From positions 28,770,001-28,834,000 of the forward strand of contig NC_086097.1 of NCBI RefSeq assembly GCF_963921235.1: a stretch of DNA of 64,000 bases. The letters run 5' to 3'. Of this stretch, positions 1 to 64,000 are shown piece after piece (positions within the stretch are counted from its first letter, which is position 1; the number at the start of each line of letters is the position of its first letter). Below the pieces are notes generated by a model that was given only the letters and a program-made list of their open reading frames with translations, was not told the origin of the DNA and searched no databases. Position numbers and translations under genes: made by a program. This DNA is from Mobula hypostoma. Lineage: Eukaryota.

Positions 1-240
1 CAGGACTGATGGTCTAAGAGAGTCTGTGGTGGGTGGGGGGCGGTGGTGAAAAAGTGAAGCAGATGCTGGTAAAAGAGATCGATGGGCAGATGGATGAGGG
101 AAGGGTAGAGATAGCAACAGATGCTGGGAGGTGATAGTGGACCGGGCTGGAATTTATGGAATCAGATAGGGTAGATAGGTAATGAGAGGAACCAGGTGGG
201 AGAATGGTCGGGGGGGGGGGGAGGGGGCGCTGGGTGAGTG
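1..240 (-). mobile_element. Penelope-like element terminal-region fragment, cut by the window edge
   Basis: Starts CAGGACT (as in the hammerhead flank GTCAGGACT) followed by a purine-rich tract resembling 24935-25240. Confidence 0.5.
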
Positions 241-1289
241 TTTAGAATGAAGCAGTTAGAATCTACAGCCTTTTGCATCTTCATTGGAGAAATACCTCCT
301 AAATTTGCTTTAAATCTCTTATTAGCACACTGCACTGCGTGTTCTTATTCCTTCTATTTTGACAGATCTGAACACAGATTTAATTGTTTTATTCTCCTCC
401 ATCAAAACAGCTTTCATTTCTTAATATCCCCTAATATTTTCTTAAAGCATAAAGAACCACTCTTACAAACAACTTGTGACCAAGCTAAATATAATGACCC
501 ATTACATTATAGTGTAGAGTTGTCCAAGTGCTCTCTAATAAGCATTAAGATGGGGGAAATAGTTTATTTCACAATTTTTCAAGGTATCTGATAATTAAAG
601 ATTTAAATTTATTTATCATGCATACTTCAAAATATAGAATGAAACGTGTCATTTGTGTTAACAATCAACGCACCTGAGAGTGTGCTGGGTCAGCCTGCTA
701 GTGTCACTATACATTCTGGCACCAACATTACATGCTGACAATGCTCAGCAGAACACAGAACACAACAAAACACAACATACAAACAACAAAACAATAAGAG
801 AAAAACAAACCCCATTTCTCCCTTACACCTACCCTCCCACATACATAGTTCTCCAACCCCTGGACTGGCCGTCTTTGACCTCCAGCGAACCTGGACTCAG
901 AGACATTGGGATTTCAACCTTCCCATACCTGAAAAGTGATATGTTAACTAACATCCAAATCTCTAACGATCTCCCCCAAAGAATTTACTTCCAATGCATT
1001 CAACCTCTTTTCAATGTTCACAGTGAATGTCAACCATTATTGATCTAGTAGTGGGGGCTGTACTCCCATTAAAAAACCACGGTTGCCTCTATGTCTACAA
1101 TGCTAGGACTTTTACTGTAAGTGGAGGCTTTCCTTGAGGTACTTCAGTTCTTTATTGGATCCAGTACATGGTCCATATCCAAGTCTTGCCCATGGTATCT
1201 ACTGAAATTGGTCTACTAATAATTTAAGTAAATCCTTTTAGAAGTTCAGGCATATTTCAACATTTACATTCAGATATTTGAAGATCCAT

Positions 1290-1720
1290 CCTGGACCTAA
1301 CATATTGATGCAATTATGAAGTGGGCATGTATGAGGCTATATTTCATTAGGAATATGAGGCAGTTTGGTATGTCACTAAAGACTCTAGCAAATTTCTACA
1401 GATGTTCTATGGAGAGCATTCTGATTGGTTGCATCACCAGCTAGTATGGGGCGCCCAACCACAGGATCAGAAAAAGCGGCTGAAGATTGTGAACTCAGCT
1501 ACTTCAATCATGAGCACAATCCTCCCCACAATTGGGGACATCTTCAAAAGGTGGTGTCTCAAGAACGAAGCATCTAACATGAAGGACTCACACCACTCAG
1601 GACATGCCCTCTTTTCATTGCTATCAGAGAGGCGGTCGGTACAGGAAGTTGAAGGTGCATGCTCAACATTGTAAGAACAGCTTCTACCCCTGTGCCATCA
1701 GATTTCTGAAAGCCCTATGA
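1290..1720 (+). mobile_element. Rex1/Babar-like LINE 3' fragment (decayed)
   Basis: Off-frame ESILIGCIT.. and the HHSGHALFSLL / ASNMKD segment typical of the C-terminus of this RT clade. Related fragments at about 6410-6740, 13770-13973, 20250-20720(-), 21725-22125, 24450-24780(-), 35960-36140, 54030-54340. Confidence 0.6.
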
Positions 1721-1729
1721 AAATTACCC

Positions 1730-2330
1730 AGAAAAAGCAGGACCTCCCAATGGCCACCCATTTTAAATTCCACTTCCCATTCGCATTCCAACATGTCAGT
1801 CCATGGCCTCCACTACTGTTGCGATGAGGCCACACTCAGGTTGGAGGAGCAGCACCTTATACTCCCTCTGGGTAGCTTCCAGCCTGATAGCATGAATATC
1901 TATTTTTTGAACTTCTGGTAATGTCCCTCTCCCCGCTTCACCATTCCCCATTTCCTTTTCCCTTTCTTACCTTATCTCCTTACCTGCCCATCACCTCCCT
2001 CTGGTGCACCTCCCCCTTTTCTTTCTTCCATGGCCTTGTCCTCTTCTATCAGATTCCCCTTTCTCCAGTCCAATACTGAATTCACCAATCAACTTCCCAG
2101 CTCTTTACTTCACCCCTTCCCCAACAACCCCCCCCCCACTTCCTGGTTTCATCCATCACTTTACATTTCTTCCTCCCCTTCCCACATCTTCTTAATCTTT
2201 TTTCCTGTAGTTCTGATAAAGGGTGTTGGCCTGAAATGTCAGCTCTACTCTTCCACAGCTGCTGCCTGGCCTGCTGAGTTTCTCCAGCATTTTGAGTGCA
2301 TTACTTGGATTTCCAGCTTCTCTTGTTTGT
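1730..2330 (+). mobile_element. Penelope-like element 3' fragment (GIY-YIG end plus terminal region, degenerate hammerhead at about 2207-2245)
   Basis: Encodes DLPMATHF..HSNMSVHGLHYCCDEATLRLEEQHLI..LGSFQPD, homologous to ORF 25231..25668; followed by a pyrimidine tract and CTGATAAAGGG..CCTGAAATGTC. Confidence 0.85.
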
Positions 2331-3829
2331 GCCTCACTATTTTGCTTTCTTTTTACAATATTTATTTTTTATATTCTCTGTTGTAACTGATAGAAATGCT
2401 TATAACACAAAAAAAGACAAATAAACAAATTTCATGACGTGTAAGTGATAATAAATCCGATCCTGATTTAACTTCCTTTATTGATTTTAGATGGCTCCTC
2501 TCTCAAAAACAAGGAAGACAAACAGGCAGCATCTACTCCTTATGCAAATTACAATTTGTGCATAACAAACATAACTATGTTAAATAACTAAGTTTCAGTG
2601 GTTATCTGGAACATCCCTTTCAGTAACATTCCTAGCATAAAGATGTGATTGATGGTGAAAACTAAATTGTAGTGTACTTCCTACTTAAGGAAGAAAAGCA
2701 GGTAGTTATACTGAATATTGACTACTGCTTGCTCATCAAATGCAAAGTTGAGTTGGTGTCTTTCCTTTCTGAAATAGTACTGAATGACTCTGTTGTAAAG
2801 GAGGAACAGTGAGTTCATTTCTTACAGTTGTGCTGAGCAAAGCAGCTGATGTCAGACCTCTACATACCTATGGCTTTTTAAGGGCAAGGGTGACATCACT
2901 AGTTTCTTCTTTGGTACAGCTTAGTGCAGATGTGTCCAGATGAAGTCCTTCACTTCTGGTCTAGCACAGGAAGCACTTCTAGGAGCAGCCAAATAAAAAC
3001 CCAAAGGTTTGGTATCATTGAAATCATTGTTACGAATGACTGCATAGAATATCAGGGCTCTGTGTGGTTTTTTTGGAGTGAGGGAGGAACAGAACCACAT
3101 GAATGTGGCAACAAGATTGTTAAAGAGAAAAACTAATGGCATTATCAATTGCCAATGTACTGAATACATTTTCTACAAGTTCTGACAACAGCAGCTCTGC
3201 TCAACTGGAACCATTTTTAAAACAAATTCAAAACTACTAAACAAGCCAGAAGATTGTATACTTTGAAATTCCACATTGCTCCATTTTCTAACACAACATG
3301 CCAATCCAGTATGTTTAAACATTTAGAATTATGGAGATGTGATCAACAACGACTATCAAATCCAACAGTATAATACACTGGAATGTGGGGAACATGGCTA
3401 GGAAGTGAGGTGTGGGGTGAGAAAGTGGGACAGCCATGGCGGGGGGGGGGGGCCTTAAATCTAAAGAAACACAAAAGAAATTTAGAAAGAAATAGCAATC
3501 TTCTAATTAGCAAAGTTCAGTACTTGCTACAACCTCCTTCAAGGCACTTAGTTAAAATCAGTAATTTGGTTTGCAGCAACCTAATGGCTTGTTTTCCCAA
3601 GAAACTTGCCATAACAAATCCAAGCAAATTATGTAGAGAATTTAACATTCAAAAATGCATTCATAAATTTGGCATGTTTAATTTGTACAAATGTAAGTCC
3701 AAAGTATACTAAATTTATTCATTATATCTTACATATTGTGCAACTTCATATCCACCAGAGCTAACTCTATCCTCCAGTTCTCTGAAGCATGCTTCACAAG
3801 TTCAAACTATACTACAGTATTAATAAAAA

Positions 3830-4612
3830 GACATGATGGGTTGCCAGTAGTATCCGATAATGACAGTTAGATTTGTGCAGTTCTTCATCGATGATGTGAA
3901 CTACACAATAAAAGCATGTGCCGGAGAGGTTTTAAAGTAGAAAAGCAGTCACTGAGGTAGTTCCACTCTTGACCTTGATTATTAAAAAAAAGCTAGAAAA
4001 TAGCCATCTTGCACTGAAGAATTTGCTGCTTGATGCTGTCTTGCACCAAAAAAAATCTCTTTTTAACTGACTGCTCTGTAGCCTTCAGGTGTCCGGGGAG
4101 AGACAGCACCACTGGCGAAGGGGCTCGTTGTGTCCCATTCTGGGGAAGTTTACTCATCCTTGGTAAGTTCCTACCAGACACTCAGCTTGCACCTGTCACA
4201 TGCAACAGTCTCCACACCCCAGTATATCACTTCAGTAGCCGGGCTAAACCAGGTGTGGGTAGCCAGATGTCTGTCCTAAAATGTGAAGTCAGACCTGGCA
4301 GACTGTGTGGATGAAATCAACAGTAAGATCCAATGGCCAGGAAGGTAGTCCTATAATACTTCATGAGAGCAAAGGACATGACAGGGCACAGAAGCAGTCA
4401 TGGTCATCCACTGCAACAAAGGAGGACCCCAGCTGTGTCAACTGTCTGTAGCACTGGGCCTGGACTTCCAAGGTACAGAGAGGAACTGCTCTAGTGCAAC
4501 AGCTTTTCCACTTTAAAACCTCTCCAGTAAGGGGTTTTATCGTGAAGTTCACATATTTGACAAAGAACTGCACAAATCTGTCACCATCGGATAAGACAGA
4601 CAACCAGTCATG
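3830..4612. repeat. Inverted pair of related retroposon ends (arms about 3832-3977 and 4468-4612)
   Basis: GATTTGTGCAGTTCTT..GTGAACT..GGAGAGGTTTTAAAGT.GAAAAGC in the left arm matches the reverse complement of the right arm. Confidence 0.75.
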
Positions 4613-4973
4613 TAGACTTTAGTGCATACCCCATGGAATTACACTTAGAGGTGACTTTTTGCATTTTTCCAAGACCAAGTGAAATTCATAATTCAGGAAA
4701 GTAACAATTAAATACAGGAGGAAGCATTCTCCAAAGATTTAGAAAATCACTAAGTATGGTTAATTTTGATCTGGAATGAAACAAATAACATTTGATTCAT
4801 TGACAGCATATCTGGGATGAGGGTTGCATTGTCGGTTTCCATTCCTCAGCTGAGCTATTCTGCCTTGGAATGGACAAGAAAAGCTCTCCAGTCATTGCTG
4901 TCTGAGTTTAGAAACAGGCAATGCTAGGACTTGAGTAGCGGACAAAGTACCTTCATCACCACTCAACATTTTA

Positions 4974-5180
<207 letters not shown>

Positions 5181-5329
5181 TTACATGCAAACAGTGCTGA
5201 TATTGTAAAAAAATATCATTTATAATATAGAAATGAAGATAAACACCAGGCAACACATTGAAGACAGTTCACTGGACACTAGTTTGATGTACCAGCCTAA
5301 ATCTAATAACTGAATGCCCAGCGAATGGT

Positions 5330-6075
5330 GAGTTTTGTGATACTCCCTCTGCCCTGCCTGCCCACTCCCTCCCCTCCACCATTCTCATTCACCACCCTAT
5401 GTTTATAACTGCCATAGACTGATTAGTTGCAACGTACAAAATTTTTCTGTCACCTCAGTTGGCATCACCATCATTTGTGCCATTTGATCTCTCTTGGTCA
5501 CAGACACTGCATGCATTCACTCCTCTCCTGCAGCTTAAAACAATAGAACAGAGATCTGGGATTTGAGATCTACAATTTCTTTGAGGGAATTTTACTATAT
5601 ATATATATAGTAAATGCAAGCACTGAGATTGGGTGACACTAGATCTAGAGATCATGGGCTAAGGGTGAAAGATGAAATATTTATTGGGAATTGAAAGGGG
5701 AATTTCTTCTCTCATAGGATGGTGTGAGTGTGGAAGGAACTGCCAGTGGACGTGGTTGATGCAGGTTCAATTTCGACATGAGAAATTTGGATGGGTACCT
5801 GGATGAGTAGAGTATGGAGGTCTATGGTCAGGTGCGGGTTGATGGGACTAGGCAGAATAACAGTGAGCCATGGACTAGATGAGCCAAAGTGCCAATATCA
5901 ATGCTGTACCATTTGATGACTGTTAGTTTTCTAAAGTTTTCCCAGTTCTGATAAAGTCATTGATCTGAAAATTTAACTGTTTCTCTCTCTCTCGACAGAT
6001 GCTACTTGAACACCTTAACATTTTTACAGCATTTTTTGTCTTTCTTTCAGATTTTAGCATCTACAGTTGTTTGAT
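5330..6075 (+). mobile_element. Older Penelope-like terminal fragment interrupted by a CR1 3' fragment (about 5620-5920); degenerate hammerhead at about 5943-5979
   Basis: CAGTT-CTGATAAAGTCATTGATCTGAAAATTT-AACTG followed by the ACAGATGCT..CAGCATTTT..AGCATCTACAG tail. Confidence 0.55.
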
Positions 6076-7537
6076 TTGTGACCAAATCAGGTCAGATCAG
6101 AAAAAAATTCTGTGGTTTTGGCAATACTACCAAGAAATGGCCAATAAAGGACTGCTCTCCGGTCCTCTCTAAATAGAATAATAATGATAGCCATCATTGT
6201 GCCAAACTAATCAAAACCAAAAAGGGCAACTGTTTGTTTTATTCCTCAGTTACCCAGCAGAGGGAACTATTGTGTTTTTATAGATTAATAGCACTTCATG
6301 AATTCACCCAAGCTATACTTAATAATTCACCCTAAATTCACTAATTTTTCCATAAACCCATCTTATATAAGGGACTAAAGGTTTGTTAAATTGTGAAATA
6401 ATTCCTTTGACTAATCCCCCTTCCTATCAGGCAGAAGATACAAAAGCCTAAAAGCACATACCAACAGGCTCAAGAACAGCTTCTATCCCACTGTTATAAG
6501 ACTTTTAAATGATTCCCTAGTATGTTATGATGGACCCTTGACTTCATGAGCAACTTCGCCGTAGCCCTTGCACATTATTGTTTGCCTGTACTCTCTGTAA
6601 ATGGAATTCTTTATTCTGCATTCTGTTATTGTTTTCTGTTGTATTATCTCAATGCACTATCATAATGAAAAGATCTGTATGGGTGGCAGACAAAACAAAA
6701 AGTTTCTTACTGTACTTGGCACATGTGACAATAATAAACCAATTCACCAACTTAAATCACCTTCAAAAATACAATTTAAACTCAGTATTTGGCTAGATCA
6801 CAATTGGAAATAGCTTTATGTAGAAAACAGTTTCCAGGAACAGTTACCTGGCTTAGTAGTAGCTCAAGGGAATTCTCTGCCTTGTACGATGTGTGCAGGG
6901 TCATCTCATTTGAGCTTTCACATCCAGAAAAAATCTGGTTGTGTAGGTGGGTACCACAGGTGCTGTTGCCTGACACTAAGTGGTCTAACTTGATGTAGCC
7001 CATTAGTACAATGGATTAATATGTGCTCAAGCAAGTTATTCAGAACTTATTCTGTATTCCCTTCTTTGTCAGATACTTAAAAAAAAATCACAAAACAATT
7101 CCATATCTTGAACTAGAAAGAGGTGGAGATCAAGGTGTTTGCTACACTTAGAACATTACAAGACACTGCAGGCCCTTTGGCCCATGGTGTTGTGCCAATC
7201 TTTTAACCTATGCTAGGATCAATCTAACTCTTCCTTCCTACATCTTCTATCATCTGTGCGCCTAAGAGTTTCTTAAATGCCCTATGTATCTGCCTCTACA
7301 ATCACCACTGGCAGGGCATTCCATGCACCCAACACTCTGAGTAAAGAACTCGCCTCTGACACCCCTCTTCCCTCATATTTCCCCTCCAATCATCTTAAAG
7401 TTATGTCCTCTTGAGGCTGTAAGTGTCAGGGAATGAAACTGACACTGTATTAGCTATAAAAATAAACAGATAAAATAGCAAATGCAATGTAAAAAAAAAC
7501 ACAAGTGAAAAACAGAATGAGACCTAAGCATACTTAC

Positions 7538-7669
7538 ATTGGCTGTAGCCAACATGTTCTCAGGGTCAACCAGAGTGCGGAGTAGTCCCATAAGTTGGAC
7601 TGCACCGCCAAGCTCAGGATCTGGATCACAAATCATATGTTCAATGATGAGATTAATGAGGAGGATATC
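7538..7669 (-). CDS. PPP4R3A: PPP4R3A/SMEK1 coding exon (probably exon 8), 132 bp
   Basis: [50 protein letters not shown] acceptor, GTAAGT donor. Confidence 0.96.
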
Positions 7670-7999
7670 CTAAAACAAAGCACAACAATAGCTATGAGTT
7701 TCATACTTAAACCAAAATAGAAACCTGTCTAACTCTGCACTGATTAAGTGGCCACATATTTATCCCAATAATAGTGGATGAATAACCATAATTATACAAC
7801 AAACACAGCATATAGGTTTTTATATAAGAACTAGACTGAATAAAAATAGCACAAGTTCACTCATTCTTGTTTTTCTTGTCATTTCAGTTCACATACGATG
7901 ACAAATTTAGGTTATTGTACATATGTATTCTGCTTATTTGTTTGCAATGATGCTTGGAAGTGTCCAAGACCATTGGTTTACAATAAATTAATATTTTGC

Positions 8000-8075
8000 A
8001 ACACACACACACAAAATGCTGGAAAAACTCAGCAAGTCAGTCGATGTTTTGGGCCAAGACCCTTCACCAGGACAA
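8000..8075 (-). mobile_element. Short Penelope-terminal fragment ending at a degenerate hammerhead
   Basis: ACACACAAAATGCTGG...GTCGATGTTTTGGGCCAAGACCCTTCACCAGGAC, homologous to 46470-46600. Confidence 0.75.
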
Positions 8076-8977
8076 ATTCTTCAAATGCCATTTGAAACTT
8101 TATCAACATTCTATCAGTGTTGTTGCGAAACTCAAATATCAAATGATTTTTGTTGCTGAACAGTATTACAAAGATTAGCTTGTTTTCTCACATGCATGTA
8201 CATCAAAACATACAGTGAAATGCATTGTGTGTACCAAACAACCAACAAAGTCAGAGGATGTGCTGGGGGCAGCCCACAAGTATCGCCATGCTTTAGGTGG
8301 CAATACAGCACGCCCACAACTGATTAACCCAACCCATACATCTTTGGAATGTGAGGGGAATCTGGAGCATCAAGACATACAGACATGGAGAGAAAATACA
8401 AACTTCTTACAGACAATGAAGGAATTGGATCAGGATTGCTGGAGCTGTAATAGGGTCTTGCTAACCACTAAGCTACCATGCTGCCCTATTCCCGATGGAC
8501 TTCAGGATGATTTAATCATAAATAACAGAATGAAATGAAATCTCCACGACATATAACTTTGCAATTGTAGATACTAACCAGAAGGAGTAGGGCAGTTGGG
8601 CAGTCCACCATGTGTGGCTGTATAAAATCAATCATAGATAATCTGATTATCACCTCAACTAGACATCACTGTTCACCTGCAGTAACCTTTCAATCTCTTG
8701 ATTATCAGGAACTTAACTATTTTTACCCTTAGGTTCAGACTGTGCTGTCACCACCCCTTCAGGAAGAGCACACTGAAGACCCGTGAACTCCGGGAGAAAA
8801 AACAAGTGACTCAATTGCCTTAAAAAGTGACCCCCTAGCTCCAGATTCTCTCAGAGGAGGAAATATGCTCTCCATATCAACCCTGTCAAGATCACCAAAG
8901 TTCTCATATAAACCATGAGACATAGGAGCAGAATTAGGCCATTCATCCATTGAGTCTGCTCCACCATAACTGATTTA

Positions 8978-9468
8978 TTAGAACATAGAAATCCTCCAGC
9001 ACAATATGGGCCCTTCGGCCCACAATGCTGTGCTGAACATGTACTTACTTTAGAACTTACCTAAGGTTATCCATAGCCCTCTATTTTTCTAAGCTCCATG
9101 TACCATTCCAGGAGTCTCTTAAAAGACCCTATTCTATCTGCCTCCACAACCGTTACCGGCAGCCCACTCCATGCACTCACCACTCTCTGCGTAAAAAAAC
9201 TTACCTCTGACATCTCCTCTGTACCTACTTCCAAGCACCTTAAAACTGTGCCCTCTCATGTTAGCCATTTCAGCCCTGGGAAAAAGCCTCTGACTAAACA
9301 CACGATCAATGCCTCTCATCATCTTATACACCTATCAGGTCACCTCTCATCCTCCGCCGCTCCAAGGAGAAAAGGCCGAATTCACTCAACCTACTCTCAT
9401 AAGGCATGCTCCCCAATCCAGGCAACATCCTAGTAAATCTCCTCTGCACCCTTTCTATAGTTTCCACT
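8978..9468 (-). mobile_element. CR1 LINE 3' fragment (further CR1 pieces at about 7145-7410, 8570-8970, 9470-9630)
   Basis: ORF 9134..9331 YKMMRGIDRVFSQRLFPRAEMANMRGHSFK; (TTCTAT)n-type tail. Confidence 0.9.
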
Positions 9469-9644
9469 CCACTTATTATCACTCACAACTCTATTCTTCT
9501 GCTTTCTTCTTGCATATCCTTTAAAGCCCTAACTAATCAAGCACCTATCAACTGCCACTATCCCAATGACTTGGCTTCCACAGATGTCTAGGGCAATGAA
9601 TTCCATATGTTCACCACCCTCCGACCAAAGAACATTGTATCTGC

Positions 9645-10465
9645 CTTCCTGATTGATTAAGGTGGAACTGTGGACGTTGTCTACATGGATCTGAGTAAGG
9701 TATTTGACAAGGTCCCTCATGGGAAAAGTGTTCAGAAGATAAAGATGCGTGCAATCAATGATCAATTGGCTTTTTGGACTCAGAACTGACTTTGGTGGGT
9801 CAAATGTAAAGAGACAGTACACTGCTATGGGCAAGATCTTTAACAGTGTTGATGAGTAGAGGGATCTTGGAACCCAACCCTTGAAAGCAGCTGTACAGGT
9901 GATAGGGTGGTTAAGAAGGATACAGTTCTGGTTGCCCCATGTTTATAAGATGTTAAAGCATTGGAGAGGGCGCAGAAGAGGTTTACCAGGATGCTGCCTG
10001 GATTAGACAGCATGAACTATAATGAGAAGTTGGACAAACTTCGGTTGTTTTCTCTGGAGCGATGGAGACTGAGGGGAGATCTGATAGAGGTTTATAAGAT
10101 TATGAGAGGCATATAAAGAGTAGACATACAGCATCTTTTTCCTGGTGTTGGAATGCAAATAGTAGAGGGCATGCACTTAAGATGAGAGGGGGTTAAGTTC
10201 AAGGAGATGAAAGAGGCAAGTTCTTTTTTGCACAGAGAGTGGTGAGCGCCTGGAATGCACTGCTGGGGTGGTGGTGGAGGCAGATACATTAGGGCCTTTT
10301 TAAGAGACATTAAGATAGGCACATCAATGTAAGGATAATGGACAGATATGGGCATTGTATAGGCAGAACAGTTAGTTTCATTGGCCTTTTGATGACTAAT
10401 TTAATTGGTTTGGCACAACGTTGTGGGCCAAAGCACTCAATCCTATGCTGTAATATTTTATGTTC
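9645..10465 (+). mobile_element. CR1 LINE RT/3' fragment with internal deletions
   Basis: VDVVYMDLSKVFDKVPH, LERAQKRFTRMLPGL, RLRGDLIEVYKIMRGI motifs. Confidence 0.9.
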
Positions 10466-11039
10466 TAACTCCACAGATAAACTATTCTATACTTGAAGCT
10501 ATACTCTTTTTTTTGCCTCAAGCAATTTATTCAAAGAAAGGAGAGCAAATAATTGGAACATCCAAATATAGAGTAGTATATCTTATATAACTAGTGTTCA
10601 ATACTGTAATTAAACCAAAACGAATATCAGTTTACTCTGGAGTACAAAAATGGAGTACACGATAAAATTAACAAATTCAATGGAGCACAGAGACCTTGGT
10701 GTGCAGGCACAAGTCATGAAAAATGTGACAGCTTAATCAGAAGAATGGAATGAAAAAAAGAATAAGATTTTCTATCCAGAACTGTACAGTTCATAACTAA
10801 GATAATTCCAACTGTGTACAAGTTTTTAAAACAGAGAGTAAGGGTTACAATTACAAAAGGCACATTCAACAATTCTGGGTGTAATATTGCCTTTTTCAGA
10901 AAATGTGGAGCATTTAATCAAGTAGATCTACAAGGGAAATGGTCATTTGAAAAGGTTTTGAGGAGGCATAGAAGGGAAACTAGTGATTGGGACAGGGCTG
11001 TAGAGTAGGAAGCCGCATATATAGAGATGCACCAAATAA

Positions 11040-11605
11040 CTGTCGAGCACTTATTCTACATCTGCCACAAAAGGCAGAGTTTCCCACTGGCCACCCATTT
11101 TAATTCTACTTTCAATTCTCATTCCAACTACTGGCATCATGAGGCCAATCACAGGTTAAAGGAGAAACACCTCATCTGAGTAGCTTCCAACTTGAAGGAA
11201 TGAACATTGATTTCTCTAACTTATGGTAATTTTCCCCCATCCCCTTCTCTCTCTTTCCATTCCAACTCCACTATTACCATTTCTCTTCTCACCATGGTTC
11301 ACTGTCCTCTCCTATGAGATTCCTTCTTCCTTAGCCTTTTACCTTTTTCACCCATCTCCTCCCAGCTTCTCAGTTCATCCCCCACCTTCCTTCACACCTG
11401 GTCTCACCTTTCACCTCTCAGCTTCTACTCCCTCCACTCCTGCCACCTTATTATTCTAGCTTCTGCTACCTTTCTTTCCAGTCCTCATGAAGGGTCCCGG
11501 CCCAAACTGTCAACTGTTTATCCCCCTCCACAGATGCTGCCTGACCTGCTAAGTTCCTCTAGCATTTTGTGCATGCTGCTCTGGAGTTCTAGCATCTGCA
11601 GCACC
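11040..11605 (+). mobile_element. Penelope-like element 3' fragment with degenerate hammerhead (about 11479-11516)
   Basis: LATHFNSTFNSHS..RLKEKHL..GMNIDFSN remnants; CCTCATGAAGGGTCCCGGCCCAAACTGTC; AGCATCTGCAG end. Confidence 0.8.
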
Positions 11606-12212
11606 CCATATTTAGAATGTGTGTTAATCTTGTGTCTCTATCATAAGCTTTGGTAAATTTTGTTTCAATTGCTTCTGACAGTGAATTGAGTTTAATAAGA
11701 TTTAGAATCAGAGCTTCCAAAAAGACCAATTCTAAATTATATGATACCCAACAAAGGTCTGCATCCACATCAGCCTTCTCCTGCATTTCTTCATCTAATA
11801 CTATCAACATTTCTGCCACATGCTTTCCAAACTTCTCCATAAACACATACAGGTCGACCATCTCTGATCCGACTACCTGTAATCCGGTTCCTTCGATAAT
11901 CTGCACTGATATCAAATTTTCCGCGCAACTGTAATTTCAAATTTTCCAGGCCACTGTACCAATCTGCTGCGCATTGTTTTGATTGCGCTAGATCTGATCA
12001 TATGTTGGCGCGCTCTTGTAAGCACAGACAGGCGGTTCCTGCTTGTTTTCCTGCATTTATTAATATCATTTGCGTGAGGCGCACCCACCTGTCTCACCTG
12101 CCAGCGGCGGGGGAGCTGGTGCGTGCTGGGTTGGTCCGCGTTCTCGCCCGCCTGCCGGCAGTTGTGCACTGCCCTTCGGTGTCGCCCGGCTGGCGCTCCG
12201 TTCCCTTCTGCC

Positions 12213-12340
12213 TATGACCTCAGATCAGACATGGTCACCCGCTGAATTTAAGCATTTAACTAAGCAGAGGAAAAGAAACTAACGAGGATTTTCTCAGTAA
12301 CTGCGAGTGAAGAGGGAAGAGCCCAGCGCTGAATCCCTGG
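12213..12340 (+). rRNA. 28S rRNA 5'-end fragment (pseudogenic), preceded by GC-rich ITS2-like sequence at about 12070-12212
   Basis: GACCTCAGATCAGAC..ACCCGCTGAATTTAAGCAT..GAGGAAAAGAAACTAAC..CTCAGTAACTGCGAGTGAAGAGGGAAGAGCCCAGCGCTGAATCCC is the conserved eukaryotic LSU 5' end; carries several CpG-type decays. Confidence 0.92.
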
Positions 12341-12349
12341 GCGGGGGTT

Positions 12350-12603
12350 AACTACAAGTCTATGTCCTATCGCTTAGCTGATGCTGGTAGAGGGTGCACT
12401 TTATTTTTTGCCGGTTGGGAGGGGGGAATTGTTGCTCGCTGCCGCTTACGCGCGGGAGGGAAGAGGGCGGGTGGGGGAACTTAGGGGTTCTAACATTCTT
12501 TGGGGCACTCCTCTGTTTTCGTAGATGGCTGCGAAGAAAAAGCATTTCAGGATGTATATTGTATACACTTCTCTGACATTAAATGAACCTTTGAATCCTT
12601 TGA
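12350..12603 (+). repeat. Retroposon 3' tail shared with about 27870-28090 and 31710-31950
   Basis: TTGGGGCACT..CTGTTTT..GAAGAA..ATTTCAGG.TGTATATTGTATAC..TCTCTGA.ATTAAAT + (CCTTTGAA)n-like end recurs three times in the window. Confidence 0.75.
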
Positions 12604-14852
12604 TATTTTAAAGGTACGATCAGGCAGTTAGGTATTGCTTAATGTGATCCTTCTGTAATTCGGCATTTTTACTAATCCGGCACTCTTCAGGTCCCAATGG
12701 TGCCAGATTATAGAAGGTCAACCTGTATAACCTTTTCACATAAACTATTCCCTGTGGTAAGTACTGCACTATTTAGTAAGATTTGAGAAGCAGTGGCAGT
12801 TTTTGAAAAGGTAATTAAATTAACATGCATTTTTTCAAGATGTGACATTTTGTTCTTCTATCCCAGCATATTATCCAAGGAGAAGCCAACAAATAGGTGG
12901 CATCATGTAGGGCATATCGCTCCAGTCGTTCAATTGTTAGCCAAAGCATTTCCTTTATGGAGTTAGATGACTGGCTATTATGCCAAGTCCAATACAAATA
13001 TTGCCACTGAGCCAACTACTTAAGAGGGCTATTCCAAGTATGTATTGTTCAAGCATCAAGACGGTTTTCCCTGTTTAATTTTATGATCAACTGCAACTAT
13101 ATAAAAGTGTATTTATTCGCTCAATTACAAAAAACTAAAGAATAGATATGACTGATATTCATATTTCAGAGTAGTTTCTTTTTCCATTCAAGATCATATC
13201 TGTTGAGATATACTCGGCATTATCTCCCTAGACCTTGCTGCACTGCAGAAGCACTACAGAACTGACTAAAGCACCAATAATTTTCTTGCATTGATTCAAC
13301 TCCCCTAAATTACCAATGTGTAATGACAACAATGTGCGCTTGAATGGTTGGGGAGGGGGAAAGGTGGAAGAAAAATGAGACATTTCCCCTTCCTAAATAA
13401 AACAAAATATACTGATGACTCCTTACACTAAACCATTTAACAGATTTACATTCATTTAGCAATATCCTGTGAATTTATGCTATGCCACATATCATCCTTA
13501 ATATGTAAACATTCAACCACACAATTAATGATCTTTCTCATGCAATATTTTCAGAATGATACATTAGTTCCACAAAGAACATCTTTTAGTGTAACATCTT
13601 TTAGCGTGAGATTGGTGCAAATCTATTGAGAGAACACAAAATTTTCTTCTATGAGAAATGTTTTATTCAGAAATTCATGAATGTTAAATTGATACTTTTT
13701 GGAGTTAAAAGTTATCACTCAGAATGCCGAGTTGGTTCACAAGTGGACAACGTTATTGGCATTTTACAGAAATAAATATTTGAGGGCTGTAGATGGCTGC
13801 ATAGGTTGTAGACCCAACAAGCTCCATCACGGGAACAACTCTCCTGTCCATCGAGGACATCTCCAAGAAGTGGTGCCTCAATAAGGTGGCAATGATCACC
13901 AGCATCTATCACCAAGTACCTTCCCCATCTGGGACAATGCCCTTTTCTCATTACTACCAGCGGAAAGGATGTAGTGTTGCAAGAAAAAGTTTGCAATTAT
14001 TTGACTTTCCGTATTAATTACTCATAAAATGTGGTCTGATCGTCATCTAAGTCACAATAATCTGCCTAAGCTATTAACACACAAAGAATTATACTTCTCG
14101 TCAATACAGAGCACACCATTTAAACAATCACAGTCTAGGTTCAAGAAAGTATGTGAACCTCTCGGGTAATGCCTTCTACAAAAACTATTTGCAGTCAGGT
14201 GGTTCCAGTCAATGAAATGAGATTGAAGGTGTGGGTGGCAGAGGTGCCCTGTCCTATAAAAGACACGAAGTCAGGTTACCGACAGAACCTGCTCTTCTCA
14301 GGAAAGATCTGTTTATGTGCATCATGCCTTAATTAATACAACTTTCAGAGGACCTTAGAAGAATTGTAGAGATACATGAAGCTGGAAAAGGCTACAAAAG
14401 CATTTCTAAAGACCTGAGCGTTCAGCAGTCCACAGTAAGAGAAATTGTCTACAAATGGAGAAAATTCAGTACTGTTACTATTCGCCCTAGGAGTGGGCAT
14501 CCTGCAAAGGTCACACGAAAAGCACAACGTGCAGTGCTGAAGGAGGTGAAAAGGAACCCAAGGTAACAGCAAAAAGATCTGCAGGAATCTCTAGAACTTA
14601 CTAAAGTCTCTGTTCATGTGTCCACTACAAGAAAAACACTAAACATGAATGGTGCTCATGGAAGGACACCACAGAGTAAACCACTGCTGCTCTTCACAAA
14701 AAAACAATGCTGCAAGTTTGCAAAAGACCACATGGATGATCCATAGCGCTTCTGGATGATGAGACAAAAGTTGAACTTTTTGGCAGAAATGCACACAATT
14801 ATGTTTGGAGGAAGAAGAGCACTGCACACCAACATCAAAACCTCACCTCAGC

Positions 14853-16009
14853 AAGGCATTTGATAAGGCACCCCATGCAAGGCTTATTGAGAAAGTTTAA
14901 GGAGGCATGGGATCCAAGGGGACCTTGCTTTGTGGATCCAGAATTGGCATGCCCAGAGAAGGCAAAGAGTGGTTGTAGATAGGTCATATTCTGCATGGAG
15001 GTTGGTGACCAGTGCTGTGCCTCAGGGATCTGTTCTGGGACCCCTTCTCTTTGTGATTTTTATGAATGACCTGGATGAGGAAGTGGAGGGATGGGTTAGT
15101 AAATTTGCTGATGACACAAAGGTTGGGGGTGTCGTGGGTAGTGTGGAGGGCTGTCAGAGGTTACAGCGGGACATCGATAGGATGCAAAACTGGGCTGAGA
15201 AGTGGCAGATGGAGTTCAACCCAGATAAGTGTGAAGTGGTTCATTTTGGTAGGTCAAATATGATGGCAGAATATAGTATTAATGGTAAGACTCTTGGCAG
15301 TGTGGAGGATCAGAGGGATCTTGGGGTCCAAGTCCATAGGACACTCAAAGCTGCTGTGCAGGTTGACACTGTAGTTAAGAAGGCATACGGTGCATTGGCC
15401 TTCATCAATCTTGGGATTGAGTTCAAGAGTTGAGAAGTAATGTTACAGCTTTATAGGACCCTGGTCAGACCCCACTTGGAGAACTGTGCTCAGTTCTGGT
15501 CACCTCACTACAGGAATGATGTGGAAACTATAGAAACGTTGCAGAGGAGATTTACAAGAATGTTGCCTGGATTGGGAACCTATGAGAATAGGTTGACTGA
15601 ACTTGGCCTTTTCTCCTTGGAGTGAAGAAGGATGAGAGGTGACCTGATAGAGGTGTATAAGATAATGAGAGGCAATGATTGTATGGATAGTCAGAGGCTT
15701 TTTCCCAGGGCTGAAATGGCTAACATGAGAGGGCACAGTTTTAAGATGTTTGGTAGTAGGTACAGAGGAGATGTCAGGGGCAAGTTTTTTTTTTAAAACG
15801 CAGAGGGTGGTCAGTGCGTGGAATGGGCTGCTGGCGACAGTGATGGAGATGGATACAATAGGGTCTTTTAAGAGACCCCTGGATAGGTACATGGAGCTTA
15901 GAAAAGTAGAGGGCTCTGGGTAACCCTGGGTAATTTCTAAGTACATATTCGGCACAGAATTGTGTGCAGAAGGGCCTGTATTGTGCTGTAGGTTTTCTAT
16001 GTTTCTATG
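14853..16009 (+). mobile_element. 5'-truncated CR1 LINE inside Tc1
   Basis: ORF 14930..15433 with VPQGSVLGPLLF and KFADDTK; TTCTATGTTTCTATG tail; CAGC duplicated at 14849-52 and 16010-13. Confidence 0.95.
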
Positions 16010-16223
16010 CAGCTGTGAAGCATGTGGAAGGAGCATCATGGTTTGGGGTTGCTTTGCGGCCTAAGGGTCTGGACAGCTTGCAATCATTGAGGGAACAATG
16101 AATTCAAAATTGTATCTAGACATTTTACAGGTGACTGTCAGGGAAGCAGTCCGTCACCTGGAGCTTAATAGAAGTTGGATGATGCAACAAAATGAACTGA
16201 AACAAGAGTAAATTAACAACAGC

Positions 16224-16356
16224 AAACAAGACAGAATCTGCAGATGCTGGAAATCCAAGCAACACACACAAAATGCTGGAGGAACTTAGTAGGCCAGGCA
16301 GCATCTACGGCAGAAAAAAGTACAGTTGACGTTTCGGACCGAGACCCTTCTGACCG
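16224..16356 (-). mobile_element. Short Penelope-terminal fragment inside Tc1, ending within the hammerhead
   Basis: GAATCTGCAGATGCTGGAAAT..GTTGACGTTTCGGACCGAGACCCTTC then break. Confidence 0.8.
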
Positions 16357-18679
16357 AAACAGTTTTGTATGGAGGAGTGGTCTAAAATTTTTCATCGCTG
16401 TTGACAAGTCTGATAAGCAGCTACAGGAAACATTTGGTTTCCTGTAGAGGTTACTGCTGCTAAAGGAAGTTTTACCAGTTATTAAATACAAGGGTTCACA
16501 GTTTTTCCAGCCTAGACTGTGGATGATTAAATAATGTTCAATAAAGATGTGAAAAGTGCAATTGTTTGTGTGTTATTAGTTAGGCAGATTGTGTTTGTCT
16601 ATTATTGTGACTTAGATGAAGATCAGACCACATTTTATGCAGAAAATTAATGCAGAAAACCAGAAAATTGCAAAGGGTTCACAAACTTTCTTGCAACTGT
16701 ATATACAGGGGCCCAAACAGCAATATTCAACAATTCTGACCATCAGATTTCTGAACAGTCTATGCTCACTACGCCATTTTTTTGCACAATTTATTTTTGT
16801 AATGTACAATAATTTTGTCTTTGCACTGTACTGCCATTGCAAAATAAATTTCACATCATACAAGTCAGTGATGACAAATCTTATAGTTTTCCTTTCTCAG
16901 AAATATCAGTAATTTTACAAAAAAAACCCAGAAATAAACTGATTATACAGTTCCAAACAAAATAAATTTGAATGGCTTAAGTTCAGAGCCCTCAACAAGC
17001 CTTTACATATTTTACTGACCCTAAATGTTACCTCAGTATATTACACCACTCAAATTGGCTCTCAAAAAACCTGGGATTAAAATCTGTCATGTTACAGTGA
17101 ATAAGAATGCTTGTAATGTGGTTGCTAGAGGTATTAATCCAGCCACTTGGATGAATCACCCAATCATAGTAACAGGACTCTAAATTTAGAGAATTAAATA
17201 GTGAAACGCTAGCAGCAATAATGGTGATCTTGAAATGAACAGGTTGCAATAAATTATAACACAGCAACAGTACAGACTTCTAACCGTCCGTTGAAACAGT
17301 ACACTCAGCTAGACCACAGTGCTAAGTCTAAACCTAAAAATAAAACTGGAAGAAACAGCTAGCACTGAACTAGGGACAGGCTGCATACACAAACCAGCTG
17401 GCCCCACAAGTCCTCCTCTAAAGCAAATGGAGATTGATATGCATATTGGGAGAACTGTTCTACATTAGAAAAGCAATTGACTGAGGAAGCACTTAAGAGT
17501 CTCAGCCAACAATCTGTTCTCTACTGTTAGCCTAGGTTGGTTTTGCCCAACTGGTTGATTATACCCCCAGAGTAACTGCACTCTTGTGGTAAGCAACATG
17601 AAGGAGCGAGGAGGAAACTCCGTAGCATTAACTTCAGACTCAATGGCATCTCATGTCTTCAGGTGAAGCCGGAGTAAAGAAACCACCTATTTACCATCCA
17701 CTGCCCTTCCCTCAGCTGCTGTATTAGCACACCTTCATGCTGAACTCCATCTGGAGGAAGTACTGAGTAACAAAAAGAAAGAAAGCACTCTAGCTGAGGA
17801 CCAAATCTGCAACATTGGCGAGGGAAGCAATATGAAGGAAACTTTACTCCAACTTCATCTCAGTCTATTGCAGATGTATCTATACACGTTGGTACTTATA
17901 AGACTGACTACTACAGAGACGAAGTCCCATCTTCATAAATTCTACCACAAATGGCAATGATAGAGGCTGATACAAAAATGACATTTAAGAGACAGCGAGA
18001 TAGGGACATGGATGTAAGAAAAATTAGGGTTATGGGCTGTGTAGGAGAGAACTGTGATCAAGGAGTAGGTTTATATTGTGGGCCAAACTATGCTGTATTG
18101 TTCTATGCTTTATGTGTTCAAATATTTAAGGATATGGTTATGTCACCGTCTTCAAGTTCCCCTGAACATCATGTGCCATCCTGCTACATCAGTAATGTTT
18201 ATACCACATATGTAAATTAAAGCACGTTTGAAACAGCAGAAATTTATTGCTTTCAGCTCAGAAGTGCAAGACATACTACTGAACAACTTAACAGGTAGTG
18301 TTCATGGACTTTTCAGAAATTACAAACATCCCCTGCCTTAACAAGCACAAGAACAGAGAAAATTTACATTATTTACATTCAAAGAATAGAAACAGTACCA
18401 CTCAGAAATACTTGATAATTATCCTCTGCAAGGACAGGAACGGTAATCCTAAATCTCTAACTTGTTCCTATATGTTTAATTTGTGCCTTTATTTCAACTG
18501 CCAATTGAATAGATACCTAGGTATCAACACGGTTTCTACTTCTTCACTCATAATTTCACTTATGCACACTTCAATCTCAATTCTATGGATATAAAAATTG
18601 TTTTCTTTTGAACAATTCAGGGAGCATCTCTCCCTTTATTCTTTGTTGTTTGGGTACATTTTCCATTTAGTGTCCTACA

Positions 18680-18960
18680 GTACAGATTGGGCACATAGGC
18701 CAATCAAGCACCCATCTACACTAATCCCATATGATATTTTTATTCTCCCACATTCCTATCAACTTTCCTCAGATTCCACCACTCACCAACACACCTGGGG
18801 AAAACTGCAGTGGCCAATAAGCACACTAGTTGTATACCGTTGGGAGATAGATGAAAATTAGAGCACCCAGGGAAATGTACATTGTCATAGGATGAAGGTG
18901 CAAATTCTACACAGACCATTGACGCCAGGATCAAATATGGGTCAATGGAACTCTAAGGCA
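18680..18960 (-). mobile_element. Decayed tRNA-derived SINE (V-SINE/DANA-like); related piece at about 8200-8490
   Basis: GAGCACCCAGGGAAA..CAAATTCTACACAGAC..CCAGGATCAAA pattern of vertebrate SINE cores; family name not verifiable. Confidence 0.45.
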
Positions 18961-19110
18961 GCATCTATGGAGGAAAATAAACATTGACCTTGCAGGCCGA
19001 AACCCTTCATCAGGACTGATGCTCGCAATGTTGACTGCTCATTTCCCTCTAAAGATGCTGCCTGACTGCTGATTTCCTCCAGCATTGAGTTTGTTGTTCA
19101 AGATTTCCAC
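18957..19110. mobile_element. Small inverted Penelope-terminal pair joined at a degenerate hammerhead
   Basis: GGCAGCATCT..CCGAAACCCTTCATCAGGACT | ..TTGACTG..AGATGCTGCCTGACTGCTG. Confidence 0.7.
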
Positions 19111-19791
19111 CAGAATACTGGTCCCATGAGTGACTGGAACTGCCAGTGACTTTAAACAGATTAGGAGGAACTTATTCTCTTCTAAGGTTACAGTTATTTG
19201 GAAGTTTCCATCCAGAGCAGTGTCAAAAGGAAGTAATAAGTATATTTAATGCTACAAAATATTTCTGGAGTAGAGTGCAGTTAAGGGCAAAAGACAATGA
19301 TTTAAGCAGGGAGCGTGCTTGGTGGACTTCAATTTTCAATGCCAAACCCTACTTCCCATTCACTAACTGCTCGCATACCTTTGCAGATTATTTGCACTGT
19401 TAGAAAACTTAATATAATTTCATTTGGTTCCTTCGTCTGACATCTGATGGAAGAAAAAAAAAATGCCAGGACACAGGAGGAATTTTCCACTTCACTCTGC
19501 AGTTTTTTTTGTAATGGGAATTCCAGAGGAGAGGATAGACCTTTGATTAACGTCTCCTTTGAAAGACAATGCTGCTAATCCGCTGTTCTGGATTATGTGC
19601 ACAATTCTCATAAGTAGTATTGTAGCCACATTCTTTAATAATAAATCACTTGATACTTTCAATGCATTGATATCTCAGTCTAAAATAGGCAGTAAATTTG
19701 TAATAATCCATCTAATCCGTGTAATGCAACAAAGACCATCCCAGTGGAGTTCAAACTTTTTTTTTTGCAATCGGAGTTTCCAAATACTCAC

Positions 19792-19908
19792 ATCATCATT
19801 TTGTTGAGCTTCCTGCATGACAAACTCTCGTACCATGGAGGGATTATACTCAACCAAATAGGAAAATATGTCAGTGGCTGCACTTCGAACCTGAACGTCA
19901 TCCATACC
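19792..19908 (-). CDS. PPP4R3A: PPP4R3A/SMEK1 coding exon (probably exon 7), 117 bp
   Basis: [45 protein letters not shown] acceptor, GTGAGT donor. Confidence 0.96.
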
Positions 19909-22556
19909 CTGCAAATTAATATTTGCAAAATTATTAAGGTACACAGTTACCAGACAACAAGGAAGTTTGGAAAAGAAACAATACTTTGACCAAAGTACAA
20001 TTATTAGAGCCTTTACCACCGCTTGTGCAAATTAAGTAGTGCAATATAGTAGAGTGTGATAAAATAATTATATGCCTGGCAATTAGTCCAGATAGCAAAT
20101 CTAGTTTCTTTATTACAACTTCAGAACAACTTCATCTTATTTCTTTAGAGGAATTCTTCCAGTCAATTTCTGGAAGAAACACTGCCACACTTATATTCTC
20201 TCCTTCTCTGGTAACATACCTCAATGTTCAAAGTAATTTTTTTAAAAATCAAAGTACATATGTGTCACCAGATACAACTCTGAGATCCATCTTTTGTTGG
20301 CATTTACAGTAAATACAAAGAAACATTACAGAATCAAATATCACACAGAACAAGACAAACAACAAATGTGTAAACACAAAAAAGAAAAAAAAAAGCAACA
20401 AATATTGAGGACAGAAGATGAAGAGTCTTGAAAGTGGGCTCATAGGCTGTGAGAGCAGTTCAGTGTTGGTGAGGGTGAAGTTGAGTGAAACTATCCCCTT
20501 TGGTTCAAGAGCCTGATGGTTAAGGGGTAATAACTGTACCTGAACCTGGTGGCTTGGGTCCAGAGGTCCCTGTATCTCTTTCCCGATAGCAGCATCAAGA
20601 AGAAAGAATGGCTTGGATGACAGGGTCCTTGTTGATGGATGCTGCTTTCCTGTGACAATGCTCCATGTAGGGAGGGAGTACTTTACCGATGATGGACTGG
20701 ACTGTATGCACTACTTCTTGTAGACTTTTCCGTTCAAGAGCAATAATGTTTCATACGAAGCCTATGATGGTGCAAGTATATTTTTCATTGCACCTGTGTA
20801 TACATGTATTTCTGCCTCCGACAATAAACTTGACTTTGACTTCACATTTCAACCACCCTTGCTATAACTGCTGGATACTACCCAACCAGCAAACTGCTTT
20901 TTCCATAAGCACCCTTCTGGAAAGCAGAAGAGGGCTATTAAAACAAGAACTTTGCACCATCTTAAGCTTCTTCCCTCAGGGATTTAATCATGTTATTCCA
21001 CCCCCCCACCCCCACCACCACCTATTACCTCAGTGACTGCACTGTACACACTTTAAACCAATTTTTATAATATTGTTTTCATTGCAAGTACATGCTGGTA
21101 TTTACATATTTTTGTATATTTATTCCATATCCATACTTTTAACTTTATTTTATAATTCTTTATAATTGTTGAATGTTATTTTTGCTGCATGTTGCATCAA
21201 CACAACACAGCAAATTCCTAGTATGTGTAAATGTATATGGAGAATTAAGTTTATACTTGATTCCTGACATTTCATAACCCATCCTTAGCCAGCACTTCTC
21301 CTGGAACATGGAAAACAATATAATTTGTACTCCAGATACAATTTCACCAGGCCACTACTTCCACATCACTTCCTCAGGCTTGGAAGATTCAAAGGCAGCT
21401 GGTATCATTCCAAGAGTCTAAAAATTTCTAATAATAGAGGGCATTCACTTAAGGTGAGAAGGGAAAAGTTCAAAGGAGATGTGTGGAACAATTAAAAAAA
21501 AACAAGAGTGTTAGGTACCTGGAATGTCCTGGGACAGTGGAGGCAGATATGACAGAGGCTCATTGATAAGTACATGAACATGCAGGTAATGTGGGATATT
21601 GACCACATGCAGCAAAAGGAATTAGGTGTTATTAGCTTGATTAGTTTGGCACAACGGGCCACATGGGCCAAAGGACTTGTTCTTTAACTGTACTGTTTTC
21701 TGTTTTTTAAGCATGGTGGAATAAGAGGAAATGTCTAGATGCAGTGTACTCCAGAAAACACAGTACATCATTAAAGACCCCTCACATCCTCTTCGTGAAC
21801 TGTTTGTTCTTCTGCCATCAGGCAAATGTTACAGCAGCATCAAAACTAAAACTACAAGGCTACTAAACAGCTTCCTCCCATAGGCAGTCAGACTGCTAAA
21901 TAGCTGCTCTACCTGACTCTGCTTTGGACACTTTTGACTTGCACTGGATACTAATAACTGATTTTAACTGACATGTGGCCATTGTGCTTTACTATTTATT
22001 GTTATGTTTATTATTTAGTGTTGCATTTGTTATGTTATGATTGCACTGCCCCTGAGAAATGCTGTCTCATTCTGCCCTGCAGAGCTGATGTACGGTTAGA
22101 ATGACAATAAAGTTTTTTGAACTTGAATCTTGGATTCCAAAAGTCACTTCATGAAAGCTTGTTGCATAGAAGAGTGGACAGGGTTGAGAATAATGTATTG
22201 TGATCCTGTAATCGTCTGAACCCTTAGTGCCTAGGTGGCACATGGGGCCTCTTTTCTTCGGTTTCTGTAGCGGTAAGGATTTTACAGGGTAGGGCTGCTA
22301 GCCCTACGCCCAACCCCCATTCTGGAGGACCAGGTGCTGTATTCATCTGGCCCTTCACCTGGAGTGATCCTGTAATTCCTCCTTCAAATGTGTGTGGGTC
22401 AAGTGTGAGCAGAAGCGGGTTTCCCTTTATCTACCAACTTATCCACAGTCATCGTCTGATTCCATTAGAAATCTAGTCTGGTAAGACACCAAAAGGCTAC
22501 TGTTGGCTGTGGAAATGTAACCCATAAAATTCATGCATTTTAATAATAAAACTCAC

Positions 22557-22673
22557 CAAAATGACCTCTAGGGCTGGCAAGATGCCCATATTTGATAATG
22601 TTTTGAAGAACGAATCTCTGTTTTGAGGTTGCAAAGTTTGAGAAAATGCACAAAATTCTTTCAGAAAATTCAC
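22557..22673 (-). CDS. PPP4R3A: PPP4R3A/SMEK1 coding exon (probably exon 6), 117 bp
   Basis: [45 protein letters not shown] acceptor, GTGAGT donor. Confidence 0.96.
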
Positions 22674-23112
22674 CTGAAACAAAAACATATTATGCTTTGC
22701 TGATCAATGAGTTAAAATAGTAACATTCAGTCCATTCATCGACAAGACAGTAAATTTGCTTCAAGTATCACAAACGTAATTCTTAATTCCATGTTTTTGC
22801 AACATCTGAATATAATTCACGAGTGATGGGATATAGAACAGTTTCTGCATTTTTTAAAGTTATTTAGATTGTGATTTCATATCCCTTTTCGTAGGTCCCT
22901 GTCACATGCTGTTCCTTTGTAGAATGGGTCAGAGAGCTGCATGCTGAGCCAAAGCAAAATTTGTTCAGGTCTTCACAGGCAGGGTGGACCATATGGCAGT
23001 CTTAGGTCATCCTGAAGTTCCACAGTACCAGGTTCAAGAACAATTACTTCCTTCCAACCACTTGCATAAACAAATTGACACAACCTTAGACTAGCAATAC
23101 CAAGTCCACTTT

Positions 23113-23425
23113 CAGAGGCTTTTCCCCAGGGCTGAAATGGTTGCCACAAGAGGACACAGGTTTAAGGTGCTGGGGAGTAGGTACAGAGGAGATGTCAGGG
23201 GTAGGTTTTTCGCTCAGAGAGTGGTAATTGCATGGAATGGGCTGCCGGCAACGGTGGTGGAGGCGGATATGATAGGGTCTTTTAAGAGACTTTTGGATAG
23301 GTACATGGAACTTAAAAAAATAGAGGACTATAGGTAAGCCTAGTATTTTCTAAGGTAGGGACATGTTTGGCACAACTTTGTGGGCCGAAGGGCCTGTATT
23401 GTGCTGTAGGTTTTCTATGTGTCTG
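23113..23425 (+). mobile_element. CR1 LINE 3' fragment
   Basis: ORF 23137..23337 TRGHRFKVLGSRYRGDVRGRFFAQRVV; highly similar to 15690-16009. Confidence 0.9.
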
Positions 23426-24899
23426 TGTCTTTTCACTAAAATGGACACCTTTTGTTCCAATTGTGTTCTTTCTTGTAAAACTTAAGTTTTAAGAATGCTA
23501 TTTATATGATGCTATGTGTCTGTGATAGTGATTCCAGTTTTTCAATGCACTTGTGCATATGACAATAAACTCATACTTTGATTTCATTCCTTGCAGAAGA
23601 ATTTAATTGAAGCAGCAATTCATGGTTTTATGCAGTACAGATATTGGCACAGATGGATTATAAGACAATCTTTCAGTACTTGTATTGGAGAGATTAAAAG
23701 ATGACTTTAAGCACGTACATCCAGCTTCATAAATGTAGTGCATACAGCCATAAGATAAACTACCACAAATGTTCAAATTAAATATTTAAAAAAATTAAAC
23801 TGTTATTCAAAACTGTAACCTTTTTTGTTTTATTGAAGCACTGCTGTAGGCAACTTTTGCCAAAGTCTTACCAATGAGCTGCATCACATTAGGCACTGAA
23901 AAATGGATGCCTGCTGACACAGTGCTGAGTACATGTGGTTGTATGATAGATCTTTCCTGCCTTTTCATGTGCCAGAGAGTGGCTGGTGGAACAGTAAGAC
24001 ATGAGAATTTTGCTTACTTCTGGGACATTTGGGGACTGTACGTATTTGAGTGGGAATTACCAGTACTGGTGCATCATAGTGCAATTCCCATTTCGGGCAG
24101 CCAGAGAGTAAATAAACTAGTTCTGGATACATGTATGTACAGAACTAGATGTTTGTTCCAGGAAATCAGATGCATGTGAATTTAATTTTCTTGGTTTGTA
24201 GATGATACTACTTTTCATAGATTGTATACCTGTATATACAAACGCCATTAACTATGATATTTCGGGATCTGAGGAAGATTCCCTCTCTTAACACCCAGAA
24301 GGTGGAATTTGGAATGCACTGCCTGAATTGGTGGTGAAGACGTTTGGCTTCAACAAATCTTAAGTATGCAGAAGAAAACTCAATTTCCAAATACAGAAGT
24401 ACAGAATGTATGGATCAAGCACTGGTAAGTAAGATCAGTACAGCTGGATTCAAAATCAAGAATAGATTTATTATCATTGATATATGTCGTGAATTTTTTG
24501 TTTTCAGACAGTACAGTGCAATCCATAAAAAATTACAAGTTAGAATGAACTATATTGTAATAATAATTAAGTAGTGCAAAAAGTGAGAAAAATAGTGAGG
24601 TAATATTTATGGACTTTTCAGAGATCTGATGGCAGAGGGGAAGAGCCTGTCCTTAAAATGCTGAGTGAGTGTCTTCAGGCTTCTATACCTCCTCCCTGAT
24701 GTAGCAATGAGAAGAAGGCATATCCTGGATTGTGGGGAGTCCCTAATTGAGGCATCACCTCAAAGATGGGTACTTGATGTTTGGTGTCTGCACTGTAACC
24801 AAAGGAACAGGAATTCTGCAGATGCTGGAAATTCAAGCAACACACATCAAAGTTGCTGGTGAACGCAGCAGGCCAGGCAGCATCTCCAGGAAGAGGTAC

Positions 24900-24935
24900 A
24901 GTCGACGTTTCAGGCCGAGACCCTTCGTCAGGACT
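24900..24935 (-). ncRNA. Minimal type I hammerhead ribozyme motif (PLE-associated)
   Basis: Minus: AGTC-CTGACGA-AGGGTCTCGGCCT-GAAA-CG-TC-GACT; stem I AGUC/GACU, intact core, GUC cleavage triplet, palindromic ACGU in place of helix III. Confidence 0.8.
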
Positions 24936-26022
24936 AACTAAAGGAAGAGTGAGTAAGAGACTTGAAAGTTGGAGGGGGAGGGGGAGATCCAAAATGATAG
25001 GAGAAGACAGGAGGGGGAGGGATGGAGCCAAGAGCTGGACAAGTGATTGGCAAAAGGGATACGAGAGGATCATGGGACAGGAGGTCCGGGAAGAAAGACA
25101 AGGGAGAGGGGGAACCCAGAGGATGGGCAAGGGGTAGAGTCAGAGGGACAGAGGGAGAAAAAGGAGAGTGAGAGAAAGAATGTGTGTATAAAAATAAATA
25201 ACAGATGGGGTACGAGGGGGAGGTGGGGCATTAGCGGAAGTTAGAGAAGTCGATGTTCATGCCATCAGGTTGGAGGCTACCCAGACGGAATATAAGGTGT
25301 TGTTCCTCCAACCTGAGTGTGGCTTCATCTTTACAGTAGAGGAGGCCGTGGATAGACATGTCAGAATGGGAATGGGATGTGGAATTAAAATGTGTGGCCA
25401 CTGGGAGATCATACTTTCTCTGGCGGACAGAGCGTAGGTGTTCAGCAAAGCGGTCTCCCAGTCTGCGTCGGGTCTCACCAATATATAAAAGGCCACTTCG
25501 GGAGCACCGGACGCAGTATATCACCCCAGCCGACTCACAGGTGAAGTGAAGCAGGATCTCCCAGTGGCCACATATTTTAATTCCACATCCCATTCCCATT
25601 CTGACATGTCTATCCACGGCCTCCTCTACTGTAAAGATGAAGCCACACTCAGGTTGGAGGAACAACACCTTATATTCCGTCTGGTAGCCTCCAACCTGAT
25701 GGCATGAACATCGATTTCTCTAACTTCCGCTAATGCCCCACCTCCCCCTCGTACCCCATCTGTTATTTATTCTTATACACACATTCTTTCTCTCACTCTC
25801 CTTTTTCTCCCTCTGTCCCTCTGAATATACCCCTTGCCCATCCTCTGGGTTCCCCCCTCCCCTTGTCTTTCTTCCCGGACCTCCTGTCCCATGATCCTCT
25901 CGTATCCCTTTTGCCAATCATCTGTCCAGCTCTTGGCTCCATCCCTCCCCCTCCTGTCTTCTCCTATCATTTTGGATCTCCCCCTCCAACTTTCAAATCT
26001 CTTACTCACTCTTCCTTCAGTT

Positions 26023-26058
26023 AGTCCTGACGAAGGGTCTCGGCCTGAAACGTCGACT
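26023..26058 (+). ncRNA. Minimal type I hammerhead ribozyme motif (antisense to host gene)
   Basis: AGTC-CTGACGA-AGGGTCTCGGCCT-GAAA-CG-TC-GACT; predicted cut after 26054. Confidence 0.8.
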
Positions 26059-26288
26059 GTACCTCTTCCTAGAGATGCTGCCTGGCCTGCTGCGTTCACC
26101 AGCAACTTTGATGTGTGTTGCTGTAACCAAAGGTACTGTTTCTGTATGATTCTCTATCGACAACTCCATGACCTAATAATATTTTAGGCTTGGGAGATGC
26201 CAGCCCAAAATGCAGATATGAGGGCATGCTCAACCCCTGTGGATATCCCAAGTGAGTCTTACATACTTTTGATCATATTTGTACTTAC

Positions 26289-26366
26289 CAGTTCCTGTCT
26301 TTTGTCATCATCTGTGCTATCGTCCGTTAACTGTGCAAAAAGTTCTGTCAGGAACTTCTCATCTTC
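26289..26366 (-). CDS. PPP4R3A: PPP4R3A/SMEK1 coding exon (probably exon 5), 78 bp
   Basis: [29 protein letters not shown] acceptor, GTAAGT donor; in frame with both neighbours. Confidence 0.96.
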
Positions 26367-27269
26367 CTGGAAGTTGTTAAAAAGAAATGCAAGATACACT
26401 AAATAAACAGACAGAAGTCCACATCTAATGTGCAGAACTGGGCTTTTTGTACTGCAGGAGAAAATACACAGATACAACAAGCCTACATGACCATGACTAA
26501 TTCAACGCTGAGAAATACATTTATATTTCAAAAACGATAATCAGTGTTATCATAGATTCTATCATTCAATGCAATAAATAAGTTTGACCATGGATGTCTA
26601 GTTCAGTTAGTTATATAGATTTTCAATTAGATTAATTTAGAAATACACTGAAGTCTACTTGCATACAAACAGGTAGGGTAACAGCAACAATGAAGTTACA
26701 AGCCTGAAATGAATTTAAAAAAAGTGATTTTTGAGAAATCAATTAAAAAAACAAATAAGCACCAACATAGCCAAATTATCATAGAGTACTTTCATTAAAG
26801 CTTATTTTTGGAAACCGGCCCTCTTCACCTGGTCCAGTTTACGTATGAATGCATGTGAACTTTGTTTGAGACAGCTAACTGACAAACACACAAGTAGGTG
26901 GGATTATAGTCATGGTACAAAGCAATTACATATTTCAAGAACAGCCAATTATGCTTCTACTGCACTTGCTAATAGCTTTACATATTCATTAATTAGCAAA
27001 TCCAAACTTGAGAATATACAGTACTTCAGATTTTATAATTATCCATGTTGCTCAGTGCTGTTGTTATGATTTTAACAAAGTTCAATAATGTGAGAGAGAT
27101 TGAGAGAAAACAGAAAAGAAAAATATTCATATTACGTTCATTTATTGCATATAAAACACTCAGCAAAACAAATTGTTGATTTTGTTTCATGCAACTATAG
27201 GCAATATTATGTGACTGAGGAAATTTCTAATAGGCAAGAATAAACAAGTAATGGTGGCTGGTAATTTCG

Positions 27270-28092
27270 GAAGGAATTAAAGCTATGGTTGGGGAGACTC
27301 CTTCGAGCTCATCTGTAGAAGCAGCTCTGATGTCTCTCTTTTTCCTTTTCAAGATGGATGGTGCTCTGTTGAAGACCCTGACCTAGAGCTACATTCAAAC
27401 CTCCGATTTTTGATATCCCAGGTAAGCAGCCTAGAAGATGAGTCCACCTCTGGGGTTCCGAGGCTTTGCGGTCCTGGGGATGAGCCGATTCTCTGCCGGT
27501 GCTGCTGAATGAAACATTGCGGGTGAAAATGGAAAACTGGGAGCTCTGTACTCAGCAAATCCCACATTCTCTCTCTTTCTCTCATTGGTCAAAAAGAGTA
27601 TGTTGCCGATTCTCGAGTTGGAGAACTTTGGGGGGGGGGGGGCGGTGGGAAGTCATGCAGCGAAGTTTAATACCATAAATCAGTAGGTTGTTTGTCTTTG
27701 TGGGTCTCCCCTCTCACTGTGAAATGGGGGCACCTCTCTGGTCCCTTTATTAGGGAGAGAGAGAGAGAGAGCGCCTGTGGTATGTTGAATTGCTGGGTGA
27801 ACAATTAGTTTTTGTTATGCTGCAGATCACATCTTTCTGGGATCTTTGCTTGGTGCGTGGAGGGTGCTGATGCTTTTCTTTGTTGATGTAAGTGGGGGAG
27901 GAGGAGAGTCAGTGCTTTGCTGCTGCTTGTGCATGATGAACGAGTAAGGGGATGCCTTTGGGGTTCTAACATTTGTACTGTCATTCAACCTTTGGGGCAC
28001 TTTTCTGTTCTCGTCGATTTCTACGAAGAACAAGAATTTCAGGTTATATATTATTTACATTTTCTAATATTAAATGGAACCATTGAACTATT
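27270..28092 (+). repeat. Non-autonomous retroposon-like repeat with G-run, (GA)n tract and the shared 3' tail
   Basis: Its 3' about 220 bp is homologous to 12350-12603 and 31710-31950; no coding capacity seen; 5' boundary approximate. Confidence 0.55.
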
Positions 28093-28147
28093 TAGTTTAG
28101 AAATGCATGAACTTATGTAAGTCTAAGGCAAAGGTTTCTGCATATCA

Positions 28148-28285
28148 TAAACACAAGAGATTCTGAAGATGCTGCAAGTATCCTTGGAGCAACATAGCCA
28201 AGTCAGGTAGCAACTATGGAGGGGAATGAATCATTGACATTTTAGGTCATTCTGATGAAGGGCGTCAGCCTGAAATGTAAACGTG
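28148..28285. mobile_element. Decayed short Penelope-terminal fragment inverted at the hammerhead
   Basis: AAACACAAGAGATTCTGAAGATGCTG..TTGACATTTTAGGTC | TCTGATGAAGGGCGTCAGCCTGAAATGT. Confidence 0.65.
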
Positions 28286-28627
28286 TCAGAGCACTCACAG
28301 CCTTCTGATGAAAAGAATTTCAAAGGTACATTCTAGTTAAAAAAAGATTTCCTTACCTCAGTCTCAGACAGCAAAATTCTTATTCTGAGAATAGAAGAAG
28401 CAGTCTGATATCTACTCAGCCAATCCCTGTCTATGTCTCAGAGATTATAGAAACTACATGTAATAGGGAATGCATATAATTCTTCCAAAAACTTGGTGTA
28501 GGCCAATCTCAATCTCACTTCATCAGACAAGCCTTGAATTCAGAAATCAAAACAACAAATTTAAGCCACACTGAATCCAAAGCAAATGTTTCTTTTGTTT
28601 GAATTACGGAAACAAAAGTTGCACAAC

Positions 28628-29178
28628 GAACATAGAACATGACAGCACAGTACAGACCCTTTGCCCCACGATATTGTGCCTACCTTTTAACTTGATAGCA
28701 CCCTTCCCTCCCACATAACCCTCCATTTTTCTGTCATCCATGTGCCCGAGTCTCTTTAATGCCCCTAATATATCTGCCTCTACCACTTACCCAGCAGTGT
28801 GCTTCACACACCCACCACTCTGTGTAAAAAAAAGATACCTGATATCCTTTCCTCCAATCACCTTAAAATTATGCCCCCTTCTATTAGCCATTTCTGCCCT
28901 GGGAAAGAGGTGTTGGCTGTCCTCTTGAACTATGCCTCTTATCATCTTGTACACCTCTTTCAAGTCATCTCTCATCCTTCTTCGCTCCAAAGATAAAAGA
29001 TCTAGCTCACTCAATCTATTCTCATAAGACATGCTGTCTAACCAGGCAGCATCCTGACAAATCTCCATTGCTCTCTCTCTAAAGCTTTCACATCGTTCCT
29101 ATAATGAGGTTACCAGAAATGAACACTATGTTCCAAGTATGGTCTAAACAGAGTTTTATAGAACTATAATATTACCTT
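28628..29178 (-). mobile_element. CR1 LINE 3' fragment
   Basis: ORF 28787..29068 SYENRLSELDLLSLERRRMRDDLKEVYKMIRGI. Confidence 0.9.
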
Positions 29179-29388
29179 GCATATATAACCACAAATAAAT
29201 TAATTCTTGCCAATGCTTAGTACTCCTTTGGGAAAGCTTGCTTACTTCTGAACTTCTCCAATTCACCTCACACTAAAACGTATTTCAATTCACTTCACAG
29301 AATACAGTTCTGAAGATGGTTGCCCTACAGGCAGACACTGTAGCTGTATTTCACACAAGGTACAGAAAACAGACAGAATGACTGGTCA

Positions 29389-29583
29389 CAAACAACAGGA
29401 ATTCTGCAGATGCTGGAAATTCAAGCAACACACATCAAAGTTGCTGGTGAACACAGCAGGCCAGGCAGCATCTCTAGGAAGAGGTACAGTCGACGTTTCA
29501 GGCTGAGACCCTTCGTCAGGACGAACGAAAGGTATCGGCCTGAAACGTCGACTGTACCTCTTCCTAGAGATGCTGCCTGGCCA
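29389..29583. mobile_element. 195-bp Penelope-terminal insertion folded back at the hammerhead, 14-bp TSD
   Basis: Arms about 29459-29516 and 29525-29582 are reverse complements; AGAATGAC(T/C)GGTCA at 29375-88 and 29584-97. Confidence 0.92.
29488..29523 (-). ncRNA. Minimal type I hammerhead ribozyme motif
   Basis: Minus: CGTC-CTGACGA-AGGGTCTCAGCCT-GAAA-CG-TC-GACT; core intact, stem I 3 bp. Confidence 0.7.
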
Positions 29584-29834
29584 AGAATGACCGGTCAATC
29601 TGATAACTAGCTGTAAAAACACAGAATACTGACTGGGGCATGGAGAAGTTCAGGCTTCTTTGAAACTGTCAGTTCAGAAATTAGAGACATTTATGAAGGG
29701 ACAAAATGTGATTTTCATTATTCACAAAGGACTTCTGGTAACACAGCTAAATCAACAACCAAATTATATCTCATTCACAGGATTTAGCTTGAGGGATGCT
29801 GTTCATATTAGAATAACTTATAGAACATCACTGG

Positions 29835-30504
29835 GAAACTTTTTGGAGAGATATTTTCAATATTATTTCTAAGGTATTAAATATAGATATCTCTCCTCAC
29901 CCTATTACTGCTACCTAAAATTTCTAGTAATCTTTCCCCTTCAGCCCGTAGAATGATTGCATTTCTTACTTTAATGGCGAAAAGATGTATTTTACAACAT
30001 TGGAAAGAGCTTAATGCTCCAACTACCTTTTTTTGGTTTTCTCAGACGATTTTATGTTTGAATCTGGAGAAAATTAGAAGTAACCTTTATGATTCTTCAT
30101 TTAAATTTGAACAGATTTGGGGACCTTTTATTCGATATTTTCATTTAATGTAATATTTACCCTTCTTGTTTTTTTTTCACTGTTTTAATGGAGGTCGGGA
30201 TTGAGGACGTGATTTTAAGTTTAACTCTGTTTGGTTTCAAGTTAGCCCATTGCTTTGCTTTGCTTTTAGTTAGTTGCACGGGGGGTTTTTTTTGGGGGTT
30301 TTTTTTTCTTTTTTTCCATTGATATATATAAAATCTAGTATACTATTATGTTATCTTGGTTTCTTATGCTTAAATTACATTGTTTGTAGTATTTTCTTTT
30401 TGGTATTGTTATCTTTTGGAATTTTATTATACTTTAACATTGTATTAATGTTTATATGGCTTACCTTTTTTGTATACTTACTCAATAAAAAGATTTAAAA
30501 AAAA
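29835..30504 (+). mobile_element. 5'-truncated L1/Tx1-clade LINE 3' end with poly(A) and 11-bp TSD
   Basis: ORF 29953..30153 AKRCILQHWK..LNLEKIR..KFEQIWGPF (fish-type L1 ORF2 C-terminus); T-rich UTR; AATAAA at 30484-89; A tail; AACATCACTGG at 29824-34 and 30505-15. Confidence 0.88.
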
Positions 30505-30764
30505 AACATCACTGGCGAAGCTTTAATTACTGACTGCTTGAAGATAGAGGTTTATCTCTGTGATTTTTGTTACTGTATCTTGAAGTATCAAATTAAAAAG
30601 ACTTGTACTGTTGTGAATACTTTTGCAACAGAGTGCTAGAGGACCACAGCATAGAAACAGCTGTTCCAACCCATCAGTCTGTGACAACCCGTTTTCCTGC
30701 CTAGTCCAATCTACCTGCACCCGAACTCCAGCACTCCATACCCTTCCCATTCATTTACCGATCC

Positions 30765-31029
30765 AAGGAAGGAAAGGTACGTTGCATCTGGAGTTTCTCC
30801 GGTTAGCAGACGATTTCCCTCCATGCCTCTCTGATGTAGTGGGGAACCGCGTACGAGACAAGTTACAGCAGTGGTTTGCCACCGCCTTCTGCTGGGTGAG
30901 TTTCCAAAGGGATCACCAGCTTGTAACCCAGCACGGATGGAAAGCGTGCAGAGAGCCGGCTGGCTGGATTCGAACTCGGGACCTTTCGTCCCAAAGTCTG
31001 GCGCTGATGCCACTACGCCACCAGCTGGG
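30765..31029 (-). mobile_element. tRNA-derived SINE with intact Pol III A and B boxes, inserted in an old CR1 3' fragment
   Basis: Minus: A box TGGCGTAGTGG (31010-20), B box GAGTTCGAATCC (30966-77), tail ACCTTTCCTTCCTT; CpG-rich. Confidence 0.85.
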
Positions 31030-33382
31030 TCAAAACTTCACTGAAATGCATCTTTCCCGCGCCCCCCCCCCCACCAAACTTCTGCTGGTAGCTTATTTCA
31101 CACCAACTCATGTTCCATTAAATACCTCACTTTTCATACTAAGCTTATGACCCAACCTGAAGGGAAAAAGTCTACATGTACTTACTTTATCTGTACCCCT
31201 TATAATGTTGTATAGTTCTAGAAGATCAACCTATCTCTACAACTCAGGTCCTCAAGCACTGCAAACTTATTAATCAGCCCATAAACAGTATTGATCAAAG
31301 ACCTCCAATCAAACAAAAGCACCCCTGTGCCACCACCTTCTCTCTATGGCCAAATCAATTTGAATCTAATCTCTTCGGTTACTTACTGAAATAGTATCCA
31401 CTGATCTTGAACATTTTTTTAAAAATGTTAAAAATATAGCAGGGAACAACTAACTTTGACAGCACGTGCAATGTTGCACAGATGAGCTGTAACTTTCCCT
31501 TCAAGTACTGAACTATGTGCAAAAATTACGAAAATCAACGGCAGAAGATTCTTGATAAGGAAGTAAACACCTAAAAAGCCACGAGCCAGAGGAAAAACAT
31601 GCTTTTATAGAAATATTACTGCATTATGAGATTTTGCAGACACAATGTTCTTCACTATTTCATCAGTTGATTAAGAATAGTAGATCAGGACTCTTGAATT
31701 AATAGGATCGTTACTGCTTGCTTAGTGGGTGGAGGGTACTGATGCGATTTTTTGTTGAAGTAGGGAAAGGGGAAGGTTGTTGCTTTGCTGCTGCTTGTGC
31801 TGGGGACGGGTGGGGGGGGGCTTTAGGATTCTAAAGTTTTTACTGTCACTCATCCTTTGGGGCCCTCTTCTATTTTTATGGATGTCTGTGAAGCACAAGA
31901 ATTTCAGGTTGTATATTGTATACATTCTCTGATATTAAATTGAACGATATCACCACCAATTATCTCAAGAAATCTATGCATTAGCTGTTTTGTAAAGCCT
32001 CAGCAGCCTTGACACTATGGAAAATTAATATTTTTCTTGATTTCATAATTCAAATATATTATTGAAAGGGAATCTACAAGCTAAGCAACTACACATATTG
32101 TTGTTTACGAAAGAGACACATTCCTGTTAAGTCTCTTCAACACTTTCATTGTCAAAAGTTGAATAAGACCAGGCTTAACCCTGTTTTCTTTTGTAAATGC
32201 ATACAGCACCCAATCAAAACAAAAGTTAAACTGATCTGTCATTACTCCGAAAGAATTTCTTTTCAGGATGTCTTAAAGCTCTTAATAGTCAGGGAGTGTT
32301 CTCTGAAGTCAGAATGATAGACAACCAACTTTAGTGGTACTAATTATGGTTTTGGGATGCATGCTGGTCAAGGAATAAGAGCATCAGAATTGGGAACAGC
32401 ATCTCTCTTCAAGTCTGCATATTCACATATCAAAATACTGGTTCCATTTTGCTGAACTATTCACGTAAATTTCTGAATACAAAGAGAACTAAGGTTCATT
32501 TATTTTGAATAAACTATATAATGGAGCCACCACAGCTATCTAGGGTAGAGATTTCCAAATATTTGCCAAATAATTCACTTCTTCAGTCCAAAATGGCCTC
32601 CCTTATACTGAGACTATCAGCAGGTTTAACAGTTTAACAATTATAATACTAAAATACCCAAGAATAACATGTTCAAATAGTGCACCAGTGGTTAAATATA
32701 ATATCTAACAAGTTTGGTTTTAAGAACCACTTAATGGGGGGAACAAAACATATTTTTTCAACTAAATACTGGGATCAATTATATTAAGTTTACTTTCAGC
32801 ATAAATGAAGCCAGATGCCAGAATATTTCTCAGTTTAGATATCAGCTGGATACGTACACTCCAAAGGCAATGTTGTAAATTTGGATAATTTTGCATCATT
32901 TATGCATAATATAGTTCTCAAATTCTGGTCATTGTTACCATAAAACTTTATACATTTTACACAGTAATGTGAGGCTTAAGATGAGAAGTTGGCTGGAAAA
33001 AGCAAGGTTAATAAAAGGCAAGTACATGAATTATACATTCTAACCATGAAAGGTGTACATTTTAAATTTTTACAGAAAGCAATTAAATTTTGTAAAATGG
33101 TGATAAAACTGGTAATTCTAGATGACATGACTTTGGATCCATTGCGGTGTCTTTTTAAAATTGGTTATGGGAAGTTCTCAAGGAACTGGAGTACTAGCAA
33201 TGCTGTCAGATAAGATTCTGTACAAATATTCAAGTTTTCCTCTCCTCAGGTGAGCACAACATATCACCTTTGTTTAGCAGTCAAAGTTCCATGTTCCAGA
33301 TATTAGTGTTTCTCTGTTCAGCTATCACCAATCCTCAAAAACTAAGGATGTTCTTTAGGCAAAAGATGTAATACTGTAATAT

Positions 33383-33800
33383 CTACAATAATAGGTTGAG
33401 CAAGTTAGGGCTATTTTTCTTGGAGTGAAGGAGAGAGAGATGACTTGACAGAGGAGTACAAGATGATAAAGAGGCATAGACAGAGTAGATAGCCAGGATT
33501 CCATCACCCTCTCCCCGACCCCAAGGGCAGAAATGGCTAATACAAGATGGCATAATTTTAAGGTGCTTCAAGGATATCAGAGGTGTTTTTTTTTTAAAAC
33601 TAGAGAGTAATAGGAGTTTGGAACATGCTGCTAATGTTGGGGGCAGAGGGACATTTAAGAGACTCTTAGATAAGCACATGGATGAAAGAAAAATGGAAGG
33701 CTAAGGGAAAGGAAGAGTTAGATTAATCTTAGAGTAGATTAAAAAGTCAGGACTATATTGTGAGCTGAAGGGTCCGTACTGTACTGTGTTCTTATGCTCT
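33383..33800 (+). mobile_element. CR1 LINE 3' fragment (decayed)
   Basis: RLSKLGLFFLE..YKMI.RGIDRVDSQ remnants and CR1 3' UTR. Confidence 0.8.
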
Positions 33801-35087
33801 AACTCACAGAATATTATTGCTCAGGCTGCATCATATAATGACAACAAATAACAAAAGCATCAATAGTGCTGTGGCCCAGATCAATAAACAATCTAGGCCT
33901 GTCCATTCCACTGGATATGCAAGCTCAAATTATGGATAGACTGATCCTCTACTCCTGGACCTACAAGTAAAATATTCTTCCTGAGTCAATCATCTTCAAC
34001 CCTGAGGGATAGTCAGTGAATGAATGATCAATTCATGTAACTAACTTCAATAAGTGAAGGATAGTTTAGTCAGTCAGTATAGATGAGAGATTAATTTTTC
34101 AAAGTTCTATAGGACAGAATCTTTCTACAAGCCCCTTCGGTAGCCAGGAGACTATTCATGCAAGTTAGCTGCTCAATTTTATACTCCAATCCAGACTGGC
34201 TCTTTATTATTTCAATGTAAAGTACTGAACTACTAGCAAGGCAATCTGATGTTTTCTAATGAGTACCAATCTCCTCAGTCCACACCAAACTGCTTACGAC
34301 AAATCAAAATTTGAATTAATAGACCAATAATCCGCTCTCCCATTCTCCCGCTTCCATAAAGTTCAGCTCAACCAAATCATTGACTGTCTGTCCCGTCAAG
34401 TTGCAAACACCATTATTAGTGACCTAGAAATGCGAGCAATTAGTCTCTCTTCACTATTAATTGCACCACATCAGAACCTGACCCTTCCCTCCACCTTCAA
34501 CCCTTCACTGAAGGTCTTGTTTAAAATTTCTTATGAAAGTTCTTTGCGAACTTGCCTTTGCACGACTCCATGATGTCTATAACTTTTCCATGTTGGTGCG
34601 ATGGCCAGTGAGGAGCAAAACCTCATGTTAAAAAAAAATCAGCAATCTTTTGAGGATGTGCATATACATAGAACAGCACAGCACAACGTTGTACCAATCT
34701 TGATGTCAAATTATACTAAATGTCCTCCTCCTATGTATCATCCATACCCCTTAAATAGGTTAAAAAGGGATAAATTTTATGTGGCTTCTCAATTTAGAAT
34801 AAATGTGCAAAAATTGCGTTACTATTGTTCAAGATAAAAATTTGCACTGATATCAATACATGCCTCTGGTGTTCTACTTTTAATTTAACAGCACAAATTG
34901 GGCTCAATATTCATGAAAACCATTACTTAATTCCATAATTAAAACAGATCAAAATGATCACTCCAGAGTAAGCTTGAAAAAACAAAAATCTGCATTTGCA
35001 TTGCTGAGTGTTTTAAGCTTGATTTGAAAAGGTTTCACAAACATCGTATTAAAGTCCAGTGAAATAACTGCAAGGAAACCAGCATCA

Positions 35088-35810
<723 letters not shown>

Positions 35811-37192
35811 TTAAAAGAAGGATGCAAGAGGTAACAACATTCATTGTGACAAGAATATCAACTTAGAACACAACTTTGGTTACCCTGTTACAGGAAAGAC
35901 ATTATCAAACTAGAGAGGGTGAAGATGAGGTTTATGAGTAAGCTATCCGGACTCGAGGGTCAGGGTGATAGACCATCCATTACCAAGGACTTCTTTAAAA
36001 GGCAATGCCTCAAGGCGGCAGCATCCATTTTAAGAATCTAACCACTCAAGACATACCCTCTTCTTGTTGCTACCATGGGAGAGGAGATACAGGAGCCCGA
36101 AAACATACACTCATCGTTTAAGGAACAACCTCTTCGGGTTATTGAATTGTGGGCATGCTATGTTGGTGCCGAAGAGAGGCTGCCCCCAACACATTCCTCG
36201 CTGATTTGATTTAACACAGATGACACATTTCACTGTGTTTCAATGTTCATATGACAAATAAAGCTATCTTCAACTTTATCTGTTTAATTGACCATTACTG
36301 TTCACATCTGACTAAGTCTGAAAAGCTTTAATTTGATTATGGTTATTACATGCCTTCACCCTCTACCCCAACACCTCCACTTCACAAATGTAGCTTGTGT
36401 ATAGCTTCACCAGGTTCACAGCTCATTTCTAGGCATCTCTGGTACCGCATTCCTTATTGAATATAATGGTATACTGGGCTACAACTCTATGAATTGCAAT
36501 GGTGTATATTTCTGCTGCAGCAGATCGCCAAAAGCATCAAAGATGGGCAATTTTGAGTCGGTCTCATTTAAAACTCCAAATTTTTTTTTCTTTAAATGGA
36601 GGGTGCTCTCTGAAAAGAGAGGACGTTGCCTCAACAAGGACTGTGCTGTGGGGTCACTTCTTCCAGTGCTGTCATGAACAAATTCAAGTGCCACAAGAAG
36701 TCTGGCAAGGCCGAGGTCAAGTTGCTTTATGCGTCACATTGAATTATTCACATACAAACCAATTTCAGACATGGTGTTCTGCAGGATTGGCTAGAAAAGT
36801 CAGTGGTGACACTACCAAGTCATTCTAGGTGATGGATTCTAACATTCCCTCATACAAAAATACATTTCACATCCTTGCCACTTCCTGAGTTATTCATTGT
36901 ACATGAATAAGAAACAACATAACTACAAATTTGGCAGAATAAGTTAATTTTATTGGAAACACATTTCAACAAATTTAAACTTTAAGTTAACTACTTCTTC
37001 CAAAATCTGTAAAATGACCAAAGCAGACTTATTTACAAACTTGCACAGGAAAAAAACAATCCAGTTGTGGTGTCAGTGTATATTATAGGAAGCAATTTCT
37101 TAGCATAACATTTTGTATTTCAGTCCATTTACTTTGTTTTCGTTAGCTGTACATATTATATCCTACCACAGCACTATTTACTTTGAATATGA

Positions 37193-38413
37193 TACTACTT
37201 CTTCTTCATGTGCCTTGCGCTTTACACGCTTGGGTGATCATAGCTTTCCACATCAAAAATTGTGTTCCTAGTTCCTCTATCTTGCAGAGTCAATGATTGT
37301 GTTCCTAGTTCCTCTATCATGCAGAGTCAATGATATCTCGCACACTTAGATCTGTTGGCTCTTTCAGTTTCCATATATTTTCTTCTTTGCCTTCCTCTAC
37401 TGCGTTTCCCAGGCATACGGCCTTGTAATGTAAGGCATTCTATCTCTCCCTTTCTGATGACATGGCCCAGGAGTTTCCTCTCATTTAATGTTTCATTAAA
37501 GATCTTCTTGTATGGGCACGTTGGAGTACTGTCTCATTAGTTACCCTATCTCTATATAATATTTTCAGCATTCTTCTAAGAAACCACATTTCTGTTGCTT
37601 CTAAGTTTCTTTGGAGTTCTGGTGTTATAGTCCATGTTTCAGAAGCATACAGCAAGATTGACCAGATGTAACATTTTAGTAGCCTAAGCCTTGTTGTCAT
37701 AGAAATGTGTCTGTTGGAAAAAATGGGTTTCATTTTTTGGAAGTTGGTTTTGGCAATGGCAATTCTTCTTTTTATTTCTACTTTACTTCTAGCATCTTGT
37801 GATGTAAAGCTACCAAGGTAATTAAAGCTGATCTTTTGTTCAATCTCTTGGTTACCGATGTACAATTGGCAGTTGGGAGTATTCTGCTGTTTTGATATTA
37901 CCATACATTTGTTCCCCCCCCCCTCACAGTTGATGGTTAGACCAAAATCTGCACTTGTTTGTACTACTTTGTCTAGGAGGATTTGTAGGTCTTCTGCAGC
38001 ACTTGCTATTAGGGTGGTATCGTCTGCATATCTTATATTGTGGATGATAACACCTCTAATTTTTATCCCATCTAGGTCTTCTATTTCTCTGAGAATCATT
38101 TCACTATAGATATTAAACAATTCCGGTGAGGCAACGCATCCCTGTCTAACTCCTCTTTGAATTATAGTCCAACTGCTTATACTATCATCAATTTTTACCA
38201 CTGTCACTTGGTTCCAATATAAATTCTGAAGCAGTTGTTGGTCCCTTCCGTCAATGTTTAGTTTAGTGAGAATTTGAAATAATTTTTCATGATGCACTTT
38301 GTCGAAAGCTTTAGTGAAATCAACAAAACATAAAAAGACATTATTTTGATATTCAATTGCCCTTTCTGAAAGCATTCATAGTATAAAAATTGTGTTCCTA
38401 GTTCCTCTATCTT
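37193..38413 (-). mobile_element. 5'-truncated RTE-clade LINE
   Basis: ORF 37485..38375: FVDFTKAFDKV, GVRQGCVASPELFNIY, RYADDTTL, LLYASETW; (GAA)n-type tail at about 37193-37207. Confidence 0.93.
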
Positions 38414-39069
38414 CAATAAACCTATATTGTAATTTAGAGGTTTCTGACCTTAATATAATACAATATATCATAATTAGTTAGAAATGATCTGAGGTCATTA
38501 GTTATTAAATACTTTTGAAAGGTAGTGAGTGCTATAATGTTTACAAACACAAACTAAACAATTACTTTATGTTCTGTTAGTAAATTTATGAATTCAGTTA
38601 ATTGCTTATGGCCTCTTCAGTTCATAATCTCATCCAAAAACAAAATTCCTACAGAACTTCAATGAATGCCATTATCAATTTATATTCTCAAATTCTAGAA
38701 TGCTGTTGAAAATGAAACATGTTGGCTAGAGGGAAGAACGATGCCGCCTGAGTTATGCCAAAACTATCATTTTGAAATGTGTATTTCCTTATCACATGCT
38801 TCAAATTCAAATTAACTAAATTCGTAGGTTATCATGCTGTGGCTAAATACAAGAAACTGCTTACCATTTGTAATTAGATGTGAAGTCATTGCCAATTTCT
38901 CCACTGGTGCCAGAGAGAAAATGGGTACTATAAGATAACCCAATAACCAGGACTGAACATGTAGGATAAGAATTTCAGTTGTACCATTTTTCAATTATGA
39001 ATAGTGCCACAGCCACGATTTACCACCCATCTAATTTCCCCCAACTCCAATCCATTTCAAAAGGCCAAT

Positions 39070-39693
39070 CGTTGTTGTGCCTATCCCTCAAAGTTGAGGA
39101 TGATGGGTCTTCGTTCTGTTGATCTAATTATGGGCTCTCAAGTGGCTTCTGAGTCCAATCTTGGCTTTGAAAGTTCTTCCGCATTCAGGACAGGTAGTTC
39201 CAGATGGCAGATCGGGCTTTGGTTGTTGCTGCCTCTCTTTCCATTTTCTTCCCTTTTCTTCTAATTCTGCACATCTGTTGGCTTTGAAAGTTGCTGTTCC
39301 TTCTTGGATGACGGCTTGCCAGAGTTTCCTGTCCTTGGCATTGGTTTCCCAATTGTTGATGTCGATGTTACATTTCTTCATGTTGGCTTTTAAGACGTCT
39401 TTGAATCTCTTCTGTTGCCCGCCTCTTTTACGTTTGCCTTCTTTAAGCTGGAAGTAGAAGATTTGTTTCGGCAGACGTTCGTCTTTCATCCGAACAACAT
39501 GACCGCTCCATCTTAGTTGGTTCTTGATGACGTAGGCTTCAACGCTTGTTGTTTTTGCTTCATTTAGCACACTGACGTTGGTTCTTCTATCTTCCCAGCT
39601 GATATTTAAGATGTTTCAAAGACAGCGTTGATGGAACTTTTCAAGTGCCTTCAGATGTCGTCGGTATGTTGTCCAGGTTTCTGATGCATACAG
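39070..39693 (-). mobile_element. RTE-clade LINE 3' end (second family) with 8-bp TSD
   Basis: LYASETWTTYRRHLKALEKFHQRCL, QLRWSGHVVRMKDERLPKQIF, C-terminal CPECGRTFKAKIGLRSHLRAH zinc finger; (CAA)n tail; AGGCCAAT at 39062-69 and 39694-701. Older relative at about 61970-62340. Confidence 0.92.
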
Positions 39694-39716
39694 AGGCCAA
39701 TACTATTCAGTTAACT

Positions 39717-42700
39717 CAGGGGTGTCAAACTACCGGCCTCCGAAGGGGTCCAATCTGGCCCGCGGGATGTTTTGGGGGGGAAAAAAGTATACTCACGACC
39801 ATTTATTATGTATCTGTACGGCAGCCACTCTCTCTTCTACTGGTGTCTGTGTTGCCTGCTGCGTCGACAGCTTGTTGTGTGTACTTAGAAAACAATAGGC
39901 AGCAGTTAACCACCCGCTGTGCATAAGCACCTACCACCCTACACTGAAGACCACTAGGGCTCCACTTACGTCATCAGACACAGTGTAAACACACAGAGTA
40001 CTCAGGTAAGTAACACCTGAAGCAAGGCTGAGACGGTTTGCTGCAGTGGTTCAAAATGCTTTCCAAGAAAAGAAAAGTTGACATCGAAGGTCGGATATTC
40101 AACGATAATTGGAAAGATCGTTTTTTTCTTCTGTGAGGTCAACGGCAAACCTGTGCTTCTGATATGCTCGCAACAAGCGGCTGTGCCAAAAGAGTACAAT
40201 ATCAAACAACACTATGAGGCGTCACACGGAGAAAAATATGACAAGTATGCAGGACGACTCAGAACGCAAAAGGTAAATGAGCTTGAAGCAGCTCTGGAAA
40301 AACAGCAATCAGTGTGCACCAAAAGTCGAGAGACTCATGATGGAGCTGTCAAGGCCAGCTATATTATTGCCAACAAAATAGCTGCTGCGTCGAAGCCATA
40401 CTCAGAGGGGGAATTCATCAAAGCATGCATGCTGACGGCGGCTGAGCTGGTGTGCCCTGAGAAGAGACAAGCTTTTGGTAATATCAGCTTGTCAAGAAAT
40501 ACTGTGGCAGAGAGAATCGGGGACCTTGCAGGAGATTTGAACAGTCAACTAAAAGATAGAGTGAAGTCATTTATTGCCTTCTCTCTTGCAATTGATGAGA
40601 GCACCGATGTGACTGATGTAGCTCAAATGGGAATACTTATTGTGGTGTTGATGCATCTTTGACCGTCACCGAGGTGTTTTTGGAGATGGTGCCCATGACA
40701 AACACCACAACCACTAATGACATTTTATAGAACATAGAATAGTACAGCACAGTACAGGCCCTTCGGCCCACAATGACCTTAAACCCTGCCTCCCATATAA
40801 CCTCACACCTTAAATTCCTCCATAGTAGTCTCTTAAATTTCACTAGTGTATCTGCCTCCACCACTGACTCAGGCAGTGCATTCCACGCACCAACCACTCT
40901 CTGAGTAAAAAACCTTCCTCTAATATCCCCCTTGAACTTCCCACCCCTTACCTTAAAGCCATGTCCTCTTGTATTGAGCAGAGGTACCCTGGGGAAGAGG
41001 TGCTGGCTGTCCACTCTATCCATTCCTCTTAATATCTTGTATACCTCTATCATGTCTCCTCTCATCCTCCTTCTCTCCAAAGGATAAAGCTCTAACTCCC
41101 TTAATCTTTGATCATAATGCATACTCTCTAAACGAGGCAGCATCCTGGTAAATCTCTGCACCCTTTCCAATGCTTCCACATCCTTCCTACAGTGAGGCGA
41201 CCAGAACTGGACACAGTACTCCAAGCGTGGCCTAACCAGAGTTTTATAGAGCTGCATCATTACCTCACGACTCAAACTCTATCCCTCGACTTATGAAAGC
41301 TATCACCCCATAAGCTTTCTTAACTACCCTATCTACCTGTGGACTTTCAGGGATCTGTGGACATGTACCCCCAGATCCCTCTGCTCCTCCACACTACCAA
41401 GTATCCTGCCATTTACTCTGTACTCTGCCTTGGAGTTTGTCCTTCCAAAGTGGACCACTTCACACTTCTCGGGGTTGAACTCCATCTGCCACTTCTCAGC
41501 CCACTTCTGCATCCTATCAATGTCTCTCTGCAATCTTTGACAATCCTCTACACTATCCACAACACCACCAACCTTTGTGTCGTCTGCAAACTTGCCAACC
41601 CACCCCTCTACCCCCACATCCAGGTCATTAATTAAAATCATGAAAAGTAGAGGTCCCAGAACAGATCCTTGTGGGACACCACTAGTCACAACCCTCCAAT
41701 CTGAATGTACTCCCTCCACCACGATCCTCTGCTTTCTGCAGGCAAGTCAATTCTGAATCCACCTGGCCAAACTTCCCTGGATGCCTTCTGACTTTCTGAA
41801 TAGGACTACCATGTGGAACCTTGTCAAATGCCTTACTAAAATCCATATAGATCACATCCACTGCACTATCCTCAACTATATGCCTGGTCACCTCCTCAAA
41901 GAACTCTATTAGGCTTGTTAGACATGATCTACCCTTCACAAAGCCATGCTGATTGTCCCTGATCAGACCATAATTCTCTAAATGCCCATAGATCCTATCT
42001 CTAAGGATCTTTTCCAACAGTTTTCCCACCACAGACGCAAGACTCACTGGTCTATAATTACCTGGACTATCCCTACTACCTTTTGTGAACAAGGGGACAA
42101 CATTCGCCTCCCTCCAATCCTCCGGTACCATTCCCGTGGACAACAAGGACATAAAGATCCTAGCCAGAGGCTCAGCAATCTCTTCCCTCGCCTCGTGGAG
42201 CAGCCTGGGGAATATTCCCTCAGGCCCCGGGGACTTATCTGTCCTGATGTATTTTAACAATTCCAACACCTCCTCTCCCTTAATATCAACATGCTCCAGA
42301 ATATCAACCTCACTCATATTGTCCTCACCGTCATCGTTCCCTCTCATTGGTGAATACTGAAGAGAAGTATTCTCATTGAGGACCTCGCTCACTTCCACAG
42401 CGTCCAGGCACATCTTCCCACCTTTATCTCTAATCAGTCCTACCTTCACTTCTGTCATCCTTTTGTTCTTCACATAATTGAAGAATGCCTTGGGGTTTTC
42501 CTTTACCCTACTCGCCAAGGCCTTCTCATGCCCCCTTCTTGCTCTCCTCAGCTGCTTTTTAAGCTCCCTTCTTGCTACCTTATATTCCTCAATAGACCCA
42601 TCTGTTCCTTGTTTCCTAAACCTCATGTATGCTGCCTTCTTCCACCTGACTAGCTTTTCCACCACACGTCACCCATGGTTCCTTCACCCTATCATTCTTT

Positions 42701-45044
42701 ATTTTCCTCACCAGGACAAATTTATCCCTAACCTCCTGCAAGAGATCCCTAAACATCAACCACATGTCCATAGTACATTTCCCTGCAAAAACATCATCCC
42801 AATTCACACCCACAAGTTCTAGCCTTATAGCCTCATAATTTGCCCTTCCTCAATTAAAAATGTTCCTGTGCTCTCTGATTCTATCCTTTTCCATGATAAT
42901 GCTAAAGGCCAGGGAGCGGTGGTCACTGTCCCCCAGATGCTCACCCACTGAGAGATCTGTGACCTGACACGGTTTGTTACCTAATACTAGATTTAGTATG
43001 GCATTCCCCCTGGTCAGCCTGTCCACATACTGTGACAGGAATCTGTCCTGGACACACTTAACAAACTCTGCCCCACCTAAACCCTTGGAACTAATCAGGT
43101 ACCAATCAATATTAGGGAAGTTAAAGTCACCCATGATAACAACCCTGTTATTTTTGCACCTTTCCAAAATCTGCCTCCCAATCTGCTCCTCTGTATCTCT
43201 GCTGCTACCAGGGGAACTATAGAATACCCCCAATAGAGTAACTGCTCCCTTCCTGTTCCTGACTTCCACCCATATTGACTCAAAAGAGGATCCTGCTACA
43301 TTACCCACCCTTTCTGTAGCTGTAATAGTATCCTTGAACAGTAATGCCACCCCTCCTCCCCTTTTTCTGCCCTCTCTATCCCTTTTAAAGCACTGAAATC
43401 CAGGAATATTGAGAATCCATTCCTGCCCTGGTGCCAGCCATGTCTCTGTAATGGCCACTACATCATAATTCCATGTATGTATCCAAGCTCTTAGTTTATC
43501 ACCTTTGTTCCTGATGCTTCTTGAATTGAAGTACACGCACTTTAGCCCTTCTACCTTAACACCCTTTATTCTGCTTCTCTTTCCTCAAAGCCTCTTTATA
43601 TGTTAGATTTGGCTTTACTCCATGCACTTCTTCCACTGCTCTATCGCTCCTGGTCCCACCCCCCCTTGCAAATTAGTCTAAACCCTCTCGAACCATGCTA
43701 GCAAACCTACCTGCAAGGATATTGCTCCTCCTCGAGTTCAGGTGCAACCCATCCAATCTGTACGGGTCCCACCTTCCCCAGAAGAGATTCCAATGATCCA
43801 AAAATCTAAAACCCTGCCCCCTGCACCAACTCCTCAGCCACGCATTCAACTGCCATCTCTTCTAATTCTTACCATCACTATCACGTAGCACGTAGTTTTC
43901 TCCAGCCTTGTTGAGGCCTTGGACAGACTGGGGGTTGACTGGAGTCACAGTGTCAGCGTGGCAACAGATGGCACACCGTACATGGCCGGGAAAAAGGCAG
44001 GTGTTGTTGTGAAACTCAGAGAGAAAATTCAGACAGAGAACCCAGAGCAGGAATTCTGGAATCTTCATTGTATTATAAACCAAGAGGCGTTATGTAGCAG
44101 GAGCCTGAAAATGGACAATGTCATGGATGTAGCAATCAAAACGGTTAATTTTATTAGAGCCAAGGGACTCAACCATTGGCAATTTGACACTCTTTTGTCC
44201 GAAAGTAATACTGGATACGGCCTACCCTACCACACTGAAGTCCACTTGTTGAGCAGAGGGGTTGTGCTCAAACGTTTTTTTCAATTACGTGCGGAAATTG
44301 GATTATTCATGAATGAGAAAGGGAAGCCAGTGGCAGAGTTGGATGACCCACACTGGCTTCATGATCATGCATTTTTGGTGGATATAACAGAGCACTTAAA
44401 TGTGCTTAATGTTAACATGCAAGGCCGCAACAAACTTGTTACGGAATACTACAACAGTATTCGTGCCTTTCAAATTAGGTCTGTGAGAGATGCAACTATC
44501 CCAGAGCAACCCAGCTCATTTCCCCTCTTTGTAGGCTGTGCGTGTCACTCATGGGAATAATGACAACATGGACAGGTACAAGGACAAAATACCATGACTG
44601 AAAAGTGAGTTTCAGAATCGTTTCCGAGTCTTCACTCAGCTCGAGAAGGAATTCTCACTATTTTGTTCGCCGTTTCGTTAGGTCTACATTTGTGTCTGCT
44701 AATGTTCGATTTCAAATGGTTTATTAATGGAAAGGGTGTGGCTCCCAAAACAATCTTAGCCAAAATAGCATCGTTTTTTCTCTCTCTCATCACAACTTTA
44801 TTGTAGCCTATGACTGCAAGTTAATACCAATCATAAAAATAATGCTTGTTAGGCAACCTTCTTCATGAGAAATGAAATTCGTAAAGTGAAACACTTTGTA
44901 GTTATAGCAGAGATTGAGACACATAAGAGCAGGTTGAAAAAACGAAGGCAACGAAAGCTGTGGGGACACGCGCGCGTGCACAACTGATCCAGCCCGCATT
45001 TTGCCCAATCCGGCCCGTGACCTAAAATGAGTTTGACACCCCTG
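39717..45044 (+). mobile_element. hAT (Buster/Charlie, GTF2IRD2/SPIN-like) DNA transposon, transposase split by a CR1
   Basis: Perfect 15-bp TIR CAGGGGTGTCAAACT (39717-31 / 45030-44); transposase from ATG 40056 with zinc-finger-like LICSQQ..KQHYEASH, SLAIDESTDVTDVAQ, ATDGTPYM, HCIINQEALC, LPYHTEV; 8-bp target AGTTAACT. Confidence 0.95.
40727..43895 (-). mobile_element. CR1 LINE with ORF1 C-terminus (esterase-like) and near-complete frameshifted ORF2 (APE endonuclease + RT)
   Basis: ORFs 42850..43536 (AITETWL, MGDFNFP, SDH), 41682..42665, 41333..41722 (FADD), 40637..41275; LNAWLRSWC..DGLHLN at about 43680-43860; TTTT duplicated at 40723-26 and 43896-99. Confidence 0.96.
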
Positions 45045-45172
45045 ACACGAGGAAATCTGCAGATGCTGGAAATTCAAGCAACACACACAAAAACTCCTGG
45101 TGGAACACAGCAGTCCAGGCAGTATCTATAGGAAGAGGTACAGTCGACATTTCAGGAAGGGTCCCGGCCTTG
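45045..45172 (-). mobile_element. Short Penelope-terminal insertion between the hAT right TIR and its TSD
   Basis: ACACGAGGAAATCTGCAGATGCTGG..GTCGACATTTCAG | GAAGGGTCCCGGCCT, then AGTTAACT at 45173-80. Confidence 0.85.
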
Positions 45173-46469
45173 AGTTAACTACGGTGTCATGGACCACACA
45201 TAGCCAAGGAGATAAGATTTACTTTCCCAAAAGGACATTAATAAATGAGATTAGCTTTTTTGACAATCCAGAATTCTCATTCATTGTCAATGATATTTGC
45301 TTTTTAATTCACAAGTTACTTAGCTTCTTGGAACTGTTGGGATTTTATACTCTCCAGAGTATATTTGGACAAGGACTCAGACATCAGGCCTCAGGATGCA
45401 TTACTGTATTCCAAGAATTCCCCGTAATAGACTTCACTGGAACAAAACATGGATAAGGGAAGACTGCAGAGAGGGTGGGGGTGAGGCAGTATTGTTTTTT
45501 ATATACATAGATATGGGAGGAGAGTTCAAATAATCAACTTTAAATAGTTATCATCTTTTACTCATCTTTTAAAATGTTTCAGCTTCTGAATGCCAAATAG
45601 CAAACTTCAGTATTCCTGAAGTTGAATGGGGCAACCCCAAAACAGGATATCAAAATTCTCGATGCCATATTAATAGAAATACAAGACTACTACATAGTTA
45701 TCATATAACAATAAGACATACAACAGCACATCTTATGACGACTGGTTGAGCGAGCTGGGGATTTCTCTTTGGAACAAAGGAGTTTGAGAGGTGACTTGAC
45801 AGAGGTGTACAAGATGATAAGAGGCATACAGTTACAAGAAAAAGTTTGTGAACCCTTTGCAATTTCCTGGTTTTCTGCATTTACTCATAAAATGTGGTCT
45901 GATCTTCATCTAAGTCATAACAATAGACAAACACAATCTGCCTAAAACAATAACACACAAACAATTGCACTTTTCATGTCTTTATTGAACATTGTTTAAT
46001 CATTCACAGTCCAGGTTGGAAAAAAGTACGTAAACCCTAGTATTTAATAACTGGTAGAACCTCCTTTAGCAGCAATAACCTCGACAAAATGTTTCCTGTA
46101 GCTGTTGATCAGACTTGCACCACGGCAAGGAAGAATTTTAGACCATTCCTTCATACAAAACTGGTTCAGTTCATCAATATTCCTGGGATACCTTGCATGA
46201 ACAGCCCTCTTCAGGTCATGCCACGGCATCTCAATTGGGTTAAGGCCTAGACTCTGACTTGGCCATTCCAAAACACGGAATTTTCTTCTTTTTAAAACAG
46301 CTTGTTGTTGATTTACTCTTGTGTTTCGGATCATTGTTTTGTTGCATCATCCAACTTCTATTAAGCTTCAGGCTGCATTCTCCTGTCTTCATAAAATTTT
46401 GAATTCATTGTTCCCTCAAAAAAATGCAAGCTGTCCAGGCCCTGAGGCAGCAAAGTAGTTCCAAACCAT

Positions 46470-46600
46470 AAACACGAGGAAATCTGCAGATGCTGGAATT
46501 TCAAGCAACACACATAAAAGTTGCTGGTGAATGCAGCAGGCCAGGCAGCATCTCTGGGAAGAGGTACAGTCGACGTTTCGGGCCGAGACCCTTCGTCAGG
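46470..46600 (-). mobile_element. 131-bp Penelope-terminal insertion with 5-bp TSD, 5' end at the hammerhead
   Basis: ACCAT at 46465-69 and 46601-05; sequence nearly identical to 24806-24935. Confidence 0.9.
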
Positions 46601-46603
46601 ACC
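46568..46603 (-). ncRNA. Minimal type I hammerhead ribozyme motif
   Basis: Minus: GGTC-CTGACGA-AGGGTCTCGGCCC-GAAA-CG-TC-GACT; stem II GGGU-cucg-GCCC. Confidence 0.78.
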
Positions 46604-46681
46604 ATGATGCTCCTTCCACCATGCTTCACAGTTGGGAGGAGGTTTTGGTGTTGGTGTGCAGTGCCTTTTTTCCTCTAAATA

Positions 46682-48724
46682 CAAGTTTCCCCCGCTATCC
46701 GAAGGTAGAGCGTTCCTATGAAACAGTTCGTAAGCCGGAATGTTGTAAAGTGAATAAGCAATTACCATTTATTAATATGGGAAAAATTTTTGAGTGTCCC
46801 CAGACCCAAAAAATAACCTACAAAATCATGCCAAATAACACACAAAATCTAAAATAACAGTAACATATAGTAAAAGCAGGAATGATATGATAAATACACA
46901 GCCTATAAAAGTTAGAAATACTTTTCTGCAAATTGCAGCACTGTCTAGCGCAGCAAAAATCTCACAGCAGCAGCACTCTCAGTGGAAGCGCTCTCGGCAG
47001 AAACATTCTCTCCAGTAACCTTTAAGCTATGAAGCTGCCAAATCATACCAAATAACACGTAAAAATACACAGCCTATATAAAGTAGAAATAACATATTGT
47101 AGCGATGTGCTACACACAGCGCTAGAATAACCACACGGAGTCGGTGAGTTGGAGTTGCGATGAAAGAGGTTTATTCAAACTTCGCGGCCCGCTTTAAAGC
47201 CTTCCCGTTCCCGCCCTTTTTGCTGCCCGCCGTTTCGTGAGCCGGTTCGTGGGTGTCAGAAAGTGGGTCGCCACAATATGTACAGTTTCACTTACCGGAA
47301 TCGGGAAGACACAGTTTCCTCCAAACGCCATTTCTCATCAAGACTGTTAGCCTATCGAGAGCATCTCCAATGTTGGCAATTTTATATTGTATTCTATCCC
47401 GATCTCTCACAAAGACGCTTCGGAGTTGTCCTCACGTTTTGCGTATAGTAAGCCTTAACTGTGGCTATTAGGCCTTGGTCGCATGGCTGCAGCAACGATG
47501 TCGTATTTGGCGGTAAGAACGCAACACGAATGTTACCTCCATATTCGGTAATGCCAGGCGGATGAGCAGCACAATTATTGACAATCACAAGGCACCTATT
47601 AGCGAGATTATTTTCTCTACAGTATTTTTCAACAAAAGGACTAACGTATCCACTCATGTACTCAGAAAAAAGCACTTGGGTATTCCGACCACTTGGATGT
47701 GAACAGAACACAATGGGAAGTGTTTTCTTATCAACGTCTTTAAGTACCCTCGGATTTTCTGAATGATACACTAGTAGAGGCTTAAGGACAGCATCACCAT
47801 TGGCGTTAATAATAGGCATTAGGGTAAACCTGTCCTTCGATGCCTTGTGTCCCTTAGCCTGCTTTTCTTCTATCGAAATAAATGTCTTGCTTGGCAATTT
47901 TTTCCAATAAATTGCAGTTTCGTCACAGTTAAACACTTGCTTATACAAATAACCACCTTCTATAATTATTTTCTTCAGTTCTGCTGGGAGCTTTTCGGCA
48001 GCTTCAGTATCAGCCGAAGCACTCTCTCCAGTAAATGTTAAACTATGAAGCTGAACCCACCTAAGAAACCGATCAAACCACCCATGACTACCCTTAAGTT
48101 CCACTTTCGCAACACTTTCATCACCATCCTCCAGTGCTTTCTGTTTCAGCTTATTAAAAAGACTGACTGATTTCTCCTTAAGTATAAGAAAACTTAACGG
48201 AACACCACGCTTTGTACACCCATCAATCCACTCCAGCAAAAGACTTTCCACGTTATCCATTATTGGATGCCGACTAAGAGAGACCACTTTGCTACGAGCA
48301 GAACCAACAGTAACATCGGCAGCTTTCAAAATTCTTTCTCTCTGCATATAAATAGTGCGAATGGTGGACGCAGGCAAGTTCAATGCACGGACAATGTCCT
48401 TACTTCGTTCACCACGATCGAAACGCTTAAATTATGTCTAGTTTTATGCTAAGTGTAACACCCTTACGAGCTCTTTTAGGTTTTTCTGATACCTTAAAAC
48501 TCATCTTGCTAACGAATGCACAAAATAAATCGAGATAAAGCACGTGTTTAAGCAATGCCGGCTAGAATGCAGTTCTGGGGGAGGAGCTTGGCTGTTCGGG
48601 GCGCGCTCTGCCTTTTTTCATAACAGTGAAAACACCTTCTGTTAGCGAAAACAGGTAACTAATGTAGGTCTTTCGTAACAGCGAGGTGTCGTAAAGCAGA
48701 CGTTTGGAAAATGGGGGCCACCTG
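46682..48724 (-). mobile_element. Tigger/pogo DNA transposon (TIGD1-like CENP-B HTH + DDE transposase, inactivated)
   Basis: ORF 47394..48383 (KGSHGWFDRF, VFNCDETAIYWKKLP, FLPPNTTSLLQPCDQG); likely start ATG 48504 with a frameshift; second catalytic Asp appears as Asn (VNNCAAH); imperfect TIRs; TA at 46680-81 and 48725-26. Confidence 0.93.
47098..47275 (-). mobile_element. Solo LTR (Gypsy-like), 178 bp
   Basis: TGTAGCGA...TCGCCACA termini (7/8 inverted), ATAT TSD at 47094-97 and 47276-79, minus-strand TTTAAA then AATAAA; CpG-rich. Confidence 0.8.
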
Positions 48725-49574
48725 TATAGAGGTGTGCATTTCTGTCAAGAAGTTCAACTTTTGTCTCATCTGTCCACAGAATATTTTCCCAGAAGCACTG
48801 TGGAACATCCAGGTGGTCTTTTGCAAACTTGAGAGATGAAACAATTTTTTTTTTTGGAGAACAGTGGTTTCCTCTATGGTACCCTTCCATGAACAGCATT
48901 CTTGTTCAGTGTTTTCCTTATAATGGATATGTCAACAGAGACTAGCAAGTTCTAGAAGTATTTTGCTGTTACCCCTGGGTTCATTTTCACCTCCTTCAGC
49001 ATTGCACATTGTGCTCTTGGTGTGAATTTTGCAGGATGCCCACTCCTAGGGAGAATAGCAACAGTACTGAATTTCCTCCATTTGTAGACAATTTCTGTTA
49101 CTGTGGACCGCTGAATGCTCAGGTCTTTAAAAATGCTTTTGTAGCCTTTTTCAGCTTCGTGCATCTCTACAATTCTTCTTCTCAGGTCCTCTGAAAGTTG
49201 TATTGATTGAGGCATCGTGCACATAAACAGATCTTTCTTGAGAAGAGCAGGTTCTGTCAGTAACCAGACTTTGTGTTTTTTTTTTATATAGGACAGGGCA
49301 CCTCTGCCACCCATACTATCAATCTCATTTCATTGATTGGAACCACCTGACTGCAAATAGCCTTTGTAGAAGGCATTGCCCCAGACCTTCAAATACTTTT
49401 TCGAACCTAGACTGTGATTGTTTAAATGGTATACTTCGTATTGACGAAAAGTATAACTCTTTGTGTATTATTAGTTTAGGCATATTGTATTTATCTATTA
49501 TTGTGACTTACATGAAGATCAGATCCCATTTTAAGAGTAATTAATGCAAAAAAATGTAATTGCAGAAGGTTATC

Positions 49575-52460
49575 CCATAAGACATGGGAGCAGATTAGGC
49601 CATTTGACCCATCGAGTCCGCTCCGCCATTCAATCCTGGCTGATCCTTTTTTCATCACCTCAGCCCCACTCCTCTGCCCCTGCCTGTAACCTTTAATGTC
49701 ATGGCCAATCGAGAACCTATAAATCTTTGCCTTAAATACACCCAAAGACCTGGCCTCCACAGCCGTCTGTGGTATCAAATCCCACAAATTCACCATCCTC
49801 TATCCTGAGACTGTACCCTCTTGTCTTAAGACTCCTCCACCATGGGAAACAGTGTCTCTACTCTGTCTCGGCCTTTCAACATTTGAAAGGTTTCAATGAG
49901 ACCCCTCTCATCCTTCTCATTTCCAATGAATACAGACCCAAAGCCATCAAACGTTCCTCATATGATAACCCTTTCATTCCTGGAATCATCTTTGTGAACC
50001 TCGTCTGAACCCTCTCCAAAGCCAGCATATCTTTTCCTGGATAAGGAGCCCAAAACTGTTCACAATACTCAAGGTGAGGCCTCACCAGTCCCTTATAAAG
50101 CCCCAGCATCACATCCCTGCTTTTATATTCTAGACCTCTTGAAATGAATGGTAACACTGTATTTGCCTTCCTCACCACTGACTCTATTTGCCACTCAACC
50201 TTTAGAGTGTTCTACACATGGACTCCCAAGTCCCTTTGCATCTCAGAATTTTTGATTTTCTCCCTGTTTAGAAAACAGTCTACACATTTATTTCTTCTAC
50301 CCCAAAGTGAATGCCCATGAATTTTCCAACATTGTATTTCATTTGCCACTTTCTTGCCCAGTCTCCTTATTTGCAAACTTGGCAACAAAGCCAACTATTC
50401 CATCATCTAAATCATTGATATACAGCATAAAAAGCAGTTCCAATATCAACCCCTGTGGACCACCACTAGTCACTGGCAGCCAACCAGAAAAGGACCCTTT
50501 TATTCCCACTCGCTGCCTCCTACCAATCAGCCAGTGTCCTAACCATGCCAGTAACTTCCTTGTAGTACCATAGGCTCTTAACTTGGTAAGCAGCCTCATG
50601 TGTGGCACTTTGTCAAAGGCCTTCTGAAAACCCAGATATACAACATCTACTGCATCCCTTTTATCTATCCTACTTGTAATCTCTTCAAAGAATTCCAACA
50701 GGTACGTCAGGTAAGATTTTCCCTTAAGAAAACCAACTTTGTCCCATCTTGTCCTGCGTCATCAAGTACTCTAATATCTCATCCTTAACAATCGACTCCA
50801 CCATCTTCCCAACCACTGAGGTCAGGCTAACTGATCTAAAATTTCCTTTCTGCTGTTTCCTCTTTTCTTTAAGAGTGGAAGGACTCTCCCCAGTTGCAAT
50901 TTCCCAGTCCTTCAGAACCATGCCAGAGTCCAATGATTCTTGAAAAATCATTACTAATGCCTCCACAATCTCTACTGCTAACTCTTTTAGAACCCCATGG
51001 TGCAGTTCATTTAGTCCGGTGACTTATGCACCTTAGGTCTTTCAGCTTTTTTGAGCACCTTCTCCCTTGTAATAGTAACTACACTCACTTCTCTTCCCTC
51101 ACACCCTTCAACACCTGGCACACTGCTGGTGTCTTCCACAGTGAAGACCGATGCAACAAACTTATTTAGTTCATCTGCCATCTCTTTGTCCCACGTTATC
51201 ATTCCTCTGGCCTCATTTTCTAGTGGCCCTATATACACTCTCATCTCTCTTTTTTAAAAGAATATACACTTGAATAAAGCTTTGATTTTGTTTGCTAGCT
51301 TGCTTTCATATTTCATCTTTTCTCTCCTAATGATTTTTTTTTAGTTGCTTCCTGTAGGTTCTTAAAAGCTTCCCAATCTTCTACCTTCCCACTTACTTTT
51401 GCTTTGTTGTATGCTCTATCTTTTGCTTTTACATTAGCTTGGACTTCCCTGGTCAGTCACAGTCATACTATTTTGCCATTTGAATATTTCTGTGTTTTTG
51501 GAATACATCTATCCTGCACCTTCCTCATTTCCCCCCAGAAACTCGCACATTGCTGCTCTGCTGTCATCCCTGCCAGCTTCTCCTTCCAATTTACTTTGGC
51601 CAACTCCTCTCTCATACCACTGTAATTTCCTTTACTCCACTGAAATACTGCTATGTCAGATTTTACTTTCTCCCTATCAAATTTAAAGTTGAACTGAACT
51701 CAATCACATTATGATCACTGTCTCCCAAGGGTTCCTTCACCTTAAGCTCCCTAATAGTCTCTGATTCATTACATGACATCCAATCCAGTATAGTTGATCC
51801 CCTGTAGGCTCAAACAACAAACTGCTCTTAAAAAAAACACATTCAACAAATTCACTCTCGAGATCCATCACCAACCTGAATTTCCAAATCTACCTACATG
51901 TTAAAATCTCACATGATTATTATAACATTGCCCCTTTGACACACCTTTTCTATTTCCCATTGAAATCTGTGGTCCACATCCCAGCTACTGTTGGGAGGCC
52001 GGTATATAACTGCCATCAGGGTCCTTTTACCCTTGCAGTTTCTTAACTCAGTCCACAAGGGTTCAACATCTTCCAATCCTATTTCACATTTTTCTACTGA
52101 TTTGATGCCATTCTTTACCAGCAGAGCCAGACCACCCCTCTGTCTACCTTCCTACCCCTCTGATACAATGTGTAACTATGGACATTCAGCTCCCAACTAC
52201 AACTATCCTTCAGCCACAATTCAGTGATGGCCACAACATCATACCTGACAATCTGTAACAGTGCAACAACATCATCCACCTTATTTCTTATACTCCGTGC
52301 ATTGAGATATTACCCTTTTTGATTCTGCATCCCTAATACACTGATACTCATCCCGCTGGGTGCAATTTTGTCTTTTCATCTGCCTGCCCTTCCTGACTGT
52401 ACGCTCTCTTTGCGTTTTTTTTACCAACCGGCCTGTACTGTGTCCCTTCATTCCCGTTCT
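49575..52460 (-). mobile_element. CR1 LINE (second family, decayed ORF2) inserted in the Tc1 terminal repeat
   Basis: ORFs 49876..50178, 50339..50698 (FQKAFDKVPH), 50724..50966, 51011..51244; 5' boundary approximate. Confidence 0.9.
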
Positions 52461-52596
52461 TGTTCTTGCAACCGTAGACAGAGTAGATTTATTTCTCCCC
52501 ATGGAAGAAATGGCTAATATTAGGGAGTATAATTTCAAGCTGACTGGAGGAAAGCATGCGGGGGGGGGTGGGTGGAGGATGTCAGAGATTTTAAAA

Positions 52597-52633
<37 letters not shown>

Positions 52634-52640
52634 CATACAG
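52597..52640. repeat. (CA)n(TA)n compound microsatellite within the host CR1 fragment 52477-52840
   Basis: ACACACACACACACACATATATATATATATATATATACATAC. Confidence 0.9.
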
Positions 52641-55600
52641 AGAGTGGTGGGTGCATGGAACGCATTGCCAGGAGTGGTAATAGAGGCAGATACATTCAGG
52701 ACATTTAACAGACTCTTGGATAGGCAGATGGATAACATAAAAATGGATGGTTAGTTGGGAGGGAAGAGTTAAGTTGATCTTGGAATAGGTTAATAGGTCT
52801 GCACAACATCATGGGCTGAAGAGCCTATGCTGTTCTCTGTCCTAGCTGCAATGCTGCTTTATACCACTGACTGGAGTTATTTCATATATGGGGAAGCTTC
52901 CCCACTACATTCATGTTTGGGGGTGGGGGTGGGGAGGAGAAGAGAAGAGATCTTACTAAGGTAAATCACTAATGCCTGCTCACCTGAGAAGTAAATATTT
53001 TCAGAAGACAGTATGAAGAGTTTTTATAAAAATATATTTACTTTTACACGTTGTACGGTTACATAAAGGTGAGTCTGGGAATATGATTCTCATTGGTTAG
53101 TTAAATCAGCCATTCTGAGCATAATTTAAACTTCTCATGTTGTTTCTAACCAAACAACTTCATTAAATCCTTCACATCAGCTACAGTTCAACCAATACTA
53201 CTACACCAAATAAGATACTCAGCAGATACAGAATGTTTACTTTAAAAGAGTTAGTGCAATAAACTTACATTCAAAACTCTTAAAATGGTGTATACCATAG
53301 TAATATGCAACAATTCTTGGACACGGGAAGACAAAAGCACTGGGGCATTCTTGATGAAAATAAACAGTGCTGAAAATAGCCATTACATCATTCTACACCA
53401 ACAGCACCATTTTGTTATTTCAAAGTTTTATTACTGTAATTAAACCTACTCTTGTTACAATTTTAGCCCATGTCATAAATTTCTCTTCCCACCCCACCCA
53501 AACCTACTCATTTATTATTTTTTAAACAAAGAGTAGAGCAAGGTGATGTAGTCATAAAGAAATGAATGCCCTTTTTTTTTTGAGCAGAAAGGCCACTGCA
53601 CAGGTACAGTTTCTACTCCACTGGCCGAAAAACAAATCTTTCAGTATCAGGAAGAATTTACTGCCTTGCCACACTTCCCCACACGACAGCATGTTGCTGG
53701 ACCACCTTCAGGACCATTGAATTAATTTTGTGCATTCATTCCTCTAGAACAGCCTTCACGTCCCAATTTCCTACTTCACCTGGGACAGATTCCTGGGCTT
53801 TGACTGGTATTGCACATTCAAAGTAGTTTATACAGGGGGCTGCTGAAAACAGCCAGATGAAGTGGGTCTCGATCAGTAAAAAAAAAGAGATTAATGATCA
53901 AGCTCAGGTCTCATTGCCAAGATTGCTGTTCAGTAATGATCATAAACTACTGGATGAACCACAATCTTCAAAGGACAGAAGGGGACATAGGCACTGAATG
54001 GTCCATCACAAAGTCCATCAAAATACTCAACAGACACCATAGAGGACATCTTAAAAAGGTAGCATCTATCATGAAGGAACCTCATCACCTAAGAACTGCA
54101 ATCTTCTTGCTACTACTGTCTGGGAGGAGGTTAAAGGTCTGAAGACCCACACACAATGAATCAGGAATAGCTCCTTCTCCTCTGTTATCAGACTTCTGAA
54201 TTGCCCATAAACCTCATTGTTCCTCTTTCTGCAGTATTTATTTTGTTATTTATGGTAATGTTACACCTTTGCCCTGTACTGCTGTCACAAAAGAACACAT
54301 TTCCATGTCATATATGCCTGATAATAAAGCTGATTCTGAGGGCAGGAGATACCTGATGGTGCAGGAACATGAGCAGCTTGTGAGGTTAATATGGAAAAGC
54401 CGTCTGCACTGACTTGCAACTTGGCAGCAAGATAAAGAATAACTACAAGATAATTAAAAACCACGAAGAGTCAAGGTACTCTACATATATGCATAATATA
54501 AATAAAGTCATGAAAATATTCCCCACAGAATGGTAGAAGTCACTGCTCCTCATTCATTAAAATTGCAATCTCAATAATCTATCTGATGAACCTACCACAC
54601 AGTCTCCCAATCACAATATGGTAGAATAACTTAAAAAATTTAAGAGAGACGGGTCAGCTTCAACTCAAGGAGTTGATGCTGGTAGAGTGGGCCAGGTGGA
54701 TTGAGCTGTAGCTATTTGATTCTAACTGTACCTAATAGAACCACAACCTTCAACACAGATCTGTAGCTGGAACTTAAATCTATAGTGTATCATTTAAGTA
54801 ATAATTCTGAACCTCTTCTTTGGATGTGGTTTTCAAAAATACCCTACCAAAAGCAAGATATATTTAAGCCAGAACAGTGGTATTAATATTGAAAACTAAA
54901 CTTTATTTTCAGCAGCAATTGACACCTATGATCTTTACAAAATGTCACACTTTGCAGAGCAAATTCAGACTTGGATGAAAACAAAGACAGGCTGTCGTAA
55001 TTGATAGCCTGGTCACTGAGGATCAATGGAATTCCCAATTCTAAAATAAATGTATTACATGCAGTTAATCAATACTATTCTCAAATTAAACCTCTTAATT
55101 TGGAATTTACAATATTTTGGAAAGTTAATGCCAAAGAGGAATACTGTGTTCAGAAAAACATTGAATAAAAAGGTCTTTGGTATTTGGGTGTCACTACATT
55201 AGCACGATTAAATTAAAAAGACAAATTGAATAACAGGCAATTTGTAAAATTTGTACTTTTAGCACATTTTTAAAACTTATATATGGGGTTATGAATACAC
55301 TGGAAACAGTAATATTCAGAGACAGCATGTAACCAGTAACGTAAGTAGAAGTGGGAGTAAGCTATTTGGCTACATGTGTCTGATTATGCTATTCAGCAAT
55401 GTTATAGCTAATTGTTTTCACCACCCTGACACTTTGCTGCACCAACTCCATTTCAAGTCCTTTAATACCTACAACTCATTTTCTGGAATATGTCCAGTGA
55501 CTTTCAATTAATTGCAAAGATTTATTACATTCTGAGTGAAGAAATCTCTTTTCATCATCTTGAATGGATGCTCTCTTTATTTTGTACATCGTGATTCCCA

Positions 55601-57769
55601 GTTCCAAAAGGGAAACATCAACCACACATCAACCTAGTTAACCCGCTTAAGAATTACGTTTCAAGATCATCCCTTATTCTTTTAAACTCAAGAGTGCTCC
55701 ACCTCTCCTCATCCATCAAAACTGCAATTCCAGTAATCGATCTGATGAACCTGCTGCACATTCTTTCTAATCACAAGTAGATACTTCCTTGGGTAGGGAG
55801 GCCATACCTGCCTACAAAATTCCAGATAAGATCTTACATGGCCTCATAGAACTTGAATAATATCTCCACTTTTGTACTCCAAGTTCCTTCAATAAAGACC
55901 AATATACTGTTTTCCATCCTAATTGCTTGCTGTATCTGCACATTAACATCAGGGATAGATACCAGAGTCCCTCTGAAAAGCAATACTTTCTAACTAAAAG
56001 AAAACATAAGAAAGTAATTTTTTCTTCTATAAAAAGTGGATAACCTCACATTTAACACACTACATTCAATCTTTGGAATTCATATTCGGTTTTATTATAT
56101 ATAGCTGTACTTCAAGAATGTTGCTGTATGCAACAGGACCAAGTAACACAAGATCTATTGACTACTGGAAGTAGCCAGAATTATTCTGCACAGGAAAAGA
56201 ATACCTTGGGAAAATTTTACAGGCATTAGCCGACTGCTATTTTTATTATTTACATTATTAAATCTAAAGGATAATAGATAAAAAACTGCCACATGGATCA
56301 AAAGGGAAGTTGCACTGGCAAAACTGAATATCCAATGAATGACATTATCAGCTTGGAAGTATAATTTTCTATTTTATATCTAAGACACCATTAACTTGAT
56401 CTCCAATACCAAAATAGCCATCTTCTGCATAAAACTACAGAAGGTAGAAATTAGGTACAAACCATTATTGGTAATTATATTTAATTTGGTTCACACTTCT
56501 GGGTAGCAACACAGCATAAGTCCTGCCCTAGTTGCTCTGAGGGAATGAAGTGTTAAACTTCATAATTTGGACTTCCATAAATGCATAGACTTGACTTATC
56601 CAGAAATCTTTGAAGGGCATCAATGAATTTCAAATAAGCATTTACTTAATTCAATTTCACAAAGTCAATGACAGATTCTAAATTAATTCCAGCAAGCTTC
56701 TGTAGTTTCCTTTAGATTCAGCCCAGGAAATATAACCAGAAGAAATAACTTTGCTCCACAGAATTGCTACATTACTTGATTTGAGTCCATTCCACTCAAT
56801 GATGAGGAATGTCCTGTTATTAATCCCAAACTTGCCTTCAATGAGCTTAAACTCAACAGCATTTATCACATTCTCACAATTTAAAGAGTAATTAATGAAC
56901 TAGTTCCAGTGGTCCCCACTGTTGATAGTAACGCCAATTCAAATCCCCGTTGAATTTAAATTCAGCTAAACAAATACATCTATAAATTTATACACACAAC
57001 AGTATGTTCATGGCCATGCATATTATAGAAATTTACTGAGAATTCACAAATCGCTAATCAAATCTGAGTTATGGAATAAATTTCGTTCTCACAGAATTTA
57101 AGTGAAAAAAGACTTTTTTCTAACTTGCGTTTCTTGACACAGGAACAGATGACATGGACTTGCGTAACGTAAAATCATGATACAAACTATTTTCTAGGAC
57201 CCACCATGACGCAGGGTATGGCAAGTGTGAGGAATAAGTATTTATTAAGAGTTTGATTTAAAACTACATTAACCTTGTGCAATAGAGAGAAAACTGGCAT
57301 CTAAAAAATCAAAGGAGGCGAGACTCCAGCTGCTGGCATACACGAGGAAGTGTAAATAGTAAGATTTTTTGTAGGAATTAAGTAGGAAGTAGAGGTTGTT
57401 TCTTGGAATGGAGGCTGGTGACTAGTGGTGTGCTGCAAGGGTCGGTGTTGGAACCCCATTTTCTGTTCCACAGATGATAAACTTTACAATAGAATCCTCC
57501 AGTGTTATATATAAAAGGCCAAGACTAAATAATGTGGTCTACCAATTCACCATAAAAATAGATAATTGTATTTAATAGGATTTGATTAAAATGGTATTTG
57601 CAGCAATAATACAAAATCAGCACCTTGTTTTTACCTAAATTAACCATTTTAAATGCAATATTGAGCTCTTATAAACAAGAGTCTGAATTTGACAATAATC
57701 CACAAAATTAGTTAGGACGAAATGTGTGAATACAGCTTTTCAAAAAAAGTAATGGTACAAACTCCATCA

Positions 57770-57886
<117 letters not shown>

Positions 57887-59089
57887 CTAAAATGTATTAC
57901 AATTAAGAAAATCAAAAAAAACCCAAAATGCACAAATATCAGTACAATTATGCCACCCAGTTCCATATTATGAATTATAGCAATAATAATTATATTGAAA
58001 GTTAAGACACTGAGTAAACTCTCACAAATGAAACTACATCCTGCAAGCATTAAGGTCATACGGGTCACCTTCAGTATATGCAAGTTTATTTCTGTTCTTT
58101 TTGCTCATTTCCCAATGAATCAACTAACATGTCAGCCTTTGGCTAGATTGTTCTCCCTCTTGGATGTCAATCTTCTTATCCCTTTCAAACTTACCTCACT
58201 AAAAAGACACTTATTCTTAAAACTATGGTTCAACATAAATCAGTAGGTTCCTAGAAGCAAGTTATCTGAGCACACGGGTGAAATTTTGGTAAACTAAAAG
58301 ATAGTGGATGCTAGAAAAGACAAAAGGACAACCAGGTACTTTATAGTTCTGATCACCATTGGAAGTATGAAGGTAATAACCCATGTACTTTGTATTTATA
58401 TATTTATTTTTCTTCAACTCTACATTACACCCTCCAAAATTCTTCAAATTAAAGTATACAAAGTGTAACATGTGTAGTTGTTGTGACTGCCATTGATTAT
58501 CCAGACTCCAAATGATTGAAGCAAGGAGCTGGACAACCACCTGCTTACCTATTGCTAAACAAGCCTAGAGTGTGTGTCAGTTTGTTTAGTCTGAGAGAGA
58601 TTAAGATAAATTTTCCATGACAATTAACATTCTACAAGCTAACTAACTAACTGTCCCCAACAAAACAGGAGCACAGGGTTAAAAGAAATAATTAACAGTT
58701 GATGCACAAATATACACTATTTTGCCAAGTGATCATTACTTTTAATTGAACGGCAATATACAAATGAGCAGCACACTGATATGGCTTTCCTACTTTTGGA
58801 GCATCATCATCATTACAAAAAGCAGTATATCTATTTATAACTATTCTAATAAACTCACTGGTGTAGGCGAAGGTAGCAACAGGAGAAAACTATTCTGCTG
58901 TGGGAGTATTATTTAAACCTCTTAATCATGAGCAATTTTTGTACTGGATGTACTCCAGAGCTGTGTAGACAGTTACAATATATGCAGTGTGGGTTAGTGA
59001 TTACAGAGTTTCACTAATACTACAAATGTGAAATTAAATACACTCAGGTGTAATATGAACGAAATAAGAATTGGGGGGTGGGGGTATCA

Positions 59090-59450
59090 TTGAAACCTAC
59101 TGAATATTGGAAGGCCTAGAAAGAGTGAACGTGAAGAGGATGTTTCTTTTGGTGAAGGAATCCCGGTCCAGAGGGCACAGCCTCAGAATAGAAGGATGTC
59201 CATTTAGAAAAGAGATGAAGAGGAATTTCTTCAGCCTGTAGGCAGTGAATTTGTGGAATTCATTGTCATAGGTGGCTGTAGATGCCAACTCATTGAGTAT
59301 ATTTAAAGTGGAGGTTGATGGGCTCTTGACAACAAAGGTTACGAGGAGAAGGCAGGAGAATGGGGTTGAGGGGGATAATAAATCAGCAATGATGGAATGA
59401 TGGAGCAAACTTGATGGGTTGAGTGGCCTAATTCTGCTCCTATGTCTCAT
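59090..59450 (+). mobile_element. CR1 LINE 3' fragment
   Basis: IETY*ILEGLERV..SRGHSLRIEG..EMKRNFFS and CR1 3' UTR. Confidence 0.85.
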
Positions 59451-59631
59451 GGGCTAAATCTGGCCAAGCAGCGGCAGCATCTGCTCCCCAATATAATTGT
59501 ATTGAGTCCCCAATTTTCCAAGATGTTTTTCCTTAACCTAATTCTTACCTGGATTTTAAGTTTTTCCTTGCTTAATATATTCAATTTTTGTTTCTTCCAC
59601 CACCTATCACCTTAAACAACACCCTCTAGCG

Positions 59632-59699
59632 CAGGGGTTCACAACCTTGTTAATACCATGCACCCCTACCATTAACCAAGAGGTCCGTGGGAATCTCTG
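59632..59699. mobile_element. 68-bp hAT/Charlie-type MITE
   Basis: CAGGGGTTCACAACC...GTGGGAATCTCTG; TSD CTCTAGCG (59624-31) / CTCTAGAG (59700-07). Confidence 0.75.
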
Positions 59700-59707
59700 C
59701 TCTAGAG

Positions 59708-61710
59708 TCAGAGTACTACAGCATAGATACAGGACTTCCAGCCCATCAAGTTCATGACAAACTATTATTCTGCCTAATCCCAGCAATTTGCAGCTGGAAC
59801 ATAGCCCTCCATACCTCTCCCATCCACGTATCTACCAAACCTCCTTTAAATGTTGAAATTGAACTCATATCCACTATTTTTGCTGGCAGCTTGTTTCACA
59901 TATGCACCACCCTGAGTGAAGATGTCCCCCCAGCCCAGGTTCCCCTCTAGTTCTTAATTCTCCAACCCTGCAAAAAAGACTGAGTGAAATATGATTTTAG
60001 ACATCTCTATAAGATCACCTCTCAGACTCCTATGTAATATAAAATAAAAAATTTTGCGCATCAATCTCTCAAACTCAGTTACTCACGTCCTAGCAACATC
60101 ATTTCTGTACTCTTTCCAGTTTAATAACAGGGCCTCTTCAGCATCCAGTACAACTCGCCATGATCTTCAAACTGTTATACTCAATGTACTGGCTTATGAA
60201 AGCCTTCAACACCACCTTGTCTGGTTGTGACTCCAATTTTCAGGGAACCACGTACTTGCATTCTCAGGGTTCCCATGTTGCACAACACTTCCCAGGCCCT
60301 GCCACTCACTGTGAGATTCTTACCTGGACTTGACTTTCCAAAATGCACCTTCTACTCAAGACCACAAGACCATTTGGCCCATTGAGTCTGCTCCACCATT
60401 TCATCATGGCTGATCCAATTTTCCTCTCAGCCCAATATCCTGACCAATCAAGAATCGAATCAAGCTCTGCCTTAAATATACATCACATCTTGGCCTCCAC
60501 AGCTGCCCATGGCAAAGAATTCACAGGTTCATCATCTTCTGGCTAAAGAAATTCCTCCTCATCTCTGTTCCAAAACGAAGCCCCACTAATTATGAGGCTG
60601 TGTCCTCTGGTCTGAGACTCATTGGAAACATCCTCTCCACATCCACTCTATCAAGGCCTTTCACCATTTAATACGTTTCAATGAGGTCATCCCTCATTCT
60701 TCTGAATTCTAGTGAACACAGGCCCAGAGCCATCAGATGCTCATCATCTGACAAGCTGTTCAATCTTGGAATTACTGACATGAACTTCCTCTGAACCCTC
60801 TCCACTTTCAGCATAAGGGCACCAAAACTGCTCACAATACTCCAAGTGAGGCCTCATCAACACTACATCCTTGCTTTTATATTCTAGTCCCCTTGAAATG
60901 AATGCTAACAATGCATTTGCCTTTCTCACCACAGACTCAACATGCAAATTAACCTTTAGGGAATTCTGCACAAACACTCCCATGTCCCTTTGCATCTCAG
61001 TTTTTGTACTTTCTCTCCATTTAGACAATAGTCAACCCTTTCATTTCTTCTACCAAAGTCCATGACCTTACACTTCCTGATGCTGTATTCCACCTACCTT
61101 CTTTGCCCATTCTCCTAATGTGTTTAAATCCTACTGCAGCCTCTCTACTTCCTCTAAACTACCTGCTCCTCCACCTATCTTCATATCATCTACCAACTTT
61201 GCAACAAAGCCATCAATTCCATCATTCAAGTCACTGACATATAATGTAAAAGGAATCAGTCCCAACAGATGCCTGCTGTACACCACTAGTCACTGGCAGC
61301 CAACCAGAAAAGGCTCCCTTTATTCCCAATCTTTGCCTCCCACCAATCAGCCACTGCTTTATCCATGCTAGAATCTTTCCTGTAATACCATGGACTTGTA
61401 AGCTTGTTAAGCAGCCTCCTGTATGGCACATTATCAAAGGCCTTCTGAAAATCCGAGTGCATGACGTCAACCAATTCTCCTCATCTAAGTCAAACTCCAT
61501 TTGCAATTTCTTGAACTTCTTAGCTGATCAAGACCCCCTGTAATTTAATAACTTACTTTATAATTTGTAAGTGCCACTGAAAATTTACTAAACTTACCCT
61601 GTATATTCTTACCAATCATTGATTTAGATGACAAATAGCAATAGGCCCAGCACCTACACTAGGAACACCACTAGTCACAGGCCTCCAGTACAAGGAGACA
61701 ACCTTCTGAA
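59708..61710 (-). mobile_element. Cluster of nested CR1 fragments (younger copy about 60360-61480 inside an older one)
   Basis: ORFs 60744..61028 (RPHLEYCEQFW), 61231..61506, 61286..61474 (DFQKAFDNVPY). Confidence 0.8.
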
Positions 61711-63497
61711 TGCTAAATTTGCTTCACCTTCTGAGGCAGTAAGGTGCTGGTGTGCTTACTTGGCTATAGTGTTTACATGGTTAGACATTGGTTATGCTTA
61801 CATTTAGGTGTTGAAGGAGATGCTTACAGACTGGGCAGGTGATTGGTTTCAGAGATGGGTGCATTTTTCTGCAACTTATTCTAGGCTCTGGTGCATACTC
61901 AATATTATCTCTCTGACATCCCAACTGTTCCCTAAATACTTTTGAATAATCATAGGCCAGGAATGCCAAAAAGTCAGTAGGGGTGGTTCACTTTTTCCAA
62001 GGAGTTATTGAAAGCATCCTTTATTTGTTTCACTACCGATATGGTACTGACATCAATTTGTATACCCTGCCTGCAGATTCTAGGAATCCACATCATACGT
62101 ACAGCATTGGTATAATTTTTCCAGTGCTTTGAGATGCCCGAGAGTAGTCCAAGTCTCAGAGACAAATAGCAGGGCAGAAGTCACTGCTGCCCAGTAGATC
62201 ACAAACCTTGTGCCAGGTTTGGAGGTCTCAGTTACATACTTACATACTTCCTCAGATGACCAAAGAAGGCAATGGTGAAGTTTATCAATGATATTTGGAT
62301 TCACTGAAAGACAATTCCTAACACATGAGAAGTGGATCACATTTTCCAGGATGAAATATAGACTTGAACTCTGGTATCTCAGATTAGAATTTTAATACCC
62401 TATTGACCAAGTTATGAAGGCTCTAAGACCAAGTTTTGGGCAGCTGAAAGCAAGGCCTATAATTAAAAATATAATGTTGTAATATTAAAGTACAAATCAA
62501 AACTATTAGAAAACTGCACGAGAATATTAACATTTACTTCACTGAAAACTTAATGAAAATGGCATACATTAATGCACTGAAGTCAATTACATTGTCATCA
62601 GCCTAGCCAAAAACATTTTTTTTTTCACATTTGTTGATGGGAAAAGAGTTGACAAGTGCAGAGTACAGACAAAACTGCACAAGTAAGCCCCAAGACTGAG
62701 AATGATTGCAACATGTAGTGCATCCTTCCTTTTCTCGTCCCTCTTAAAGCTGAAACTACCTTTTAGAACCCTTCCTCAGCTCTCCCTTCAATGTTACCTC
62801 TTCTTTTCCCTCACCAAAGAAAACGTTGTCAGGATAGAAGTATAATCAGTATTTGTTTGTGGGTTGCATCACTGCCAACAGTGGGGCAAAGATGCGACCC
62901 AAAAACAAACCAGGAATGTAGAATAGAACACAAGTATTGGAATGCAGGAACTTGACTTTAGAGGACAATACATATGATGTGAACTTAAAACATTATTAGC
63001 TGAATAAGGCACCAAACTTACTATTGGCCCAATCAAGATTTAGAATCAAAGTGTTCTCCTTTTTAACATTAAAAAAAAGATATTCTATTATTTGCTTACT
63101 GTGCAAGTTAAGCTGCAATATGAGATTCTTTTCCCAGTCCGTATTCTTCAAAAATTAATCACTTGCCAGCTCAACTAAAATATACCAGTAGACTTCCTGT
63201 GAGCTAAATAAAAAAGTTTTATATAAGTGTAAATAATGTGCTGGAACATCTTGATTTTAGTACTTATATTAACTCATTTAGTTTTGTTAATAGTACTTGC
63301 TGAAATTTAAAATTTGATATTTAATTTTACTAAATGTCAATTTTTTAAAAAATCAAATATAGGTGAATATTTGCTTGGAAATTCTGATCCTTCTTGAGTA
63401 AAACTGTTTGTGAACCTATGTTGTACCAGTGACACTGGTGGGGTTTGTGCAACACAGCAGACCCAGAAAGAAGATATGATAATATGTTTAAAAACGT

Positions 63498-64000
63498 AAA
63501 CAACAGGAATTCTGCAGATGCTGGAAATTCAAGAACACACATCAAAGTTGCTGGTGAATGCAGCAGGCCAAGCAGCATCTCTCGGAAGAGGTGCAGTCGA
63601 CGTTTCAGGCCGAGACCCTTCGTCAGGACTAACTGAAGGAAGAGTGAGTAAGGGATTTGAAAGTTGGAGGGGGAGGGGGAGATCCAAAATGATAGAAGAC
63701 AGGAGGGGGAGGGATAGAGCCAAGAGCTGGACAGGTGATAGGCAAAAGGGATACGAGAGGATCATGGGACAGGAAGTCCGGGAAGAAAGACGGGGGGGGT
63801 GGGGGGGACCCAGAGGATGGGCAAGGGGTATATTCAGAGGGACAGAAGGAGAAAAAAGACAGTGAGAGAAAGAATGTGTGTATAAAAATAAGTAACAGAT
63901 GGGGTACAAGGGGGAGGTGGGGCATTAGCGGAAGTTAGAGAAGTCAATGTTCATGCCATCAGGTTGGAGGCTACCCAGACGGAATATAAGGTGTTGTTCC
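63498..64000 (-). mobile_element. Young Penelope-like element (terminal region plus end of GIY-YIG ORF), runs off the window
   Basis: Nearly identical to 24806-25307; encodes EQHLIFRLGSLQPDGMNIDFSNFR*. Confidence 0.93.
63595..63630 (-). ncRNA. Minimal type I hammerhead ribozyme motif
   Basis: Minus: AGTC-CTGACGA-AGGGTCTCGGCCT-GAAA-CG-TC-GACT, identical to 24900-24935. Confidence 0.8.

Follow-up and report, generated by a model that had tools for sequence, protein, structure and literature searches.

A TA-flanked transposon family that probably carries a 28S rDNA 5' end and adjoining spacer, with one copy in a PP4R3 intron

The element at 11850..12725 of the window (the whole 64-kb stretch of DNA analysed here) is best explained as a single member of a TA-flanked, non-coding transposon family that exists in many copies, a reading that we consider very probable. 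In this reading, the interior carries the first ~125 nt of 28S, preceded by a GC-rich segment of about 145 nt that is likely the end of ITS2; the retroposon tail that follows is likely a later insertion. The window copy was compared with contigs from public sequencing runs, one each from organisms A, B, C, and E (4 of 24 runs), aligned to 11610-12960 at 80% likeness. A is the same organism as that of the window (0.82-0.88 of words), B is a close relative (0.47-0.48), and C and E are more distant. The contig results come from the 32 pieces listed of 38,361 and the 15 joints listed of 71, and the contigs counted may include alleles.

Termini, interior, and superfamily of the element

TA-flanked inverted termini had been proposed at 11850..12725 in the initial annotation, and an inverted-repeat comparison within the window confirmed them: the arms at 11847-11869 and 12706-12728 are complementary at 19 of 23 positions, and a TA borders both ends. 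The two copies of the target-site duplication (11848..11849 on the left and 12726..12727 on the right, neither assigned a strand) are read from the sequence and from the apparent empty site of organism C, where a contig fits from the right TA at 12726. The window holds 338,120 TA..TA pairs spaced 300-1500 nt, and 18 of 22 complementary positions are reached by 20 of them; by self-comparison of the window, the 19 other than this element fall within an inverted duplication at 24.8-26.1 kb (16 pairs) or within further dispersed repeats (3 pairs). The inverted duplication belongs to a young repeat, with copies at 24836-25416 and 25549-26122 that are 96% alike over 581 nt and lie about 130 nt apart, and a third copy at 63502-64000. 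Its reading frame at 25231-25719 may be a Penelope-type endonuclease remnant.

Inward of the left TA lies the left arm (11850..11912, plus strand), a terminal inverted repeat (TIR) of about 22-28 nt with its subterminal region; the majority letter at 11860 is carried by 48-101 contigs per run. The right arm with its TIR occupies 12636..12725 (plus strand; 65-108 contigs per run at 12670). Both arms recur in a short form. Among the joints listed, those that connect 11901 to 12636, separated by about 12 letters, are found in 14, 5, 9, and 0 contigs in the four runs, and they represent a deletion derivative of about 150 bp, a true MITE, built from both arms. The two arms therefore belong to one family. 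This MITE is far more abundant than the long form, its depth lying several-fold above that of the interior.

The interior of the long form is non-coding (11913..12069, plus strand; 34-58 contigs per run at 11997), has a 25-nt tandem duplication at 11909-11958, and is itself CpG-rich, with an observed/expected (o/e) ratio of 1.05. Two frames of it were tested against Pfam and gave no relevant match. On the right side, beyond the cargo and the retroposon tail, the long-form interior resumes at 12606..12635 (plus strand), with 20-40 contigs per run at 12617 and a depth there of the same order as at 11911.

The ends of the element look pogo-type. Since a search for a transposase domain in the element found none, the preference for pogo over some other superfamily that duplicates TA comes from the appearance of these ends and from a Tigger-type transposase remnant elsewhere in the window (47394-48431, minus strand; CENP-B_N, HTH_Tnp_Tc5, and DDE_1 domains), the end of which, near 48725, has only its first five terminal bases in common with the TIR of the element and otherwise differs. 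On these sequence features, the element is probably a non-autonomous, TA-duplicating transposon of pogo/Tigger type. Non-autonomous pogo/Tigger elements, as described in sections of PMC7386202, have a TA target duplication and TIRs of 40 bp or less. The present element agrees in its TA duplication, which is common to Tc1/mariner, and in its TIR of 22-28 nt; unlike them, it is assigned from its ends, with no transposase.

The 28S piece and the GC-rich stretch

Two further proposals, that the first ~125 nt of 28S rRNA are present and that about 140 bp of GC/CpG-rich sequence run flush into them, stand up well. A local E-value scan against Rfam returned a match to LSU_rRNA_eukarya (RF02543; 77.9 bits, E 2.6e-18) that begins at model position 1, corresponding to 12215, and the stretch 12215..12340 (plus strand) equals the fish-type rDNA locus L005 at 108 of 126 positions, without gaps. 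This part of the family cargo is thus a decayed 5' end of the 28S rRNA gene, about nt 1-126. A scan of the whole window at the Rfam gathering thresholds gave 0 matches, and weak matches to mir-454 and NPPA-AS1 in the local scan were taken as chance. The reverse complement of the 28S start (12220-12236) resembles the left TIR (11856-11872) over 17 nt at 88%, forming an internal end-like site; this resemblance is likely due to chance.

The GC-rich cargo upstream of 28S (12070..12214, plus strand, the start position being approximate) comprises 145 nt with a GC content of 0.70 and a CpG o/e of 0.84, as compared with 0.40 and 0.28 for the window. By its position and composition, it is very probably the 3' end of ITS2: it adjoins position 1 of the 28S model without a gap, GC content steps from 0.44 to 0.70 at about 12070, and summed contig depth falls 3-12-fold at the same place. 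The same observations weigh against a reading in which only 28S was captured and the GC-rich stretch is the CpG-rich interior of the transposon itself, or DNA from some other source. The high CpG ratio of the interior would suit that reading, as would the failure of the stretch to fold better than shuffled sequence (z -0.28) or to resemble fish-type ITS2 ends above shuffles: compared with 12060-12212, the upstream parts of the fish-type junction loci L001, L003, and L005 scored 27, 27, and 35, where the shuffle maxima were 34, 32, and 35. However, if the captured piece stopped precisely where mature 28S begins, this would point to RNA, of which there is no other sign, and we consider the 28S-only reading unlikely. 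Moreover, a mismatch with fish-type spacer upstream of 28S is to be expected, because ITS2 is a fast-evolving spacer.

The junction loci came from a search with a 28S-junction motif, which yielded 5 loci in metagenome contigs and 1 in prokaryote genomes; three are fish-type rDNA junctions, and L004 and L006 were set aside as chance matches. The bases that these loci share next to 28S are no evidence, since the search motif selected them. A motif from the GC-rich part found 4 loci in viral contigs, none extending beyond 19-31 nt. As a separate observation, L001:604-1045 and L003:604-1045, which are host DNA from two metagenome assemblies, contain about 100 nt of spacer end and about 185 nt of a fish-type 28S 5' end in an AT-rich, non-rDNA context. 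The two fragments are 97.7% alike, with about 195 additional nt upstream in L001, and a TIR was looked for in them and not found. They may represent a further case, in a different fish, of an ITS2/28S junction fragment that has become dispersed.

Dispersed copies, the nested retroposon, and the host intron

The initial annotation had allowed that all junctions of the composite might be single-copy, and had offered as one of two alternatives a DNA transposon family that captured and amplified rDNA. In the contigs, two of the junctions are multicopy. The boundary between interior and GC-rich stretch (12070) is bridged by 10 of the 32 listed pieces, with all four runs represented, and the boundary between GC-rich stretch and 28S (12215) by 9 of the 32, from three runs, in each case with at least 31 letters on either side; 3 of the 32 span from the interior into 28S. 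The bridging pieces diverge from the window copy by 8.5-17.6% and have about single-copy depth, so they represent dispersed, decayed copies rather than the rDNA array. These findings bear out the alternative of capture and amplification by a DNA transposon. The structure of the family was chained from overlapping pieces, the whole element being longer than the reach of any listed piece.

The size of the family can be gauged from the number of contigs that carry the majority letter at a given position, which in the four runs is 37, 35, 31, and 41 at 12176, and 55, 49, 34, and 66 at 12140. Summed depth divided by flank depth is 32-77 at 12176 and 67-799 at 12140; because summed depth is no copy number, we speak of dozens of copies, possibly a few hundred. 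Six 28S positions at which the majority of paralogues differs from the window were compared with real rDNA (L005), and the majority letter is that of rDNA at all six (6/6). In one piece from organism E, the left end of the element is joined to the interior and preceded by 108 letters of unlike flank. The 16 listed pieces that span 12081 fall into 11 with 11-17 gap letters and 5 with 0-5, which suggests two length variants; the placement of the gap is read from a loose end at 12081.

It is highly improbable in view of these copies that the composite arose as a one-off, by insertion of a template-switched retrocopy of pre-rRNA plus tail into an ordinary MITE at this site only. Short MITEs without an interior do exist, and the junction between 28S and tail is single-locus, but the joins of the GC-rich stretch to the interior and to 28S are both multicopy, even in organisms C and E, where this site appears to be empty.

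The tail itself is a different matter from the rDNA. The nested part (12372..12605, plus strand) is the 3' part of a very abundant retroposon, as seen from two other copies in the window and from contig depth. The initial annotation was right that this tail occurs twice more in the window, since 12372-~12600 aligns with 27844-28099 and 31716-31945, but its length is about 230 nt rather than about 250 bp, and its join to 28S is not direct: a 31-nt piece (12341..12371, plus strand) lies at the 5' junction of the nested retroposon. By BLAST, the last ~95 nt of the tail are 80.8% and 83.3% identical to the other two copies, relative to which it is without about 16 nt near 12494. Summed depth reaches about 1e6 at 12530-12575, and hundreds of contigs end their likeness at 12584-12603 with unlike 3' flanks, as expected of a retroposon. 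The tail is also weakly like another retroposon 3' end near 20190-20340 (4 of 2000 shuffles scored as well), and a search of the 64-kb window for a tRNA head found none. Alignment of the three window copies (12372, 27844, and 31716) begins near a common point, and the tail may therefore be a unit of ~230 nt with a conserved 5' boundary instead of the product of random truncation.

In contrast to the rDNA junctions, the 28S|tail boundary at 12341 is bridged by 0 of the 32 listed pieces. Depth at 12354 is 0 in A, 51 in B, 0 in C, and 0 in E, the value in B being that of one contig in an organism with a flank depth of 50.5, whereas at 12291, within the 28S piece, 25-27 contigs are found per run. 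Two paralogues, from organisms B and E, stop fitting exactly at 12340, with 79 and 31 unlike letters beyond, and no paralogous contig covers 12341-12371, a piece that the depth at 12354 marks as single-locus. This piece is weakly like DNA upstream of the 27844 copy (24 of 2000 shuffles as good), with no likeness to the other copy, and is either filler or diverged retroposon sequence. Thus, the tail is likely a later nested insertion into this one copy, at a single locus. A target-site duplication of the nested retroposon was sought, and only a 7-mer at 12330 and 12592 was found; it was discarded, as paralogues continue to match up to 12340. With no clean target duplication on either side of the tail, this copy has probably lost part of the family sequence.

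These observations leave little room for the view that rDNA and tail were fused as a unit inside the MITE, as first described, or for the other of the two initial alternatives, a chimera of pre-rRNA and retroposon in the manner of an rRNA-headed SINE. An rRNA-headed SINE, in which a pre-rRNA fragment and its LINE-type tail would move together by retrotransposition and one copy would have entered a MITE, is suggested by the distance of 31 nt between the 28S 5' end and a retroposon tail of like orientation, and SINEs with 28S heads are known (SINE28 and MeloSINE). Yet the junction that would hold such a unit together is the one at a single locus, while the rDNA is joined instead to transposon interior in many copies, and we regard this origin as extremely improbable. 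A composite of ends, rDNA, and tail that formed elsewhere and moved whole, as a low-copy subfamily, is also very unlikely: over the 28S|tail junction, organism B has one contig at single-locus depth, and C and E have none. Mobilisation of the whole would have been possible with both TIRs intact, and additional copies of the junction could be hidden, because contigs matching human DNA were dropped and organism A, that of the window itself, is uncovered at 12354.

The element lies in an intron of about 12 kb (7670..19791, minus strand) of a PP4R3 (SMEK-type) gene, as judged from matches to consecutive exons and from GT and AG splice ends. The flanking exons correspond to positions 226-268 (ending at ~19792) and 269-315 (starting at 7669) of Pfam PF04802. 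Because the element lies between minus-strand PP4R3 exons, the rDNA piece would be antisense in the PP4R3 pre-mRNA, as the initial annotation held. On the gene structure predicted here, this orientation is a geometric fact, of a kind expected by chance for half of intronic copies.

Organisms A and B carry the element at this site, and the flanks of B differ at 2 of 284 and 2 of 263 letters. From organism C, one contig fits only from 12726, the right TA, with 171 letters before it, and its depth of 7.8 equals that of the left flank. From organism E, a contig of 679 letters stops at 11846; it is the only listed record over the ends of the stretch, and the right flank has the same depth, 14.4. 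Read from contig coordinates among the pieces listed, C and E thus appear to have empty sites, and since their orthologous site is without the element, their cargo-bearing contigs are paralogues. Organism E also appears to be without about 55 nt of the right flank, 12809-12863 (depth 0.94 in the bin 12806-12851). Flank divergence is 2.5-5% in C and E, as against 8.5-17.6% between paralogues and the window copy. Divergence of the paralogues is thus higher than the insertion of a young copy after the split would produce by itself. The gap may be explained by CpG decay, C>T and G>A accounting for 89 of the 145 variable places in organism A, together with a bias of long contigs towards diverged copies. 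Alternatives are a late relocation of an old copy, or loss of the element in C and E.

Proposed origin and comparison with known systems

How might such a family have arisen? An ancestral pogo/Tigger-type element would have lost its transposase; for class II elements, transposition in trans requires only the ends. Break repair or a replication template switch, by analogy with models in PMC8277862, would have copied about 270 nt or more of rDNA across the ITS2/28S boundary into it. Transposase acting in trans may then have recognised the intact ends, so that the cargo had reached between dozens and a few hundred sites by the time the four organisms diverged; here the multiple copies are observed and the mechanism is proposed. 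One copy would have come to rest at this TA in the PP4R3 intron in A and B, with C and E left empty, as contig coordinates suggest. A 5'-truncated retroposon would have inserted just past 28S nt ~126 before the split of A and B, probably with loss of family sequence, and the copy would since have decayed, largely by the C>T and G>A changes seen.

Most likely, the rDNA piece has no function and is carried as a passenger. Alternatively, the ITS2/28S junction could have helped the subfamily to spread or persist, for example by targeting to the nucleolus, by targeting to chromatin that is open like that of rDNA, or by exchanging sequence with rDNA repeatedly. The dozens to hundreds of copies in introns and between genes would then give rise, from scattered sites, to sense and antisense RNA over the 28S 5' processing site; we consider this very improbable.

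A vertebrate family with rRNA-coding DNA at dozens or more sites is a clean example of transposon dispersal of 45S rDNA fragments, which cytogenetic work has often invoked. In practical terms, cargo copies could inflate estimates of rDNA copy number and be mis-annotated as rRNA, and they may be co-amplified by the 28S 5' end primers used in ITS2 work. A literature search, with Repbase and Dfam outside its scope, found no description of such an rDNA-carrying TIR family.

The published systems are compared here as they appear in sections of the papers cited. In animal Pack-TIRs, as surveyed by Tan et al. 2021 (PMC8277862), the TIRs enclose 100-5000 nt of captured host DNA, and multicopy cases, which spread by transposition and tend to have GC-rich cargo, are reported as rare (four cases, 1.4%). 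The present element is likewise a TIR DNA transposon that encloses captured host DNA in many copies: the TIRs of one element flank non-TE host sequence (126 nt of 28S and 145 nt of GC-rich DNA), 31-41 contigs per run are found at 12176, paralogues occur where the orthologous site is empty, and one left end has an unlike flank. It differs in scale, with dozens or more copies per genome in four organisms as against three copies in an example from that survey. The words 'rRNA' and 'rDNA' occur 0 times in the main text of PMC8277862 (supplements apart), and the survey likely excludes rDNA cargo through its filter for a unique parent (90% or more, unique top match), since rDNA is multicopy by nature. 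The element described here is a high-copy, Pack-TIR-like element with rDNA cargo and an ordinary nested retroposon, uncommon but mechanistically ordinary, by a mechanism that is known.

Other dispersed repeats with 28S sequence are the retroposons SINE28 (PMC4994717) and MeloSINE (PMC4844689; see also PMC5786205), the heads of which, as the sections drawn on describe them, come from the 3' part of 28S. Here, in contrast, it is the 5' end of 28S, from model position 1, that was moved, it was moved between TIRs, and the junction of head and tail is found at a single locus. The closest precedent, in the parts of the literature used here, is Pokey with its mPok derivatives in Daphnia (piggyBac superfamily, PMC3849761), the only DNA transposon in Table 2 of a 2024 review (PMC10946416) with rDNA inside. 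Pokey carries IGS and a 48-bp piece of ITS2, and, like the present family, is a DNA transposon with rDNA-derived pieces and MITE deletion derivatives. Unlike this element, which has a TA target and a copy in a PP4R3 intron, Pokey uses TTAA sites and inserts into 28S genes. Its IGS and ITS2 repeats evolve in concert with rDNA, whereas the cargo described here is one decaying stretch that includes rRNA-coding sequence.

Follow-up and report, generated by a model that had tools for sequence, protein, structure and literature searches.

We asked whether hammerhead ribozyme motifs that lie with an intact core inside the introns of a protein-coding gene act on the RNA of that gene or are carried along with the retroelement that brought them there. 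The question is raised by a 64,000-nt stretch of the Mobula hypostoma genome (positions 28,770,001 to 28,834,000 of contig NC_086097.1; hereafter the window, in whose coordinates all positions are given). Here a first-pass annotation had described five minimal hammerheads of a young Penelope family, most of them in the sense strand of PPP4R3A. It had proposed that, at this density, several monomers carried by one long transcript could pair into double hammerheads, cleaving nascent RNA or releasing retroposon RNA.

The motifs themselves are where they had been placed. A 34-mer running from GTCC to GTCGAC matches the window with 0 mismatches at 24901-24934 (minus strand), 26024-26057 (plus) and 63596-63629 (minus) and with 1 mismatch each at 29489-29522 and 46569-46602 (both minus), that is, five matches against 0.00 expected from 100 shuffles. 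The bare core pattern CTGANGA-N8-20-GAAAC recovers exactly the same five sites (0.66 expected). The motif is 34-36 nt long, and its core is intact at all five places. Direct reading of the sequence gives AGUC/GACU as helix I, CUGACGA as C3-A9 followed in all copies by an extra A, a helix II segment of 13 nt (4 bp, two wobbles among them, with a CUCG loop), and GAAA as G12-A14 plus A15.1, after which C15.2, G16.2, U16.1 and C17 follow with the loop absent. The core boxes stand in the type I order, CUGANGA ... GAAA ... UH, in 5/5 copies. The self-complementary palindrome ACGU takes the place of helix III; because positions 15.1-15.2-16.2-16.1 are palindromic and the helix III loop is absent, this helix can form only between two copies. 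The same reading confirms the full core and the loop-less ACGU described in the first-pass annotation, and it puts the predicted cut of the 24900-24935 copy between 24904 and 24903 of the minus strand, in agreement with the annotated position. The motif belongs to a known class, the minimal type I hammerheads without a loop that Penelope-like elements (PLEs) carry; the literature, in agreement with the first-pass annotation, describes such hammerheads in PLEs and proposes that they act as dimers (PMC4209133). Rfam covariance models gave 0 matches at gathering score over the whole window, and none of the hammerhead families (type I, type III, HH9, HH10, type II) matched 24780-25020 at E<=10, which is expected since the models include helix III.

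The Penelope-like origin of the motif is confirmed by an ORF with reverse transcriptase and GIY-YIG domains, a tail signature and inverted partners. In two longer copies one ORF each (700 and 631 aa) encodes RVT_1 (E about 1e-5; the scores of 25.6 and 24.6 bits are below the Pfam cut-off of 29.6) and, after it, a C-terminal GIY-YIG domain. In 5'-truncated copies the hammerhead lies ~100 nt before the 3' end, which takes one of two positions ~35 nt apart, near +65 or near +100 counted from the cut site. Solo copies comprise 45 tailed, 27 tail-less and 3 others. Among 28 head-to-head pairs, 26 combine one tailed with one tail-less arm, and two tailed arms occur in none; among the first 100 exact sites in the genome, pairs closer than 1 kb are (-,+) in 9 cases and (+,-) in none. 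This pattern agrees with the PLE insertions in PMC11167929 and with the insertion description in the accessible part of PMC8557442. Direct pLTR tandems were absent from the three long copies examined, all 5'-truncated at about 2.1-2.2 kb.

Within the window, the best preserved copy is 5'-truncated and extends over 24806..25548 on the minus strand, which is the host sense (-649..+98 relative to the cut site, by BLAST to a longer copy). It consists of the end of the ORF with a GIY-YIG endonuclease domain (25231-25548; Pfam E=1.4e-6, 28.9 bits, cut-off 22.6), a C-rich 3' UTR of ~330 nt, the minimal hammerhead at 24900..24935, identified by the 34-mer match as the T variant (G10.1.U11.1), and, at the 3' end, the ~35-nt tail. 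Head to head with it lies an inverted, 5'-truncated and tail-less partner on the plus strand (25549..26122, arm end at +68). The hammerhead of this partner, at 26023-26058, is antisense-oriented, and 161 nt separate the end of the copy from the exon at 26283-26372. The two inverted arms (24836-25416 and 25549-26122) share 97-98% complementarity. A short tailed 3' fragment in sense orientation at 29389..29532 (-40..+103) carries the hammerhead 29488-29523, which has one mismatch (G11.4>A) and a helix I reduced to 3 bp. Sequence comparison reveals a short inverted arm abutting it on the plus strand (29525..29582), with a hairpin predicted over the hammerhead in the pre-mRNA. The other two sense copies are a short solo 3' fragment beginning at the hammerhead 46568-46603 (46477..46602, -30..+95) and a copy with the hammerhead 63595-63630 that is cut by the window end (63500..64000, -403..+100). 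Alone among the five, the 46568-46603 motif has the canonical G10.1-C11.1 pair (C variant); the other four have G.U.

Eight further sites had been called degenerate copies, and 8/8 align to the motif and its flanks (2210+, 5945+, 8040-, 11480+, 16330-, 18985-, 28250+ and 45145-), with core changes that are mostly of the CG>TG/CA type. Two are old PLE copies on the plus strand, one 68% identical with a decayed hammerhead near 2213-2240 (1731..2321) and one in pieces 72-84% identical with a decayed hammerhead near 11480 (11082..11601). The minus-strand sites include an old and short piece of the 3' end, beginning within the hammerhead and lacking its CUGANGA box (16237..16350), and another short 3' fragment, in which replacement or decay has affected the hammerhead's 5' half (45050..45181). 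Decayed hammerhead fragments lie at 8029..8076 (minus), 18955..19017 (minus; CTGATGA, with the GAAA box mutated) and 28241..28287 (plus), and a very decayed relative of motif plus 3' flank lies at 5928..6009 (plus; alignment score 40, the weakest of the eight). All of these motifs come from one very abundant PLE family, with its hammerhead about 100 nt from the 3' end. Each window copy is a dead-on-arrival, 5'-truncated insertion into an intron, and two of the insertions have the head-to-head inverted partner that is typical of PLE integration.

The host gene is, as annotated, a PPP4R3A/SMEK1 orthologue on the minus strand. It spans 4977..57886 in the window, as delimited by PF04802 exon matches and by tblastn with the skate PPP4R3 protein (P0004), and its best named protein matches are PPP4R3, SMEK1 and P4R3A (96-99%); the best protein matches also point to a cartilaginous fish as the host. 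Exons were located at 57785-57886, ~35160-35770, 26283-26372, 22557-22673, 19792-19908, 7481-7642 and 4977-5159; more exons lie beyond the window on both sides, the one for aa 53-66 about 6.2 kb upstream. All five intact motifs are intronic. Their annotated orientation holds, with 4/5 in sense, and these four occupy four different introns, 4.6-17 kb apart. Four core-intact sense copies inside one transcription unit speak for the reading in which intronic hammerheads pair with one another inside the PPP4R3A pre-mRNA, or in trans with further RNAs that bear the motif, and cut the host RNA as it is being made, with lower gene output or release of retroposon-containing RNA as the consequence; their separation into four introns speaks against it. 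Harmful cleavage also predicts an antisense bias, and none is seen: all 13 window sites together divide into 8 sense and 5 antisense, without significance. The main arm is sense in all 4 young window insertions and in one in the upstream intron (L021), and this 5/5 trend is likewise not significant (two-sided p about 0.06).

The density of motifs in the gene is not special. Across the 3.48-Gb genome, this core descriptor is found at 104,277 places, against 1,680 for a reversed control. At that rate 64 kb should hold 1.9, where the window has 5, which go back to 4 insertion events; the density in the gene is at most about 2.6 times the genome mean, which again argues against host cleavage. Copies within 2 mismatches number 95,579 (47,784 forward and 47,795 reverse); exact copies amount to 36,060 of the T variant and 5,457 of the C variant. 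The motif is spread all over the genome, and its location in PPP4R3A is incidental. Exact T-variant copies differ pairwise by a median of 6.9% in the next 58 nt; the pairwise distance is 0.069 for T against 0.121 for C, making T the younger and more numerous subfamily. The description of the family as young is supported in part, in this relative sense.

Folding predictions bear directly on whether the sense copies could pair. In the predicted fold of 24780-26130 (minus strand), 34/34 nt of the 24900 motif pair with the antisense motif of the plus-strand arm, and at the 29488 locus 27/34 motif nt pair with the inverted arm (231 nt, -143.6 kcal/mol), so that two of the four sense copies are predicted to be sequestered in hairpins with their own inverted arms. 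Copies 46568 and 63595 are without a local inverted arm, a point in favour of host cleavage, and with about 10^5 copies in the genome they may pair in trans with motif-bearing RNAs from elsewhere; the distance between the two is 17 kb. For the canonical double hammerhead, the computed secondary-structure energy is -12.7 kcal/mol. An extended self-duplex reaches -32.7, and a pair of monomer hairpins, with the core GACG bound to the cut-site CGUC, reaches -24.4; helix III pairs have a predicted probability of 0.0000, and the competing duplex is favoured over the catalytic dimer fold by about 20 kcal/mol. The active fold may be more accessible than computed, because nearest-neighbour energies ignore tertiary contacts and help from proteins or chaperones. 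The proposal that monomers pair into double hammerheads within one transcript is therefore not supported, with the copies in four introns, two of them in predicted hairpins and the free ones 17 kb apart, and with the dimer fold strongly disfavoured in secondary-structure energy.

Published activity points the same way. A dimer mechanism has been described for minimal PLE hammerheads, which speaks for host cleavage, but these showed no monomer cleavage and low dimer activity (Cervera & De la Pena 2014, PMC4209133), and in the anole PLE, cleavage by the hammerhead required the protein of the element, with no RNA-seq reads ending at the cut site (PMC11167929). Motif-bearing RNA could nevertheless be plentiful, given 104,277 core-intact copies. 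Taking both sides together, we regard cleavage of the host transcript as very unlikely. A wider version is also very unlikely: if the ribozyme depends on protein help, as in the anole element, a burst of element protein would let motif-bearing RNAs, paired in trans, cleave many long pre-mRNAs simultaneously, PPP4R3A included. Retroelement activity would then be tied to an attenuation of long genes across the genome, with the inverted pairs supplying long intronic dsRNA in parallel. We infer no significant cleavage of host RNA. Very probably the motifs are ordinary PLE-family copies riding as inert passengers in the host pre-mRNA, and the hammerhead would serve the element itself, for example in processing or folding the element RNA, probably as a dimer and with the help of the element protein.

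Comparison with known systems places the family among the metazoan minimal hammerheads, also reportedly the subject of work by Lunse, Weinberg and Breaker in 2017. Shared features are the type I topology with a full core, no helix III loop and an ACGU palindrome, a short helix I (3-5 bp), the extra A between A9 and helix II, a site in the terminal non-coding part of an RT plus GIY-YIG element, and thousands of dispersed, mostly solo copies with opposite-strand pairs 100-700 bp apart (PMC4209133). Unlike the published examples (PMC4209133), helix II has 4 bp here rather than 6-8 bp, and in the dominant subfamily G.U replaces the 'highly conserved' G10.1-C11.1 pair, which occurs in 28/100 among the genome matches listed. 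Core-intact copies number about 10^5, roughly ten times the 2014 counts of ~4,000 (coelacanth) and ~9,000 (Xenopus; PMC4209133). Helix II belongs to a single sequence family in 100/100 among the matches listed, instead of many covarying families; the common variants U11.1/C11.1 and G11.4/A11.4 preserve pairing, yet they are also the expected CpG transitions.

The one PLE studied biochemically is the Poseidon PLE of Anolis carolinensis (PAc), in the work of Frangieh et al. 2024 (PMC11167929). Like PAc (PMC11167929), the present family has its hammerhead about 100 nt upstream of the end of genomic copies and two alternative 3' ends 30-40 nt apart; PAc uses both DNA strands, and the head-to-head pairs here fit that. 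The PAc ORF starts inside the hammerhead, whereas here no long ORF lies downstream of the motif, which stands about 330 nt past the ORF stop in a family known from sequence alone.

Non-LTR retrozymes, which Cervera and De la Pena are said to have described in 2020 as tandem type I hammerhead repeats giving circRNAs, were considered and rejected: in the window, 1.1-17 kb separate the copies, some of which are inverted, and same-strand close pairs are rare among the sites listed. According to the accessible part of the Li et al. 2026 preprint, retrozymes likewise have type I hammerheads related to PLE termini and form short non-autonomous copies, about 43% of which overlap introns in Xenopus; unlike those in that part of the preprint, the copies here are dispersed or inverted and lack helix III and loop-loop contacts. 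A sense hammerhead within an intron of a protein-coding gene is shared with amniote HH9 and HH10. The latter, attributed to De la Pena together with Garcia-Robles (2010), are reportedly single, orthologously conserved, canonical and Rfam-recognised ribozymes, unlike the recent repeat copies here, which have no Rfam match and no sign of host-level conservation.

A further possibility is that the sequence is kept mainly for a role other than cleavage, as a quasi-palindromic rod or dimerisation module with a secondary or vestigial hammerhead core, which would bring together two element RNAs or a dimeric RT-EN protein or promote the template switching that makes head-to-head insertions. For the motif region, folding predicts both a self-duplex of 38 nt (-30.3 to -32.7 kcal/mol) and a stable hairpin of the monomer (-12.2 kcal/mol), the younger T subfamily has weakened G10.1-C11.1 to G.U, and anole hammerhead mutants were without effect on in vitro insertion (PMC11167929), all consistent with such a module. 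In addition, the 5' end or inversion junction falls between -75 and +30 from the cut site in 38/52 3'-anchored copies; this clustering is broad, could reflect poor RT processivity and rests on BLAST end points good to about 10 nt. One of the same 52 begins within 3 nt of the cut site, so the genomic copies are unlike cDNAs of cleaved RNA. Against a dimerisation module, the full core is kept in PLEs across eukaryotes, with canonical active forms in fungi and plants (PMC4209133), and the C3G/G8C rescue demonstrates real ribozyme chemistry in the anole element (PMC11167929). We consider a role of this kind unlikely and favour a hammerhead that works for the element and idles in the host.

The finding at this locus is an ordinary one, a published ribozyme motif class, correctly recognised, in incidental copies of a hyper-abundant retroelement. 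The genome has modest value as a resource. Whether PLE hammerheads are selected for cleavage is still called an open question in the accessible part of PMC7761336. This question could be put to the unusually large and nearly uniform population of minimal hammerheads found here, in which insertion signatures are clean and the younger subfamily has relaxed the G10.1-C11.1 pair.

The 34-mer GTCCTGACGAAGGGTCTCGGCCTGAAACGTCGAC occurs without mismatch at 24901-24934 (minus strand), 26024-26057 (plus strand) and 63596-63629 (minus strand), and with one mismatch each at 29489-29522 and 46569-46602 (both minus strand), that is, five matches in the window versus none in 100 dinucleotide-preserving shuffles. 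The bare hammerhead core pattern returned the same five sites versus 0.66 expected, so that all five positions at which the first-pass annotation had placed an intact motif were recovered by both searches. In hammerhead numbering, helix I consists of AGUC/GACU plus one extra U.G pair, C3-A9 reads CUGACGA and is followed by a 13-nt helix II segment, and the 3' core G12 A13 A14 A15.1 runs directly into C15.2 G16.2 U16.1 C17. Since there is no loop, helix III is available only as the ACGU palindrome, which can form only between two copies. Provided that the A following A9 stays unpaired, as is typical in hammerheads of Penelope-like elements (PLEs), helix II is short, with only 4 bp (two wobbles among them) capped by a CUCG loop. 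Based on this sequence, the copy at 24900 would be cut between 24904 and 24903 of the minus strand. The earlier assignment to the minimal type I hammerheads of PLEs is correct, and this class was already established. Rfam hammerhead models gave no match at the gathering score or at E<=10, which we take as a limit of the models and not as evidence against the motif. The eight further sites proposed as degenerate copies also proved genuine: in local alignments at these sites, 8/8 are related to the motif together with its flanking sequence. Such sites occur on either strand, and CG>TG/CA-type changes predominate in them.

Alignment of the five copies revealed a common element with a sharp 3' end ~100 nt past the motif and variable 5' truncation. 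Upstream of its motif, the 24900 copy retains untranslated, C-rich sequence preceded by the terminal part of an ORF, the last 105 residues of which match Pfam GIY-YIG (E=1.4e-6, 28.9 bits against a cut-off of 22.6). Outside the window, two longer genomic copies each contain a single ORF (700 and 631 aa) with a reverse transcriptase (RT) match (RVT_1, E about 1e-5, under the Pfam cut-off) followed by a C-terminal GIY-YIG. RT combined with a C-terminal GIY-YIG is described as the defining architecture of canonical PLEs (PMC8557442, in excerpt; PMC11167929). All three long copies examined were truncated at about 2.1-2.2 kb, and none of them yielded a complete unit with pseudo-LTRs.

The 3' ends of copies fall into two classes ~35 nt apart, with or without a tail; among solo copies from the retrieved genome loci (three overlapping loci left out), 45 were tailed, 27 tail-less and 3 other. 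An inverted and likewise 5'-truncated partner frequently adjoins the 5' end of an insertion. In the window, the tailed copy at 24806-25548 (minus strand) adjoins a tail-less inverted copy at 25549-26122 (plus strand), the arms being 97-98% complementary, and the copy at 29389-29532 (minus strand) adjoins a short inverted arm at 29525-29582 (plus strand). Across loci L001-L078, retrieved around element copies, and the window, head-to-head pairs have one arm ending at ~+100 (tailed) and the other at ~+65 (tail-less); 26/28 pairs joined a tailed to a tail-less arm and 0/28 were tail/tail. Among the first 100 exact sites listed, nine (-,+) pairs and no (+,-) pairs lay within 1 kb. Two 3'-end classes and inverted partners are hallmarks of PLEs, and both are present here. 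Frangieh et al. 2024 (PMC11167929) described two internal RT start sites with extension of both strands, and excerpts of Craig et al. 2021 (PMC8557442) report that the tail often occurs at one end only of PLE insertions; in view of the latter report, we dropped the tail/no-tail asymmetry of inverted pairs as a new observation. Two other readings, a retrozyme and an exapted intronic ribozyme, were rejected because the copies lack the defining features of either. When the literature was searched for elasmobranch PLE hammerheads, the papers retrieved were all general ones on genomes.

Exon matches to Pfam PP4R3 (PF04802) were found along the minus strand of the window, and the large exon matches a skate PPP4R3 (99% identity), Callorhinchus 'SMEK homolog 1' (98%) and tetrapod P4R3A (96-97%). 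Using tblastn with the skate protein, host exons were placed at 57785-57886, ~35160-35770, 26283-26372, 22557-22673, 19792-19908, 7481-7642 and 4977-5159 (all minus strand), with one more upstream exon ~6.2 kb outside the window. According to this exon map, all five intact motifs are intronic and four are sense, each of the four in a different intron; the annotated location in the sense strand of the PPP4R3A pre-mRNA therefore holds for 4/5 intact motifs. Orientation across all 13 window sites was 8 sense versus 5 antisense. We also observed another small head-to-head pair of this element at 8901-9126 of locus L021, some 9 kb beyond the window end on the upstream side; its tailed arm is host-sense, and the pair would be intragenic only if further 5' coding exons (aa 1-52) lie still farther upstream. 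Including this pair, the tailed arm was sense in 5/5 young insertions examined at the locus, a trend short of significance (two-sided p about 0.06). On another contig of the same genome (C22:57920667-57977319, minus strand), a second PP4R3-domain gene with a similar exon layout is probably the PPP4R3B paralogue.

Genome-wide (3.48 Gb), 95,579 copies lie within 2 mismatches of the 34-mer, evenly split between strands, and an intact-core descriptor matched 104,277 sequences versus 1,680 for its reversed control. The mean is 1.9 core-intact motifs per 64 kb; the five motifs of the window represent four insertion events and amount to at most about 2.6x this mean. The window is thus not a special location. 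For comparison, a 34-mer taken from the 3' flank has 132,044 copies within 2 mismatches and is commoner than the hammerhead 34-mer; therefore the hammerhead is not better preserved than its flank in genomic copies. Such equal or worse preservation is as expected from neutral decay of a CpG-rich motif.

Exact copies carry either T (36,060 genome-wide) or C (5,457) at motif position 11.1 (window 24912): with C, the canonical G10.1-C11.1 pair forms; with T, the pair is G.U, the product of a CpG transition. Over the next 58 nt, copies with the exact T-variant motif showed a median pairwise difference of 6.9% (n=28) and C-variant copies a difference of 12.1% (n=30). Being both less divergent and higher in count, the T subfamily is younger as well as more numerous, and the earlier description of the family as young stands in this relative sense only. 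Judged from sequence, the most successful lineage (T) is the one with a slightly weakened putative ribozyme helix. One helix II was common to 100/100 matches among those listed, so that there is no independent family for a covariation test. The copy numbers, the shift between subfamilies and the insertion signatures fit what has been published on PLEs. Both letters, C and T, also appear in sequencing contigs from four organisms, with C at about 25-45% of depth.

We then considered the 5' ends of 52 3'-anchored copies, found incidentally in the retrieved loci and the window. Just 1/52 begins no more than 3 nt from the cut site, so new copies were not usually templated by cleaved RNA; the proposal that short copies are cDNAs of hammerhead-cleaved RNA was dropped on this count. 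The 5' ends do cluster near the hammerhead, with 38/52 in the interval from -75 to +30 relative to the cut, followed by a sharp fall, so most copies are only about 100-180 bp long. No sharp peak was seen at the cut site itself (n=52).

Would the intronic copies cut the pre-mRNA? None of the present results indicates that they would. In the predicted fold of the minus-strand RNA, 34/34 nt of the 24900 motif are paired with the antisense motif of the inverted arm, in a hairpin whose arms measure about 580 bp, and for the 29488 motif 27/34 nt are taken up by pairing with the short inverted arm next to it. The other two sense copies, which are not sequestered, occupy separate introns at a distance of 17 kb. 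Nearest-neighbour modelling gives the secondary structure of the canonical double hammerhead -12.7 kcal/mol, versus -32.7 for an extended self-duplex and -24.4 for two monomer hairpins; these competing folds pair core GACG with CGUC at the cut site, and the model gives the helix III pairs a probability of 0.0000. Nearest-neighbour energies leave out tertiary contacts and proteins, and call for caution rather than constituting proof. Published minimal PLE hammerheads showed no cleavage as monomers and weak cleavage as dimers (PMC4209133). In anole, cleavage by the PLE hammerhead required the protein of the element, hammerhead mutants left insertion unchanged, and anole RNA-seq contained zero reads ending at the hammerhead cut site (PMC11167929). 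The predicted fold energies agree with this literature. Several results argue against cleavage of host pre-mRNA by the window copies, and the suggestion that several monomers on one transcript could pair and cut it is unsupported, with two sense copies sequestered, the other two distant and the dimer disfavoured in the predicted folds.

Other repeats in the window were noted. The near-perfect inverted repeat at 24806-26122 (arms ~580 bp, 97-98% complementary, 132 nt between arms) begins 161 nt downstream of the exon at 26283-26372; as RNA it is predicted to form one long hairpin (1351 nt, -1240.6 kcal/mol), possibly a dsRNA substrate in the pre-mRNA. Six-frame translations gave LINE-like RT/endonuclease ORF fragments, for example '...FQKAFDKVPH...', at ~50500-52310 (minus strand), ~9070-10115 and ~60670-61530 (minus strand). 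Directly upstream of an old PLE copy (1731-2321) lies another ORF fragment at 1301-1720 (plus strand), which resembles the C-terminal region of fish L2-type LINEs.
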